A DNA stretch of 41,012 bases, taken from the NCBI GenBank assembly GCA_964590935.1, contig CAZPXC010000005.1, positions 1-41,012 on the forward strand, in the 5' to 3' direction. The notes under the pieces were generated by a model that was not told the DNA's origin, did not search any database, and saw only the letters and a program-made list of their open reading frames with translations. The DNA is from an uncultured Methanosarcinales archaeon (GTDB lineage Archaea > Nanobdellota > Nanobdellia > Woesearchaeales > DSVV01). Each line of letters begins with the position of its first letter. Within the stretch, counting starts at the first letter, position 1. This document shows, one piece after another, positions 1-41,012 of the stretch. Position numbers and translations under genes: made by a program.

Positions 1-1
1 G

Positions 2-286
2 CTTGGATATTACATGAGGGTGAACCTGATCGTCATGGCAAAGAGGAAAAAAGAGCTCAGGGAGTATCTTATCCAGCATAGCAATGTCAATTCTGTTTTC
101 AGCCTTAGGGGCGACAGTTTTTATGTCGATGCTGTTTTTCAGGACATGGTCGGACTTTATGATTTTATTGAAAGCCTGGACCGCTTTTCTCCGCTGTCGA
201 TACAAGAGCATCATGTCACAGAGGAGATAAAGCAGGAGGGTCTCTTTACCCGGGAGAGTGATGCTACAGAAATCGATATTGATTGA
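2..286 (+). CDS. Lrp/AsnC-type regulator, C-terminal effector-binding half (5' end outside window)
   Basis: The frame is open from nt 2. The translation ...LGYYMRVNLIVMAK...SNVNSVFSLRGDSFYVDAVFQDMVGLYDFIESL fits the alternating beta/alpha pattern of Lrp/AsnC RAM-type C-terminal domains. The HTH part would lie upstream of the window. Family call by eye only. Confidence 0.4.
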   Translation, partial: LGYYMRVNLIVMAKRKKELREYLIQHSNVNSVFSLRGDSFYVDAVFQDMVGLYDFIESLDRFSPLSIQEHHVTEEIKQEGLFTRESDATEIDID

Positions 287-302
287 TCATTTATTGGCTC
301 TG

Positions 303-325
303 TTTTAGTTCTTTTATTTTATTTT
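303..325 (+). terminator. oligo-T tracts downstream of the Lrp-like CDS (archaeal-type termination signal)
   Basis: TTTTAGTTCTTTTATTTTATTTT: four T4 runs beginning about 17 nt after the TGA at 284-286. Confidence 0.3.
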
Positions 326-466
326 CAGGAGAAAAAGATAATTTTCGGATTTTTTTACCATAGGGTCATTATTTGCAAAAAACCTGCATATTTATTTCCT
401 GTTGCCGGAGGGCTGCCGGAAAAACAGCAATAATCTCTTTATTATCGGTTTTGATGACGCTGATGC

Positions 467-2542
467 ATGAAAGGCATATTCTGCTGCAGGTCATCCAGAG
501 GCATAGTCTTCCTGGCAAAAAATGACAGCCAGAGCCTGTTTTCTGTCGGCAACACTATTCTCGCATTCGACGGGAAGAACAGCAGCCTTGTAGAGATAAT
601 AGAAGGCATAAACGAGGCCGGAATTGAAGACGAGCTGAAGGCCTGCTATACAGAGAAAAAGACCGAACTATTTATCGGGAGATACAAGAAGCGCAGCTTC
701 AGGCTGTCAAAGCTGCAGCTTGGCAGATATCCAGCCCAGCATCCGGTTGATGATCTTGGTTTCATACTGCCTTCAGGAAAAACTGTCAGCTCCAGGCTGC
801 AAAGACAGCTCGATTCCGGATTTAGGCTCTCTTCTTCATCCCGGCTTGAGGACATGCTTGAGATACTCTACGGGATCTCCGATGGTGATGCCCACAACCC
901 TCAGTTCGGTTTCATAGACAAATATGGAGCCAAGACACTGTTTTCTCCTGAGACTGAATTCTCCATCCCCCCACAAGAGTACAAAAAAAGAGGTAAATTT
1001 AATCATGCCGTTCTAAAGTCAAATGCAGGGTTTTATGAGCTGCTGCTCAGGAGCCTTGAGTTTGAGGAAACCCTTAAACGCGGCCAGCATGAGCTGGACA
1101 AGGGGTCCTCTATTCTTCAGGGCCTGAGGAAAGCAAGGATAAAAAGCAGGATAAGCCGAACCAGTGAATCAACAGGCGAGATAATATACAGGTATCTTGA
1201 TTATCGCCACGGCCTGCTTGAGCGCTTCACCCTTGGCTCGTTTATCGATGACATGAGCTCAGAGCTTAGGAGAGATACGGTCACGAATGCATATCACAGC
1301 AAAAAGCATTGGACCATGCAGCAGAGGATTGACAGGGAGCTCATGCCCTCTGGTTCAAGAAGCCTGATAATCAGCATGAAGAGGTTTGGCAGCTATTCCA
1401 GGCGTGCTCAGGATGGCGCACATAACCTTGAAAAAGAGACAGGTATGATGGTCAGGCCGCTGATCAACTTTCCGTATCTTGTGGTGAGAGGCAGTGAGAG
1501 AGATGCCCGGAAGCTCTATTCAGTCGTGAAATCCGGAAAGCTTGGAAAGTTCAGCCGGAGATGCTCGGTACTGCTGTCTGGTACAAGGAACATTGCCTAT
1601 GCGCATGGCGTATATATCCCTGAGATAGTCGCGGAATTTTTAAGCCACGGCAAAAGCCCAAAGGTCGTTCCGATCAGGGCGAGGCACAGGCAGGTGCTCT
1701 GGAACCTGGTAAATATCGGCGCTGACAAGGCGAATTCCACCACCACAGGCCAGGGGGTAAGTGTCGCTGTCTGCGACACCGGTATTGATTATGAGCATCA
1801 TGAGCTGAGGGACAGGTTTGGGACAAACAAGGGCTATGACTTCATCGAAAATACGAATGACCCCATGGACAGGCAATACCACGGGACCCATGTTGCAGGG
1901 ACCATTGCCGGTATGTCAACAGGAGTAGCCCCTGATTGCACACTATATGCTGTCCGTGTGCTTGACGAGAACGGCAGGGGAAGCCTGGACGGCATCCTGC
2001 TAGGGGTTGACTGGTGCATAACGAACAGCGTGGATGTTGCAAACTTCAGCCTTGGCTCAGCAGCAGATTCGCCCATGGAGTATGATGTCTTCAGGCAGGC
2101 TTATGAAAAAGGGCTGATATGCGTGGCTGCGGCAGGCAATGACTATTTCGGGCCAAGCTATCCTGCATCTTATGACTGCGTAATAGCTGTGGCAGCAGTT
2201 GACAGGAACAATGATCATGCAGATTTCAGCAACATTTATCATACCAATAATGTTTCTGCTCCAGGTGTGAAGATATATTCCTCGATGCCATCAGGCCAGT
2301 ATGGCATGCTCAGCGGGACATCGATGGCTACGCCGCACATTGTGGGCAGCGCAGCGCTTGTCCGCTCTATGAGAAGCGGGACAGGGAAGGACAGGTTCCA
2401 GAAAATAATTGAGGAAACCTGTCTGGAGCTAGGGAACCCAAACGATCCGGATTACTGGGCAAGATTCGGCTGCGGCCTTGTGCAGGCTGATAAGGCTGTC
2501 AGCTATAGAGGTGCAGGATGGATGAGACGATTGACTGCCTGA
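467..2542 (+). CDS. Subtilisin-like serine protease (peptidase S8) with ~410-aa N-terminal extension of unknown function
   Basis: Catalytic triad motifs are in the canonical order: VAVCDTGID (Asp codon 1775-1777), HGTHVAGTIAG (His codon 1880-1882), GTSMATPHIVGSAAL (Ser codon 2321-2323). The N-terminus MKGIFCCRSSRGIVFLAKNDSQS has no hydrophobic signal-peptide core. Confidence 0.9.
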   Translation: MKGIFCCRSSRGIVFLAKNDSQSLFSVGNTILAFDGKNSSLVEIIEGINEAGIEDELKACYTEKKTELFIGRYKKRSFRLSKLQLGRYPAQHPVDDLGFILPSGKTVSSRLQRQLDSGFRLSSSSRLEDMLEILYGISDGDAHNPQFGFIDKYGAKTLFSPETEFSIPPQEYKKRGKFNHAVLKSNAGFYELLLRSLEFEETLKRGQHELDKGSSILQGLRKARIKSRISRTSESTGEIIYRYLDYRHGLLERFTLGSFIDDMSSELRRDTVTNAYHSKKHWTMQQRIDRELMPSGSRSLIISMKRFGSYSRRAQDGAHNLEKETGMMVRPLINFPYLVVRGSERDARKLYSVVKSGKLGKFSRRCSVLLSGTRNIAYAHGVYIPEIVAEFLSHGKSPKVVPIRARHRQVLWNLVNIGADKANSTTTGQGVSVAVCDTGIDYEHHELRDRFGTNKGYDFIENTNDPMDRQYHGTHVAGTIAGMSTGVAPDCTLYAVRVLDENGRGSLDGILLGVDWCITNSVDVANFSLGSAADSPMEYDVFRQAYEKGLICVAAAGNDYFGPSYPASYDCVIAVAAVDRNNDHADFSNIYHTNNVSAPGVKIYSSMPSGQYGMLSGTSMATPHIVGSAALVRSMRSGTGKDRFQKIIEETCLELGNPNDPDYWARFGCGLVQADKAVSYRGAGWMRRLTA

Positions 2543-2775
2543 TAAGGTACATGGGCGGAAACGGGATTTTTTATGATAAATACAATGATCAGCTTAGTGA
2601 ATTAGGTTTCCTGTACCAGGACAAAATGGAGCTTCCAGGACTTGGACTCGAGATATTCAGGTATTCCTATCATGGTGCTGATTTTGAAAAAGACAGGCAG
2701 TCAGCCCAGTCACTGGACAGCAGCATACAGATAGTTGTCAACAAGGAGATTAATGCCATGGATGCCGACAAATAG
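2518..2775 (+). CDS. Small acidic hypothetical protein (85 aa) overlapping the 3' end of the subtilase gene by 25 nt
   Basis: The ATG at 2518 lies inside the last codons of the protease (stop 2540-2542), an arrangement typical of translational coupling. No recognisable motif, so coding status is uncertain. Confidence 0.3.
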   Translation: MDETIDCLIRYMGGNGIFYDKYNDQLSELGFLYQDKMELPGLGLEIFRYSYHGADFEKDRQSAQSLDSSIQIVVNKEINAMDADK

Positions 2776-2806
2776 AAACAGCCGTAATCCATACCTGGCC
2801 AGCCTT

Positions 2807-5569
2807 TCATCTGAAACCGCGAAGTTGCTGCTGCATCTCCATGATCTTCTGCTGATCACTGTCCAATGATTGAGGAGGTGGAGGCTGGCCCTGCCCCAGC
2901 ATCCTGTATTGCGGAGGGCCGGGAGGCGGGTTGAAATTGATCTTCCTCTTCTTGAAATAAAATAATAATCCAATCCCTATAAAGATAAGGACCGCAAACA
3001 GTATATAAAACATAGTATTATTTGACTTGGAATTCTCGTCCAGCACCTCATCGATAGTCTTTGGCTGCTCGTCGCTTATCGCTTTCTCGCCTTCCTCACT
3101 GCTTCTGGACGATCCGGCTCTTACTGACTGTGACTGGTTCTCTGATTCAGGTGTGGTGCGAGTGCGTGCAGTGCTGCCTGTCTGTGAAGATGTATCTTCT
3201 GTCGTTGTTCTTGTTCTCGTAGTGGTCGTGCCTGTACTTGTGCTGCTGCTTGTGCTACTGGAGCTTCTGGTACTGGTCGAACTGCTGCATCCTTCATCGA
3301 CTTTGCCGTCGCAGTCATTATCCTTGCCATCACAACTTGTTTCCTGTGGTTGGTATTTTGAATTCCAGGAGGAATATACGCTTGTACCACAGCCAGGCCA
3401 CTCACCATCCTCTGTGCATGTCTCCTTTGAGCCAGAGCATACACCCTGCTGTTTTGGGCATAGTTGTTTATCGCCCGATGTGCAGAAAGAACAGCTGGAG
3501 TCATTGATGTCTGTCTGACCGTCGCAGTCATCGTCCCTGCCGTTGTTACAGTTCTCAGATTCTCCAGGGTTGACGCTGGCGCGGCTATCATCACAGTCCT
3601 GGTTGCTGCCTGAGCAGATGTCATAGCTGTCGCCATCATCATCTATCGGGATCGAATCGCAGCGCTCTGCGCTTTCATTGCACATATCATCTGTACATGA
3701 TTCACCATCATCACAGTCCACCACTGGCCCGATGTTTACGCATGCCTGGGACTGGCATTCATCAACACCGTTGCAGTATACCCCGTCATCGCATAGTGTC
3801 CCGTCTGGCTGTCCTGTGCAGTCGACGATGGCCCCGCAGCCCGTGTTATCAGGGAAATACAGCGGCGCGCAGCTTTCTCCTGAAGGGCAGCTGGCATCAT
3901 TTGCAATATTGTCGCATCTGTTTGCGTTTTCATTGCACGAGTCATCAGTGCATGAGTATTGGTCGCTGCAGTCAGGCGCAGTTCCTTGTTGGCAGCCGTC
4001 TGCGGCGTCGCATGTCTCCTGGCCGTCGCACCACAGGCTGTTATCACAAAGGCTGTCAGTAGGCGTGTGTACAACGACATCATTACTCTCGTCACAGCTG
4101 TCTACAGTACAATCCACATTATCATCGATGCTGGGTGCAGTGCCGTTCAGGCAGCCTGCAGAGGCATCGCAGTACTCATTGCCGTCACACCATTTGCCGT
4201 CATCACATAACGCGTTATTTGCAGCATGGACGCAGTCTTTTGCAGATTCACTGCATACATCATCTGTGCAGGGCACATTATCATCGCAGTCTACAGCAGG
4301 CCCGACATTTACGCATGCCTGGGACTGGCACTCATCAACGCCGTTGCAGTATATCCCATCATCGCATAATGTCCCGTCCTGTGCGCCGGTGCATCCTGAG
4401 ATGATGCCGCAGCCGTCAGGCGCGCCGAAATACACAGGCTCGCAGCTTTCGCCTGCAGCGCAGTTGTTGTCATTTTTCGAATGCTGGCACTTGTCGCCGC
4501 TCTCGTTGCAGTAATCATCAGTGCACGAGTACTGGTCGCTGCAGTCGGGTGCAGTGCCGGCTGTGCAGCCGTTTACGGCGTCACATGTCTCCTGGCCATC
4601 GCACCATAAACCATTACTGCAATAGCTGTTGTCCGGTGTATGGATGACTGTGTCGGAACCATCATCGCAGCTGTCCACAGTGCAGTCCACATTATCGTCG
4701 ATGACTCGGGGGGTGGTATAACATTTGTGACCGGAGCAATATTCATCGCCATTGCAGAACAGACCATCATCACAGTCACCGTTATCTGTACACTCCCAGC
4801 AGTCGGTATCCTGCATGTCAGTATTTCCGTCGCAGTCATTATCCTTGTTGTCGTTGCATATTTCCGCAGTGTTAGGCGTATTATCTGAGCAGACCTTATT
4901 ACCTGATACGCACTGGAAGACCCCTTCTTTGCAAAGGTCAGAATCCGGGCCGTCGCATGGCTGGCTGTACCATGACTCATCTGAGCCGTCAGGTGTTCCG
5001 GGATCGCAGTCATTGTCCTGGCCGTCGCAGTACTCAGGCCCTGTGGGCGTGCAGCTGCTGGCGGTTATCCTTGTATCTCCTTCTGTTGTCGCATCACTGC
5101 TCATCCCTTCGATCCAGAATATGCCATCAAAATCATGGTTCCCTGCTGAGGGCACGTTCACAGTATAGCTATATGTCACAGATGGGGCCTGTTCAGTGTC
5201 GTTTATATATATCCATCTGATAGTGTGGCCATTCTTTGAGCCAGTGCCACTACTGACTATAGTAAGGCTGGACGGAACATATTCTTCTATTGCATAATAT
5301 GTGTGGCTTTGAGGGCCCTGTGATATGGTAACATCCAGGTAGACTGTAACAGTATCGCCCGGGTTTACGGTTGCAGAGGAAAATCTTCGTTCAACTGTTG
5401 AGCCGTCGCTCATGACATTTCCGGTGATGGTTGATAATGGCCGCTCGATCCTGGCAGGAACATGGTGCATATCCAGGTCATAAGAATTATAATAGAATAA
5501 AAAAACAAGCACATAGAGGATAGATGTTATGATCAAGAATCCTCTACCTGTCCTGCCATGCTTTATCAT
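2807..5569 (-). CDS. Cysteine-rich, membrane-anchored surface protein (920 aa): beta-sandwich domain, CxxxDNDCDG motifs, duplicated Cys-knot repeats, Ser/Thr stalk, C-terminal TM helix and Pro-rich cytoplasmic tail
   Basis: N-terminal hydrophobic segment FLIITSILYVLVFLFYY. Beta-sandwich at aa ~58-170 (VNPGDTVTVYLDV...YYAIEEYVPSSLTIV). Four CDGxDNDCDG-type motifs (aa 181, 238, 674, 746), as in the 'putative metal-binding motif' of myxobacterial surface proteins. CDDGxYCNGxDEC repeats. S/T-rich stalk at aa 762-806 (nt 3152-3286). TM helix MFYILFAVLIFIGIGLLFYF followed by KKRK (nt 2954-3013). Tail PPPGPPQYRMLGQGQPPPPQ. Confidence 0.85.
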   Translation of the reverse strand: MIKHGRTGRGFLIITSILYVLVFLFYYNSYDLDMHHVPARIERPLSTITGNVMSDGSTVERRFSSATVNPGDTVTVYLDVTISQGPQSHTYYAIEEYVPSSLTIVSSGTGSKNGHTIRWIYINDTEQAPSVTYSYTVNVPSAGNHDFDGIFWIEGMSSDATTEGDTRITASSCTPTGPEYCDGQDNDCDPGTPDGSDESWYSQPCDGPDSDLCKEGVFQCVSGNKVCSDNTPNTAEICNDNKDNDCDGNTDMQDTDCWECTDNGDCDDGLFCNGDEYCSGHKCYTTPRVIDDNVDCTVDSCDDGSDTVIHTPDNSYCSNGLWCDGQETCDAVNGCTAGTAPDCSDQYSCTDDYCNESGDKCQHSKNDNNCAAGESCEPVYFGAPDGCGIISGCTGAQDGTLCDDGIYCNGVDECQSQACVNVGPAVDCDDNVPCTDDVCSESAKDCVHAANNALCDDGKWCDGNEYCDASAGCLNGTAPSIDDNVDCTVDSCDESNDVVVHTPTDSLCDNSLWCDGQETCDAADGCQQGTAPDCSDQYSCTDDSCNENANRCDNIANDASCPSGESCAPLYFPDNTGCGAIVDCTGQPDGTLCDDGVYCNGVDECQSQACVNIGPVVDCDDGESCTDDMCNESAERCDSIPIDDDGDSYDICSGSNQDCDDSRASVNPGESENCNNGRDDDCDGQTDINDSSCSFCTSGDKQLCPKQQGVCSGSKETCTEDGEWPGCGTSVYSSWNSKYQPQETSCDGKDNDCDGKVDEGCSSSTSTRSSSSTSSSTSTGTTTTRTRTTTEDTSSQTGSTARTRTTPESENQSQSVRAGSSRSSEEGEKAISDEQPKTIDEVLDENSKSNNTMFYILFAVLIFIGIGLLFYFKKRKINFNPPPGPPQYRMLGQGQPPPPQSLDSDQQKIMEMQQQLRGFR
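3650..4699 (-). repeat. Internal tandem duplication inside the Cys-rich protein (unit 1 = aa 291-481, nt 4127-4699; unit 2 = aa 482-640, nt 3650-4126)
   Basis: DDNVDCTVDSCDDGSDTVIHTPDNSYCSNGLWCDGQETCDAVNGCTAGTAPDCSDQYSCTDD... recurs 191 aa later as DDNVDCTVDSCDESNDVVVHTPTDSLCDNSLWCDGQETCDAADGCQQGTAPDCSDQYSCTDD... The match continues through ...GTLCDDG(I/V)YCNGVDECQSQACVN(V/I)GP. Unit 2 lacks the last ~30 aa of unit 1. Confidence 0.9.
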
Positions 5570-6036
5570 CTGACGGTTATCTTGGCTGCTCCCATTATCT
5601 GCACAGGCTTGTCCATCCCTTCCAGTGCATATTCACCACCGAAAGTGTAGGTCCCAGGTTCTTCGGGCGCCTGAATACTATACTCATACACGTTGCTCTT
5701 GGCATTCTGTATCTCGACCAGCTTTATGTGGTTGTCTTTGTTTGCCTTATTACCTGTCACTGTAAAATCTGCAGGTACAGCCTCATCTACGATATAGTAT
5801 GTCTGCCCGGGATCAAGGTTTATGTAGAGCTTGACATCTACTGTACCGCCGGCATCCACTTCGTCTGCTGAAAATACCCTAATCACTCCGTTCTCAGTTG
5901 GCGCTGTCGCTGCCGGCTCGTTGGCAGTTGGCTCTGTCACAACAGGTGTTATAACTTTCTGTTCATTGGTCTGGCAGCCTGTAAGTGCTGCAACCATCAC
6001 AAATACCGCAAAACACGCAATCAAATTGACCCTCAT
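5566..6036 (-). CDS. Lipoprotein with Pro/Thr linker and beta-sandwich domain related to the N-terminal domain of the downstream Cys-rich protein
   Basis: Preferred start is ATG 6036 (ORF track gives 6084), preceded by GGGAGGA 6 nt upstream. Signal plus lipobox MRVNLIACFAVFVMVAALTG|C. Linker TEPTANEPAATAPTENG. Domain VDAGGTVDVKLYINL...YYIVDEAVPADFTV...YEYSIQAPEEPGTYTFGGEY. Its stop overlaps the start of the 920-aa gene (ATGA, 5566-5569), suggesting an operon. Confidence 0.75.
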   Translation of the reverse strand: MRVNLIACFAVFVMVAALTGCQTNEQKVITPVVTEPTANEPAATAPTENGVIRVFSADEVDAGGTVDVKLYINLDPGQTYYIVDEAVPADFTVTGNKANKDNHIKLVEIQNAKSNVYEYSIQAPEEPGTYTFGGEYALEGMDKPVQIMGAAKITVR

Positions 6037-6089
6037 TTTTTCGTCCTCCCTTGCATATAATATCCTGATATATCTCAATAGCACGTTTA

Positions 6090-6911
6090 TTATTTAAAAA
6101 TATTTTGTTTTGATACGATCTTTTCCAGTATTTTGTCCGGCTCGGCCTTCAGCCCGATCTTGTTGAAGAACCTGCACAGGTTGTTGATATCCCTTCTCAG
6201 GAGTTCCCCCGAGTTCGGGCTCCTGACCGGCGTTGTCTGGGAAAAATCGATCAGGACCGGGCCCTGCCTGTAGTTCAGGATGTTAAATTCTGACAGGTCG
6301 CCGTGCACAAGCCCCGCATCGTACAGGCTTTTTATGTTCCTGACGAGCTCATCGAAGAATTTTTTTTTGTCGGAAGGGATATCATCCTTGAGCTGCAGCG
6401 CGATGCTGCTGTCTCCTATGAATTCAAGCACGAGTACATTATTGAGATACGCCATCGGTGTCGGCACCCGAACCCCGGCCTCTCTTGCCTTCATCAGGTT
6501 CCTGTGCTCACGCTGCACCCATGCGAATATGATGTCTCTCCTCTTTTTTTTAAGGTGCACAAAGCGCACATCCTGCTTTATATAATCATACATCCTGTTG
6601 AAGTCGCATGACTCAAGCCGGTATATCTTGACGATCACTCGCCTGTCACCGCTCAGCGCTGAAAATACATTTGATTCCTTTCCTATCTTGACAGGGCTCT
6701 CCAGCCCGTCTATTATATTCCTGGCCATCAGCCTGAATATTGTGCGCTCGGTAAACAGGTCAAACACGTTCTTGTATGTTTTCCATATCTCCTTTGATTT
6801 CCTGGCCATCAGCTCTGATAAGAGCCTTGGGTATATAAACTTAGTGTCCTTTACGGTTTTTTGATGGTGCAATGTTGATTTTTCTCGAATGTGAGATTGA
6901 AATTTTTTCAT
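6090..6911 (-). CDS. rio1: RIO-type serine protein kinase, Rio1 subfamily
   Basis: KNVFDLFTERTIFRLMARNIIDGL, P-loop-like IGKESNVFSA, VKIYR, Rio1-specific YIKQDVRF, catalytic loop LVHGDLSEFNIL, metal-binding loop LIDFSQ. The track start 6938 is a TTG; the first ATG is at 6911 (MKKFQSH...). Confidence 0.85.
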   Translation of the reverse strand: MKKFQSHIREKSTLHHQKTVKDTKFIYPRLLSELMARKSKEIWKTYKNVFDLFTERTIFRLMARNIIDGLESPVKIGKESNVFSALSGDRRVIVKIYRLESCDFNRMYDYIKQDVRFVHLKKKRRDIIFAWVQREHRNLMKAREAGVRVPTPMAYLNNVLVLEFIGDSSIALQLKDDIPSDKKKFFDELVRNIKSLYDAGLVHGDLSEFNILNYRQGPVLIDFSQTTPVRSPNSGELLRRDINNLCRFFNKIGLKAEPDKILEKIVSKQNIFK

Positions 6912-6946
6912 CAAAGACTTATTTAGAAACCTGACCAAACAGCACT

Positions 6947-6960
6947 GAAAAATTTATATA
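6947..6960 (+). promoter_or_regulatory. TATA/BRE-like box in the rio1/rhodanese divergent intergenic region
   Basis: GAAAAATTTATATA ends 23 nt before the rhodanese ATG (6984). It is near-palindromic and A/T-rich, so it may serve both divergent genes. Confidence 0.5.
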
Positions 6961-6983
6961 CAAGTAAAAAACCTGCAACTGTT

Positions 6984-7313
6984 ATGATAAAGGATATCGG
7001 GTCGGCTGAAGCATACGAGCTTATCCAGAAAAATAAGGGCAACGAGGATTTTGTAGTCCTTGATATCAGGACCAGGATGGAATACGACTCGGGCCATATC
7101 CAGGATGCAGTGCTTATTGATTTCTATTCAGATGATTTTAAGGAGCAGCTTGACAGGCTGGACAAGGACAAGACATACCTGATCTATTGCAGGACCGCAA
7201 GCAGGACCAGTGCAGTACTTTCCCTTCTGGAAGAGCTTGGGTTCAGTGAGGTATACCACATGATTGGCGGGATCATCGACTGGGAGTCAGAGGGGTTTGG
7301 TGTTGTTGAATAG
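6984..7313 (+). CDS. Single-domain rhodanese-like sulfurtransferase
   Basis: VVLDIRTRMEYDSGHIQDA and the active-site loop YCRTASRT (Cys-Arg-x-x-x-Arg) at the expected distance; 109 aa is typical of stand-alone rhodaneses. Confidence 0.8.
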   Translation: MIKDIGSAEAYELIQKNKGNEDFVVLDIRTRMEYDSGHIQDAVLIDFYSDDFKEQLDRLDKDKTYLIYCRTASRTSAVLSLLEELGFSEVYHMIGGIIDWESEGFGVVE

Positions 7314-7315
7314 AG

Positions 7316-7687
7316 CTATTGCAAAGACCTTACTGTCTCCTTGTGCCTGGTCTCTTCTTTAATCAGGGTATTGACTGCCTTTAGCACATCGGGGTTGTCG
7401 ATCCTCATGAGCTCAAATGCGTAGAGCTCCCGCAGGGCAGTCTCCTCTTTCAGCGCCCTTCTCATCATCTTTTTCGTCAGCGTGCATCCTGATCCTTTCT
7501 CGAGTGCAAGAAGCCTTTTCATGAGAATCTCAGCATGCCTGATCGAGCCGAGCGCAAGCTCATCGATCCTCTTTTTGTTCTCCCTGTAATTCAGCTTTTC
7601 GATATTGTTTGCATAGAACCTGATTGCCCGAAGCTCAGCCCTGAGGTCTCTCTTAAGAACCCTGATAAGTGTACTGCGTGAATACAT
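7316..7687 (-). CDS. Ferritin/rubrerythrin-like four-helix-bundle protein, possibly with an incomplete di-iron site
   Basis: Two helix pairs. The first is ELRAIRFYANN ... LGSIRHAEILMKRL, where Ser replaces the expected Glu of the ExxH motif. The second is KEETALRELYAFE ... IKEETRHKETV, with ExxH intact. GGGGTGAT SD-like element 4 nt upstream of ATG 7687. Confidence 0.4.
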   Translation of the reverse strand: MYSRSTLIRVLKRDLRAELRAIRFYANNIEKLNYRENKKRIDELALGSIRHAEILMKRLLALEKGSGCTLTKKMMRRALKEETALRELYAFELMRIDNPDVLKAVNTLIKEETRHKETVRSLQ

Positions 7688-7777
7688 GCTATCACCCCAC
7701 CCCTGCTTATGCGGGCCGGATATAAAAATATTGTTATTCTTCGTATAAAAAGCCAGAATTCAGGTAATATGGCTATA

Positions 7778-8032
7778 TTATGAGTTATATTTTTTGGAAT
7801 TTCCCAGTCTTGCCAGGTATAATATGTATGCCACTTCACGGCATTCAGGTGCATACTGTGTGTTACTTCTTATATTATCTGCCATCTGTTCTGCGGTAAG
7901 TTGGCTCTCTCCCACCTTGAATGTTGGATGTACATTATCCGATGCCTCATCAAGAGCGATATTCTCCAGCATACCGAGTAGTTTCGGTTCCAGGCTCTTT
8001 AATGCGTTTTTGTCTAGAGGAGTTGGGTCCAT
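7778..8032 (-). CDS. Hypothetical small protein (84 aa)
   Basis: Preferred start is ATG 8032 (MDPTPLDKNALK...), because a TATA-like box sits at the organism-typical spacing upstream. The track start 8095 would place the promoter inside the CDS. No recognisable motif. Confidence 0.5.
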   Translation of the reverse strand: MDPTPLDKNALKSLEPKLLGMLENIALDEASDNVHPTFKVGESQLTAEQMADNIRSNTQYAPECREVAYILYLARLGNSKKYNS

Positions 8033-8052
8033 TGTATAAAGGAATATTCCAT

Positions 8053-8066
8053 ATATTTTAAAATTT
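8053..8066 (-). promoter_or_regulatory. TATA-like box for the 84-aa ORF
   Basis: Minus-strand AAATTTTAAAATAT ends 20 nt before ATG 8032, the same geometry as the array promoters. Confidence 0.45.
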
Positions 8067-8176
8067 ACCTCAAAAGAATTGCAGTTCGCAAGCATCTCAG
8101 CATACTTTTATTTTGATGTTTTTTGCATAATTTTTATAAATGTTAATGCATTATACCCCAATCGGGGGATTTGTCT

Positions 8177-9589
8177 ATGAGCATACACAATTACAATGAT
8201 GAGATTGCACTCCTGCTGGAATGCAATCCCGGACTGAGCAATGAGATGATAGGTGTACTTCTAACAGCTGACTCCCTGTACAAGTCTGTCCCTGAGGACC
8301 AGGCAAGGTTCAGGGAGCTGTTTGCCCATATGGACCCGATGATTACTGCCAATAACCATGAAAAGCTGATCTTCCTGAAGTTTGTCAAGGACAGGTCAGA
8401 GAAAAGCATCATCAGGCAGAGGCTCAATTCTTATCTCAACATCAAGTTCAATGATATAACACACCTAAAGACATACGAGCAGAACAGGGCGCTGTTCAGG
8501 GAATATTCAGGCAATGTTTCAGAGGTCATAGACGGGGTTCTTAAATGGGCGGATTTTCCCAAGGAGCTGGTATCTATTCTCCGGGAAAAGGAAGAGGTCA
8601 GGAAGTGCCATGACTTTTACAGGATGCTTCAGCTATACAGGGACAGCGATGATGCGAGGCTGAGGTTCGAGATCCTGCGCAAGCTTGGGCTTATAATCCT
8701 CATTGCAAGGATCAGGAGAAGCGTTCTCGTGCAGGAAATGGACGATAAGATGATAAGTGTCTGGAAGGCTCTCAGGAAGAGGCTCGGCCACGAAAGGAAA
8801 AGCCGGAAGAGGCTGCATTTCTGGCTTGACCCTGTGAACAAGGTGAGGTTCTCTGAGGGTAAGAAGACAGCACTTGAACAATGGAAAAAAGACATGAGGT
8901 CTAGGCAGTGCATCGCCCTCAAGGGCTATCCTATGCAGGTATTTGATTATGTGCCTTTCATGACCCCTAAAGGAATAGAGATAGTGCATATGGAGATAAG
9001 GAACAAGCTCAAGAAGGACGACAAGACCGACTACACCTCTTTTGTGGAAAAGATGGTCCGCAAGAACCTTGAGTTCCCCAACCAGGTCCGTGATGTCATC
9101 GGCGTTAAGATAGTGGTCAATTCCGAAGATGATATACAGAATATGATAGACTTCCTTGAATCCTTCCTCGGCGGCAGCTCGACCCGAAAAAAGGAGAAGA
9201 ACTCATACCATAAGTTCGGCAGGAGAACCCTGAGCAGGTACTCCTCAAAAGACTACTTCGTATGGAAGGCCATATATGACATAACATTGCCGCATCCAGC
9301 ATTAGATCATGTCCAGAAGATGGTTGAGCTTACAAAAGGCAACAGTCATGCCCAGAAAGAGCTAAAGGAAAGGTATATGTTCCTGGTCGATAACCCGACC
9401 GATTTTATCATGGAGGTCCAGCTTCAGGACGTCAACTCATACCTGCAGAGCATTGTGCACGGAAGCCCGACCGCCCATACCTTGCTGAAGAAGAACCAGG
9501 TAAGGTCAAACTCGTTCTACAAGTTCTTTCCAAAAGAGATTTACGAGAAAGATATCCTGGCATTGAAGAATCACACCATATGCGAATAA
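8177..9589 (+). CDS. RelA/SpoT-like (RSH synthetase-fold) nucleotidyltransferase with ~290-aa helical N-terminal region
   Basis: Start ATG 8177 (track start 8171 is TTG) with GGGGGA 7 nt upstream. The C-terminal third aligns by eye with small alarmone synthetase motifs. MEIRNKLKKDDKTDYTSFVEKMVRKN matches hRhK..S...Kh.RK. VRDVIGVKIVVNSEDDIQNMIDFLES matches DIAGIRII....D. FIMEVQLQD matches EIQIRT. AHTLLKK matches H..YK. Key residues differ (K for R, QD for RT). Confidence 0.55.
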   Translation: MSIHNYNDEIALLLECNPGLSNEMIGVLLTADSLYKSVPEDQARFRELFAHMDPMITANNHEKLIFLKFVKDRSEKSIIRQRLNSYLNIKFNDITHLKTYEQNRALFREYSGNVSEVIDGVLKWADFPKELVSILREKEEVRKCHDFYRMLQLYRDSDDARLRFEILRKLGLIILIARIRRSVLVQEMDDKMISVWKALRKRLGHERKSRKRLHFWLDPVNKVRFSEGKKTALEQWKKDMRSRQCIALKGYPMQVFDYVPFMTPKGIEIVHMEIRNKLKKDDKTDYTSFVEKMVRKNLEFPNQVRDVIGVKIVVNSEDDIQNMIDFLESFLGGSSTRKKEKNSYHKFGRRTLSRYSSKDYFVWKAIYDITLPHPALDHVQKMVELTKGNSHAQKELKERYMFLVDNPTDFIMEVQLQDVNSYLQSIVHGSPTAHTLLKKNQVRSNSFYKFFPKEIYEKDILALKNHTICE

Positions 9590-9688
9590 AAAGTTCCTGC
9601 TACCGTAGAATGCAGAGTGAATCACCTGCTATTGTTTCTGTCCGGAAATATGCAGTTGAGCAGTTTGACAGGCTGGACAAGGACCAGG

Positions 9689-9859
9689 CTATCCTTTCAT
9701 CTTCTTCCCTTTTTGGCTGGCCTCCTCATCTGCAAGGCCCTTCTTGTATTCACCGACCGACCTGCCCATTGACCGCGCAAGCTGGGGCAGTTTTTTCGGC
9801 CCGAAGAGTATAAGGACAATGATGAGAATGACAATAACTTCAGGCATTCCTATGGCCAT
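9689..9859 (-). CDS. tatA: Sec-independent (twin-arginine) translocase subunit TatA/E, 56 aa; not in the supplied ORF track (<60 aa)
   Basis: Hand translation of the minus strand gives MAIGMPEVIVILIIVLILFGPKKLPQLARSMGRSVGEYKKGLADEEASQKGKKMKG-stop (TAG = 9689-9691). The TM helix followed by FGPKKLP and an amphipathic helix is the TatA signature. GGTGAT lies 7 nt upstream of the ATG. Confidence 0.85.
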   Translation of the reverse strand: MAIGMPEVIVILIIVLILFGPKKLPQLARSMGRSVGEYKKGLADEEASQKGKKMKG

Positions 9860-9940
9860 TATATATCACCAAAAGGAGGGAAAGCAGGCATGAAATATAA
9901 AATTTTTGGTGCGCCGGACATGTTACCATTCCGGGATAGA

Positions 9941-9954
9941 AAAATATTTAAATA
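9941..9954 (+). promoter_or_regulatory. TATA/BRE-like box of guaB (leaderless geometry)
   Basis: AAAATATTTAAATA ends 22 nt before ATG 9977. Confidence 0.55.
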
Positions 9955-9976
9955 TTGTTTTTAAGCCAGTGCATCA

Positions 9977-11461
9977 ATGGCAAAAAAGATAATCTATGAG
10001 CCAAGCCGGAGCCTCAAGCAGTACAGGCTGCTCACAGGCAGGACATCTGCCGGCTCTATCCCTCCAAAAGTCAGCCTCAGGACAAGGCTCTGCTGCTCTT
10101 CCGGGGGGCACGTACACCTCAATATCCCGCTTATCAGCGCTGCTATGCAGGCTGTTTCCGGAAAAAGGATGGCCATAGCGCTCGCGCAGCACGGCGGGAT
10201 CAGCGTGATACCATGCAGCATCCCCATTGATGAGCAGGCAGGCATCATAAAAGACGTAAAACGGTTCAAGGCAGGCTTCCAGAAAGATGTGGTGGCAGTA
10301 TCAAGGGATGACAAGATCTCTGGCATTGCAAAGATAATAAAAGAGAAGGGTTACGGAAAGTTTCCTGTAACATCTAACGGGAAAGGTGACGGCAGGCTGA
10401 TTGGCATCATAACCAGGAAAAATTTCGACATAAGGGAGCATGCGCAGGACAGGGTCAGCCAGCACATGGCGACGAAAGTGATCACAGCAGGAGTCGGTAT
10501 AAGCCTGCATGATGCGAACATGAAGATGGTAAAGCACGGCATTGATGTGCTGCCAATTGTGGATAAGAGAAATAATCTCAAACTTATGGTTTTCAAGAAG
10601 GACATGGAGAAGCACCTTGATTTTCCCAATAGCTCTGTTGACGAGGGCAAGAGGTATCTTGTTGCGGCTGCTGTCTCGACCCAGCCGGCTGACAGGAAGA
10701 GGATAGACGCTGTCATCAGTGCCGGAGCTGATGTCATATTTATCGACTCATCTGACGGCTACAGCGATTTCCAGGCCGAGACCCTCAAATACATAAGAAA
10801 AAGATCAAAGAGCATAAGCGTTGTCGGCGGCAATGTTATAACCGCCGAGGCGTTCGATTTTCTTGCCGAGGCTGGGTTTGATGCAGTCAAGGTCGGCATG
10901 GGCATAGGCTCTGGGTGCATCACCCAGGCACAGAAAGGCACAGGCAGGGGCCAGGCCACTGCCCTGATCGACATCTGCCTTGCAAGGGACGATCATTTCA
11001 GCCGGACAGGCAGGTACATCCCGGTGATATCAGACGGCAGCATCGCAAATTCAGGGCAGATAGCTGTAGCGCTTGCGCTAGGCGCTGACTCTGTGATGAT
11101 GGGGCGCTTCTTTGCACAGTTTACAGAGTCGGCAGGCGGCCTGAGGCAGCACCCGACGATGGGGCCTCTGAAGGAATACTGGATGGAGGCATCTGCCCGT
11201 GCAAGAAACTACGGCCGTTATGAGACAAGATCCGAGCTTTTCTTTGAGGAGGGAGTCGAGGGCTTTGTTCCCCATGTGGGTTCCATGTATGACCACCTGG
11301 GAGAGACCCTGCTCAAGCTGAAGTCTTCCTTCAGCAGCGCAGGATGCAAAAGCATTGATGAGCTGCACAAGGACTCGGTCGTGGAACTGCAGTCGATAGC
11401 CGCTCTTGAAGATTCAGATGTGCACGGCGTGATCACCCAGCAGCTGTTTTCTCAGCATTAG
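9977..11461 (+). CDS. guaB: Inosine-5'-monophosphate dehydrogenase (TIM barrel with inserted CBS pair)
   Basis: LNIPLISAAMQAVSG, an inserted CBS pair (~aa 95-210), DVIFIDSSDGYS, catalytic Cys loop GMGIGSGCITQAQKGTGRGQATAL, ISDGSI..SGQIAVALALGADSVMMG, EEGVEGFVPHVGS. The Cys loop deviates from the canonical GSICTT. Confidence 0.85.
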   Translation: MAKKIIYEPSRSLKQYRLLTGRTSAGSIPPKVSLRTRLCCSSGGHVHLNIPLISAAMQAVSGKRMAIALAQHGGISVIPCSIPIDEQAGIIKDVKRFKAGFQKDVVAVSRDDKISGIAKIIKEKGYGKFPVTSNGKGDGRLIGIITRKNFDIREHAQDRVSQHMATKVITAGVGISLHDANMKMVKHGIDVLPIVDKRNNLKLMVFKKDMEKHLDFPNSSVDEGKRYLVAAAVSTQPADRKRIDAVISAGADVIFIDSSDGYSDFQAETLKYIRKRSKSISVVGGNVITAEAFDFLAEAGFDAVKVGMGIGSGCITQAQKGTGRGQATALIDICLARDDHFSRTGRYIPVISDGSIANSGQIAVALALGADSVMMGRFFAQFTESAGGLRQHPTMGPLKEYWMEASARARNYGRYETRSELFFEEGVEGFVPHVGSMYDHLGETLLKLKSSFSSAGCKSIDELHKDSVVELQSIAALEDSDVHGVITQQLFSQH

Positions 11462-11490
11462 GTTACAATCTTACACCGTCTTGCAAAAAC

Positions 11491-11504
11491 ATAATATTTA
11501 ATAA
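11491..11504 (+). promoter_or_regulatory. TATA-like box upstream of array paralog A
   Basis: ATAATATTTAATAA ends 27 nt before ATG 11532, a longer spacing than in the other paralogs, so a short leader is possible. Confidence 0.4.
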
Positions 11505-11531
11505 TGCGGATTATAAGTTATTGTTATTAGT

Positions 11532-13442
11532 ATGGGAAACGGGTTTTTGTTTTTGATTGTCGGGATGTTTATTGTAGTTGGACTTGTGGGGGGTGTTAGC
11601 GCATATACTCTTCCGTCTGACAGGACAATTGACTGGCATGAGGTGGGGATTCCTGGAGGAATACCCTCCAGGACAACGATTTGTGCTGTAATAGATAGTA
11701 CAACCTATGGGAGTGGCACGACTGATGCAACAAGCGCAATACAATCAGCACTTAATTCATGCCCTGCAAATCAGGCAGTTTATATCCCTGCAGGCACGTA
11801 TCTTGTGAGTAGTACAATCAGGATTCCCAGTAATGTAACACTCAGAGGAGAAGGCAGTAATACAGTAATTCATGCTCAGGGTTCAGGCTCTTCACTTATC
11901 TCTTTTGGAAATAGCGCAACTCCTTCACCCTCGAATTCTGTCTCGATAACAGGCGGTTCTACAAAAGGTTCACAGACCATTACACTAAGTGATGCAAGCG
12001 GGATCTCAGTTGGATCTTATCTGATGGTTACTCAGCTTAATGATCCAGATCTAGCGACTATACAGAGTAGTGAGGGAAGCACTAGTTGCACATGGTGTGA
12101 TTTATGGGGCGGGACGCGTGTTATGGGTCAGATTGTTGAGGTCACAACCGTTAATGGAAATACTGTTGGGATATCACCGGGGCTCTACATGAATTACACT
12201 CTTACTCCGTATGCTACAGGATTTAATGCAGTAGCAAAGTATGCGGGCTTGGAAAACCTTAAGATTTCAATGTATAATACAGGTTATACTGCAAACATAA
12301 GGATGGACGGATCTGCGTATTGCTGGGTTAAAGGCATAGAAAGCGATTATACTGACGGAGATCATCTTGAGGCCTTGTCTGCTTATCGAGGAGAGATCAG
12401 AGATAGTTACTTTCATGATGCATATCATCATACTCCTGGCACAACTGATGCCGATGTTTTTATTGCTGAAAAGTCAAGCGGGTTTCTGGTGGAGAACAAT
12501 GTTTTAAGGAGGTTGCATTCAGCAATAATGCTTAACTGGGGAGCCTCTGGAAATGTTATTGCATATAATTATCTGGACGGTTGTTTTGATCAGGGTGCTA
12601 CAAATGTGTTGATTATGGATATGTCCATGCATGGCGCGCATCCTATGTTTAATCTGTACGAGGGCAATAGCATGGCGACTTTTGCTCCAGACGGCATATG
12701 GGGCTCATCCAGCCATAACACTGTATTTAGGAATAACATGCGAGGAACAACACTTATTTGTGAGCCTACTGGTAGTGTCCGTAGTCCAGAGACCACTGAC
12801 TGCCATTGGGCTGTGCAGGCAAACCGCGCAATCAGCCTCGGCTTTGCTTCTACGCATTACAACATCCTTGGCAATGCGGTCGGTAGCCCTGAAATGCTTG
12901 CACTCACGATCTATAATGGAGGGACTCCTATGGGCATGCAGACAACGACCATCTGCCCGCAGTCTACTTCATATGATGCAGTAGCTTATAGTTTTTCGTT
13001 TGGTCATGTAAGTGGTGTTGAGGATAATTGCATGAGCGGATGGGGTAACTCTTCATATACAACGGCGATTCTTCACGGTAATTATGATTATGTATCAAAT
13101 TCTGTCTTGTGGAACTCAGGCATTTCTGACCATAACCTGCCAAGTTCACTTTTTCTGACTTCAAAGCCAGCGTGGTTTGGAAATCTACAATGGCCCGCTA
13201 TAGGACCAGATGTAATCGGATATGTAAGCATGATCCCTGCTCAATATTGTTATGAACAGGGACTTATGCCAGGCTGTCTCATTAGTTCTCCTGCTGGTTC
13301 ATGTGCATCGGCAGCAGACAGCGATGGAGATTCAGTTGTTTCAAATGGAGAATTGGCATATTATATCTCTGAATGGAAGCATGGCAACGTCACGATCGGT
13401 GACTTGATCGCAGCCATCGGCGAATGGAAGAACGGGTGCTAA
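11532..13442 (+). CDS. Array paralog A: secreted right-handed beta-helix protein (Pectate_lyase_3-like N-terminus) with C-terminal tag
   Basis: Signal peptide MGNGFLFLIVGMFIVVGLVGGVSA. RTIDWHEVGIPGGIPSRTTICA and TTDATSAIQSALNSCPANQAVYIPAGTYLV resemble the start of tailspike/pectate-lyase-3 beta-helices. LPSSLFLTSKPAWFGNLQWPAIGPDV is shared with B and F. Tag at 13302-13439. Confidence 0.85.
   Translation: MGNGFLFLIVGMFIVVGLVGGVSAYTLPSDRTIDWHEVGIPGGIPSRTTICAVIDSTTYGSGTTDATSAIQSALNSCPANQAVYIPAGTYLVSSTIRIPSNVTLRGEGSNTVIHAQGSGSSLISFGNSATPSPSNSVSITGGSTKGSQTITLSDASGISVGSYLMVTQLNDPDLATIQSSEGSTSCTWCDLWGGTRVMGQIVEVTTVNGNTVGISPGLYMNYTLTPYATGFNAVAKYAGLENLKISMYNTGYTANIRMDGSAYCWVKGIESDYTDGDHLEALSAYRGEIRDSYFHDAYHHTPGTTDADVFIAEKSSGFLVENNVLRRLHSAIMLNWGASGNVIAYNYLDGCFDQGATNVLIMDMSMHGAHPMFNLYEGNSMATFAPDGIWGSSSHNTVFRNNMRGTTLICEPTGSVRSPETTDCHWAVQANRAISLGFASTHYNILGNAVGSPEMLALTIYNGGTPMGMQTTTICPQSTSYDAVAYSFSFGHVSGVEDNCMSGWGNSSYTTAILHGNYDYVSNSVLWNSGISDHNLPSSLFLTSKPAWFGNLQWPAIGPDVIGYVSMIPAQYCYEQGLMPGCLISSPAGSCASAADSDGDSVVSNGELAYYISEWKHGNVTIGDLIAAIGEWKNGC
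13302..13439 (+). other. 46-aa Cys-bracketed dockerin/EF-hand-like C-terminal tag (A)
   Basis: CASAADSDGDSVVSNGELAYYISEWKHGNVTIGDLIAAIGEWKNGC-stop. Confidence 0.8.
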
Positions 13443-13445
13443 AGG

Positions 13446-13459
13446 CAAAATTTAAATAT
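13446..13459 (+). promoter_or_regulatory. TATA/BRE-like box of paralog B
   Basis: CAAAATTTAAATAT ends 21 nt before GTG 13481. Confidence 0.55.
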
Positions 13460-13480
13460 CCATTATATCAAAGTAATTCT

Positions 13481-15775
13481 GTGAAAAAGAGGGCAACTGT
13501 TTTTGGAATTGTTCTGCTGATTGGATTATTTGTTTTTGCAAACTGGGCTGGTGCTGGCATAATATCTCCGGACAGAAGGATCGACTGGTCGCAGGCAGGT
13601 GTTCCCGGAGGGATACCCGACAGGACAACTGTCTGTGCAACACTCAGTCCCGGAGCGACTCTTTCGCAGATCAATTCTGCCATCCAGAACTGTCCTGCCA
13701 ACCAGGTAGTGTACCTAAGTTCCGGCACATACAACATAGCGGGACAGATAGAATTCAACAACAAAAAGAACGTGACGCTGCGCGGTGCAGGGGCTGACCA
13801 GACCCAGTTGGTCTGGAGCAGCGCTGGAGACGGGGCAGGGCTCGGGGCGACAATCTACATCAACAACGGCGATGACAACTATGGCCTCAGCCCGAAGAAC
13901 ACTGCAAGCTGGACATCAGGCTATGCCATGGGAACGACAGTCATCACCCTTTCCAGCACAAGGAACCTTCACGTCGGCAGCCAGCTTTACCTTGACCAGC
14001 TGGATGACTCAAGTCCAGGAGACGGCTGGTTCGTGAGCGGAAGCACGAGTTACAGTCAGCAGGGAGGGACTGAAGGCTTCGGGCGCCCGGGCCGGTTCCA
14101 GGTCCAGGTGGTGGTGGTGCAGGCAATCAACGGCAACCAGGTGACGATCAAGCCAGGCGTATACCTGCCGAATTTCCGTTCCAGCCAGTCGCCGGGAGCA
14201 TGGTGGTCGAACAACCTTCCTGCCACCGGAATCGGCATCGAGGACATGACTCTTGACTTCAGGAACGCGGGAAACCCTATTGGAGGGATATTCGCATGGA
14301 ACACCGAGGCGAGCTGGATAAAAGGGTGCCGCATTCTGAACCGGCTTGTCCACAAGCATATATGGCTCTACGGAGCATCCAGATGCACTGTCCGGGACAA
14401 TTATTTTTATGGCTCCACCGGAACATCCGAAAGCTACGGCGTTGACGTCGGCCCGGCATCTTCGGATGTATTGGTAGAGAACAACATATTCGATCATGTC
14501 ACGGCACCCATCCTGCAGGAAGATACGACCGGCCTTGTCGGAGCCTATAACTATGCAAAGGACGACTATTACATAGCATGGGACGCGTGGCAGCAGGGCT
14601 CGTTCTACCATCATCATGCAGGAGATGCCATGGTCCTCTGGGAGGGCAACATCGGCGTTGGGGTGTATTCCGACGACATACACGGAACATCAAACGGCTA
14701 TACTGTTTTTCGCAATTACTTGTATGGACTGGATATTGGAGAGGAGGTGAAGACAGCGAGCACGAACGCTCTGATGATTGAGGCGTTCAACCGCTTCTAC
14801 AACTATATTGGTAACGTGCTCGGCACAGCGGGATACTTCACGCATTATGAGCACATACCGACATCATCAACCGATCCGGGAAGTTCAGATTATTCCGATC
14901 ATTCAATATACAACATGGGATACTCGGCAAACCAGGGCACATACTGGTCAGGCCCTCCTTCCATACCAAACGATGTTCTTACTGCCACAGGATCTATGCG
15001 CTGGGGCAACTACGACTCGGTCAGCGGCACAGTGAGATGGAACGCAGACGAGGTGCCCAACGGGCTGAACCAGTACGCAAATCCTGTTCCCGGCGACCAC
15101 AACCTGCCAGCGTCGCTGTACCTTGCGGCAAAACCCAGCTGGTGGTCGTCAAATATTCCCTGGCCGGCAATCGGGCCTGATGTCAGCGGCGGCAACATTG
15201 CAGGAGTGGGAGGTCATGTATACAAGATCCCTGCCCAGGTCTGTTATGAAAACACTCCGAAGACAGGTGCAATCCTTGAGTTCAACGCAGATGACTGTTA
15301 TCCTACTGGTCAGGTTCCTTCAGACACAACCCCGCCGGTAAGAAGCAATGGGGGGCCATCAGGAACATTGGCATATGGCACAACTTCAACGACGATATCA
15401 TTGAGCACGGACGAAGCAGCAACATGCAGATACTCAACAACAGCAGGCGTTTCATATGCATCAATGACACACACCTTTTCAACGACAGGCGGGACAGCTC
15501 ATTCAACAGCTGTAGCAGGCTTGACAAATGGAGGAAGCTACAACTATTATGTAAGATGCGTTGACGGAGCAGGCAATGCGAATACAGATGATAGTTTTGC
15601 TATTAGTTTTAGTGTTGCAAGTCAGGCAACCTCATGTACATCTGATGCTGATGCCGATGGGGATTCGGTCGTTTCAACAGCTGAACTAATAGATTATGTC
15701 TCTGAATGGAAATCAGGAAGCGTTTCAATAAGCGACCTGATCGCTGCGATCGACGAATGGAAGAACGGCTGCTAA
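13481..15775 (+). CDS. Array paralog B: secreted beta-helix protein (same class as A) + beta-sandwich 'ATCRYS' module + C-terminal tag
   Basis: Start reassigned to GTG 13481 (GTGAAAAAGAGGG is homologous to ATGAAAAAGAGG of the paralogs); the track start 13424 lies inside gene A. Signal peptide VKKRATVFGIVLLIGLFVFANWAGAG. RRIDWSQAGVPGGIPDRTTVCA. 'ATCRYS' module ~15325-15625. Tag 15635-15772. Confidence 0.85.
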   Translation: MKKRATVFGIVLLIGLFVFANWAGAGIISPDRRIDWSQAGVPGGIPDRTTVCATLSPGATLSQINSAIQNCPANQVVYLSSGTYNIAGQIEFNNKKNVTLRGAGADQTQLVWSSAGDGAGLGATIYINNGDDNYGLSPKNTASWTSGYAMGTTVITLSSTRNLHVGSQLYLDQLDDSSPGDGWFVSGSTSYSQQGGTEGFGRPGRFQVQVVVVQAINGNQVTIKPGVYLPNFRSSQSPGAWWSNNLPATGIGIEDMTLDFRNAGNPIGGIFAWNTEASWIKGCRILNRLVHKHIWLYGASRCTVRDNYFYGSTGTSESYGVDVGPASSDVLVENNIFDHVTAPILQEDTTGLVGAYNYAKDDYYIAWDAWQQGSFYHHHAGDAMVLWEGNIGVGVYSDDIHGTSNGYTVFRNYLYGLDIGEEVKTASTNALMIEAFNRFYNYIGNVLGTAGYFTHYEHIPTSSTDPGSSDYSDHSIYNMGYSANQGTYWSGPPSIPNDVLTATGSMRWGNYDSVSGTVRWNADEVPNGLNQYANPVPGDHNLPASLYLAAKPSWWSSNIPWPAIGPDVSGGNIAGVGGHVYKIPAQVCYENTPKTGAILEFNADDCYPTGQVPSDTTPPVRSNGGPSGTLAYGTTSTTISLSTDEAATCRYSTTAGVSYASMTHTFSTTGGTAHSTAVAGLTNGGSYNYYVRCVDGAGNANTDDSFAISFSVASQATSCTSDADADGDSVVSTAELIDYVSEWKSGSVSISDLIAAIDEWKNGC
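15635..15772 (+). other. 46-aa C-terminal tag (B)
   Basis: CTSDADADGDSVVSTAELIDYVSEWKSGSVSISDLIAAIDEWKNGC-stop. Confidence 0.8.
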
Positions 15776-15782
15776 AGAAACT

Positions 15783-15796
15783 AAATATTTTTAAAT
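15783..15796 (+). promoter_or_regulatory. TATA/BRE-like box of paralog C
   Basis: AAATATTTTTAAAT ends 23 nt before ATG 15820. Confidence 0.6.
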
Positions 15797-15819
15797 CCTG
15801 TTCATTCATTATAATATTT

Positions 15820-17460
15820 ATGAAAAGAAAGAGGTTAATCGTTTTTTGGATAATTTTAGTAATTGGACTATTGGTTTTTATCGAATGTGTTAATGCTGCT
15901 ACGATCACTACAGAGTCGTGCTCAGAGACAGATGTTCAGAATGCAATTAATTCTGCAGATGATGGAGATACAGTCAATGTGCCTGCCGGGAGCTGCACAT
16001 GGACATCTGGTGCGACGATTCCTGATGGTGTTAAATTAATAGGGGCCGGAGCTTTTGATGCAGATGGCGGAAAGAATACAGTGATTTCATCTTCTGGTTT
16101 CATAGTAACACATCTTGGCACTGGTTCCTGGTTAGAGGGTTTTAAATTTGTCAATGGCATTGCGAAACCAGATAATAATGCAGGGGAGCAGGACTGGGTC
16201 ATAAAAGATAATTATTTTGGCAATACAGGGGGCAAACAATATATTGGCGTTTCCAGGGGGGATGGAAATGGAGATGCTGATTATGAAAAGGGAACTACTG
16301 CTGGTGAGCCACCTAGTGGGGTATATCACGGCAATTATCTCTATAACATTAAGATGACTAATAATGGAAAAATAACAGGAGAAACAGCCTGGTATGAACC
16401 TACTAACCCAGGCGGAACAGACCATGCGGTTTATTTTGAAAACAACACTTTTGATCTGTCAGGCAATGTATACCCAGACAATAATGTTTTTGATTCATCT
16501 TTCGGCGGGAGAACGGTATTTAGGTTCAATAAATTTATAAACGCCAGGATGGAGCAGCATGGCGCATGGGAGGCAGATTCAAGCGGAGGCAACCCTCATC
16601 GTGGGCCAAGACTTCTCGAAGCATATGACAATTATTGGGATATGGATTACTCATTATCATATAATGCCTGGCTGATACGCTCGTTGGGGGGCATAAATCT
16701 TATCTTTAACAATTTCTGCAAAGATACAGCTTTTGGAGGCGCTTATTGTGATATAGAACTGTTGCAGTATCGGTCAAGCGGGTCAAATGGAGGATACTGC
16801 AGTCCAGATGGTTCAAACCCTTTTGACACTCCAGGGGATGCAGACACTCTTGCCGGTACGCCGGCGGCAGGAAAAGTTGGCTGTCGTGATATGCATGGAA
16901 TGGGAAAGGATTCTGCTTTAAGCCCTACACTTGTTAAGGGAGATGATAGTACAGATGACCAGGCTGACCAGTATTATGAGCCGAGCTACATATGGAACAC
17001 CACTTATTATGATGGTAACGTAATGGTACAGACATCTGTAAGTAATCTAGATACAGATTATATTACAGAAAACATAAATTATTTCCAGGGTGATGGAACT
17101 GCTGATGCAGGGGTTAGATCTGGAAAATTTGCATCTGCTCCTGAATGTAATCCTTCCACTGCTTATTATGGTTATTGGGCAACAGACCAGGGAGACTGGA
17201 ATTCAGAGAATCCTGGGCCAGACGGACAGTTATATGTTTGTGATGGTGCAAACTGGAATCTGTATTATACTCCCGCTCCCTACCCACACCCCCTGATATC
17301 AGGTGGCTCAGGTTTAACATGCACCTCAGGCGCAGATTCTGATGGTGATTCATCTGTTTCAACCGAGGAGTTGGTTGATTATATCTCTTATTGGAAAAAT
17401 GGAAGTGTTGCGATAGGCGACCTGATTTCCGCGATTGCAGAGTGGAAGAACGGGTGCTAG
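15820..17460 (+). CDS. Array paralog C: secreted beta-helix-like protein, 'INAA-CS / VPAGSCTW' class, with C-terminal tag
   Basis: Start ATG 15820 (track 15706 begins inside B). Signal peptide MKRKRLIVFWIILVIGLLVFIECVNA. SCSETDVQNAINSADDGDTVNVPAGSCTW. C-terminal DGQLYVCDGANWNLYYTPAPYPHPL. Tag 17320-17457. Confidence 0.85.
   Translation: MKRKRLIVFWIILVIGLLVFIECVNAATITTESCSETDVQNAINSADDGDTVNVPAGSCTWTSGATIPDGVKLIGAGAFDADGGKNTVISSSGFIVTHLGTGSWLEGFKFVNGIAKPDNNAGEQDWVIKDNYFGNTGGKQYIGVSRGDGNGDADYEKGTTAGEPPSGVYHGNYLYNIKMTNNGKITGETAWYEPTNPGGTDHAVYFENNTFDLSGNVYPDNNVFDSSFGGRTVFRFNKFINARMEQHGAWEADSSGGNPHRGPRLLEAYDNYWDMDYSLSYNAWLIRSLGGINLIFNNFCKDTAFGGAYCDIELLQYRSSGSNGGYCSPDGSNPFDTPGDADTLAGTPAAGKVGCRDMHGMGKDSALSPTLVKGDDSTDDQADQYYEPSYIWNTTYYDGNVMVQTSVSNLDTDYITENINYFQGDGTADAGVRSGKFASAPECNPSTAYYGYWATDQGDWNSENPGPDGQLYVCDGANWNLYYTPAPYPHPLISGGSGLTCTSGADSDGDSSVSTEELVDYISYWKNGSVAIGDLISAIAEWKNGC
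17320..17457 (+). other. 46-aa C-terminal tag (C)
   Basis: CTSGADSDGDSSVSTEELVDYISYWKNGSVAIGDLISAIAEWKNGC-stop. Confidence 0.8.
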
Positions 17461-17465
17461 AGAAG

Positions 17466-19058
17466 ATGAATAATAAAAATATTTTTTTGATATTTGTCGT
17501 TGGGATGTTTATTTTAGTTGCTTTTGCCGGGAGTGCATGTGGCGAAACAATAAACGCAGCGTCATGTTCCCAGGCAGATGTCCAGGCGGCGATCGACTCT
17601 GCTTCTGGTGGAGATACCGTTAATGTGCCTGCTGGAAGTTGCACCTGGTCAAATCGGCTCGTGATAACCAAAGGGATCAAACTAATAGGTGCTGGCGACG
17701 GGGTTACATATAGCAATGGAACAGTGATCACATGTACCTATTCGTCAGGCCATATCGAGGGTTCAGATGGTTATGCAGTTGTTTATTCTCCTGACCAATC
17801 TGATAGGGTTGCAGGATTTAGGTTGTCAGGATTTGAGTTTGACTTCTCTGGTTTGTCTGAGGGCATAGGGATCTGGAACGAGCTTGCAAACCAGTGGAAC
17901 AATCCCGTAACAAATGTCAGGGTTGACCATAACATATTGAAAGATGGCAGGCAGGAATGGATGGTGATTGGAGGGGTTGTCTACGGTGTTGCTGACAATA
18001 ACATAATAGACCATACGACTGGTGGGGGTTCGAGTGACGGCATAGACCATATGGGGCTGGGAGATGGCGCCTGGCAGCATATGTCATATGAGTTCGGAAC
18101 GTCTGAGACCTGGTTCTGGGAAGACAACACGTTCAAGTCCACATCAGGATATCTTGGCGACAACTGGGATTGCACAAACGGTGCGAGATATGTTGCAAGG
18201 TACAACACTATACAGGAGACAGGCGATGCTGGCGCCATGCCGGCATTTAATTTTCATGGGAATACAGGATCGGTGAACAGCTGTATGGGGATGGAAATAT
18301 ACCGCAATTCCATAACAGCAGGAACGAGTAACCATTACATCACAACCCAGCGCGGAGGGAAAGCCGTTGCATTTGACAATTCTGTCAGCAGTCACGCTTC
18401 GGATTATATATCATATGTAGCAGATTATGGTGCAAGCTGTAATGGCCAGGGTTGTGATACCCTGACCGCTTATCCGGTCAGCCAGGTCAGTGGAGAGCCA
18501 CAGCACCCGAGCGATTCGTATTACTGGAATAACGAGGTTCATGGGTCTGTCTCTTATGATTATAAAATTTATTGTGTACTGGGTTACTCTGGACCTGGTT
18601 GTACAGGCGCGGATGTTTGTTGCCCATCTTATCCTCCTTATAGGAATGTGCCACAGGAGGGTTTGGATGTCTGGTTTCAGCATCCAACATTCGATGGCAC
18701 GGCGGGAGTTGGAGTAGGCACCAAAGCCCAGATGGATGCGATCACCACCTGCACAGAAGGGGTCGGTTATTGGGTAACTGATGAAGGAGATTGGAATTCA
18801 GAAAGCCCAGGTCCCGATGGGCAACTATACAGGTGCGGTTCATCAAACAACTGGGTCCTTTATTACACACCTTATACATATCCGCATCCATTAAGAGAGG
18901 ATGGAACTGGCCCGGTTTGCGGGGCATCTGATAACAATCCCCTTGACGGTGTTGTTTCAAACGAAGAATTAACTGATTATATTTCTTCCTGGAAATCAGG
19001 AGATGTTGCGATAGGCGACCTGATCGCTGCGATTGCAGAATGGAAGAATGGATGCTGA
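17466..19058 (+). CDS. Array paralog D: secreted protein of the 'INAA-CS / VPAGSCTW' class with variant C-terminal tag; no own promoter
   Basis: ATG 17466 is only 5 nt after the stop of C and has no TATA box, so it is probably co-transcribed. Signal peptide MNNKNIFLIFVVGMFILVAFAGSA. SCSQADVQAAIDSASGGDTVNVPAGSCTW. DGQLYRCGSSNNWVLYYTPYTYPHPL. Tag 18918-19055. Confidence 0.85.
   Translation: MNNKNIFLIFVVGMFILVAFAGSACGETINAASCSQADVQAAIDSASGGDTVNVPAGSCTWSNRLVITKGIKLIGAGDGVTYSNGTVITCTYSSGHIEGSDGYAVVYSPDQSDRVAGFRLSGFEFDFSGLSEGIGIWNELANQWNNPVTNVRVDHNILKDGRQEWMVIGGVVYGVADNNIIDHTTGGGSSDGIDHMGLGDGAWQHMSYEFGTSETWFWEDNTFKSTSGYLGDNWDCTNGARYVARYNTIQETGDAGAMPAFNFHGNTGSVNSCMGMEIYRNSITAGTSNHYITTQRGGKAVAFDNSVSSHASDYISYVADYGASCNGQGCDTLTAYPVSQVSGEPQHPSDSYYWNNEVHGSVSYDYKIYCVLGYSGPGCTGADVCCPSYPPYRNVPQEGLDVWFQHPTFDGTAGVGVGTKAQMDAITTCTEGVGYWVTDEGDWNSESPGPDGQLYRCGSSNNWVLYYTPYTYPHPLREDGTGPVCGASDNNPLDGVVSNEELTDYISSWKSGDVAIGDLIAAIAEWKNGC
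18918..19055 (+). other. 46-aa C-terminal tag, loop variant (D)
   Basis: CGASDNNPLDGVVSNEELTDYISSWKSGDVAIGDLIAAIAEWKNGC-stop. Confidence 0.8.
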
Positions 19059-20679
19059 AAAGAAAAACATAGCTTGGGTAGCTGGGATTTTATTTCTCTT
19101 AATGGCCACGGAAGCGATGGGCACGACTTACTATGTTGATAAAAATTCTATAGGAGGCATCTGCTCTGACAGTAATCCTGGAACTATTGTTCAGCCCTGG
19201 TGCAGTATAAAATACGCAGCTAATACACTAGTTGCAGGAGATACTGTAAACATTAGGCAAGGAACCTACTCTGAGACAGATATCTATCCCAGCAGATCAG
19301 GGACTTCGGGTAATTATATAACATATAAAGTCTATCAAAATGAAAATGTTACTATTGATGCTACAGGAGCCGATGACTCTGCGTTTTACATATATAATTT
19401 AGACTATATTAAGATTGATGGCAGCGGACTTGATAACCAAATCCATCTATACTTTGAAAAGGGAGACTGGGTTATTATGCTAAGGGCTTCTGATTATGTT
19501 TGGGTGACTCATGTGGATGTTTCTGGGTCCCCTTATAATGATGGTTTGAAGCTGACGTCTGATCATCAAGGGGGACAGGGGGATGATGACAGCGGTTCAA
19601 AGCATTGTATAATTGAGTACTCTAGTTTTCACGATAACGGAGATTATGGAATAAAGTTAACAGGCTATGGCACTAGTTATAATACTATAAGATATAATAA
19701 TTTTTATTCAAATGGTGCCACAGGCTCTGACAAGTACGGTATGCAAATCTCAGGCGGAGAATATGAGGATAATCAGCCACAACATAATGAGCTTTATGGG
19801 AATAAGTTTTATAATAACCTGGGTTGTGGAATTCATTTATATGAAAGTTCAAATAACATCCTTAGAGAAAATGAATTTTATAACAATGGAATAGGAACCT
19901 CAAATCCCGCAAGAGGAATAAGTCTTAGCTTAAATTCAAAGAATAATCTTGTTTATGGAAACCGAGTTTACAATAATAATTACTATGGAATAGAATGCAG
20001 TAGTCATGCAGATTCAAACAAGATCTACAATAATATAATTTATGACAATGCTGAAGAGGGAATTATGATACAGGGGGGCTCATCTAAAAACGAAATTTAT
20101 AGTAACACGATATCCGGAGGAACTAATGGAGGGATATATCTATCATCAGATACGCAGGATACAATAATCAAAGACAATATAGTACTTACTATGGGAACTC
20201 AACCTACACTGCATAATGGAGGCGGCGGAACTGCGACCCTGGATTACAATCTGTGGTATGACTCGGTTACCCCAGATCTTATCTACTGGAATGGTGTTTT
20301 TCGGACTCTTTCACAATTTTATGCAGACACAGGAAATGAACAGCATGGCCTGCAAACAAATCCTCTTTTTATTGATCTCGCTTCTCATGATTTTTATATT
20401 CAGGCCGGTTCCCCAGCAATCAACAATGGAATAAGCCTTTCAGCATATTTTTCAACAGATTTTGCGGGAACAATAAGGCCCCAGGGCAGCGCCTGGGATA
20501 TAGGAGCATACGAATATGTTTCAGGAACAGGGGCTGTTTGCGGAGCAGCAGACAACAATCCATCTGATGGTGTTGTTTCAGGTGGAGAATTAGTTGATTT
20601 TATCTCCGGATGGAAACAGGGAGATGTTACGATCAGTGATTTGATCGCTGCGATTGCAGAATGGAAGAACGGGTGCTGA
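19048..20679 (+). CDS. Array paralog E: secreted PbH1-repeat beta-helix protein ('TYYV' class) with variant C-terminal tag; start overlaps D
   Basis: ATG 19048 sits inside D's ...EWKNGC codons (11-nt overlap); the track start 19033 is a TTG. Signal peptide MDAEKKNIAWVAGILFLLMATEAMG. TTYYVDK...GDTVNIRQGTYSE. Many NN-I-N repeats (YNNNYYGIECS, IYNNIIYDN). RPQGSAWDIGAYEY. Tag 20539-20676. Confidence 0.8.
   Translation: MDAEKKNIAWVAGILFLLMATEAMGTTYYVDKNSIGGICSDSNPGTIVQPWCSIKYAANTLVAGDTVNIRQGTYSETDIYPSRSGTSGNYITYKVYQNENVTIDATGADDSAFYIYNLDYIKIDGSGLDNQIHLYFEKGDWVIMLRASDYVWVTHVDVSGSPYNDGLKLTSDHQGGQGDDDSGSKHCIIEYSSFHDNGDYGIKLTGYGTSYNTIRYNNFYSNGATGSDKYGMQISGGEYEDNQPQHNELYGNKFYNNLGCGIHLYESSNNILRENEFYNNGIGTSNPARGISLSLNSKNNLVYGNRVYNNNYYGIECSSHADSNKIYNNIIYDNAEEGIMIQGGSSKNEIYSNTISGGTNGGIYLSSDTQDTIIKDNIVLTMGTQPTLHNGGGGTATLDYNLWYDSVTPDLIYWNGVFRTLSQFYADTGNEQHGLQTNPLFIDLASHDFYIQAGSPAINNGISLSAYFSTDFAGTIRPQGSAWDIGAYEYVSGTGAVCGAADNNPSDGVVSGGELVDFISGWKQGDVTISDLIAAIAEWKNGC
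20539..20676 (+). other. 46-aa C-terminal tag, loop variant (E)
   Basis: CGAADNNPSDGVVSGGELVDFISGWKQGDVTISDLIAAIAEWKNGC-stop. Confidence 0.8.
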
Positions 20680-20684
20680 TAACT

Positions 20685-20698
20685 AAACATTTTTAAAG
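20685..20698 (+). promoter_or_regulatory. TATA/BRE-like box upstream of paralog F
   Basis: AAACATTTTTAAAG ends 21 nt before ATG 20720. That ATG now opens only a 3-codon ORF (ATG AAA AGA TAG, 20720-20731); the F start is 26 nt further, at 20746. Confidence 0.55.
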
Positions 20699-20745
20699 TC
20701 TGTTAATCTTATATTTTTCATGAAAAGATAGGGGTCTGAAAAGAG

Positions 20746-23655
20746 ATGAAAGATAAAAATGTCTTTTTGTTTTTTATCATTGAAACATTTATTTTTATGA
20801 TATTTGTCTGGAATGCTTCTGCCACGGATATTTCAATCAGTTGTTCATCCGCATCCAGTGTGAATTCCGCAATATCCTCTGCGGAAGACGGTGATATACT
20901 GGAATGCACTGGCTCCGGATGGTCGTCTGGTATTGTTACGATGCCAACTGATAAGGGCATCACACTGGATGGAAACGGGGCGACAGTAAACGGAGGAGGG
21001 TTAACCATTGATGCTAGCTCTTATTTTAACAGGGTTACCAATATTCATTTCATCAACATTCCTGAACAAGGGATTTCAGTAGACGGTACCCTGACCAGCC
21101 AGCCATGGAGGATGGATCACTGTACATTTGCATCAAACAATCATCATGTGATTGTGGGGAACAGGTATGCCACGGGTGTTATAGACCATTCCACGTTTAC
21201 GCTTTCGCTTTCAAACCATGAGTTTATAGCAAATTGGGGATGGGGGCCCGGAAGCACTACAGGATGGACCAATTCACAACCTCCGGGTAGCCGGGCAGCT
21301 TTGTATATCGAGGATTGCACTGTTAACGGCATACCTGGCTCTACGGCAGACTGTTTGATCCAGGACTATTACGGATCAAGGGCAGTAATCAGATACAATA
21401 CCATAAGTAACGCTATGATCGAAGCCCATGGGAACACAGCATACTCCACAAGGTGGCTGGAGATCTATAAGAATACGTTTCCAGGATCAAATCTGGACAT
21501 ATGCATGAGGGGCGGTTCAGGTATAGTTTTCGGCAATGACAACCCTTCCAGCAGGTTTGTAGAGGAAATCCTTAATTGTGCTGGTGGTGATAGTGGATGT
21601 GATGAGGTCGGAAAGGGCCAGGATTGGGTTCAGTATCCCCTATATTGGTGGGACAACGCAGGCGCATCTCCCACATTGAATCAGGAGGGATGCGCGCCTG
21701 CAATCTCCGGTGCAATTGTAGCCGGCCTTGATGTCATATCCGGCGTCGGAAGCGGAACATCATTGCCCGCTACCTGCCAACAGTATGATGCTTATTGGAA
21801 AACAGATGCAGGAGGGAACTGGGACACCACCAACGGGGATTCAAACGACGGAGCGCTTTATAAGTGCGATGCCAGCGGAAACTGGCAGCTCTATTACATT
21901 CCATACACTTATCCGTATTCGCTTACAGGCTCAGCAGGCCAAAGCAATGCGATTATTCCTGCCGACAGGAGGATCGACTGGAGCGGTGCCGGCGTTTCAG
22001 GAGGTATCCCGGTCAGGGATACAATATGTGCAAATGTGAAAAATGCACCGTACAATGCTTATGGCGATGGTGTACATGATGATACAGCCGCAATCCAGCA
22101 GGCGCTCGATGACTGTCCTGACAACCAGGTGGTCTACATGCCGCCGGGAACATACAGGACAACTGACACCGTTCACCTGTACAGCTATGACACGCTGCGC
22201 GGTGCAGGGCCTGGCCAGTCCATAATCAGCCTGGACAGCGATGCTCGCTCAGCCCTGGATATCAGGGGAAACTTCTATTGGGCAGTGACCGGTGTGCAGA
22301 AGATATATTCAGTCACAGACGGCATGTCCAAAGGCTCGACCCAGGTAACGCTGAGCGATGTCACTGACATCAATGTAGGAGACGAGCTCCTGATAGACCA
22401 GCTGAATGACGGCGATACTGTGGATGCGCTTGGCAGCGAAGGCTTCTGTACCTACTGTGGCCGTGCAGAGGGAACAAGGACAAAGGGGCAGATCGTCGAT
22501 GTGACAGGGGTATCGGGAAAGAACGTCATGATAAGCCCGCCGCTTTATTGGAGCCTCAACGCATCACTGAGCCCAGAGGCAGTGCTTGTCGATGACAATT
22601 GGCTGATAAAGCATGCCGGGGTCGAGAACCTGAGCATAACCCAGCCTGCCCCGCATGCCATGTATCTGGTGGAGATCGATGGTGCGGCCTACTCGTGGCT
22701 GAAGGATGTGGAGCTGTCCAATGCCGACTGGAGGCTGGTCTGGATGATCGAAAGCCTCCACAACGAGATAAGGGACAGCTATTTCCATACAGGTCTGACC
22801 GGTTACGGCAGATCCCATGGTTACGGTGTGCTCCTGGACGACTACACTACGGCAAGCCTGGTGGAAAACAACATATTCGAAAGCCTGGACGGCGGCTGTG
22901 TCATGACAGGAGGAGGCGCCTCTGGCAATGTCATAGGGTACAACTATTTCGTCGATGCAAGGTTCGACGACGAATGGTGGATGACGCCCAGCCCTTCGCT
23001 CAACCATAATCCCCACCCTTCCATGAACCTCTGGGAAGGCAACATAGGCTATCAGGCTGAGGCTGACGACATCCACGGCTCAAGCAGCCATAATACTGTC
23101 TTCAGGTGCGTCTCGAAAGGCTACCAGAACGAGACCATCACCTCGTTCAACAATGCCGTAACGCTCGGCTATAAGCAGAGGTACTACAATGTGATCGGCT
23201 GCATACTTGGCACGCCCGGCAAGTCCCAGGTGTATGAACAGGCACCGCCGGGCAATGCGAATTCTGATGTAAGGACGATATGGAATCTCGGCTATGGCGG
23301 GCCAAACAATGCGGTTGATACACAGACCAAAGCAACATTGCTGCGGCACGGCAATTTCGACTATGTGACGAACTCCGTCGTCTGGGACCCGTCTATCAGC
23401 GATCACAGCCTGCCTGATTCGCTCTATCTCTCTTCAAAGCCGTCCTGGTTCGGCTCTGTGCCCTGGCCTCCTATAGGGCCTGACGTCACGGGCTATGTGA
23501 ACAAGATACCGGCTCAGATGAGGTTCGAAGGCATGCCTAGCTGTACCTCTATCACAAACATCCAACTTCTGGCTGTGCTCAACCAATGGCGGACAGGGGA
23601 TATTACCATGTCCCAGATGCTGCAGGCGATAGCTGTTTGGAAGAACGGCTGCTGA
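20746..23655 (+). CDS. Array paralog F: fusion of a C/D-class body (aa ~27-394) and an A/B-class beta-helix body (aa ~403-930) with a shortened 37-aa tag
   Basis: Signal peptide MKDKNVFLFFIIETFIFMIFVWNASA. SCSSASSVNSAISSAEDGDILEC...DGALYKCDASGNWQLYYIPYTYPYSL is followed directly by IIPADRRIDWSGAGVSGGIPVRDTICA...YGDGVHDDTAAIQQALDDCPDNQVVYMPPGTY...LPDSLYLSSKPSWFGSVPWPPIGPDV. Tag 23542-23652. Confidence 0.85.
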   Translation: MKDKNVFLFFIIETFIFMIFVWNASATDISISCSSASSVNSAISSAEDGDILECTGSGWSSGIVTMPTDKGITLDGNGATVNGGGLTIDASSYFNRVTNIHFINIPEQGISVDGTLTSQPWRMDHCTFASNNHHVIVGNRYATGVIDHSTFTLSLSNHEFIANWGWGPGSTTGWTNSQPPGSRAALYIEDCTVNGIPGSTADCLIQDYYGSRAVIRYNTISNAMIEAHGNTAYSTRWLEIYKNTFPGSNLDICMRGGSGIVFGNDNPSSRFVEEILNCAGGDSGCDEVGKGQDWVQYPLYWWDNAGASPTLNQEGCAPAISGAIVAGLDVISGVGSGTSLPATCQQYDAYWKTDAGGNWDTTNGDSNDGALYKCDASGNWQLYYIPYTYPYSLTGSAGQSNAIIPADRRIDWSGAGVSGGIPVRDTICANVKNAPYNAYGDGVHDDTAAIQQALDDCPDNQVVYMPPGTYRTTDTVHLYSYDTLRGAGPGQSIISLDSDARSALDIRGNFYWAVTGVQKIYSVTDGMSKGSTQVTLSDVTDINVGDELLIDQLNDGDTVDALGSEGFCTYCGRAEGTRTKGQIVDVTGVSGKNVMISPPLYWSLNASLSPEAVLVDDNWLIKHAGVENLSITQPAPHAMYLVEIDGAAYSWLKDVELSNADWRLVWMIESLHNEIRDSYFHTGLTGYGRSHGYGVLLDDYTTASLVENNIFESLDGGCVMTGGGASGNVIGYNYFVDARFDDEWWMTPSPSLNHNPHPSMNLWEGNIGYQAEADDIHGSSSHNTVFRCVSKGYQNETITSFNNAVTLGYKQRYYNVIGCILGTPGKSQVYEQAPPGNANSDVRTIWNLGYGGPNNAVDTQTKATLLRHGNFDYVTNSVVWDPSISDHSLPDSLYLSSKPSWFGSVPWPPIGPDVTGYVNKIPAQMRFEGMPSCTSITNIQLLAVLNQWRTGDITMSQMLQAIAVWKNGC
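23542..23652 (+). other. Degenerate 37-aa C-terminal tag lacking the acidic loop (F)
   Basis: CTSITNIQLLAVLNQWRTGDITMSQMLQAIAVWKNGC-stop; the 9 residues corresponding to GADSDGDSV are missing. Confidence 0.75.
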
Positions 23656-23660
23656 TAACC

Positions 23661-23674
23661 AAACATTTTTAAAA
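23661..23674 (+). promoter_or_regulatory. TATA/BRE-like box of paralog G
   Basis: AAACATTTTTAAAA ends 21 nt before ATG 23696. Confidence 0.6.
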
Positions 23675-23695
23675 TCTGCTTGTTCATTATAATTT

Positions 23696-32089: not shown

Positions 32090-33487
32090 ATGAGAAAAAA
32101 GGGGTTGATCGTCTTTTGGTTCATATTGATAACTGGACTATTTTTTATTGGAAACGTGAAAGCATCTACAATCAATGCAGCGAATTGTTCACAATCTGCT
32201 GTTCAGTCTGCAATCAATTCTTCTACATCAGGGGATACGGTCAAGGTGCCGGCAGGAAGCTGCACATGGAGCTCCACGCTTACCATCGATAAAAATATCA
32301 ACCTTAAAGGTGCAGGGGTTGAGAAGACAATAATTACATATTCGGGAGGGCCGATTCTTGATTACATCGGTGATGATACAGCCGACGATTCCCGGTTGTC
32401 AGGTTTTTCCTTAAACGGTTATTTTAATTTTGACGGCCCAGGCAATCCCTCAACATGGTTAAGGATAGACCACCTGAATGTGACTTCTGATTACTCAGGA
32501 TATTGGGCGACCCCCTGGGGTACAAGAGGGATCCTGATCGATCACTGTGAATTTCATTACACAGGAAGCACGCCTATGAGGATGTTCATATTTAACGGAG
32601 AGGGGGGTGCAGACCCTGATGTCTGGAGGGAGGATTCTGCTGTCGGAACAGACAGGAATGTCTTTATCGAGGATACGATACTGGATGGCGGAACAAAAGT
32701 CATGAGCGGGAATCACATGGCTTTCCAGGTATGGTGGGCAGGCAGGGTAGTGATGAGGCATTGCACTATCATTAATTTTGCAATTGATGCCCATGATTAT
32801 AGAGATTCATCCCAGCGTGGGGCAAGAAACTGGGAGATCTATGATAATAACTGGACCCGTACTCCCGGGATTGATCTGGAATGGATGAATTTCCGCGCAG
32901 GAACAGGGGTTGTCTACAATAACCGGATGACCGAAAGCAATCCAAGGCATGGTATAAAACTGATGGCATATAGTGTTTATGGCTATGTTTCGCCGTGCTG
33001 CTGCCTGGAATCGCCTGACTATATGTATAATATGGACGGTATCGGCCGTGGAAAGTTTACCGGCACCAAGATTCCCGGTGACAGTTCATTGTTCCAGGAC
33101 TGCCAGGACAGGGAAGCCTGGGGCCAGCAGCTTGAGCCTGCCTATTTCTGGAACAACACCAGAGACGGAGTGACAATTGACCCAAGTCCTGGAAGTGACT
33201 GTGGTTGCGCTTCTGAGTGTGGGCAATCCCAATGCGAGACTGACGCCATACAGGAAGGCAGGGATTATTTCAATTATGCAAAGCCCGGTTACGCCCCCTA
33301 CACATACCCTCATCCACTGACACATTCAGGGAATCTGACAGCCTCATGTTCCTCAGGAGCTGATGATGATGGTGATTCAGTTGTTTCAAATCTGGAATTA
33401 ACTGGTTTTATTTCTGATTGGAAAGGTGGAACCGTTACAATCGGCAATTTGATTGCTGCTGTTTCCGAATGGAAGAACGGATGCTAG
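32090..33487 (+). CDS. Array paralog L: secreted protein of the 'INAA-CS / VPAGSCTW' class with C-terminal tag
   Basis: Signal peptide MRKKGLIVFWFILITGLFFIGNVKA. STINAANCSQSAVQSAINSSTSGDTVKVPAGSCTW. YAPYTYPHPL. Tag 33347-33484. Confidence 0.85.
   Translation: MRKKGLIVFWFILITGLFFIGNVKASTINAANCSQSAVQSAINSSTSGDTVKVPAGSCTWSSTLTIDKNINLKGAGVEKTIITYSGGPILDYIGDDTADDSRLSGFSLNGYFNFDGPGNPSTWLRIDHLNVTSDYSGYWATPWGTRGILIDHCEFHYTGSTPMRMFIFNGEGGADPDVWREDSAVGTDRNVFIEDTILDGGTKVMSGNHMAFQVWWAGRVVMRHCTIINFAIDAHDYRDSSQRGARNWEIYDNNWTRTPGIDLEWMNFRAGTGVVYNNRMTESNPRHGIKLMAYSVYGYVSPCCCLESPDYMYNMDGIGRGKFTGTKIPGDSSLFQDCQDREAWGQQLEPAYFWNNTRDGVTIDPSPGSDCGCASECGQSQCETDAIQEGRDYFNYAKPGYAPYTYPHPLTHSGNLTASCSSGADDDGDSVVSNLELTGFISDWKGGTVTIGNLIAAVSEWKNGC
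33347..33484 (+). other. 46-aa C-terminal tag (L)
   Basis: CSSGADDDGDSVVSNLELTGFISDWKGGTVTIGNLIAAVSEWKNGC-stop. Confidence 0.8.
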
Positions 33488-33586
33488 AAGAGAGGTGTTT
33501 TAACTTATATTTTTATCTAATTTTATGGAAAACAAAAAAGCAATTGTTATAGAGCTTCATGTTTATGGGTACCCTCTAATTTGACA

Positions 33587-33600
33587 AAACATTTATATTA
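33587..33600 (+). promoter_or_regulatory. TATA/BRE-like box of paralog M
   Basis: AAACATTTATATTA ends 20 nt before ATG 33621. It lies in the only long (133-nt) intergenic spacer of the array, which also carries T-runs after the stop of L. Confidence 0.55.
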
Positions 33601-33620
33601 TAATATTTCTATATAACCTT

Positions 33621-35885
33621 ATGAAAAGAGGGATGAAAGGAAGATTCTTAGTTTTTGCAGTTATTTTAGCCCTGTTTTTTATTCCAAAATCAAATGCAGC
33701 TGTTTTATGGTCAGAAAATTTTAATGAGTTCAGTGCTGATTGGTCCCAAAATGACCTGCAGGACGGCAGGCCAAATTGTCCGTCAGGATATGACTACTGC
33801 GCTGCTGATACTCAGGGAGATTATGGAAGTCCAGATATCGAGATAACAACTGCAGCGGAGCGTTCCGATCCTGACGGCAATAACAGGGGTTTCAGGTTGC
33901 ATATATGGAGAGATTCGGGCGGAACTTGTTGTGAGAACGGGATAACCGACGCCAGCCTTTGGCCAGGACAAACCAATTTCTATTTGAGAACCTATTTGCG
34001 TTTAGATTTCAATTCTCAAACATCATACGCAAAGCTATTTAGGATTAAGGATTCTTCAAACACTCAACGGTTTATTTTAGATCTTTACAATAAATATGGA
34101 TACGGCGGTACTGTTTTTACGCTCGGAAGTAGCGCAGATGGATTCGGAAATGACTATCCAAATACAAATTACAAGCTGGAGAATGACTATACCCCCAATA
34201 CATGGATAAGTGTGGAACTGTTCATAGACCAAACAAACCATCAATGGACATTGTGGGTTGACGGCGTTCAGCAGGGCAGTCCTGTATCTATTCCTACGTC
34301 AAATTATGTCATAACAGGGACGATGATAGGAGGAAACCAAGTCGGTCAGGGGACTGTGGACCATATAATTGATTATGATGATCTCGCTGTGGGTGATTCT
34401 TATATAGGTCCTGCTGGTGGAGGGGACACAACCCCTCCTGCCATATCAGGGGTATCACCGACAGGGACACTTCCCTTTGGAACGAGCCAGGCAACCCTCT
34501 CCCTGGCCACGGATGAGACAGCCACGTGCAGGTACTCGACAACTCCCGGGACGGCATATTCCTCTATGACCGGGACCTTCACCGGATCGACGAGCCACTC
34601 GGCGACAGTCAGTGTCTCTGACGGAAACACCTATAACTATTATGTCCGGTGCCAGGACCAGGCAGGCAATACCAACCCCGGCGATTACCCAATAAGCTTC
34701 AATGTGGCTCAGGCAGGGATACCTGCAATAAGCTCTGTCTCGGGCGATATCTCAAATGGACAGACTGTCACGATAAGCGGGAGCGGGTTTGGTGCCACAG
34801 GCCCTGATGTCATCCTGTTTGATGATTTTGATACAGGAGCAAATGGCCAAAATCTTGCATCTTCTCCGCAAATCGGTTCATGGGACAGGAATGATGCTCC
34901 TTATGCCACTTACAGCAATTCACAGCATCACAGCGGAACACAGTCGGCTCAAGCAGTGCATACTCCTTCATTGTCATGGTCAAACTTCAATGTAGAGTTC
35001 AGCAGTCCATCAACGCTTTATGGAAGCTTCTGGTTCAGGGTATCCAGCTTTGGTGGGGGTGGGCAGTACAAATTAAACCAGGTACACGGAGACTGCAATT
35101 GTGGCGATTTTGCTCCCGGAGTCATGACAGGGGATATGGGTGCGGGTTGGTGGAAAACCTATATCTCCTATGAGGATGGTTCAACTAGTGATCAATATAG
35201 CGCGAATTATCCCAATTCTCCTTCTGCTAATGCATGGCATCATTTCGAGTGGATTGGGCGTCAGTCATCAGGAGGTGTATCAGACGGATCAGTCAAAATT
35301 TATATAGATGGTATTAAGGTCACGCCATCGTTTATGGATTCTGTGAAGACCAGAAATTCTGCTGGTAATAGTTGGTATCTATTTGAATTTTTTACCGGAC
35401 TTACAAATATGGCATCTTCAGTTACGACTTGGATTGATGACGCTTATCTTTCTGCGTCATGGGCAAGGATTGAGATATGCAATGCAAATACAAACTCAGG
35501 GTCCAGCCACTGTGAAATACAAATTCCTTCATCCTGGTCATCTGATTCGATAACAGTAACAGTAAACCAAGGTTCCTTCACTTCAGGTCAGACTGCATAC
35601 CTATATGTTGTTGATTCAACAGGTTCAGTAAATGCAGATGGTTATCCGATCACCCTTGGAGCGGGGGTAGGCCCGGTCTGCGGAAATGGGAACTGTGAGA
35701 GCGGAGAAACGCCAGCAGGCTGTCCTGCTGATTGCACAAGTTCATGCACATCAGGAGCAGACAGCGACGGAGACAGTGTTGTTTCAAATCTGGAATTGAC
35801 CGGTTTTATCTCTGATTGGAAAAGTGGGAGTGTTGCGATAGGCGAACTGATCGCTGCGGTTAATGATTGGAAGAACGGGTGCTAG
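33621..35885 (+). CDS. Array paralog M: secreted double jelly-roll (ConA/LamG-like) protein + 'ATCRYS' module + IPT/TIG-like segment + 4-Cys knot + C-terminal tag
   Basis: Signal peptide MKRGMKGRFLVFAVILALFFIPKSNA. LamG-like signatures NTWISVELFIDQTNHQWTLWVDGVQQG and NAWHHFEWIGRQ...VKIYIDGIKV. 'ATCRYS' module ~34428-34706. IPAISSVSGDISNGQTVTISGSGFG. CGNGNCESGETPAGCPADC (35679-35735). Tag 35745-35882. Confidence 0.8.
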   Translation: MKRGMKGRFLVFAVILALFFIPKSNAAVLWSENFNEFSADWSQNDLQDGRPNCPSGYDYCAADTQGDYGSPDIEITTAAERSDPDGNNRGFRLHIWRDSGGTCCENGITDASLWPGQTNFYLRTYLRLDFNSQTSYAKLFRIKDSSNTQRFILDLYNKYGYGGTVFTLGSSADGFGNDYPNTNYKLENDYTPNTWISVELFIDQTNHQWTLWVDGVQQGSPVSIPTSNYVITGTMIGGNQVGQGTVDHIIDYDDLAVGDSYIGPAGGGDTTPPAISGVSPTGTLPFGTSQATLSLATDETATCRYSTTPGTAYSSMTGTFTGSTSHSATVSVSDGNTYNYYVRCQDQAGNTNPGDYPISFNVAQAGIPAISSVSGDISNGQTVTISGSGFGATGPDVILFDDFDTGANGQNLASSPQIGSWDRNDAPYATYSNSQHHSGTQSAQAVHTPSLSWSNFNVEFSSPSTLYGSFWFRVSSFGGGGQYKLNQVHGDCNCGDFAPGVMTGDMGAGWWKTYISYEDGSTSDQYSANYPNSPSANAWHHFEWIGRQSSGGVSDGSVKIYIDGIKVTPSFMDSVKTRNSAGNSWYLFEFFTGLTNMASSVTTWIDDAYLSASWARIEICNANTNSGSSHCEIQIPSSWSSDSITVTVNQGSFTSGQTAYLYVVDSTGSVNADGYPITLGAGVGPVCGNGNCESGETPAGCPADCTSSCTSGADSDGDSVVSNLELTGFISDWKSGSVAIGELIAAVNDWKNGC
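35745..35882 (+). other. 46-aa C-terminal tag (M)
   Basis: CTSGADSDGDSVVSNLELTGFISDWKSGSVAIGELIAAVNDWKNGC-stop. Confidence 0.8.
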
Positions 35886-35899
35886 AAAGATTTATAAAT
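35886..35899 (+). promoter_or_regulatory. TATA/BRE-like box of paralog N
   Basis: AAAGATTTATAAAT ends 20 nt before ATG 35920. Confidence 0.55.
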
Positions 35900-35919
35900 A
35901 TCATTTATTCATTTTGTTC

Positions 35920-38091
35920 ATGAAAATAAAGGGGTTAATTGTTTCGGGAGTTTTGTTTTTATTTGTGGTTAGTTATGTTTCTGCAGCTATTTCTTTTACC
36001 AACGGTTATTGGTCGACCTCTTTTAACGAAGGATGTGATGCTGAGTGGACATGGTCTTCCACTAATTACCATCCACCATGCTATCCTGAATATGACCGCG
36101 GAGGCGATAACGAGTGCAATGGCCAAGGCGAGCAAATAACATCTGCTGCCAATAATCCTTCTGGCGGTGGTGGGAGAGGACAGAGACATTGGGAAGGTGA
36201 TGGGTCGAATGCGAATAGTGGAGGTCTGGCCACATCTCTTTCTGGACTAACAGAAATATGGATACGGTTCTATATGCGCTACCAGTCAGGATTCGCGTGG
36301 AGCGGCAATTCAGTCCATTATGACAAGATCATCTACATAAATCCAGCTGGCACGGGCCAATACATAATTCCTGAATTTCACGATAATGTACTTGCCATTA
36401 CGACAAATGTTGCTATCGCAAGCTCAACAACGTGGCAGGATGTCATGGGCGGGAACACAGCAGATGGTCAATGGCATTGCTACGAATTCCACATGAACAC
36501 TAATGATGGCACTGCCCAAGCATGGCTGGATGGAAACCCCATAATAGACACGACTAGCACTAGTCTTATTGGACGAACGATGAATAGAATTGGTATTGGC
36601 AGCAATCAAGATGACCCTAATAATGGAGGTTGCTACTATGTTGATTTTGATGACATAGCCATAGCACTTCCGTCCTACACAGGTTTTGTCACAGACTCAA
36701 ACGGAAACCCTATGATAGGTCCGATTTCAGCGAATTGCGACGACGGGGTTTGCGATTCAGGAGAAACCTGCTTACAGGATAGTTGTTGTGATGGGGCCAG
36801 TTACGATACAGGAACACAGGTTTGTTGTTCAGGAACAGTATATACTGGAACCTGTTGTTCAACCTCTGATTGTTCAGGAACTGATACTTGTGAAAATCAT
36901 ATTTGCACTGCTCAGGCAGGGATACCTGCAATAAGCTCTGTCTCGGGCGATATCTCAAATGGACAGACTGTCACGATAAGCGGGAGCGGTTTCGGGTCGA
37001 AGACCCAGGCCGGACCTTTGATTTCAAGTTATGATGATGCAAATACTGCTGATAATTTTTACAGCATGGGTGTCGGGAGCGCTCCCGGTGGTAGCTGGAG
37101 GTCTTATGGTTCTGTCAGCATACAAACAAGTGATAAGAGATCCTCAAATTATCAGAATGAGAAATATGTCAGGACCGATTTTAATGACGGCAATTATCAT
37201 TTTCTTAGAGCTTACACTTCAGGAAGTTCTTTTTATGTCTCTTTTTGGTGGAGAACAACACAGAGCATTTCACAGCCTTCAGGAGGAAATGCCAAGTTTG
37301 TGCTGCTATGGCCTCAGGGAACCGGAGGAAGCGCAAGCCATATCCAGGAGGCTTTTTGGGGAAGCCCTGTAAATGTTATACGCAGTGCACAGGATAATGG
37401 AGGTTCGCCTTATGACGACTGGACAAATATGATCCCTTCAAGTCCCTTTACAACCTGGCACCATATGGAGATAATGGCAGATGCTTCAAGCTGGTGGTCG
37501 ACTCAGGACTATGAGCATACCAGGACCTGGGGCGGATTCAATCTTGGAAGCTTCTCTTCTCCCGAATGGAGGTTCGGGCATGGGACAGGAGGGGGGAGCG
37601 GGGGCTATATTGAGATCGACCAGGTGTATATTGACGATACAAAAGCGCATGTTTTCATCTCAGATAAGAGCAGCATGGGAAGCTGGTCAACATATTCAGG
37701 CAAGGCTCATACAGAAATCCAGGTCCCTTCAGCCTGGTCTGGCTCTTCAATCTCATTCACGTTAAATCAGGGCTCGTTCTTTGATGGAGAAACGGTTTAC
37801 CTGTATGTGGTTGATGAGAACGGCGAAATAAATGCAGATGGTTATCCGATCACCCTTGGAGCGGGGACAGGCCCTGTCTGCGGAGACGGAGATTGTGAGA
37901 GCGGGGAAACGCCTGCAGACTGTCCTGCTGATTGCGGAGGCACAGGTTCATGCATATCAGGCGCAGACAGCGACGGAGACTCGGTTGTTTCAAATGAAGA
38001 ATTGATAAGTTACATCTCTGAATGGGAATCAGGAACAGTTACAATCGGCGACCTTATTGCCGCGATCGCTGAATGGAAGAACGGGTGCTAA
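35920..38091 (+). CDS. Array paralog N: secreted double jelly-roll (ConA/LamG-like) protein with Cys-rich insert, IPT/TIG-like segment, 4-Cys knot and C-terminal tag
   Basis: Start ATG 35920 (track 35863 begins inside M). Signal peptide MKIKGLIVSGVLFLFVVSYVSA. GQWHCYEFHMNTNDGTAQAWLDGNPI. Cys-rich insert CDDGVCDSGETCLQDSCCDG...CENHIC. IPAISSVSGDISNGQTVTISGSGFG. CGDGDCESGETPADCPADC (37879-37935). Tag 37951-38088. Confidence 0.8.
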   Translation: MKIKGLIVSGVLFLFVVSYVSAAISFTNGYWSTSFNEGCDAEWTWSSTNYHPPCYPEYDRGGDNECNGQGEQITSAANNPSGGGGRGQRHWEGDGSNANSGGLATSLSGLTEIWIRFYMRYQSGFAWSGNSVHYDKIIYINPAGTGQYIIPEFHDNVLAITTNVAIASSTTWQDVMGGNTADGQWHCYEFHMNTNDGTAQAWLDGNPIIDTTSTSLIGRTMNRIGIGSNQDDPNNGGCYYVDFDDIAIALPSYTGFVTDSNGNPMIGPISANCDDGVCDSGETCLQDSCCDGASYDTGTQVCCSGTVYTGTCCSTSDCSGTDTCENHICTAQAGIPAISSVSGDISNGQTVTISGSGFGSKTQAGPLISSYDDANTADNFYSMGVGSAPGGSWRSYGSVSIQTSDKRSSNYQNEKYVRTDFNDGNYHFLRAYTSGSSFYVSFWWRTTQSISQPSGGNAKFVLLWPQGTGGSASHIQEAFWGSPVNVIRSAQDNGGSPYDDWTNMIPSSPFTTWHHMEIMADASSWWSTQDYEHTRTWGGFNLGSFSSPEWRFGHGTGGGSGGYIEIDQVYIDDTKAHVFISDKSSMGSWSTYSGKAHTEIQVPSAWSGSSISFTLNQGSFFDGETVYLYVVDENGEINADGYPITLGAGTGPVCGDGDCESGETPADCPADCGGTGSCISGADSDGDSVVSNEELISYISEWESGTVTIGDLIAAIAEWKNGC
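37951..38088 (+). other. 46-aa C-terminal tag (N), closest to the family consensus
   Basis: CISGADSDGDSVVSNEELISYISEWESGTVTIGDLIAAIAEWKNGC-stop. Confidence 0.8.
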
Positions 38092-38098
38092 AGAAACC

Positions 38099-38112
38099 AA
38101 ATATTTTTAAAT
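38099..38112 (+). promoter_or_regulatory. TATA/BRE-like box of paralog O
   Basis: AAATATTTTTAAAT ends 21 nt before ATG 38134. Confidence 0.6.
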
Positions 38113-38133
38113 TCTGTTTATCTATTATATAAA

Positions 38134-39930
38134 ATGAAAAAGGGGATTGAAAAAAAATTCTTGCTCTTGGTTGTTGGATTGTTTTTGATTGTGAATTCTG
38201 TTGTAAGCGTTTTGGGTGCTACTTATTATGTCAGGCAGGATGGTTCGGGTGACTTTGCAACAATACAAGCCTGCGCAGATGCTGCCACGCAAGGGGATAC
38301 TTGTTTGGTTTATCCAGGTAGCTATGATGAGAGAGTATCTTTCCATAGTTCTGGGTCAGACGGGTCGCCGATAATTTTCAAGGCAAACGAAAATGCAAAG
38401 GTCAGGGCATTTACGATAACCAACCAGGCCTACATAAGTATAGATGGATTTGAGATCACGCATGAAGGCATGACTCAGGAAGCCTCAAGCACTATACATG
38501 CCTCCATATTCATGGATTCTACCAGCCATATCAATATACTTAACAATTATATACATGACACTGTGCGACCATGCATTTCAGAGCATCAAAGTGCATCCAC
38601 CTTCGCCGACTATACCTGGATAAAGAACAATACGCTGCGACAATGTGGTCACGGGACCGCAACAGGCATAGAGATATTCGGCAGCCACAATCTGGTTGAA
38701 GACAATGACATCTCAAATTCCGGCGGGGACTTCATGCGCCTCACCGGCGGTGATTTCAACGTCGTAAGGAACAATGTCTGGCATGACAACATCAATCCTG
38801 ATTCCACGTACCATATCGACGGGCTTCAGCATTGGTGCTCCAGTTCTGTGCCTGTCTCAACACATCACCTACTGATAGAAAACAACCTGATGTATAATGC
38901 GCCTGATGCCAATTCGCATTTTACAATATTCCAGGATATTGGCGGAGACTGCAATAGCTCTGGATTCATTCTAAGATACAATACTGCAAGAGATTTAGGC
39001 AGCAGCTTCGCCGGCACAGATGATGGAAACGGACTGAAGGGGGTGGATAATCTGATTATATACAGCAATACATTAGTGGATTTAGGTACTGCACAAGATC
39101 CCAAACCATGGAGTATAGTATCCCATTCAGACCAAGCTGCCGGTGGCATGGTGCTGAACAATATCTTCTACAATGTGGTAAGAGATGGGGGTTATGTGCA
39201 CTACAGGGATGCAGCCCTCTCAGGCAGTTGGCATGCAGACTACAATCTCGGGTATAATTCCCTGTGCGAAGCATCCTGCATCTGGGGAAACCAGGATTAT
39301 TCCATAAAGCAGGAACCGCATGGTTTGTTGAATGAGGATCCGCTATTCGAGGATTTTGCTTCGCATGATTATGCATTGGAGCCTGATTCTCCTGCTGTGA
39401 ACGCCGGGGGGCCTCTTACCACTGTTTCAGCTGCTGACAGCGGCACAGGAAGGGATTTGGATGTTGAGAATGCAGAATTCTTCCAGGACAGCTGGGCAGG
39501 AGTCGATCCTGACTGGATTGCGGTCGGCTCAGTCAGCAATGTCATGGGGATTTCATCTATTGATTATGACACAAACACAATTACGCTTGCAGGCTCGATA
39601 TCAAGAAATCAGGGAGATCCTGTTTATTTATACAAGGATTCAGATGGGACAAGGGTCCTTTACGGAAGCGCTCCGGACATAGGCGCGTATGAATTTGTTT
39701 CAGGAACAGGTTCTGTTTGCGGAAATGGGGACTGTGAGAGCGGAGAGACCCCTGCAAGTTGCCCTGCTGATTGCGCAGATGCGAGCTCCTGCATATCAGA
39801 TGTAGACAGCGACGGAGATTCAGCTGTTTCAACTGGTGAATTAACTGATTATATTTCTTCCTGGAAATTAGGAAATGTAACAATCAGCGACCTGATAGCT
39901 GCAATAGGTGAGTGGAAGAACGGGTGTTGA
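38134..39930 (+). CDS. Array paralog O: secreted PbH1 beta-helix protein ('TYYV' class) + 4-Cys knot + C-terminal tag
   Basis: Signal peptide MKKGIEKKFLLLVVGLFLIVNSVVSVLGA (about 90% identical in DNA to J). TYYVRQDGSGDFATIQACADAATQGDTCLVYPGSYDE. ILNNYIHD, VEDNDISN, VRNNVWHDN, IENNLMYN. PDIGAYEF. CGNGDCESGETPASCPADC (39718-39774). Tag 39790-39927. Confidence 0.85.
   Translation: MKKGIEKKFLLLVVGLFLIVNSVVSVLGATYYVRQDGSGDFATIQACADAATQGDTCLVYPGSYDERVSFHSSGSDGSPIIFKANENAKVRAFTITNQAYISIDGFEITHEGMTQEASSTIHASIFMDSTSHINILNNYIHDTVRPCISEHQSASTFADYTWIKNNTLRQCGHGTATGIEIFGSHNLVEDNDISNSGGDFMRLTGGDFNVVRNNVWHDNINPDSTYHIDGLQHWCSSSVPVSTHHLLIENNLMYNAPDANSHFTIFQDIGGDCNSSGFILRYNTARDLGSSFAGTDDGNGLKGVDNLIIYSNTLVDLGTAQDPKPWSIVSHSDQAAGGMVLNNIFYNVVRDGGYVHYRDAALSGSWHADYNLGYNSLCEASCIWGNQDYSIKQEPHGLLNEDPLFEDFASHDYALEPDSPAVNAGGPLTTVSAADSGTGRDLDVENAEFFQDSWAGVDPDWIAVGSVSNVMGISSIDYDTNTITLAGSISRNQGDPVYLYKDSDGTRVLYGSAPDIGAYEFVSGTGSVCGNGDCESGETPASCPADCADASSCISDVDSDGDSAVSTGELTDYISSWKLGNVTISDLIAAIGEWKNGC
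39790..39927 (+). other. 46-aa C-terminal tag (O)
   Basis: CISDVDSDGDSAVSTGELTDYISSWKLGNVTISDLIAAIGEWKNGC-stop. Confidence 0.8.
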
Positions 39931-39932
39931 GG

Positions 39933-39945
39933 AAATATTTTTAAA
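39933..39945 (+). promoter_or_regulatory. TATA-like box abutting the start codon of paralog P (spacer deleted)
   Basis: GGAAATATTTTTAAA is followed immediately by ATG 39946. The same box upstream of J is followed by a 21-nt spacer. Confidence 0.4.
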
Positions 39946-41012
39946 ATGAAAAGAGAGGTAATTGTTTTTGGGATCATATCTTTAGTAGGATTATTTATTT
40001 TTATTGAAGGGGTTAATGCTGCGATGATTAATGCCGCGAACTGTTCATTTGCTGATGTTTCTTCTGCAGTTGCTTCTGCTTCTTCTGGGGATACTGTGAA
40101 TGTTCCTGCTGGGAATTGCACTTGGTCAAGTACATTGACTATTAGCAAATCTATTTATCTTGCTGGTGCTGGACCATCATCTACAGTTATTTCTAGGTCT
40201 GTTGTGGGGAAAATTATCAGCGTCTCACTTTCATCTGATGTTCCTTTACGTATTTCTGGGTTTGGTTTTGTGTTTCCGACAAATCAACCCACCGGAGATT
40301 ATATGACAGCTATTTATGTTGTACGTGGAGTAGAGCTTACCCAAATAAGGATAGACCATAATGCTTTTACTAAAGGACATGGCACTCTTTTTATTACTGG
40401 TCAAGTCTATGGGGTTGCTGATAATAACCTATTCACTAATGTAAATGTGAATTATTTTGTTGGACCTGATGATCTTGCATGGAATGGCCCCATTGAAGCA
40501 GGAACAGCCAATGCCTTTTTCTTTGAGAATAATACTATAATTGTAAATGATGGTTCTGAAAGTAAAAGCCCGGATGCTGTAGTCTATATTCAAGAGGGAT
40601 CAAGTGTCGTTGTTAGGGATAACACCTTTAATGCTAGTGCATTTACTACTAGTAGTTCTGGTCTGACTATTCTCAATAATCATGGTAATCAAGGATATTA
40701 TCCTAGCGGATCAGTGAGACGTGCGAGTTCTATTTTTGAAGCCTACAACAATACTGTTGCGGATTACGGTGGTATCTATGGCAATATGTTTGGTATTCGA
40801 GGTGGATCTGTATTGATATATGATAATACAATTACCCAGACGAATATACATACATTTAGCAAATTAAATGAAGAAGAGGCATGGCAAACTGCATTTTTTT
40901 CTCCTTTAAGGACAGAATGGCCTGCTCAGGATCAGGTGTTTAATAGCTTTTATTGGGGTAATACTCTAAATGGAAACCCAGTTTACCCTACAGTTGATAC
41001 TAGTTCTACAAT
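39946..41012 (+). CDS. Array paralog P (3'-truncated by window edge): secreted protein of the 'INAA-CS / VPAGSCTW' class
   Basis: Absent from the ORF track because it has no stop in the window. Hand translation is open to the last base: MKREVIVFGIISLVGLFIFIEGVNAAMINAANCSFADVSSAVASASSGDTVNVPAGNCTWSSTLTISKSIYLAGAG...IRIDHNAF...VRDNTFNA...IYDNTITQ... Confidence 0.8.
   Translation, partial: MKREVIVFGIISLVGLFIFIEGVNAAMINAANCSFADVSSAVASASSGDTVNVPAGNCTWSSTLTISKSIYLAGAGPSSTVISRSVVGKIISVSLSSDVPLRISGFGFVFPTNQPTGDYMTAIYVVRGVELTQIRIDHNAFTKGHGTLFITGQVYGVADNNLFTNVNVNYFVGPDDLAWNGPIEAGTANAFFFENNTIIVNDGSESKSPDAVVYIQEGSSVVVRDNTFNASAFTTSSSGLTILNNHGNQGYYPSGSVRRASSIFEAYNNTVADYGGIYGNMFGIRGGSVLIYDNTITQTNIHTFSKLNEEEAWQTAFFSPLRTEWPAQDQVFNSFYWGNTLNGNPVYPTVDTSST

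What the first reader, a model, noticed from the sequence alone, without database searches (positions are those of the whole stretch)
11486..41012. 29.5-kb co-directional array of 16 secreted paralogs built as [promoter + signal peptide] - variable body - [invariant 46-aa C-terminal tag]
Directly after guaB, every gene to the window edge (A-P) is on the + strand and has the same plan. Each has a TATA box, a start codon of the form ATGAAAa.AaaGGGG, a 22-29 aa Sec-type signal peptide and a body of 400-900 aa. Each of the 15 complete genes ends in ...EWK(N/D)GC-stop.

The bodies fall into at least five unrelated or distant classes:
- A, B and the second half of F: pectate-lyase-3-like beta-helix.
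- C, D, the first half of F, L and P: INAA.CS...GDTVNVPAGSCTW ... YTPYTYPHPL.
- E, H, J and O: TYYV... PbH1 helix.
- G and K, with I more distant: AADVYI...
- M and N: double ConA/LamG-like jelly-rolls.

One localisation tag is therefore grafted onto many catalytic or adhesive scaffolds and amplified in tandem. Right-handed beta-helices and jelly-rolls are the classic folds of polysaccharide lyases, glycosidases and adhesins, so this looks like a surface-docked arsenal aimed at a glycan-rich target such as a host envelope, EPS or biofilm. I do not recognise this tag-plus-array organisation as a described system.
Basis: partly seen in the sequence, partly recalled or inferred. Interest (0 to 1): 0.9.

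Follow-up and report, generated by a model that had tools for sequence, protein, structure and literature searches.

The report
Secreted enzyme array sharing docking tag
A Woesearchaeota-like (DPANN) archaeon carries at least 16 neighbouring genes for secreted sugar-cutting or sugar-binding proteins that all end in the same 46-residue calcium-binding tail, which looks like a stripped-down relative of the 'dockerin' plugs that bacteria use to mount enzymes on their surface; the tail is common in these archaea but unnamed, and its socket is unknown.

Summary
The core observation is real. After guaB, 15 complete genes and 1 cut gene lie on the + strand. Each has a Sec-type signal peptide, a variable body and a C-terminal C-x44-C tag.

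Three details are wrong or overstated:
- The tag is conserved, not invariant: 8 invariant columns, about 67% pairwise amino-acid identity and about 71% nucleotide identity.
- Nine genes have the TATA-like box at -30 to -23; D, E and H are co-transcribed.
- 14 of the 16 bodies share one fold, the right-handed beta-helix. M and N are jelly-roll-like.

The tag is a folded mini-domain (AlphaFold2 pLDDT 97). It has one canonical EF-hand calcium loop, two helices that each end in W-K-x-G, and a conserved cysteine at each end.

It misses the Pfam and NCBIfam thresholds. It does align over both helices with bona fide dockerins of the '...SNWKK' type (hhalign 74.5%), with the first half of the second calcium loop deleted.

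At least 795 protein clusters carry the tag, almost always at the extreme C-terminus. Cargo is mostly LamG, beta-helix, CBM9 and polysaccharide-lyase domains. Named hits are Woesearchaeota and Pacearchaeota, and multi-tag loci are always co-directional.

Best reading: a minimal dockerin-like surface-docking module on a recombining arsenal of glycan-active proteins. The partner is not identified. I rate it a new variant of a known kind.

The parts
9977..11461 (+). guaB (IMP dehydrogenase), the conserved gene at the left border of the array
   Evidence: PF00478. 71% identical to guaB of the Woesearchaeota chromosome OY970338.1. The relatives keep rhodanese-guaB but have no array downstream of it.
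11532..13442 (+). Gene A, 636 aa: signal peptide, pectate-lyase-like beta-helix, tag at 13302-13439
   Evidence: PF12708 E 4.9e-14. Tag HMM 76.6 bits, flush with the stop. TATA-like box at -37.
13481..15775 (+). Gene B, 764 aa, GTG start: beta-helix, Ig-like module, tag at 15635-15772
   Evidence: PF12708 and PF13229 at about the threshold. 33% identical to the second half of F. The Ig-like module is 72% identical to H and 59% to M. Tag 77.3 bits. TATA-like box at -30.
15820..17460 (+). Gene C, 546 aa: INAAxCS...GDTVNVPAGSCTW class, tag at 17320-17457
   Evidence: BLAST class with D, L, P and the N-terminal half of F. The class is a beta-helix, from the L model and Foldseek. Tag 76.3 bits. Junction motif at 15783-15795.
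17466..19058 (+). Gene D, 530 aa: same class as C, tag at 18918-19055 with the DNNPxDG loop variant; no promoter of its own
   Evidence: The start is 5 nt after the stop of C. Tag 64.7 bits.
19048..20679 (+). Gene E, 543 aa: PbH1 beta-helix, tag at 20539-20676; its start overlaps the end of D by 11 nt
   Evidence: PF13229 E 5.5e-39 and NosD E 9.9e-14. Overlap shown. Tag 66.7 bits.
20746..23655 (+). Gene F, 969 aa: in-frame fusion of a class-C body (aa 1-~400) with a class-A body (aa ~403-922). Degenerate 37-aa tag at 23542-23652 that lacks the calcium loop
   Evidence: BLAST to D (aa 2-393) and to B (aa 403-922). PF12708 at aa 435-512. Tag 33.5 bits. A broken old start, ATGAAAAGATAG, lies 30 nt upstream; TATA-like box at -56.
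23696..25396 (+). Gene G, 566 aa: AADVYI beta-helix class, Cys-rich linker, tag at 25256-25393
   Evidence: PF13229. 39% identical to K over 530 aa. Tag 76.4 bits. Junction motif at 23661-23673.
25402..27024 (+). Gene H, 540 aa: PbH1 beta-helix, Ig-like module, tag at 26884-27021; no promoter of its own
   Evidence: PF13229 E 2.1e-21. The start is 5 nt after the stop of G. The tag DNA shares a 60-nt exact run with B.
27065..28474 (+). Gene I, 469 aa: distant member of the G/K class, tag at 28334-28471
   Evidence: 26% identical to G over 516 aa. Tag 70.5 bits. Junction motif at 27030-27042.
28512..30335 (+). Gene J, 607 aa: TYYV beta-helix class, tag at 30195-30332
   Evidence: BLAST to E and K. 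Its promoter plus signal peptide is 92% identical to that of O over 133 nt. Tag 76.6 bits.
30377..32047 (+). Gene K, 556 aa: AADVYI class, tag at 31907-32044
   Evidence: 39% identical to G. Its 5' 275 nt is 84% identical to G. Tag 74.7 bits.
32090..33487 (+). Gene L, 465 aa: class C, modelled as a right-handed beta-helix followed by two C-terminal helices (the tag, at 33347-33484)
   Evidence: AlphaFold2 mean pLDDT 67.5 and pTM 0.70. Foldseek best hits are 7chu, 6kfn, 1dbg and 8jaz, E 4.5e-5 to 7e-4, all beta-helix. Weak PF12708 hit.
33621..35885 (+). Gene M, 754 aa: two jelly-roll-like domains, Ig-like module, Cys-rich linker, tag at 35745-35882
   Evidence: 30% identical to N over its full length. 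Relatives covering 29-47% of M carry PF13385, PF02210 or PF14099. An 86-nt patch is 98% identical to N.
35920..38091 (+). Gene N, 723 aa: paralog of M, tag at 37951-38088
   Evidence: Its N-terminal domain is 42% identical over 262 aa to P0224, a PF14099 member. Its own PF14099 hit has E 0.018 and its Laminin_G_2 hit E 0.17. Tag 74.9 bits.
38134..39930 (+). Gene O, 598 aa: PbH1 beta-helix, Cys-rich linker, tag at 39790-39927
   Evidence: PF13229, with weak chondroitinase B and DUF1565 hits. Tag 70.9 bits. Junction motif at 38099-38111.
39946..41012 (+). Gene P, cut by the contig end: class-C body with a signal peptide
   Evidence: Translation. BLAST to C, D and L. The TATA-like box is only 8 nt from the ATG: 22 nt are missing relative to the J junction.

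Best explanation
This is a lineage-specific tandem expansion in a Woesearchaeota-like DPANN archaeon. The genes encode Sec-secreted glycan-active proteins: 14 right-handed beta-helix bodies of lyase, hydrolase or epimerase type, and 2 jelly-roll-like bodies.

Every protein ends in a 46-residue folded module. The module has one canonical EF-hand calcium loop (D-x-[DNS]-x-[DN]-G-x-[VI]-[SDET]-x-x-E), followed by two antiparallel amphipathic helices that each end in W-K-x-G. A cysteine at its first and last residue probably closes the module as a disulfide clasp.

The module is best read as a dockerin derivative that has lost the first half of its second calcium loop. It most likely works as a dockerin does: a calcium-stabilised plug that non-covalently docks each secreted protein onto a receptor at the cell surface. 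The receptor could be a cohesin-like or other beta-sandwich protein, or the S-layer. The cell would then display an exchangeable set of enzymes and lectins aimed at a glycan-rich target such as a host envelope or EPS.

Most genes have their own archaeal TATA-type promoter about 25-30 nt from the ATG, which implies leaderless mRNAs. Three genes ride on their neighbour's transcript. The conserved 5' (promoter plus signal peptide) and 3' (tag) ends act as recombination handles, giving mosaics, conversion patches and one fusion.

Shown: the anatomy, the fold prediction, the conservation of calcium-loop and cysteine residues, the spread of the family, the cargo repertoire and the mosaicism.
Inferred: calcium binding, the disulfide, the docking function, the partner and the target.
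For: Array and tags:
- The DNA of the tags has diverged at synonymous sites (third-position identity 56%). The tag is therefore kept by selection on the protein, and is not the product of recent duplication or an assembly artefact.

The tag as a folded module:
- AlphaFold2 on a 68-sequence alignment gives pLDDT 96.9, with a loop at 1-14, a helix at 15-27 and a helix at 32-44.
- EF-hand loop residues are conserved across 192 non-redundant tags: D6 99%, N/D/S8 86%, D/N10 93%, V/I13 100%, S/D/E/T14 95%, E17 99%.
- A tag profile hits calmodulin-type loops in the PDB.
- Both cysteines are present in 175 of 191 tags.

Link to dockerins:
- hhalign against dockerins that pass Pfam Dockerin_1 (35.8-37.7 bits) gives probability 74.5% and E 2.7e-5. 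It aligns 37 columns over both helices, W on W, with a 10-column gap at the start of the second loop.
- The calmodulin control aligns only 20 columns at 22%.
- NCBIfam dockerin_GC is the only recurrent named hit: 31 of 68 tags, best E 5e-4.
- A clasp between the two termini is a known dockerin feature (PMC3821032).

A domain, not a cleaved signal: 9 of 191 copies are N-terminal, internal or tandem.

Family and cargo:
- At least 795 clusters at 50% identity carry the tag, almost all at the C-terminus.
- Among 69 members, the cargo is Laminin_G_3 in 19, Beta_helix in 18, CBM9 in 12 and Polysacc_lyase in 4, with F5/8C, GH71 and an apiosidase-like domain also present.
- Every multi-tag locus is co-directional. 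This includes 6 tags in 10.7 kb of a complete Woesearchaeota chromosome.

Taxon.

Recombination.

Promoters.
Against: - No tag reaches the Pfam Dockerin_1 or EF-hand thresholds, nor the NCBIfam dockerin_GC threshold.
- hhalign against classical Clostridium type I dockerins aligns only the calcium loop (6.8%).
- Foldseek of the 46-residue model against the PDB finds nothing significant.
- The module has one calcium loop and two helices. A dockerin has two loops and three helices.
- No cohesin (PF00963) or other recurrent partner was seen on this contig or among the neighbours in related loci. Whole genomes could not be scanned.
- The F tag lacks the calcium loop.
- None of the bodies was tested for catalytic residues.
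Confidence: 0.5

Rival explanations
1. The tag is a target-binding module, not a self-anchor. It binds a glycan or S-layer component directly, on the host or prey cell or on EPS. It would then act like a small calcium-dependent lectin or CBM that brings each enzyme to its substrate.
For: - Two invariant tryptophans and two lysines lie in a pseudo-symmetric pair of helices. Aromatic residues and calcium are typical of sugar-binding sites (general knowledge).
- No cohesin was found nearby.
- The cargo is glycan-directed.
Against: - Many family members already carry dedicated binding modules such as CBM9, LamG and F5/8C. A second universal substrate binder seems redundant.
- The tag has no similarity to any CBM or lectin family in Pfam or NCBIfam.
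- The tryptophans may simply form the core of a 46-residue fold.
Confidence: 0.2
2. The tag is an oligomerisation or complex-forming module. The helical hairpins of several tagged proteins pack into bundles, giving homo- or hetero-oligomers without any scaffold.
For: - The model is an amphipathic helical hairpin with internal two-fold sequence symmetry.
- Beta-helix depolymerases and tailspikes are often trimers (general knowledge; see the Foldseek hits to phage depolymerases).
Against: - The same tag sits on LamG, CBM9, alpha-2-macroglobulin-like and jelly-roll cargo.
- The calcium loop and the cysteine clasp point to a self-contained monomeric fold.
- AlphaFold2 folds the single chain with pLDDT 97.
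Confidence: 0.1
3. The tag is a C-terminal sorting or processing signal. A dedicated enzyme or export step recognises it and removes it, or modifies the terminal cysteine. Analogues are PGF-CTERM with archaeosortase, LPXTG, and the T9SS C-terminal domain.
For: - The position is strictly C-terminal in 182 of 191 copies, and the end is a conserved Gly-Cys.
- One tag on many cargos is how sorting signals behave.
Against: - The tag has no transmembrane helix and no basic tail.
- No NCBIfam sorting-signal model matches it.
- It is a confidently folded calcium-loop domain.
- It also occurs N-terminally, internally and in tandem.
- Some members have 1-4 residues after the cysteine, or no cysteines at all.
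- An N-terminal Sec signal is enough for export across the single archaeal membrane (general knowledge).
Confidence: 0.07
4. The array is an assembly chimera, formed by collapse or mis-joining at the repeated junctions.
For: - Related contigs often end in or next to a tag.
- The Logan contig stops inside gene B.
Against: - Junction copies are only 60-74% identical, and the longest exact tag match is 60 nt.
- All 15 ORFs are intact and in frame.
- An independent assembly reproduces guaB, A and the start of B at 99.99%.
- A complete Woesearchaeota chromosome (OY970338.1) shows the same co-directional arrangement.
Confidence: 0.03

Closest known systems
Cohesin-dockerin systems: cellulosomal type I dockerins (Pfam PF00404) and the non-cellulosomal dockerins of archaea and CPR bacteria
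   Same: - A small calcium-loop-plus-helix module at the C-terminus of secreted, signal-peptide-bearing carbohydrate-active proteins.
- An internal duplication of a helix motif.
- One tag on many different cargos.
- The two termini clasped together.
- Helices of the '...(D/E)L..(I/L)..W(K)..' type, as in dockerins of CPR bacteria that pass PF00404.
   Different: - Only one calcium loop. The second loop is cut to its last 6-7 residues (G-x-V-x-I-x-[DE]), so the module has 46 residues and two helices, against about 60-70 residues and three helices in a dockerin.
- Loop position 12 is Glu, as in EF-hands, not Asp.
- The clasp would be a covalent Cys-Cys link.
- It fails the PF00404 threshold.
- No cohesin or scaffoldin was identified.
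GC-type dockerin domain (NCBIfam NF041540, 'GC-type dockerin domain-anchored protein')
   Same: It is the only named family that tags hit repeatedly (31 of 68). The C-terminal end of the tag aligns with the end of the model (tag 28-46 on model 49-67 of 67). Both end in Gly-Cys, judging from the family name.
   Different: Scores are 16-18 bits against a cut-off of 29. The model has 67 positions and the tag 46. I could not read the family's definition or see its members, and no paper in the library uses the term.
Pectin-lyase-like and lectin-like surface proteins of cultivated DPANN archaea (Nanobdella aerobiophila; bioRxiv 10.1101/2023.10.27.564410)
   Same: DPANN archaea encode secreted beta-helix and lectin-fold proteins. 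These are proposed to recognise or degrade the glycosylated host envelope.
   Different: Those proteins are 908-1320 aa long and carry Ig-like folds. Neither a common C-terminal tag nor a tandem array is reported for them. The same paper describes C-terminal transmembrane helices only for other surface proteins.
Families defined by a shared C-terminal sorting domain (PGF-CTERM with archaeosortase, LPXTG with sortase, T9SS CTD)
   Same: They follow the same logic: an N-terminal signal peptide, a variable cargo and a common C-terminal element.
   Different: The tag has no transmembrane segment and no cleavage motif. It is a soluble, folded calcium-binding domain that can also sit N-terminally or in tandem.

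Membership tests
Dockerin type I (Pfam PF00404) | Scores above the Pfam gathering threshold (22.9 bits) | tested here: not met
   There is no Dockerin_1 hit for any of the 15 proteins (E<=0.01), for isolated tags (E<=10), or among the 25 families listed (of 32 found) for 69 family members. Control dockerins score 35.8-37.7 bits.
Dockerin type I (Pfam PF00404) | Two tandem F-hand repeats, each a 12-residue calcium loop followed by a helix | tested here: not met
   The first loop is complete. The second repeat keeps only G-x-V-x-I-x-[DE] and the helix. hhalign places a 10-column gap there. The AlphaFold2 model has two helices joined by a 4-residue turn.
Dockerin type I (Pfam PF00404) | Detectable homology to bona fide dockerins by profile comparison | tested here: inconclusive
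   Against W-type dockerins: 74.5%, E 2.7e-5, 37 columns. Against three Clostridium dockerins: 6.8%, 15 columns. Calmodulin control: 22%, 20 columns.
Dockerin type I (Pfam PF00404) | A cognate cohesin (PF00963) is encoded by the same organism and binds the module | not testable with these tools
   Only a 41-kb contig is available. No PF00963 hit was found among the six upstream proteins scanned, nor among the called neighbours in related loci. Binding needs an experiment.
Dockerin type I (Pfam PF00404) | Sits at the end of secreted enzymes that carry an N-terminal signal peptide | tested here: met
   15 of 15 in the window and 182 of 191 in the family are C-terminal. Signal-peptide-like N-termini are seen.
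GC-type dockerin (NCBIfam NF041540) | Scores above the curated cut-off (29 bits) | tested here: not met
   Window tags score 16.5-18.3 bits. 31 of 68 family tags hit below the threshold, best E 5e-4.
EF-hand (Pfam PF00036 and relatives) | Canonical 12-residue loop with ligands at positions 1, 3, 5, 9 and 12 and a hydrophobic residue at position 8 | tested here: met
   Column frequencies in 192 tags. A tag profile aligns to calmodulin loops in the PDB; per-loop matches are weak and the summed E is about 1e-6.
EF-hand (Pfam PF00036 and relatives) | Passes the Pfam threshold and occurs as a helix-loop-helix pair | tested here: not met
   EF-hand_1 scores 15.6-16.7 bits against 25.4. There is no helix before the loop and only one functional loop.
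Sortase-, archaeosortase- or exosortase-type C-terminal sorting signals | Short motif, then a hydrophobic transmembrane helix, then a basic tail; matched by an NCBIfam or TIGRFAM model | tested here: not met
   The tag consists of amphipathic helices and ends in WKNGC. No such model is hit at E<=10.
Right-handed parallel beta-helix (pectin lyase fold) cargo | Pfam Beta_helix or Pect-lyase hit, or a structural match to beta-helix enzymes | tested here: met
   Above the Pfam gathering score: A, E, F, G and H. At or just below it: B (26.8 vs 27; 25.5 vs 25.9), O (25.8 vs 25.9) and L (24.7 vs 27). The L model matches 7chu, 6kfn, 1dbg and 8jaz. C, D and P are placed by homology to L. I, J and K are placed by homology to G and E. 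Catalytic residues were not examined.
Concanavalin-A-like jelly-roll (LamG / PF14099 polysaccharide lyase) cargo, genes M and N | Pfam hit above threshold | tested here: inconclusive
   For N, PF14099 has E 0.018 and Laminin_G_2 E 0.17. N is 42% identical over 262 aa to P0224, which passes PF14099 in a different region. No structure model was made.

The most novel reading that the evidence does not exclude
The tag defines an undescribed surface-display system that is general to Woesearchaeota and Pacearchaeota. It would be a minimal, single-calcium, disulfide-clasped 'half-dockerin' whose receptor is not a canonical cohesin. Candidate receptors are the bMG10-like beta-sandwich domain found here in a lipoprotein and a membrane protein 5-9 kb upstream of the array, and found in six copies right next to tagged genes elsewhere, or the host's own envelope. 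On this reading, tandem arrays such as this one are fast-recombining, individually promoted arsenals that set host range or glycan diet in these episymbionts.
Probability: 0.25. Interest if true: 0.75.

Novelty: new variant of a known kind. Interest (0 to 1): 0.55.

Why it matters
DPANN archaea are abundant and mostly uncultured, and they are thought to live attached to other cells. How they hold on to and work on a partner's envelope is largely unknown.

- A single recognisable 46-residue tag marks at least 795 protein clusters, nearly all currently annotated as 'hypothetical'. It would give a simple handle for listing the displayed surface proteome of Woesearchaeota and Pacearchaeota from sequence alone.
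- The tag also points to a receptor that can be searched for.
- A 46-residue, calcium-dependent, disulfide-stapled docking module would be the smallest dockerin-type plug known, and could be useful for protein engineering.
- The array itself is a clear natural example of domain shuffling between conserved 5' and 3' handles.

Tried and rejected
- Foldseek of the tag model against the PDB found nothing below E 4. A 46-residue hairpin is too small for this method.
- A PDB sequence search with profiles of the class-C and M/N bodies found nothing.
- The word-indexed protein search with the tag profile found only 3 proteins. The exhaustive HMM search was needed.
- The genome scan used a narrow peptide pattern and returned only 2 loci, so it does not measure phyletic spread.
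- A viral-contig scan found no tag, so a phage or virus origin was dropped.
- tRNA and Rfam scans of the window found nothing.
- Looking for the contig's accession and organism name through cluster and contig look-ups gave no names. The taxon was inferred from guaB and from tag relatives.
- The 172-aa lipoprotein was tested against the PDB as a possible cohesin, with no hit. It is kept only as a lead.
- Literature searches for 'GC-type dockerin', for dockerin with Woesearchaeota or DPANN, and for Woesearchaeota surface proteins found no description of this tag.
- Peer et al. 2009, on non-cellulosomal dockerins, is not held in the library.
- The model coordinates are not exposed, so the Cys-Cys distance could not be measured.

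Full report
WHAT IS THERE

The window is one whole 41,012-nt contig. guaB lies at 9977-11461. From there to the contig end, every credible gene is on the + strand. There are 15 complete ORFs, A to O, between 11532 and 39930, and one ORF, P, cut by the contig end. The minus-strand ORFs of 150 aa or more in this stretch all lie inside the large + strand genes.

All 15 complete proteins end in ...WK(N/D)GC-stop. A profile of the tag finds exactly 15 copies. Each is flush with its stop codon, and scores are 65-77 bits except for F at 33.5 bits.

The N-termini have a Lys/Arg-rich start, a 12-18 residue hydrophobic core and an A-x-A-like end, 22-28 residues in all. This was read by eye, as no signal-peptide predictor was available.

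An independent Logan assembly equals window 2100-14102 at 99.99% identity.

The tag is conserved, not invariant.
- Eight of 47 columns are invariant: C2, L19, W26, G29, W43, K44, G46 and C47.
- Mean pairwise identity is 67% at the amino-acid level and 71% at the nucleotide level. It is 56% at third codon positions.
- Where two tags share the same amino acid at a position, they use the same codon there in 60% of cases.
- The tag is therefore old and held by selection on the protein. It is not explained by recent duplication, wholesale gene conversion or an assembly artefact.
- The F tag lacks the 9-residue calcium loop.

The repeated junction occurs in 13 copies of 168 nt at 60-74% identity.

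The junction motif AAAYATTTWTAAA occurs 12 times against 0.31 expected. Ten copies lie 3-10 nt after array stop codons. The other two lie upstream of unrelated genes, so this is the organism's ordinary TATA-type promoter and not an array-specific element.

Promoter positions vary:
- In B, C, G, I, J, K, L, N and O the box sits at -30 to -23 from the start codon. That is the geometry expected for archaeal leaderless mRNAs (inference from general knowledge of archaeal promoters).
- In A the box is at -37, and M has a different AT-rich box.
- D, E and H start 5, -11 and 5 nt from the previous stop, so they must be co-transcribed.
- F has its box at -56, behind a broken former start (ATGAAAAGATAG).
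- P has its box only 8 nt from the ATG.
- B starts with GTG.

THE ORGANISM

The contig carries RIO1 kinase and TatA and uses TATA-type promoters. Its guaB is 71% identical to that of the complete Woesearchaeota chromosome OY970338.1, and 65% and 61% identical to two other proteins named as Woesearchaeota. The closest named tag relatives are in a Pacearchaeota MAG and in the same Woesearchaeota chromosome. The source is therefore a Woesearchaeota-like DPANN archaeon.

The two closest relatives keep the rhodanese-guaB pair. Downstream of guaB they have Nre and housekeeping genes, and no array. The array is a lineage-specific island.

THE BODIES

- Pfam gives pectate-lyase or beta-helix hits above the gathering score for A, E, F, G and H. 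For B and O the hits are at about the threshold, and L has a weak hit.
- BLAST groups the bodies as A/B/second half of F; C/D/L/P/first half of F; E/H/J/O with G/K/I; and M/N.
- Profile comparison shows that the first three groups share the signal peptide and the first beta-helix rung (hhalign 96.5%, 93.9% and 91%).
- An AlphaFold2 model of L (pLDDT 67.5) is an all-beta repetitive solenoid followed by the two tag helices. Its Foldseek hits are exclusively right-handed beta-helix proteins: phage ORF18 7chu, alginate lyase 6kfn, chondroitinase B 1dbg, alginate epimerase/lyase 8jaz, and PL6 and AlgE enzymes.
- So 14 of 16 bodies share one fold, although they are very divergent in sequence.
- M and N are different. 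The N-terminal domain of N is 42% identical over 262 residues to a protein of the PF14099 polysaccharide-lyase family. N also has weak PF14099 and Laminin_G hits of its own. This agrees with a ConA-like jelly-roll, but the fold was not modelled.

MOSAICISM

- B, H and M share a ~100-residue Ig-like module (59-72% identity). G, M, N and O share a Cys-rich linker, CG(N/D)G(N/D)CESGETPAxCPADC.
- F is an in-frame fusion of a class-C body with a class-A body. Exactly the tag, promoter and signal-peptide junction has been deleted.
- M and N are 30% identical overall but share an 86-nt patch at 98%. J and O share 133 nt at 92% over the promoter and signal peptide. G and K share 275 nt at 84%.
- Tag similarity groups (B-H-G, I-K-N, A-J, D-E, L-M) cut across body classes and partly follow adjacency.
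- The conserved ends therefore act as recombination handles.

THE TAG

The sequence plan is C-x3-4-[D-x-(D/N/S)-x-(D/N)-G-x-(V/I)-(S/D/E/T)-x-x-E]-L-x-x-Y-I-x-x-W-K-x-G-x-V-x-I-x-(D/E)-L-x-x-A-I-x-x-W-K-x-G-C. It contains an internal duplication of the unit '(V/I)-x-x-x-(D/E)-L-(I/L/M)-x-x-I-x-x-W-K-x-G'.

The loop is a canonical EF-hand.
- Across 192 non-redundant tags the frequencies are D6 99%, position 8 N/D/S 86%, position 10 D/N 93%, G11 59%, V/I13 100%, position 14 S/D/E/T 95% and E17 99%.
- A tag profile hits calmodulin and other EF-hand loops in the PDB.

AlphaFold2 on 68 tags gives pLDDT 96.9, with a loop at 1-14, a helix at 15-27, a 4-residue turn and a helix at 32-44.

Both terminal cysteines are present in 175 of 191 tags and both are absent in 4. 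Several of the one-cysteine cases have a cysteine inside the loop instead. A disulfide clasp is the obvious reading. Clasps between the two termini are a recognised dockerin feature (PMC3821032).

IS IT A DOCKERIN?

By the curated thresholds it is not.
- There is no Pfam Dockerin_1 hit.
- EF-hand_1 scores 15.6-16.7 bits against 25.4.
- NCBIfam dockerin_GC scores 16.5-18.3 bits against 29. It is nevertheless the only recurrent named hit, in 31 of 68 tags.
- Against three Clostridium type I dockerins, checked against PDB entry 1ohz, hhalign aligns only the calcium loop (6.8%).

There is a positive link through a different group of dockerins.
- While looking at homologues of M, I found dockerins from CPR bacteria and others that pass PF00404 (35.8-37.7 bits). 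Their helices end in '...DLSILLSNWKK'.
- Against these, hhalign gives 74.5% and E 2.7e-5. It aligns 37 columns over both helices, with W on W, and a single 10-column gap that removes the linker and the first half of the second calcium loop.
- A calmodulin control aligns only 20 columns at 22%.

The remaining 'G-x-V-x-I-x-(D/E)-L' before helix 2 matches positions 6-12 of a dockerin loop. I therefore read the tag as a dockerin derivative with one and a half F-hands. It works like a dockerin, but it is not a member by the current family definitions.

THE FAMILY

- An exhaustive HMM search finds 795 representative clusters (50% identity) at E<=1e-3, and 114 at E<=1e-10. Almost all have the tag at the very C-terminus and signal-peptide-like N-termini.
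- In 191 non-redundant copies, 182 are C-terminal. Nine are N-terminal (directly after the signal peptide), internal or tandem. That argues for an autonomous domain and against a cleaved sorting signal.
- Cargo in 69 members is Laminin_G_3 in 19, Beta_helix in 18, CBM9 in 12, Polysacc_lyase in 4 and F5/8 type C in 4. Sialidase lectin domain, GH71, apiosidase-like, CBM96 and disaggregatase repeat also occur. An alpha-2-macroglobulin-like protein was seen in a related metagenome locus.
- Every locus with more than one tag is co-directional. One example has 6 tags in 10.7 kb of the Woesearchaeota chromosome. Tag-only remnants also occur.
- Many metagenome contigs end at a tag.
- Gene neighbourhoods are archaeal housekeeping genes, with no recurrent partner.
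- No viral contig carries the tag.
- Family members that could be looked up are unnamed or annotated 'hypothetical protein'.
- No paper in the library describes the tag.
- DPANN pectin-lyase-like and lectin-like surface proteins have been described, with a proposed role in host-envelope recognition or degradation, but without this tag.

MECHANISM AND VERDICT

The most likely mechanism is as follows. Each protein is exported by Sec. The C-terminal module then folds around one calcium ion, is stapled by a disulfide, and docks non-covalently to a surface receptor. The cell thereby carries a changeable set of glycan-active enzymes and lectins. Confidence is about 0.5.

The anatomy, the family spread, the cargo and the mosaicism are shown. 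Calcium binding, the disulfide, the docking function, the partner and the target are inferred.

Rivals are direct binding to glycan or to the host (0.2), oligomerisation (0.1), a processed sorting signal (0.07) and an assembly artefact (0.03).

I rate the finding a new variant of a known kind. It is interesting because the tag is widespread and unannotated, lacks a known socket, and marks the likely interaction surface of a poorly understood archaeal group. It is not a categorically new organisation.

Noticed in passing
window 5566-6084 (-) and 2807-5569 (-); L040 2001-4634; L042 6837-9455: A 172-aa protein with a lipobox-like LTGC and the N-terminal domain of a 920-aa, Cys-rich, C-terminally membrane-anchored protein share a beta-sandwich domain (32% identity, E 3e-13; weak bMG10 hit). 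In two metagenome loci, a protein with six copies of this domain lies immediately downstream of a tagged alpha-2-macroglobulin-like gene. It is a possible receptor or scaffold for the tag, but the two loci may not be independent and nothing links the domain to cohesins.
   Followed up: partly
window 20679-23655: Gene F is a natural fusion of two beta-helix bodies (class C, then class A). The tag, promoter and signal-peptide junction between them has been deleted. A former start codon 30 nt upstream is now interrupted (ATGAAAAGATAG). Its own tag has lost the calcium loop (33.5 bits).
   Followed up: yes
window 34707-34792 and 36910-36995: An 86-nt stretch is 98% identical between M and N, which are otherwise 30% identical at the protein level. 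It encodes AQAGIPAISSVSGDISNGQTVTISGSGFG, a weak TIG-like start. This looks like a recent gene-conversion patch.
   Followed up: partly
window ~15300-15620 (B), ~26570-26870 (H), ~34430-34710 (M): The shared ~100-aa Ig/Fn3-like module (...LSLSTDEAATCRYST...YYVRC.D..GN.N...) is 50-66% identical to modules in proteins of Acidobacteria, CPR bacteria and others that are annotated PF16656, PF00041 or PF25077. That is far more similar than the rest of the proteins, and it suggests a module that moves between domains of life.
   Followed up: no
window 8171-9589 (+): A 472-aa protein has a borderline RelA_SpoT nucleotidyltransferase hit (26.8 bits against a cut-off of 27). It is a possible alarmone-synthetase-like protein, which would be unusual in a DPANN archaeon.
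   Followed up: no
window 467-2542 (+): A subtilase (Peptidase_S8, E 2e-46) has a ~420-aa N-terminal extension with no family match and no obvious signal peptide. A tagged-gene contig from another MAG also has an S8 protease a few kb from the tagged gene.
   Followed up: no
L003 10609-10734; L030; L031; L043: Short ORFs consist of little more than a tag. These tag-only remnants lie next to full tagged genes, which is consistent with frequent deletion and recombination at the tags.
   Followed up: no
P0076, P0094, P0144, P0028 (family members, not in the window): Cysteine-less or tandem variants of the module (...W..G...W..G) occur internally. In P0076 they alternate with beta-sandwich domains of the 'VPSGW' type. 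The superfamily is therefore broader than the C-terminal GC-ended tag.
   Followed up: no
window 39930-39946: At the O-P junction, the 22 nt that separate the TATA-like box from the ATG at the J junction are missing. The box is therefore only 8 nt from the start of P, and P may depend on read-through from O.
   Followed up: partly

What the first reader, a model, noticed from the sequence alone, without database searches (positions are those of the whole stretch)
21922..21951. Paralog F is a fusion of two array bodies in which tag, promoter and signal peptide were deleted
F reads like a C/D-class protein up to ...DGALYKCDASGNWQLYYIPYTYPYSLTG. Compare C, which continues ...YTPAPYPHPLISGGSGLTC-tag. 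After a 7-aa linker (SAGQSNA), F continues with IIPADRRIDWSGAGVSGGIP. This is the first mature residues of an A/B-class protein; compare B, signal peptide ...WAGAG|IISPDRRIDWSQAGVPGGIP. The missing piece is precisely one junction unit. This is what unequal recombination or deletion between cassette boundaries would produce, and it creates a two-headed 969-aa protein. My hand counts of 100-nt samples give ~44% GC in the first body (20801-20900) and ~60% in the second (22601-22700).
Basis: seen in the sequence. Interest (0 to 1): 0.65.

Follow-up and report, generated by a model that had tools for sequence, protein, structure and literature searches.

The report
Two secreted beta-helix genes fused
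One gene in a tandem array of secreted surface-protein genes of a Woesearchaeota-like archaeon is a real in-frame fusion of two different beta-helix proteins, an ordinary kind of gene fusion, and this same pair of protein families has been fused many separate times in other microbes.

Summary
ORF F (20746-23655, 969 aa) has five parts. They are a signal peptide, a C/D/L-class beta-helix body ("b1"), a 10-aa linker LTGSAGQSNA (21922-21951), an A/B-class PF12708 beta-helix body ("b2") starting at its mature N-terminus IIPADRRIDW (21952), and a C-terminal tag. No tag, TATA-bearing spacer or signal peptide lies between the bodies.

- **Derived fusion:** both bodies nest among single-body proteins. 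The closest b2 relative (P0001, 93% aa) is a stand-alone gene with its own signal peptide, and DNA homology to it starts exactly at 21952.
- **Old paralogs:** F's bodies are only 24-39% identical to C/D/L/A/B, so no breakpoint can be mapped inside the window.
- **Mechanism:** every DNA repeat in the array is a junction unit, so unequal homologous crossover would keep a unit at the joint. An illegitimate in-frame deletion is needed, and it is inferred, not shown.
- **Unfused relative:** it carries A's 5' region, so it may itself be rearranged.
- **Recurrence:** b1+b2 fusions arose at least six times elsewhere, and b1→b2 occurs as adjacent separate genes in bacterial polysaccharide loci.

This is a Rosetta-stone type fusion, a new member of a known kind. 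Interest is modest.

The parts
20680..20745 (+). E/F junction spacer. It holds a TATA-like element CATTTTTAAAG (20688-20698) and a disabled canonical start ATGAAAAGATAG (20720-20731, reading MKR-stop).
   Evidence: The spacer is 66 nt against about 40 nt at other junctions. The canonical ATG lies 40 nt after E's stop but runs into TAG.
20746..20823 (+). Signal peptide of F, MKDKNVFLFFIIETFIFMIFVWNASA (residues 1-26).
   Evidence: Sequence features: a charged N-terminus, a hydrophobic helix and an ASA|T site. AF2 predicts a helix at 4-21 with low pLDDT. No signal-peptide predictor was available.
20824..21921 (+). Body 1 (b1), a right-handed beta-helix of the C/D/L class (residues 27-392). It ends with the conserved YWKTDAGGNWD...LYKC...YPY motif and has no Pfam family.
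   Evidence: blastp to D/L/C 24-27%. It is 75% identical to the N-half of P0003. The AF2 model of F1 alone has pLDDT 90.4. Foldseek's best hits are PL6 lyases at E about 1e-3. There is no Pfam hit.
21922..21951 (+). Fusion linker LTGSAGQSNA (residues 393-402).
   Evidence: One search gives the translation. AF2 pLDDT is below 50 at 394-401. No k-mer of 14 nt or more within 100 nt either side is repeated elsewhere in the window.
21952..23533 (+). Body 2 (b2), a PF12708-type beta-helix of the A/B class (residues 403-929). It starts at the mature N-terminus IIPADRRIDW.
   Evidence: Pfam PF12708 E 2.5e-14. It is 86.9% identical in DNA to L001 504-2084 over 1582 nt. Against P0001, dN/dS is 0.05. Foldseek hits are phage tailspike depolymerases and capsule lyases at E about 1e-11.
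23534..23655 (+). Short-form C-terminal tag ...GMPSCTSITNIQLLAVLNQWRTGDITMSQMLQAIAVWKNGC plus the stop codon. It lacks the DxDxDG acidic loop that the other 14 tags carry.
   Evidence: Tag alignment. Only P0001 and P0184 share the short form. AF2 predicts two helices at 938-949 and 955-966. There is no hit to NF041540, whereas 12 of the 17 aligned tags hit it weakly.
23656..23695 (+). Canonical F/G junction spacer with AAACATTTTTAAAA. Gene G starts at 23696.
   Evidence: F+2892..G+306 is 80.9% identical to the J/K junction.

Best explanation
F is a genuine, expressed-as-one-protein fusion of two formerly separate secreted beta-helix genes. The upstream gene belonged to an unannotated b1 family, and the downstream one to the PF12708-type b2 family and carried its own short-form tag.

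An in-frame, non-homologous deletion removed the end of the b1 gene (its stop, and its tag if it had one). It also removed the TATA-bearing spacer and the b2 signal peptide. What remained is one promoter, one signal peptide, a disordered linker of about 10 aa, and one tag for two bodies.

The product is a secreted two-headed glycan-binding or glycan-cleaving protein. Both heads are exported and positioned together, in 1:1 ratio, through the single dockerin-like tag.

The join was probably kept because b1 and b2 act on the same polymer. The two families are neighbours in bacterial exopolysaccharide/O-antigen loci and have been fused repeatedly in either order.

Shown: the architecture, the derived status, the right-hand boundary at 21952, purifying selection on b2, and the recurrence of the pairing. 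Inferred: a single deletion between adjacent cassettes, a former tag on F1, and enzymatic function.
For: - **Continuous ORF, exact domain boundaries:**
- **Two-domain structure:** AF2 gives two confident beta-helix domains (mean pLDDT 86.7) separated only by residues 394-401 at pLDDT below 50.
- **Unfused b2 relatives:** the closest, P0001, is a stand-alone gene with a signal peptide, and DNA homology starts at 21952. All nearer b2 outgroups are single-body with a signal peptide followed by [A/E]IIPADRRIDW.
- **b1 outgroups:** mostly about 400-aa stand-alone proteins.
- **Purifying selection on b2:** against P0001, dN 0.036, dS 0.717, ratio 0.05.
- **Tag travelled with b2:** the short-form tag is shared only with b2-ending proteins P0001 and P0184.
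- **Adjacent unfused pairs:** b1→b2 occurs as separate adjacent genes in L013/L014 and L015, next to Wzy_C, glycosyltransferases and heptose-pathway genes.
- **Recurrent fusion:** 16 b1+b2 fusions among 307 collected homologs, with at least 6 independent origins. P0184 is a second tag-bearing archaeal example with the same joint geometry, YPHPL-RQTSND-IIPAGR.
- **Homologous crossover excluded:** junction units are the only DNA repeats in the array.
Against: - No unfused F1 ortholog with a tag was found. The closest F1 relative, P0003 (75%), is itself fused to a different (I-class) body at what looks like the same linker position (TGSCSNC|HYV against TGSAGQSNA|IIP). That could mean F1 was already a fusion partner in the common ancestor and the second body was swapped.
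- P0001 carries gene A's upstream region, so adjacency of F1 and F2 before the fusion is not demonstrated.
- No reads, no second assembly of F and no expression data are available.
- Catalytic residues were not examined. The bodies could be binding modules rather than enzymes.
Confidence: 0.7

Rival explanations
1. Body exchange rather than deletion between neighbours. The F2 body with its short tag originally sat directly after IMPDH, as in L001. It was joined to F1's linker by recombination at module boundaries, or a block of about 10.3 kb (A body through the F1 linker, roughly 11604-21951) was inserted at the signal-peptide/mature boundary of that gene.
For: - In L001 the F2-type gene lies immediately after IMPDH, with an intergenic region 81% identical to the one in front of A.
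- Both ends of the homology between the F2 body and L001 (21952 and 23533) coincide with domain edges, while the flanks differ.
- F2's GC3 (0.655) matches IMPDH (0.62) and other native genes, unlike most cassettes.
- P0003 shows the same b1 with a different second body at the same linker position.
Against: - It needs breakpoints at positions that have no DNA homology.
- One A-to-F2 homeologous deletion in the L001 lineage explains the same data.
- Only one related DNA locus (2.3 kb) is available.
Confidence: 0.18
2. The fused state is older than the split between the window and L001 lineages, and P0001 is a secondary un-fusion. Recombination between the similar 5' ends of the A and F2 bodies deleted A through F1 and gave F2 the promoter and signal peptide of A.
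For: - The L001 gene is A-like up to ...GVSA and F2-like from IIP onward, so the switch sits at equivalent alignment positions of A and F2.
- One deletion explains this.
- dS of F2 against P0001 (0.72) is of the order of the IMPDH dS (1.1), so both genes are old residents.
Against: - A and F2 share only short runs of identity at that site. AGGATCGACTGG, the longest, is shared with B rather than A.
- The gene downstream of P0001 is J/O-like, not G-like, so more than one rearrangement is needed.
- This rival concerns timing only. It does not contradict F being a derived fusion relative to deeper single-body ancestors.
Confidence: 0.25
3. Assembly chimera: two cassettes were joined wrongly at about 21.9 kb.
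For: The window looks metagenomic, the array is repetitive, composition changes at the joint, and F is not on record in any other assembly.
Against: - The joint lies in unique sequence. No k-mer of 14 nt or more within 100 nt either side occurs elsewhere in the window, and no array repeat touches 20746-23625.
- The frame is preserved, and both edges fall exactly on domain boundaries.
- Both flanks of F carry canonical junction units of the same array.
- Independent proteins with the same joint geometry exist: P0184, P0010, P0003.
Confidence: 0.03

Closest known systems
Rosetta-stone (domain-fusion) proteins: two proteins that are separate in some genomes and fused in others (general concept; from my own knowledge)
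   Same: b1 and b2 are separate adjacent genes in L013/L015. b2 is a separate gene in L001. They are fused in F, P0184, P0009, P0010 and others, in both orders.
   Different: In F the fusion sits inside a tandem array of tagged cassettes. It removed a whole secretion/anchoring junction (tag, promoter-like spacer, signal peptide), not just a stop codon and spacer.
Known two-beta-helix carbohydrate-active enzymes: GH55 beta-1,3-glucanases (PDB 5m5z, 4pex, 8jhh) and two-domain PL6 alginate lyases (5gkd AlyGC, 8bwk, 7dmk)
   Same: They have two right-handed beta-helix domains in one secreted chain. Foldseek aligns F over 740-1030 columns to them (E 1e-5 to 1e-10).
   Different: The rmsd is high (20-27 A), so the relative domain orientation is not the same. 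No sequence-family match was found. F's domains are joined by a short disordered linker and come from two different families. Whether they pack against each other is unknown (pTM 0.65).
Phage tailspike and capsule depolymerases (LKA1 gp49 4ru4; K1 capsule lyase 7w1c; AP22 gp54 4y9v)
   Same: They are the best structural matches for the b2 body (E about 1e-11, TM 0.45-0.52 on the target). The N-terminal part is of the PF12708 type.
   Different: Sequence identity is 11-17%. Trimerisation and active sites were not tested. F is a cellular archaeal gene with a signal peptide and a tag.
GC-type dockerin domain (NCBIfam NF041540), dockerin and EF-hand modules
   Same: Array tags end in GC, contain a DxDxDG...E loop and two helices, and 12 of the 17 aligned tags hit NF041540 (best E 1.4e-4). 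There are weak EF-hand hits.
   Different: All scores are below the curated cut-off (29 bits). F's own tag lacks the acidic loop and gives no hit. No cohesin-like partner was looked for.
Pectin-lyase-like extracellular proteins of DPANN archaea (Nanobdella aerobiophila MJ1_0451/0701/0776; bioRxiv 10.1101/2023.10.27.564410)
   Same: They are secreted beta-helix proteins of a DPANN archaeon, proposed by those authors to act on the glycosylated host cell surface.
   Different: Those proteins combine one beta-helix with Ig-like folds. No sequence comparison was made here, and their function is also only proposed.

Membership tests
Pfam PF12708 (Pect-lyase_RHGA_epim), for body 2 | The whole-protein hmmscan score exceeds the gathering cut-off (27 bits). 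| tested here: met
   54 bits, E 2.5e-14, residues 435-512 against profile positions 6-86 of 213. Only the N-terminal third of the model is matched.
Right-handed parallel beta-helix fold, for both bodies | A confident predicted structure of stacked parallel beta-strand coils, with significant structural matches to solved beta-helix proteins. | tested here: met
   Full F model pLDDT 86.7; F1 model pLDDT 90.4 and pTM 0.89. Foldseek E is 1e-11 for the full model and about 1e-3 (PL6 lyases) for b1 alone. Support for b1 is weaker.
Rosetta-stone gene fusion | Each half has full-length stand-alone homologs encoded as separate genes elsewhere. | tested here: met
   For b2: P0001 (93%) and P0174, P0002-8 (51-57%). 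For b1: P0083-P0112, about 400 aa.
Rosetta-stone gene fusion | The fused state is derived, with the halves nested among unfused relatives. | tested here: met
   NJ trees and nearest-neighbour table. These are distance trees without support values.
Fusion by deletion between adjacent genes | The two halves are adjacent, same-strand genes in a close relative. | tested here: inconclusive
   b1→b2 are adjacent only in distant bacteria (L013/L015; 47% and 36% identity to F1 and F2). In the one close relative (L001), F2 follows IMPDH rather than an F1 gene.
GC-type dockerin (NCBIfam NF041540), for F's tag | The score exceeds the curated cut-off of 29 bits. | tested here: not met
   F's tag gives no hit. 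The other tags hit at best E 1.4e-4, below the cut-off.
GH55 / PL6 two-domain enzymes | Sequence-family membership and conserved catalytic residues. | not tested
   Only fold resemblance with high rmsd was seen. No CAZy family models were available, and active-site residues were not examined.
Product of unequal homologous crossover between array junction units | A junction-unit repeat, or a hybrid of two, is present at the joint. | tested here: not met
   No array repeat touches 20746-23625, and the joint is unique sequence.

The most novel reading that the evidence does not exclude
The array is a combinatorial surface-protein system in which whole bodies are exchanged at exact module edges (signal-peptide/mature boundary and body/tag boundary). 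F, P0003 and P0001 would then be alternative outputs of this shuffling, and the two-headed proteins a regular product rather than an accident. This would amount to a cassette-based variation system in a DPANN archaeon. It rests on one observation: the F2 body is shared at 87% between two genomes while both of its flanks differ, with boundaries at 21952 and 23533.
Probability: 0.08. Interest if true: 0.7.

Novelty: new member of a known kind. Interest (0 to 1): 0.3.

Why it matters
The fusion itself is an ordinary evolutionary event. Three by-products are of some use.

1. The recurrent b1+b2 pairing covers adjacent genes in bacterial exopolysaccharide/O-antigen loci and at least six independent fusions in both orders. 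It functionally links a widespread, completely unannotated secreted beta-helix family (b1, no Pfam model) to PF12708-type enzymes. That gives a concrete hypothesis for b1's role: processing the same polysaccharide.

2. The case shows how a tandem array of tagged secreted proteins in a Woesearchaeota-like archaeon generates multi-headed proteins, and that such products stay under purifying selection.

3. Comparison with L001 shows that the array is rearranged between related genomes at domain-exact boundaries. This is worth a look when longer assemblies of relatives exist.

Tried and rejected
impossible. There is no DNA similarity beyond a 12-18-nt motif, and protein identity is 24-39%.
- **Search for an unfused F1 ortholog carrying a tag:** two further protein searches, with F1 alone and with an F1+P0003 profile, found only stand-alone proteins at 47% identity or less. 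P0003 remains the only close relative.
- **Metagenome contig scans:** one with the F1/P0003 profile and one with a degenerate tag-end DNA pattern. Both found nothing, although the pattern matches 8 tags in the window.
- **DNA of the P0003 contig (JGI 3300075153):** not retrievable, so the F/P0003 linker resemblance could not be checked at the DNA level.
- **Exact look-up of F in other assemblies:** not on record.
- **IMPDH-anchored genome scan:** it identified the lineage as Woesearchaeota-like (71-72% identity). None of the species representatives has the array after IMPDH.
- **Two-body architecture as ancestral:** rejected for the deep history on the tree evidence.
- **F2 as the compositionally foreign part:** rejected, because its GC3 equals that of native genes.
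- **Literature searches for Woesearchaeota plus dockerin, and DPANN plus pectin lyase:** nothing on this array or tag. Only the Nanobdella surface-protein preprint was relevant.
Full report
**Setting.** The window carries four kinds of non-array genes: a subtilase, a Cys-rich surface protein, a RelA/SpoT-like gene and IMPDH (9977-11461). After IMPDH come at least 16 same-strand cassettes: A-O, plus one that starts at about 39947. Each cassette encodes a signal peptide, a body and a C-terminal tag of about 45 aa ending in EWKNGC. IMPDH is 71-72% identical to Woesearchaeota MAGs, so the source is a DPANN archaeon of that kind. None of the species representatives has an array after IMPDH, although L002 has an 870-aa protein with the same tag.

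Most cassette boundaries are a conserved junction unit. It consists of the tag end GARTGGAARAAYGGNTGCTRA, a spacer of about 40 nt with AAAYATTTTTAAA about 27 nt before the ATG, and ATGAAA starting the signal peptide. I read AAAYATTTTTAAA as an archaeal TATA-like element; this is an inference. The exceptions are C/D and G/H (5-nt spacers), D/E (overlapping genes), the 133-nt L/M spacer and the 66-nt E/F spacer. Several starts given by the ORF listing are too far upstream, because the tag DNA read in another frame gives MEERVL...

**The observation.** F (20746-23655) is one open frame of 969 aa.
- Residues 1-396 resemble D, L and C (24-27% identity). Residues 398-969 resemble A (38%) and B (33%).
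- The flagged 21922-21951 encodes LTGSAGQSNA. From 21952 the protein reads IIPADRRIDWSGAGVSGGIP.
- That sequence is the mature N-terminus of the A/B class. About 30 single-body homologs read [signal peptide][A/E]IIPADRRIDW.
- On the left side, C, D and L continue from YPHPL through 9-10 residues to the first Cys of the tag. F continues from YPYSL through 9 residues to the second body.
- The hand GC counts are exact (0.44 and 0.60). F1 has GC3 0.467 over 20746-21921 and 0.477 over the body alone. F2 has GC3 0.655.
- The comparison with non-array genes reverses the implied reading. Native genes have GC3 0.48-0.64 (IMPDH 0.62). F2 is native-like, while F1 and most cassettes (0.30-0.49) are the low-GC3 ones.

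**Structure.**
- AlphaFold2 on a 49-sequence alignment gives mean pLDDT 86.7 and pTM 0.65. It predicts two beta-helix domains. Their only inter-domain segment below pLDDT 50 is residues 394-401, which is the linker. There are two terminal helices for the tag.
- Foldseek places the protein among phage tailspike depolymerases and capsule lyases (E about 1e-11). It also aligns F to the known two-beta-helix enzymes (PL6 AlyGC-type lyases, GH55) over 740-1030 columns, but with large rmsd.
- Body 1 alone models well (pLDDT 90.4). It has no Pfam family and only weak matches to solved structures, the best being PL6 lyases at E about 1e-3.
- Body 2 is PF12708-type (54 bits).

**Is the fusion derived?** Yes.
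- *Body 2.* The closest relative is P0001 (590 aa, 93% identical over the body), a stand-alone protein with its own signal peptide. Next come single-body proteins at 51-57% (P0174, P0175, P0002, P0004-8) and 40-47%. In the NJ tree F2+P0001 is nested in this single-body clade. Window A and B, and the other two-body proteins P0009, P0010 and P0015, lie in distant clades.
- *Body 1.* The closest relative is P0003 (75%). Beyond it are stand-alone proteins of about 400 aa at 47% or less.

**The breakpoint.** L001 is a 2308-bp Logan contig carrying P0001.
- It aligns to the window at 86.9% from L001 504 to 2084, which equals window 21952-23533. Homology therefore begins at the first codon after the linker and ends at the last codons of the body (...KIPAQMRFE).
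- The 40 tag codons are only 27.5% identical, although both tags have the same unusual short form.
- Over the body dN = 0.036, dS = 0.717 and dN/dS = 0.05. The fused b2 has stayed under strong purifying selection, and the two lineages are well separated. The IMPDH fragment gives dS of about 1.1.

**A caveat on the unfused version.**
- L001 3-469 aligns at 81% with window 11093-11560. That stretch covers the IMPDH 3' end, the intergenic region and the beginning of gene A's signal peptide. Both signal peptides end in GVSA.
- In L001 the gene right after IMPDH therefore has A's 5' region but F2's body. Its downstream neighbour starts like J/O (89% to the N/O junction).
- Relative to the window, L001 differs by a block running from the start of A's body to the end of F's linker, about 10.3 kb.
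- One explanation is a deletion in the L001 lineage, by recombination between the similar 5' ends of the A and F2 bodies. The other is a more complex rearrangement in the window lineage. Either fits.
- P0001 proves that F2-type bodies function unfused with a signal peptide. It does not prove that F1 and F2 were once adjacent cassettes. It also does not date the fusion relative to the split.

**Mechanism.**
- A self-comparison of the window shows that essentially all DNA repeats within the array are junction units, at 66-87% identity. The exceptions are a few shared modules: B/H over 444 nt, G/K over 367 nt and M/N over 377 nt. None touches 20746-23625.
- Homologous unequal crossover between junction units would change cassette number and leave a unit at the joint. 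It cannot fuse two bodies.
- The joint lies in unique sequence, with no repeated k-mer of 14 nt or more within 100 nt either side. This also argues against a repeat-driven misassembly.
- The most economical origin is an illegitimate in-frame deletion of about 250 nt, retained by selection because both breakpoints fall in inter-domain sequence.
- F's tag is the only short-form tag in the window: it lacks the DxDxDG loop present in the other 14. The short form is otherwise seen on P0001 and P0184, both ending in a b2 body. The tag therefore came with F2, and what was lost belonged to F1.
- Whether F1 had a tag is unknown.
- Its nearest relative, P0003, is fused to an I-class body and then a tag. 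Its linker (YPHPSTRETGSCSNC|HYV) resembles F's (YPYSLTGSAGQSNA|IIP).
- This leaves open that F1 was already an N-terminal fusion partner in the common ancestor, with the second body exchanged later.

**Recurrence of the pairing.**
- In the bacterial contigs L013/L014 and L015, the closest stand-alone b1 genes (P0083, P0084; 46-47% to F1) are each followed by a separate PF12708 gene of 567-570 aa. It lies 167-280 nt downstream on the same strand.
- These pairs sit inside loci with Wzy_C, glycosyltransferases, HldE/GmhA-like genes and asparagine synthase.
- The L013 b2 gene is 48% identical to the b2 halves of the fused proteins P0010 and P0009.
- Among 307 collected homologs, profile searches find 16 true b1+b2 proteins: 11 in the order b1→b2 and 5 in the order b2→b1. 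Their nearest neighbours indicate at least six independent origins.
- P0184 (901 aa) is a second tag-bearing archaeal example. It combines a signal peptide, an L-type b1, the linker RQTSND, IIPAGR... starting a b2 that is only 35% identical to F2, and a short-form tag.
- b1 is also fused to I-class bodies at least twice (P0003, P0030).
- The collection was retrieved with F as the query, so fused proteins are over-represented. The count shows recurrence, not frequency.

**Function (inferred).**
- F is a secreted two-headed beta-helix protein, made from one promoter and one signal peptide and carrying one tag.
- The folds and the genomic company of the stand-alone homologs point to binding or cleavage of a surface or extracellular polysaccharide. 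The fusion would guarantee co-export and co-localisation of two activities on the same substrate.
- For a DPANN archaeon the target could be a host cell envelope, as proposed for pectin-lyase-like proteins of Nanobdella (bioRxiv 10.1101/2023.10.27.564410).
- The array tags resemble GC-type dockerins. NF041540 is hit by 12 of the 17 aligned tags (best E 1.4e-4, below cut-off), and they contain an EF-hand-like loop. F's tag has lost that loop and gives no hit.

**Verdict.** It is unproven on the mechanism, and wrong in so far as it invokes unequal recombination between cassette boundaries. It is also incomplete in missing that this is a recurrent, presumably selected pairing of two families. The finding is a new member of a known kind (domain fusion) and of modest interest.

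Noticed in passing
window 20680-20760: At the E/F junction the canonical start codon, 40 nt after E's stop and about 27 nt after the TATA-like box, opens only ATG AAA AGA TAG (MKR-stop). F's real ATG lies 26 nt further on, in another frame. F's 5' end therefore looks remodelled, and F would have a short leader, unlike its neighbours.
   Followed up: partly
window 11462-40030 (all cassette boundaries): Most of the 15 cassette boundaries share a conserved junction unit: tag end, a spacer of about 40 nt with AAAYATTTTTAAA about 27 nt before the ATG, and the signal-peptide start. Units are 66-87% identical to each other. C/D and G/H have 5-nt spacers, D/E overlap, and L/M has a 133-nt spacer. A sixteenth cassette starts at about 39947.
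   Followed up: partly
window 11532-39930: GC3 differs strongly between cassette bodies (0.30 for E and J up to 0.655 for F2), while non-array genes have 0.48-0.64. Most bodies are well below the native level, which suggests different origins or residence times.
   Followed up: partly
window tags, e.g. 37945-38091; F tag 23534-23652: The tag is C-x3-DxDxDG-x-VS-x2-EL...W-x-G...DLIAAIAEWKNGC, i.e. an EF-hand-like loop, two helices and a Cys at each end. It gives weak hits to NCBIfam NF041540 (GC-type dockerin), and protein O also hits choice-of-anchor Q (NF041518). No cohesin-like partner was sought.
   Followed up: partly
window 15396-15839 ~ 26648-27084; 23638-24002 ~ 30318-30683; 35514-35884 ~ 37714-38090; 28339-28609 ~ 37956-38231: Cassettes are mosaics. 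B and H share an Ig-like module plus tag (76.6% over 444 nt). G and K share their junction plus the first 300 nt of body (80.9%) and then diverge. M and N share their 3' 377 nt. The I/J and N/O junctions, including the J and O signal peptides, are 86.6% identical.
   Followed up: no
L001 1-2308 compared with window 11093-11560, 21952-23533 and 38095-38177: In the related organism the gene directly after IMPDH has A's upstream region but F2's body. It is followed by a J/O-like cassette start. The array is thus rearranged between relatives, with switches at domain-exact positions.
   Followed up: partly
L013 6001-9061; L014 5457-8517; L015 5001-8217: Bacterial exopolysaccharide/O-antigen-type loci (Wzy_C, glycosyltransferases, PfkB/CTP-transferase, SIS, Asn synthase) carry a stand-alone b1 gene immediately followed by a stand-alone PF12708 b2 gene. 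In L013 both proteins end in a similar PPxNFRF tail.
   Followed up: partly
Contig of P0003 (JGI 3300075153, 14.5 kb; no DNA held): It carries four consecutive same-strand genes of 760, 940, 908 and 1149 aa, with the three consecutive starts after the first overlapping the preceding gene by 4 nt. This suggests that multi-body proteins are the rule in that relative's array.
   Followed up: no
window 2807-5569 (- strand): A 920-aa protein has many Cys-rich CxDGxDNDCDG-type repeats, a Ser/Thr-rich stalk and a C-terminal membrane anchor. It contains an internal direct repeat of about 460 nt (3674-4130 ~ 4247-4703, 72.5%).
   Followed up: no

What the first reader, a model, noticed from the sequence alone, without database searches (positions are those of the whole stretch)
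37951..38088. The shared C-terminal tag is an internally duplicated, Cys-bracketed dockerin/EF-hand-like module that ends exactly at the protein C-terminus
In 14 of 15 complete paralogs the first-Cys to last-Cys distance is exactly 46 aa and the last Cys is the final residue. Tag coordinates: A 13302-13439, B 15635-15772, C 17320-17457, D 18918-19055, E 20539-20676, G 25256-25393, H 26884-27021, I 28334-28471, J 30195-30332, K 31907-32044, L 33347-33484, M 35745-35882, N 37951-38088, O 39790-39927.

The loop DSDGDSVVSNEEL has Asp at positions 1, 3 and 5, Gly at 4, a hydrophobic residue at 8, and Glu/Asp at 12 followed by Leu. This is the pattern of a dockerin Ca-binding segment (D-x-N/D-G-D-x-x-V-x-x-x-D-L) or an EF-hand loop.

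The module is a two-fold repeat, SVVSNEELIDYISEWKSG versus SVSIS-DLIAAIAEWKNG, as in two-segment dockerins. The second loop keeps Gly6, Val8, Asp12 and Leu13 but has lost the acidic ligands (S, W, S at positions 1, 3, 5). The invariant Cys pair could staple the two ends by a disulfide. A dockerin-like tag implies an unseen cohesin-like receptor or scaffold.
Basis: partly seen in the sequence, partly recalled or inferred. Interest (0 to 1): 0.85.

Follow-up and report, generated by a model that had tools for sequence, protein, structure and literature searches.

The report
Minimal dockerin-like calcium tag on archaeal surface proteins
Sixteen neighbouring genes for secreted archaeal proteins all end in the same 46-residue, cysteine-bracketed module with one calcium-binding loop of the EF-hand/dockerin type, which probably acts as a shared handle holding these proteins on a surface partner that has not been found.

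Summary
Fourteen of 15 complete paralogs end in a 46-residue Cys-to-Cys tag followed directly by a stop codon. The fifteenth, F, lacks 9 residues of the loop.

The tag is an autonomous small domain:
- It has one EF-hand-type Ca loop with no entering helix.
- It has two copies of a 17-residue unit, xVxIxELxxxIxxWKxG (hhalign E 1.3e-13).
- A closing Cys probably staples it to the first Cys.
- AlphaFold folds it confidently (pLDDT 95) as a loop plus a helical hairpin.

It defines a family that no Pfam or NCBIfam model claims. The family has at least 786 clusters at 50% identity, mostly in DPANN-type archaeal MAGs (Woesearchaeota, Pacearchaeota). It sits on beta-helix, GH71, lectin-like and CBM9 passenger domains.

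The closest curated model is NCBIfam NF041540, "GC-type dockerin". Matches to it are consistent but below its cut-off (at most 21.6 bits against 29). Pfam EF-hand models match about as weakly, and Pfam Dockerin_1 almost never matches.

No cohesin was found. The one candidate I modelled has a generic Ig-like fold.

Verdict: a new, shortened, single-site variant of the dockerin/EF-hand kind. Docking is the likeliest function, but Ca binding, the disulfide and the partner are all inferred.

The parts
37951..38088 (+). Tag of paralog N (46 aa, Cys to Cys), followed by stop codon 38089-38091
   Evidence: Translation. AlphaFold model has pLDDT 95.3: residues 1-16 of the 48-residue query form a loop, with helices at 17-29 and 34-46.
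37951..37953 (+). First Cys, 5 residues before the first Ca ligand
   Evidence: Present in 103/106 family members. Proposed disulfide partner of the last Cys (inference).
37966..38001 (+). 12-residue EF-hand-type Ca loop DSDGDSVVSNEE (ligand positions 1, 3, 5, 12) with no entering helix
   Evidence: Column statistics, PS00018 counts, sub-threshold Pfam EF-hand hits in 60/106 members, calmodulin loops hit by the family profile.
37984..38034 (+). Repeat 1 (VVSNEELISYISEWESG): second half of the loop, helix 1 and the W-x-x-G turn
   Evidence: hhalign of repeat 1 against repeat 2: probability 98%, E 1.3e-13.
38035..38085 (+). Repeat 2 (TVTIGDLIAAIAEWKNG): ligand-less pseudo-loop and helix 2
   Evidence: Together with the final Cys it aligns to positions 49-67, the end, of NCBIfam dockerin_GC.
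38086..38088 (+). Final Cys, the last residue of the protein
   Evidence: Present in 105/106 family members. It is the terminal residue in 121 of the 150 best representatives.
35863..38091 (+). ORF of paralog N (signal peptide, weak TIG and Laminin_G-like hits, Cys mini-knot, tag). The true start is probably the Met of MKIKGLIVSG... downstream of 35863.
13302..13439 (+). Tag A
15635..15772 (+). Tag B
17320..17457 (+). Tag C
18918..19055 (+). Tag D (loop variant DNNPLDG)
20539..20676 (+). Tag E (loop variant DNNPSDG)
23542..23652 (+). Tag F: 37 aa, Ca loop deleted, both repeats and both Cys kept
   Evidence: HMM E 1.7e-10.
25256..25393 (+). Tag G
26884..27021 (+). Tag H
28334..28471 (+). Tag I (loop DATRDG)
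30195..30332 (+). Tag J
31907..32044 (+). Tag K
33347..33484 (+). Tag L
35745..35882 (+). Tag M
39790..39927 (+). Tag O
   Evidence: An NCBIfam choice_anch_Q domain lies just upstream.
11532..41012 (+). Tandem array of 16 same-strand genes (15 complete, the 16th cut by the contig end) for secreted proteins. Several have beta-helix or pectate-lyase-like hits. All complete ones carry the tag.

Best explanation
**What it is.** The tag is a self-contained extracellular mini-domain of about 46 residues. It is a shortened, half-degenerate relative of dockerin-type "F-hand" modules.

**How it is built.**
- A Cys lies 5 residues before a single EF-hand-type loop, D-x-[DN]-x-[DN]-G-x-[VI]-x-x-x-E.
- The second half of that loop and the helix after it form a 17-residue unit ending in W-K-x-G.
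- The unit is repeated once, without Ca ligands. The result is an antiparallel helical hairpin.
- The final Cys is brought next to the first Cys and probably forms a disulfide with it. This would be a covalent version of the N-to-C "clasp" that stabilises bacterial dockerins.

**What it does.** The same module sits on many otherwise unrelated secreted proteins, including beta-helix, GH71, ConA-like lectin and CBM9 passengers. It most likely serves as a common Ca-stabilised docking handle that keeps them attached to one shared partner on the cell envelope, either the organism's own or a host's.

**Shown:** the domain boundaries, its conservation under purifying selection, the loop motif, the internal duplication, its autonomy and its distribution.

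**Inferred:** Ca binding, the disulfide, and the existence and nature of the partner.
For: - **Conservation.** The tag is conserved at protein level with many synonymous changes.
- **Family size and position.** An exhaustive HMMER search finds 786 clusters at E<=1e-3 and 145 at E<=1e-10. Nearly all carry the module at the extreme C-terminus.
- **Taxonomy.** Related loci come mostly from Woesearchaeota and Pacearchaeota MAGs.
- **Autonomy.** The module also occurs right after the signal peptide (P0079 with GH71, P0124), internally (P0104) and in tandem as a whole small secreted protein (P0077).
- **Fold.** AlphaFold gives pLDDT 95.3 with loop-helix-turn-helix. The N-terminal stretch holding the first Cys is also confidently placed (mean pLDDT 91).
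- **Ca loop.** Ligand columns are near-invariant, and 89/147 representatives pass strict PS00018.
- **Profile hits to EF-hands.** Calmodulins are hit in the PDB at E 1e-9 to 1e-7.
- **Duplication.** hhalign E 1.3e-13.
- **Closest curated model.** NF041540 GC-type dockerin is matched by 12/15 window tags and 46/106 family members. The tag's last 19 residues, including GC, align to the profile's last 19 positions.
- **Passengers.** They are polysaccharide-active or polysaccharide-binding, like dockerin cargo.
- **Position relative to known anchors.** A choice-of-anchor Q domain lies directly before the tag in ORF O, with 30.7 bits against a cut-off of 25. To my knowledge that domain is named for preceding various C-terminal anchors.
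- **Clasp precedent.** Bacterial dockerins have a stabilising contact between residues just before loop 1 and the C-terminus (PMC3821032).
Against: - No tag reaches a curated threshold for any dockerin or EF-hand model. Dockerin_1 is matched by only 3/106 members.
- The profile scores C. thermocellum dockerin loops (about 7.5 bits) no better than calmodulin loops (about 8-10 bits). Similarity is confined to the loop.
- The Dx[DN]xDG motif recurs in at least twelve unrelated structural contexts (PMC3123361).
- Foldseek finds nothing for the model; the best E is 4.5.
- No window tag passes strict PS00018 (most carry Ser, not Gly, at loop position 6). Only 11/15 keep the relaxed ligand pattern, and paralog F lacks the loop altogether. 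Ca binding may therefore not be essential.
- No cohesin-like protein was found in the window or in 57 related loci.
- The modelled candidate (window 5566-6084) is a generic Ig/MG-like sandwich. Cohesins appear only from rank 34, at rmsd about 8 Å.
- I could not read model coordinates, so the Cys-Cys distance is unverified.
Confidence: 0.55

Rival explanations
1. The module is a small Ca-dependent lectin-like or envelope-glycan-binding anchor. It would hold the proteins on S-layer or host-surface glycans, or on a polysaccharide substrate, rather than on a protein receptor.
For: - No cohesin or other consistent protein partner was found.
- Two invariant Trp-Lys pairs and one Ca site are features often used for sugar binding (the link to sugar binding is inference).
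- The passengers are glycan-directed.
Against: - The Trp residues follow the same spacing as the hydrophobic residues of each helix (L26/I30/W33 and L43/I47/W50). They are therefore more likely core residues than exposed ones (inference).
- No similarity to any CBM or lectin family was detected.
Confidence: 0.2
2. The module is only a structural cap. It would be a Ca- and disulfide-stabilised C-terminal plug that protects or stabilises secreted proteins, with no binding partner.
For: - Ca binding commonly serves structure stabilisation (PMC3123361).
- In 6 paralogs the tag follows the beta-helix terminal motif DIGAYE after only about 8-30 residues.
Against: - The same module is attached to unrelated folds. 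It also occurs at the N-terminus, internally, and as a stand-alone tandem protein. This fits a portable functional handle better than a fold-specific cap.
- Helix-surface positions are strongly conserved.
Confidence: 0.12
3. The module is a C-terminal sorting or processing signal. A dedicated export or anchoring enzyme would recognise it and then remove it or covalently transfer it through the terminal Cys.
For: - It lies at the extreme C-terminus in 121 of the 150 best representatives, with a near-invariant G-C end.
- Tagged genes often neighbour type-IV-pilus-like secretion ATPases (8 loci).
Against: - It has no transmembrane helix or basic tail, unlike PGF-CTERM, PEP-CTERM and LPXTG signals (sequence; one search shows a folded amphipathic hairpin).
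- 21 of 150 representatives have an extra residue after the Cys.
- The module works in N-terminal, internal and tandem positions.
- The proteins already have ordinary Sec signal peptides.
Confidence: 0.08
4. The module is a self-association or cross-linking element. Tags would pair with each other, non-covalently or through intermolecular disulfides, and bundle different enzymes into complexes.
For: - The two halves are symmetric.
- There are two conserved Cys.
- Sixteen different tagged proteins are encoded side by side.
- One family member is a tandem-only protein that could act as an adaptor (P0077).
Against: - There is no direct evidence.
- The confident monomeric AlphaFold model has both termini well placed.
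- Variants that add a second Cys pair inside the loop (6 representatives) suggest intramolecular pairing.
Confidence: 0.05

Closest known systems
GC-type dockerin domain (NCBIfam NF041540, dockerin_GC; 67-position model)
   Same: - It is the best-scoring curated model for the tag (12/15 window tags, 46/106 family members).
- It has a loop-helix unit.
- It ends in Gly-Cys. Tag residues 28-46 align to profile positions 49-67.
- The tag's first stretch can align to the start of the profile.
- By its name it is a C-terminal anchoring domain on secreted proteins.

   Different: - Scores are 13-21.6 bits against a cut-off of 29.
- Natural tags match only as two separate stretches and lack the profile's middle, which would hold the second Ca loop.
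- The tag is 46 residues against 67.
- Synthetic sequences in which I duplicated the tag's loop-helix unit cover the profile almost (positions 3-67) or fully (1-67) and still reach only 23.9 and 28.2 bits.
- I found no publication on NF041540 and could not obtain member sequences for a profile-profile test.
Type I dockerin of cellulosomes (Pfam PF00404; e.g. C. thermocellum CelS dockerin, PDB 2MTE/1DAQ)
   Same: - It has duplicated loop-helix (F-hand) segments with no entering helix.
- It sits at the C-terminus of secreted carbohydrate-active proteins.
- It has a Dx[DN]xDG-type loop with a hydrophobic residue at position 8.
- The termini are held together: a clasp in dockerins (PMC3821032) and a putative disulfide here.
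   Different: - The tag has one Ca site instead of two.
- Position 12 is Glu, as in EF-hands, where the CelS and CelD dockerin loops I compared have Asp.
- There is no linker or middle helix, and the length is 46 residues rather than about 65.
- PF00404 is matched by only 3/106 members, with best E 2.5e-4.
- The family profile gives about 7.5 bits per CelS or CelD loop.
- Foldseek finds no match.
- No cohesin was found.
EF-hand (Pfam PF00036/PF13405/PF13202; PROSITE PS00018)
   Same: - The family consensus is a canonical 12-residue loop, and 89/147 representatives pass PS00018.
- The profile hits calmodulin.
- A Ca-binding loop is paired with a ligand-less pseudo-loop, as in some EF-hand pairs.
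   Different: - There is no entering helix before the functional loop.
- The setting is an extracellular, disulfide-bracketed C-terminal tag.
- All Pfam scores are below gathering thresholds. The window's best is 15.7 bits against 25.4.
Other Dx[DN]xDG Ca-binding contexts (Rigden et al. 2011, PMC3123361), e.g. the Excalibur domain
   Same: - It is a short extracellular Ca-binding module built on the same linear motif.
- Some family variants carry Cys inside the loop (DTDCDGC).
   Different: - Excalibur is not among the Pfam families listed for the members (only 25 of 38 families are shown).
- The helices and the 17-residue duplication are specific to this family.

Membership tests
GC-type dockerin (NCBIfam NF041540) | HMM score at or above the curated cut-off (29 bits) | tested here: not met
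   The best window tag scores 21.6 bits (E 2.2e-4). The best E-value is 1.6e-4 among the 15 window tags and 3e-4 among the 106 family tags. Every tag whose score was shown lies at 13-21.6 bits.
GC-type dockerin (NCBIfam NF041540) | Domain ends in Gly-Cys aligned to the end of the model | tested here: met
   Tag N residues 28-46 (…EWKNGC) align to profile positions 49-67 of 67.
GC-type dockerin (NCBIfam NF041540) | Continuous coverage of the 67-position two-repeat model | tested here: not met
   Natural tags match as separate stretches: profile 1-38, 37-66 or 49-67. Among the sequences tested, only my synthetic duplicated-loop constructs covered the model almost or fully, as single stretches over positions 3-67 and 1-67.
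Type I dockerin (Pfam PF00404) | Match to PF00404 at its gathering score | tested here: not met
   No window tag matches at E<=1. Only 3/106 family members match, with best E 2.5e-4.
Type I dockerin (Pfam PF00404) | Two Ca-binding F-hand loops | tested here: not met
   Only loop 1 has ligands. Loop 2 has S/A/G, invariant W and A/S/N at positions 1, 3 and 5.
Type I dockerin (Pfam PF00404) | Internally duplicated loop-helix segment with no entering helix | tested here: met
   hhalign of the two halves gives E 1.3e-13. AlphaFold shows residues 1-16 as non-helical.
Type I dockerin (Pfam PF00404) | Structural similarity to solved dockerins | tested here: inconclusive
   Foldseek against the PDB gives no hit better than E 4.5. 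The method is weak for a 48-residue, loop-rich query, and I had no coordinates for a direct superposition.
Type I dockerin (Pfam PF00404) | Binds a cohesin module | not testable with these tools
   No Cohesin hit was seen among the window proteins and selected neighbours that I scanned. The modelled DUF11-like candidate is not specifically cohesin-like. The rest of the genome is not available.
EF-hand (PF00036 / PS00018) | 12-residue loop with ligands at 1, 3, 5 and 12, Gly6 and a hydrophobic residue at 8 | tested here: met
   Family columns: D1 106/106, position 3 D/N/S, position 5 D/N/S, G6 56/106, V/I8 106/106, E12 104/106. 89/147 pass strict PS00018. Window tags: 0/15 strict, 11/15 relaxed.
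EF-hand (PF00036 / PS00018) | Pfam gathering score | tested here: not met
   EF-hand_1 is matched by 9/15 window tags and 60/106 family members. The best window score shown is 15.7 bits against a gathering score of 25.4, and the best family E-value is 1.3e-4.
EF-hand (PF00036 / PS00018) | Helix-loop-helix with an entering helix | tested here: not met
   The model has no helix before loop 1, and only 5 residues separate the first Cys from D1.
C-terminal sorting signals (PGF-CTERM, PEP-CTERM, LPXTG type) | Short motif followed by a hydrophobic transmembrane segment and a basic tail | tested here: not met
   The tag is acidic and amphipathic and ends in WKNGC. It has no hydrophobic stretch. It is predicted as a folded hairpin. 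No such NCBIfam model is matched.

The most novel reading that the evidence does not exclude
The tag is the "dockerin" half of an undescribed archaeal surface-display system whose receptor is not a cohesin. DPANN-type archaea would use this 46-residue Ca/disulfide module to hang interchangeable sets of glycan-active enzymes and adhesins on a dedicated envelope scaffold. Candidates are the membrane-anchored Ig-like (weakly WxLIP-like) proteins or the type-IV-pilin-like proteins that sit next to tagged genes in 12 of 26 related loci of at least 5 kb. The 16-gene array in this window would then be a repertoire of swappable surface tools for feeding on, or attaching to, a host or substrate.
Probability: 0.25. 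Interest if true: 0.8.

Novelty: new variant of a known kind. Interest (0 to 1): 0.58.

Why it matters
Woesearchaeota, Pacearchaeota and related DPANN archaea are almost all uncultured. They are thought to depend on contact with other cells or on external polymers, yet how they organise their surface proteins is largely unknown.

A single portable 46-residue handle is shared by hundreds of otherwise unrelated secreted proteins, and sixteen of them lie side by side here. That gives a concrete, testable entry point. The handle can be expressed, tested for Ca binding and for the disulfide, and used as bait to fish out the receptor.

It would also be the smallest dockerin-like module known to me. 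It has one Ca site and a covalent clasp, which could make it useful as a compact affinity or assembly tag.

If no partner exists, it is simply a new small Ca-binding domain family that current domain databases miss.

Tried and rejected
- **Foldseek of the tag model against the PDB.** Only trivial helix-hairpin matches (E>4). Uninformative rather than negative.
- **The word-indexed protein search.** It returned only 3-5 short hits per query. The family size became visible only through the exhaustive HMMER search.
- **Cohesin hunt in the window.** The lipobox protein 5566-6084(-) and the N-terminal domain of the 920-aa membrane protein 2807-5569(-) begin with a cohesin-like "V-x-P-G-D-T-V" strand. 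I tested them.
  - Pfam calls the 920-aa protein's domain DUF11 (E 3.4e-7).
  - AlphaFold plus Foldseek gives a generic Ig/MG-like sandwich, with TRAP-beta and complement MG domains as top hits. Cohesins appear only from rank 34, at rmsd about 8 Å.
  - I rejected these as evidence for a cohesin.
- **A synthetic GC-dockerin-like peptide searched against plasmids by tblastn.** I wanted real family members for a profile-profile test. No match.
- **Literature searches.** Searches for "GC-type dockerin", dockerin with DPANN, Woesearchaeota or Pacearchaeota, and the run accession found nothing specific to this tag.
- **Recent gene conversion as the cause of tag identity.** Rejected because of the abundant synonymous differences.
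- **Apparent overlaps between consecutive ORFs.** Rejected as real. They come from an out-of-frame ATG inside the tag codons GAA-TGG-AAG.
- **Taxonomy of the window.** I could not pin it down beyond "archaeon", based on the RIO kinase. Tag relatives are mainly in DPANN MAGs.
Full report
**1. What is in the window**

The 41,012-base window is a whole contig. It comes from an archaeon: it carries a RIO-type kinase, an IMP dehydrogenase and a subtilase, and no tRNA genes.

From 11532 to the contig end there are 16 same-strand genes, 15 of them complete. Each starts with a Sec-type signal peptide. Several of those scanned have right-handed beta-helix or pectate-lyase-like hits, with occasional weak TIG or Laminin_G-like hits.

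**2. The observation**

Every coordinate given for the 14 tags translates to a 46-residue peptide that begins and ends with Cys and is followed at once by a stop codon (DNA).

Paralog F keeps both Cys, both repeats and the WKNGC end, but it lacks 9 residues of the loop.

The tags are 68% identical in protein, against 24% for the preceding 150 residues. In DNA they are only 71% identical. Differences are concentrated at third codon positions, and there are 1078 synonymous codon differences.

This is purifying selection on a protein module. It is neither chance nor recent gene conversion.

**3. Anatomy**

I aligned 106 diverse family members. The near-invariant columns are:
- Cys (103/106), then x3-4, then Ala.
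- D1 (106/106), x, D/N/S at position 3, x, D/N/S at position 5.
- Gly as the commonest residue at position 6 (56/106), then x.
- V/I at position 8 (106/106), then S/D/E, then I, then x.
- E at position 12 (104/106), followed by Leu.

This is a textbook EF-hand-type loop. Of 147 representatives, 89 pass the strict PROSITE PS00018 pattern and 132 pass a relaxed ligand pattern.

No window tag passes the strict pattern; most have Ser instead of Gly at position 6. Eleven of 15 keep the relaxed ligand pattern.

From loop position 7 onward, a 17-residue unit, xVxIxEL-h-x-x-h-I-x-x-W-K-x-G, occurs twice in tandem:
- hhalign of the two halves gives probability 98%, E 1.3e-13, over all 17 columns.
- Only the 17-residue register scores well.
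- None of 20000 column shuffles reaches the observed score.

The last Cys (105/106) follows the second W-K-x-G directly.

AlphaFold2, given 18 sequences, predicts the 48-residue stretch with pLDDT 95.3:
- Residues 1-16 are a loop and include the first Cys. The mean pLDDT of residues 1-10 is 91.
- Residues 17-29 and 34-46 are helices.

So no entering helix precedes the Ca loop. This is an "F-hand" as in dockerins, not a full helix-loop-helix.

**4. The family**

The word-indexed search found almost nothing. An exhaustive HMMER search of 1.84 billion cluster representatives found 786 proteins at E<=1e-3 and 145 at E<=1e-10.

Positions of the module among the 150 best representatives:
- 121 end exactly on the Cys.
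- 21 have one more residue.
- 4 have 2-4 more residues.
- P0079 (a GH71 protein) and P0124 carry the module immediately after the signal peptide.
- P0104 has it internally.
- P0077, 119 aa, is nothing but a signal peptide and two tandem modules.

The module is therefore a portable folded domain, not an obligate C-terminal signal.

Passenger domains elsewhere include GH71, Laminin_G_3 (ConA-like), CBM9 and beta-helix.

A scan of one genome per species found 20 loci. Most are in MAGs labelled Woesearchaeota, Pacearchaeota or unclassified archaeon. Two MAGs are labelled Methanosarcinales. One 1.9-kb contig is binned as Desulfobacteraceae, which is probably a binning error. A metagenome scan added 37 loci, mostly short.

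No other locus has more than 3 tagged genes, so the 16-gene array here is exceptional.

**5. Comparison with known families**

*NCBIfam.* The only recurrent hit is NF041540, "GC-type dockerin domain-anchored protein".
- It is matched by 12/15 window tags and 46/106 family members.
- Every score shown is below the 29-bit cut-off. The best window tag scores 21.6 bits.
- The tag's loop-helix unit can align to either half of the 67-position profile.
- The last 19 residues, including the terminal Gly-Cys, align to profile positions 49-67.
- I built artificial sequences in which the tag's loop-helix unit is duplicated. They cover the profile almost or fully (positions 3-67 and 1-67) but still score only 23.9 and 28.2 bits.
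- The tag therefore resembles this family at both ends, but it is shorter, lacks the second loop, and is not a member by the curated criterion.

*Pfam*.
- EF-hand_1 is matched by 60/106 members, EF-hand_6 by 53 and EF-hand_5 by 30. The best E-values are about 1e-4 and the window scores shown are below the gathering scores.
- Dockerin_1 is matched by only 3 members.

*PDB by sequence.*
- The family profile hits calmodulins and other EF-hand proteins at E 1e-9 to 1e-7. These values come from summing 4-8 loops of about 5-12 bits each.
- Scored the same way, the loops of the C. thermocellum CelS and CelD dockerins get about 7.5 bits, and calmodulin loops get 8-10 bits.
- Sequence similarity is thus confined to the Ca loop and cannot separate EF-hand from dockerin.
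- The Dx[DN]xDG motif occurs in at least twelve structural contexts (PMC3123361). Loop similarity alone does not prove common descent.

*PDB by structure.* Foldseek found nothing better than E 4.5. This is uninformative for so small a query.

*What makes the tag dockerin-like is its architecture and setting:*
- Duplicated loop-helix units with no entering helix.
- Attachment to secreted glycan-directed proteins.
- Termini that meet. Bacterial dockerins are stabilised by a non-covalent "clasp" between the residues just before loop 1 and the C-terminus. Mutating that clasp lowers Ca-induced folding, stability and cohesin binding (PMC3821032). The Cys pair here would be a covalent form of that clasp.

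Two variants bear on the Cys pairing, though weakly. Six representatives have an extra Cys pair at loop positions 4 and 7. P0115 lacks the first Cys and has a Cys at loop position 7. Both fit the last Cys pairing with something near the loop.

**6. The partner**

None of the window's other proteins matched Cohesin.

Two adjacent minus-strand genes caught my eye:
- 5566-6084 encodes a lipobox protein.
- 2807-5569 encodes a 920-aa Cys-rich protein with MopE motifs, a Ser/Thr-rich stalk and a C-terminal membrane helix.

They share a beta-sandwich domain (32% identity, E 6e-14). Pfam calls the 920-aa protein's copy DUF11 (E 3.4e-7).

I modelled the lipobox protein. The pLDDT is 80-96 within the domain. 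Foldseek returns generic Ig/MG-like sandwiches: TRAP-beta and complement C3 MG domains, at E 4e-5 to 3e-4 and TM about 0.45. Cohesins appear only from rank 34, at rmsd about 8 Å. This is not evidence for a cohesin.

In related loci, tagged genes lie close to three kinds of neighbour:
- Type-IV-pilus-like ATPases, in 8 loci.
- Pilin-like proteins with class III signal peptides, in 6 loci.
- A cassette of a ~165-aa membrane protein (4 loci) and a ~400-aa Ig-like, C-terminally membrane-anchored protein (6 loci). Four of 7 members of the latter weakly match Pfam WxLIP_HBD (best E 2.3e-4, below threshold).

Twelve of the 26 loci of at least 5 kb have at least one of these neighbours. They are leads for a receptor, not findings.

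**7. Most likely mechanism**

Shown:
- The tag is a conserved, autonomous, confidently foldable 46-residue domain.
- It has one canonical Ca-loop motif, an internal duplication and a bracketing Cys pair.
- It is attached to many unrelated secreted passengers.

Inferred:
- Ca binds the loop and nucleates helix 1.
- The hairpin brings the two Cys together, and a disulfide locks the fold.
- The exposed faces of the two symmetric helices bind a shared partner on the envelope, so that diverse enzymes and binders are displayed together.

I put this at about 0.55. The chief rival is a glycan rather than a protein ligand (0.2). Then come a purely structural cap (0.12), a sorting or processing signal (0.08) and self-association (0.05).

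Two points argue that Ca is not strictly essential. Paralog F lacks the loop. In three further window tags (D, E, I) the loop departs from the relaxed ligand pattern.

**8. Novelty and score**

No Pfam or NCBIfam model claims the family at its threshold, and I found no paper on it.

Conceptually it is a new, minimal, single-site variant of a known kind: dockerin/EF-hand-type docking modules, with the GC-type dockerin as the nearest named relative.

The implied cohesin-like receptor remains unsupported.

I score interest at 0.58. This is a sizeable unannotated family in a poorly understood group of archaea, with a very clean experimental handle, but it is not a new principle.

Noticed in passing
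L002:1344-3040, L006:2852-4560 and 7427-9013, L017:6180-7921, L042:2256-3842, L053:1983-5009, L055:6245-7980: A conserved cassette lies next to tagged genes in six loci from different organisms. It encodes a ~165-aa membrane protein (found in 4 of the loci) and a ~400-aa protein with a signal peptide, Ig-like domains and a C-terminal TM helix; three loci also have a ~139-aa protein. Four of 7 copies of the 400-aa protein weakly match Pfam WxLIP_HBD (best E 2.3e-4, below threshold). It is a possible membrane receptor for the tag. It is absent from the window.
   Followed up: partly
L003:1-687 and 7577-8410, L008:9621-12139, L009:1485-3773, L011:9783-11654, L013:2948-3757, L020:593-4137, L047:2173-7417: Tagged genes are often within a few kb of type-IV-pilus-like genes: T2SSE/FlaI-type ATPases in 8 loci and pilin-like proteins with class III signal peptides in 6. 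Twelve of 26 loci of at least 5 kb have one of these or the 400-aa cassette.
   Followed up: partly
window 2807-5569 (-) and 5566-6084 (-): Two adjacent surface proteins share a DUF11-like beta-sandwich (32% identity). One is a small lipobox (LTGC) protein. The other is a 920-aa protein with dozens of Cys in MopE-like repeats, a Ser/Thr-rich stalk, a C-terminal TM helix and a Pro/Gln-rich cytoplasmic tail. The modelled fold is a generic Ig/MG-like sandwich, not specifically a cohesin.
   Followed up: yes
window 13424, 15706, 17391, 19033, 25378, 28452, 35863 (ORF starts): The apparent overlaps between consecutive paralog ORFs are artefacts. Where I checked (13424), an ATG inside the tag codons GAA-TGG-AAG-AAC-GGG-TGC opens another frame (MEERVLK…) that runs into the next gene. 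The other overlapping starts translate to similar read-through peptides of the tag end. The real starts are the downstream Met or Val before each signal peptide.
   Followed up: yes
window about 25190-25250, 35680-35740, 37870-37945, 39715-39785: A 4-Cys mini-knot, CG[DN]GxCExGETPxxCPADC, lies just before the tag in paralogs G, M, N and O. Its CPAD stretch is probably what lets the start of the dockerin_GC profile align upstream of the tag.
   Followed up: partly
window 39586-39696 (aa 485-521 of ORF 38134-39930): An NCBIfam "choice-of-anchor Q" domain scores 30.7 bits, above its cut-off of 25, directly before the tag. The related motif DIGAYE[YF] ends the beta-helix in paralogs E, G, I, J, K and O only about 8-30 residues before the tag.
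   Followed up: partly
proteins P0099, P0133, P0140, P0141, P0150, P0104 (family members): A sub-family has a second Cys pair inside the Ca loop (D-T-D-C-D-G-C). Other variants end in G-x-G-C (P0077, P0120, P0129, P0135, P0148). P0115 lacks the first Cys and has a Cys at loop position 7.
   Followed up: no
window 20746-23655 (paralog F): This is the longest paralog (969 aa) and the only complete one whose tag has lost the Ca loop. It still ends in WKNGC and keeps both Cys. It is a natural control for whether Ca binding is needed.
   Followed up: partly
window 467-2542 (+) and 8171-9589 (+): The subtilase (Peptidase_S8, E 2e-46) has a ~400-aa N-terminal region with no family match and no obvious signal peptide. 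The 472-aa protein has only a borderline RelA/SpoT-like nucleotidyltransferase hit (26.8 bits against a gathering score of 27).
   Followed up: no
window 11532-41012: GC skew is steadily positive across the whole paralog array. Cumulative skew rises from about 0.15 to 1.70, in line with all genes lying on one strand. GC content varies between paralogs from 0.40 to 0.53.
   Followed up: no
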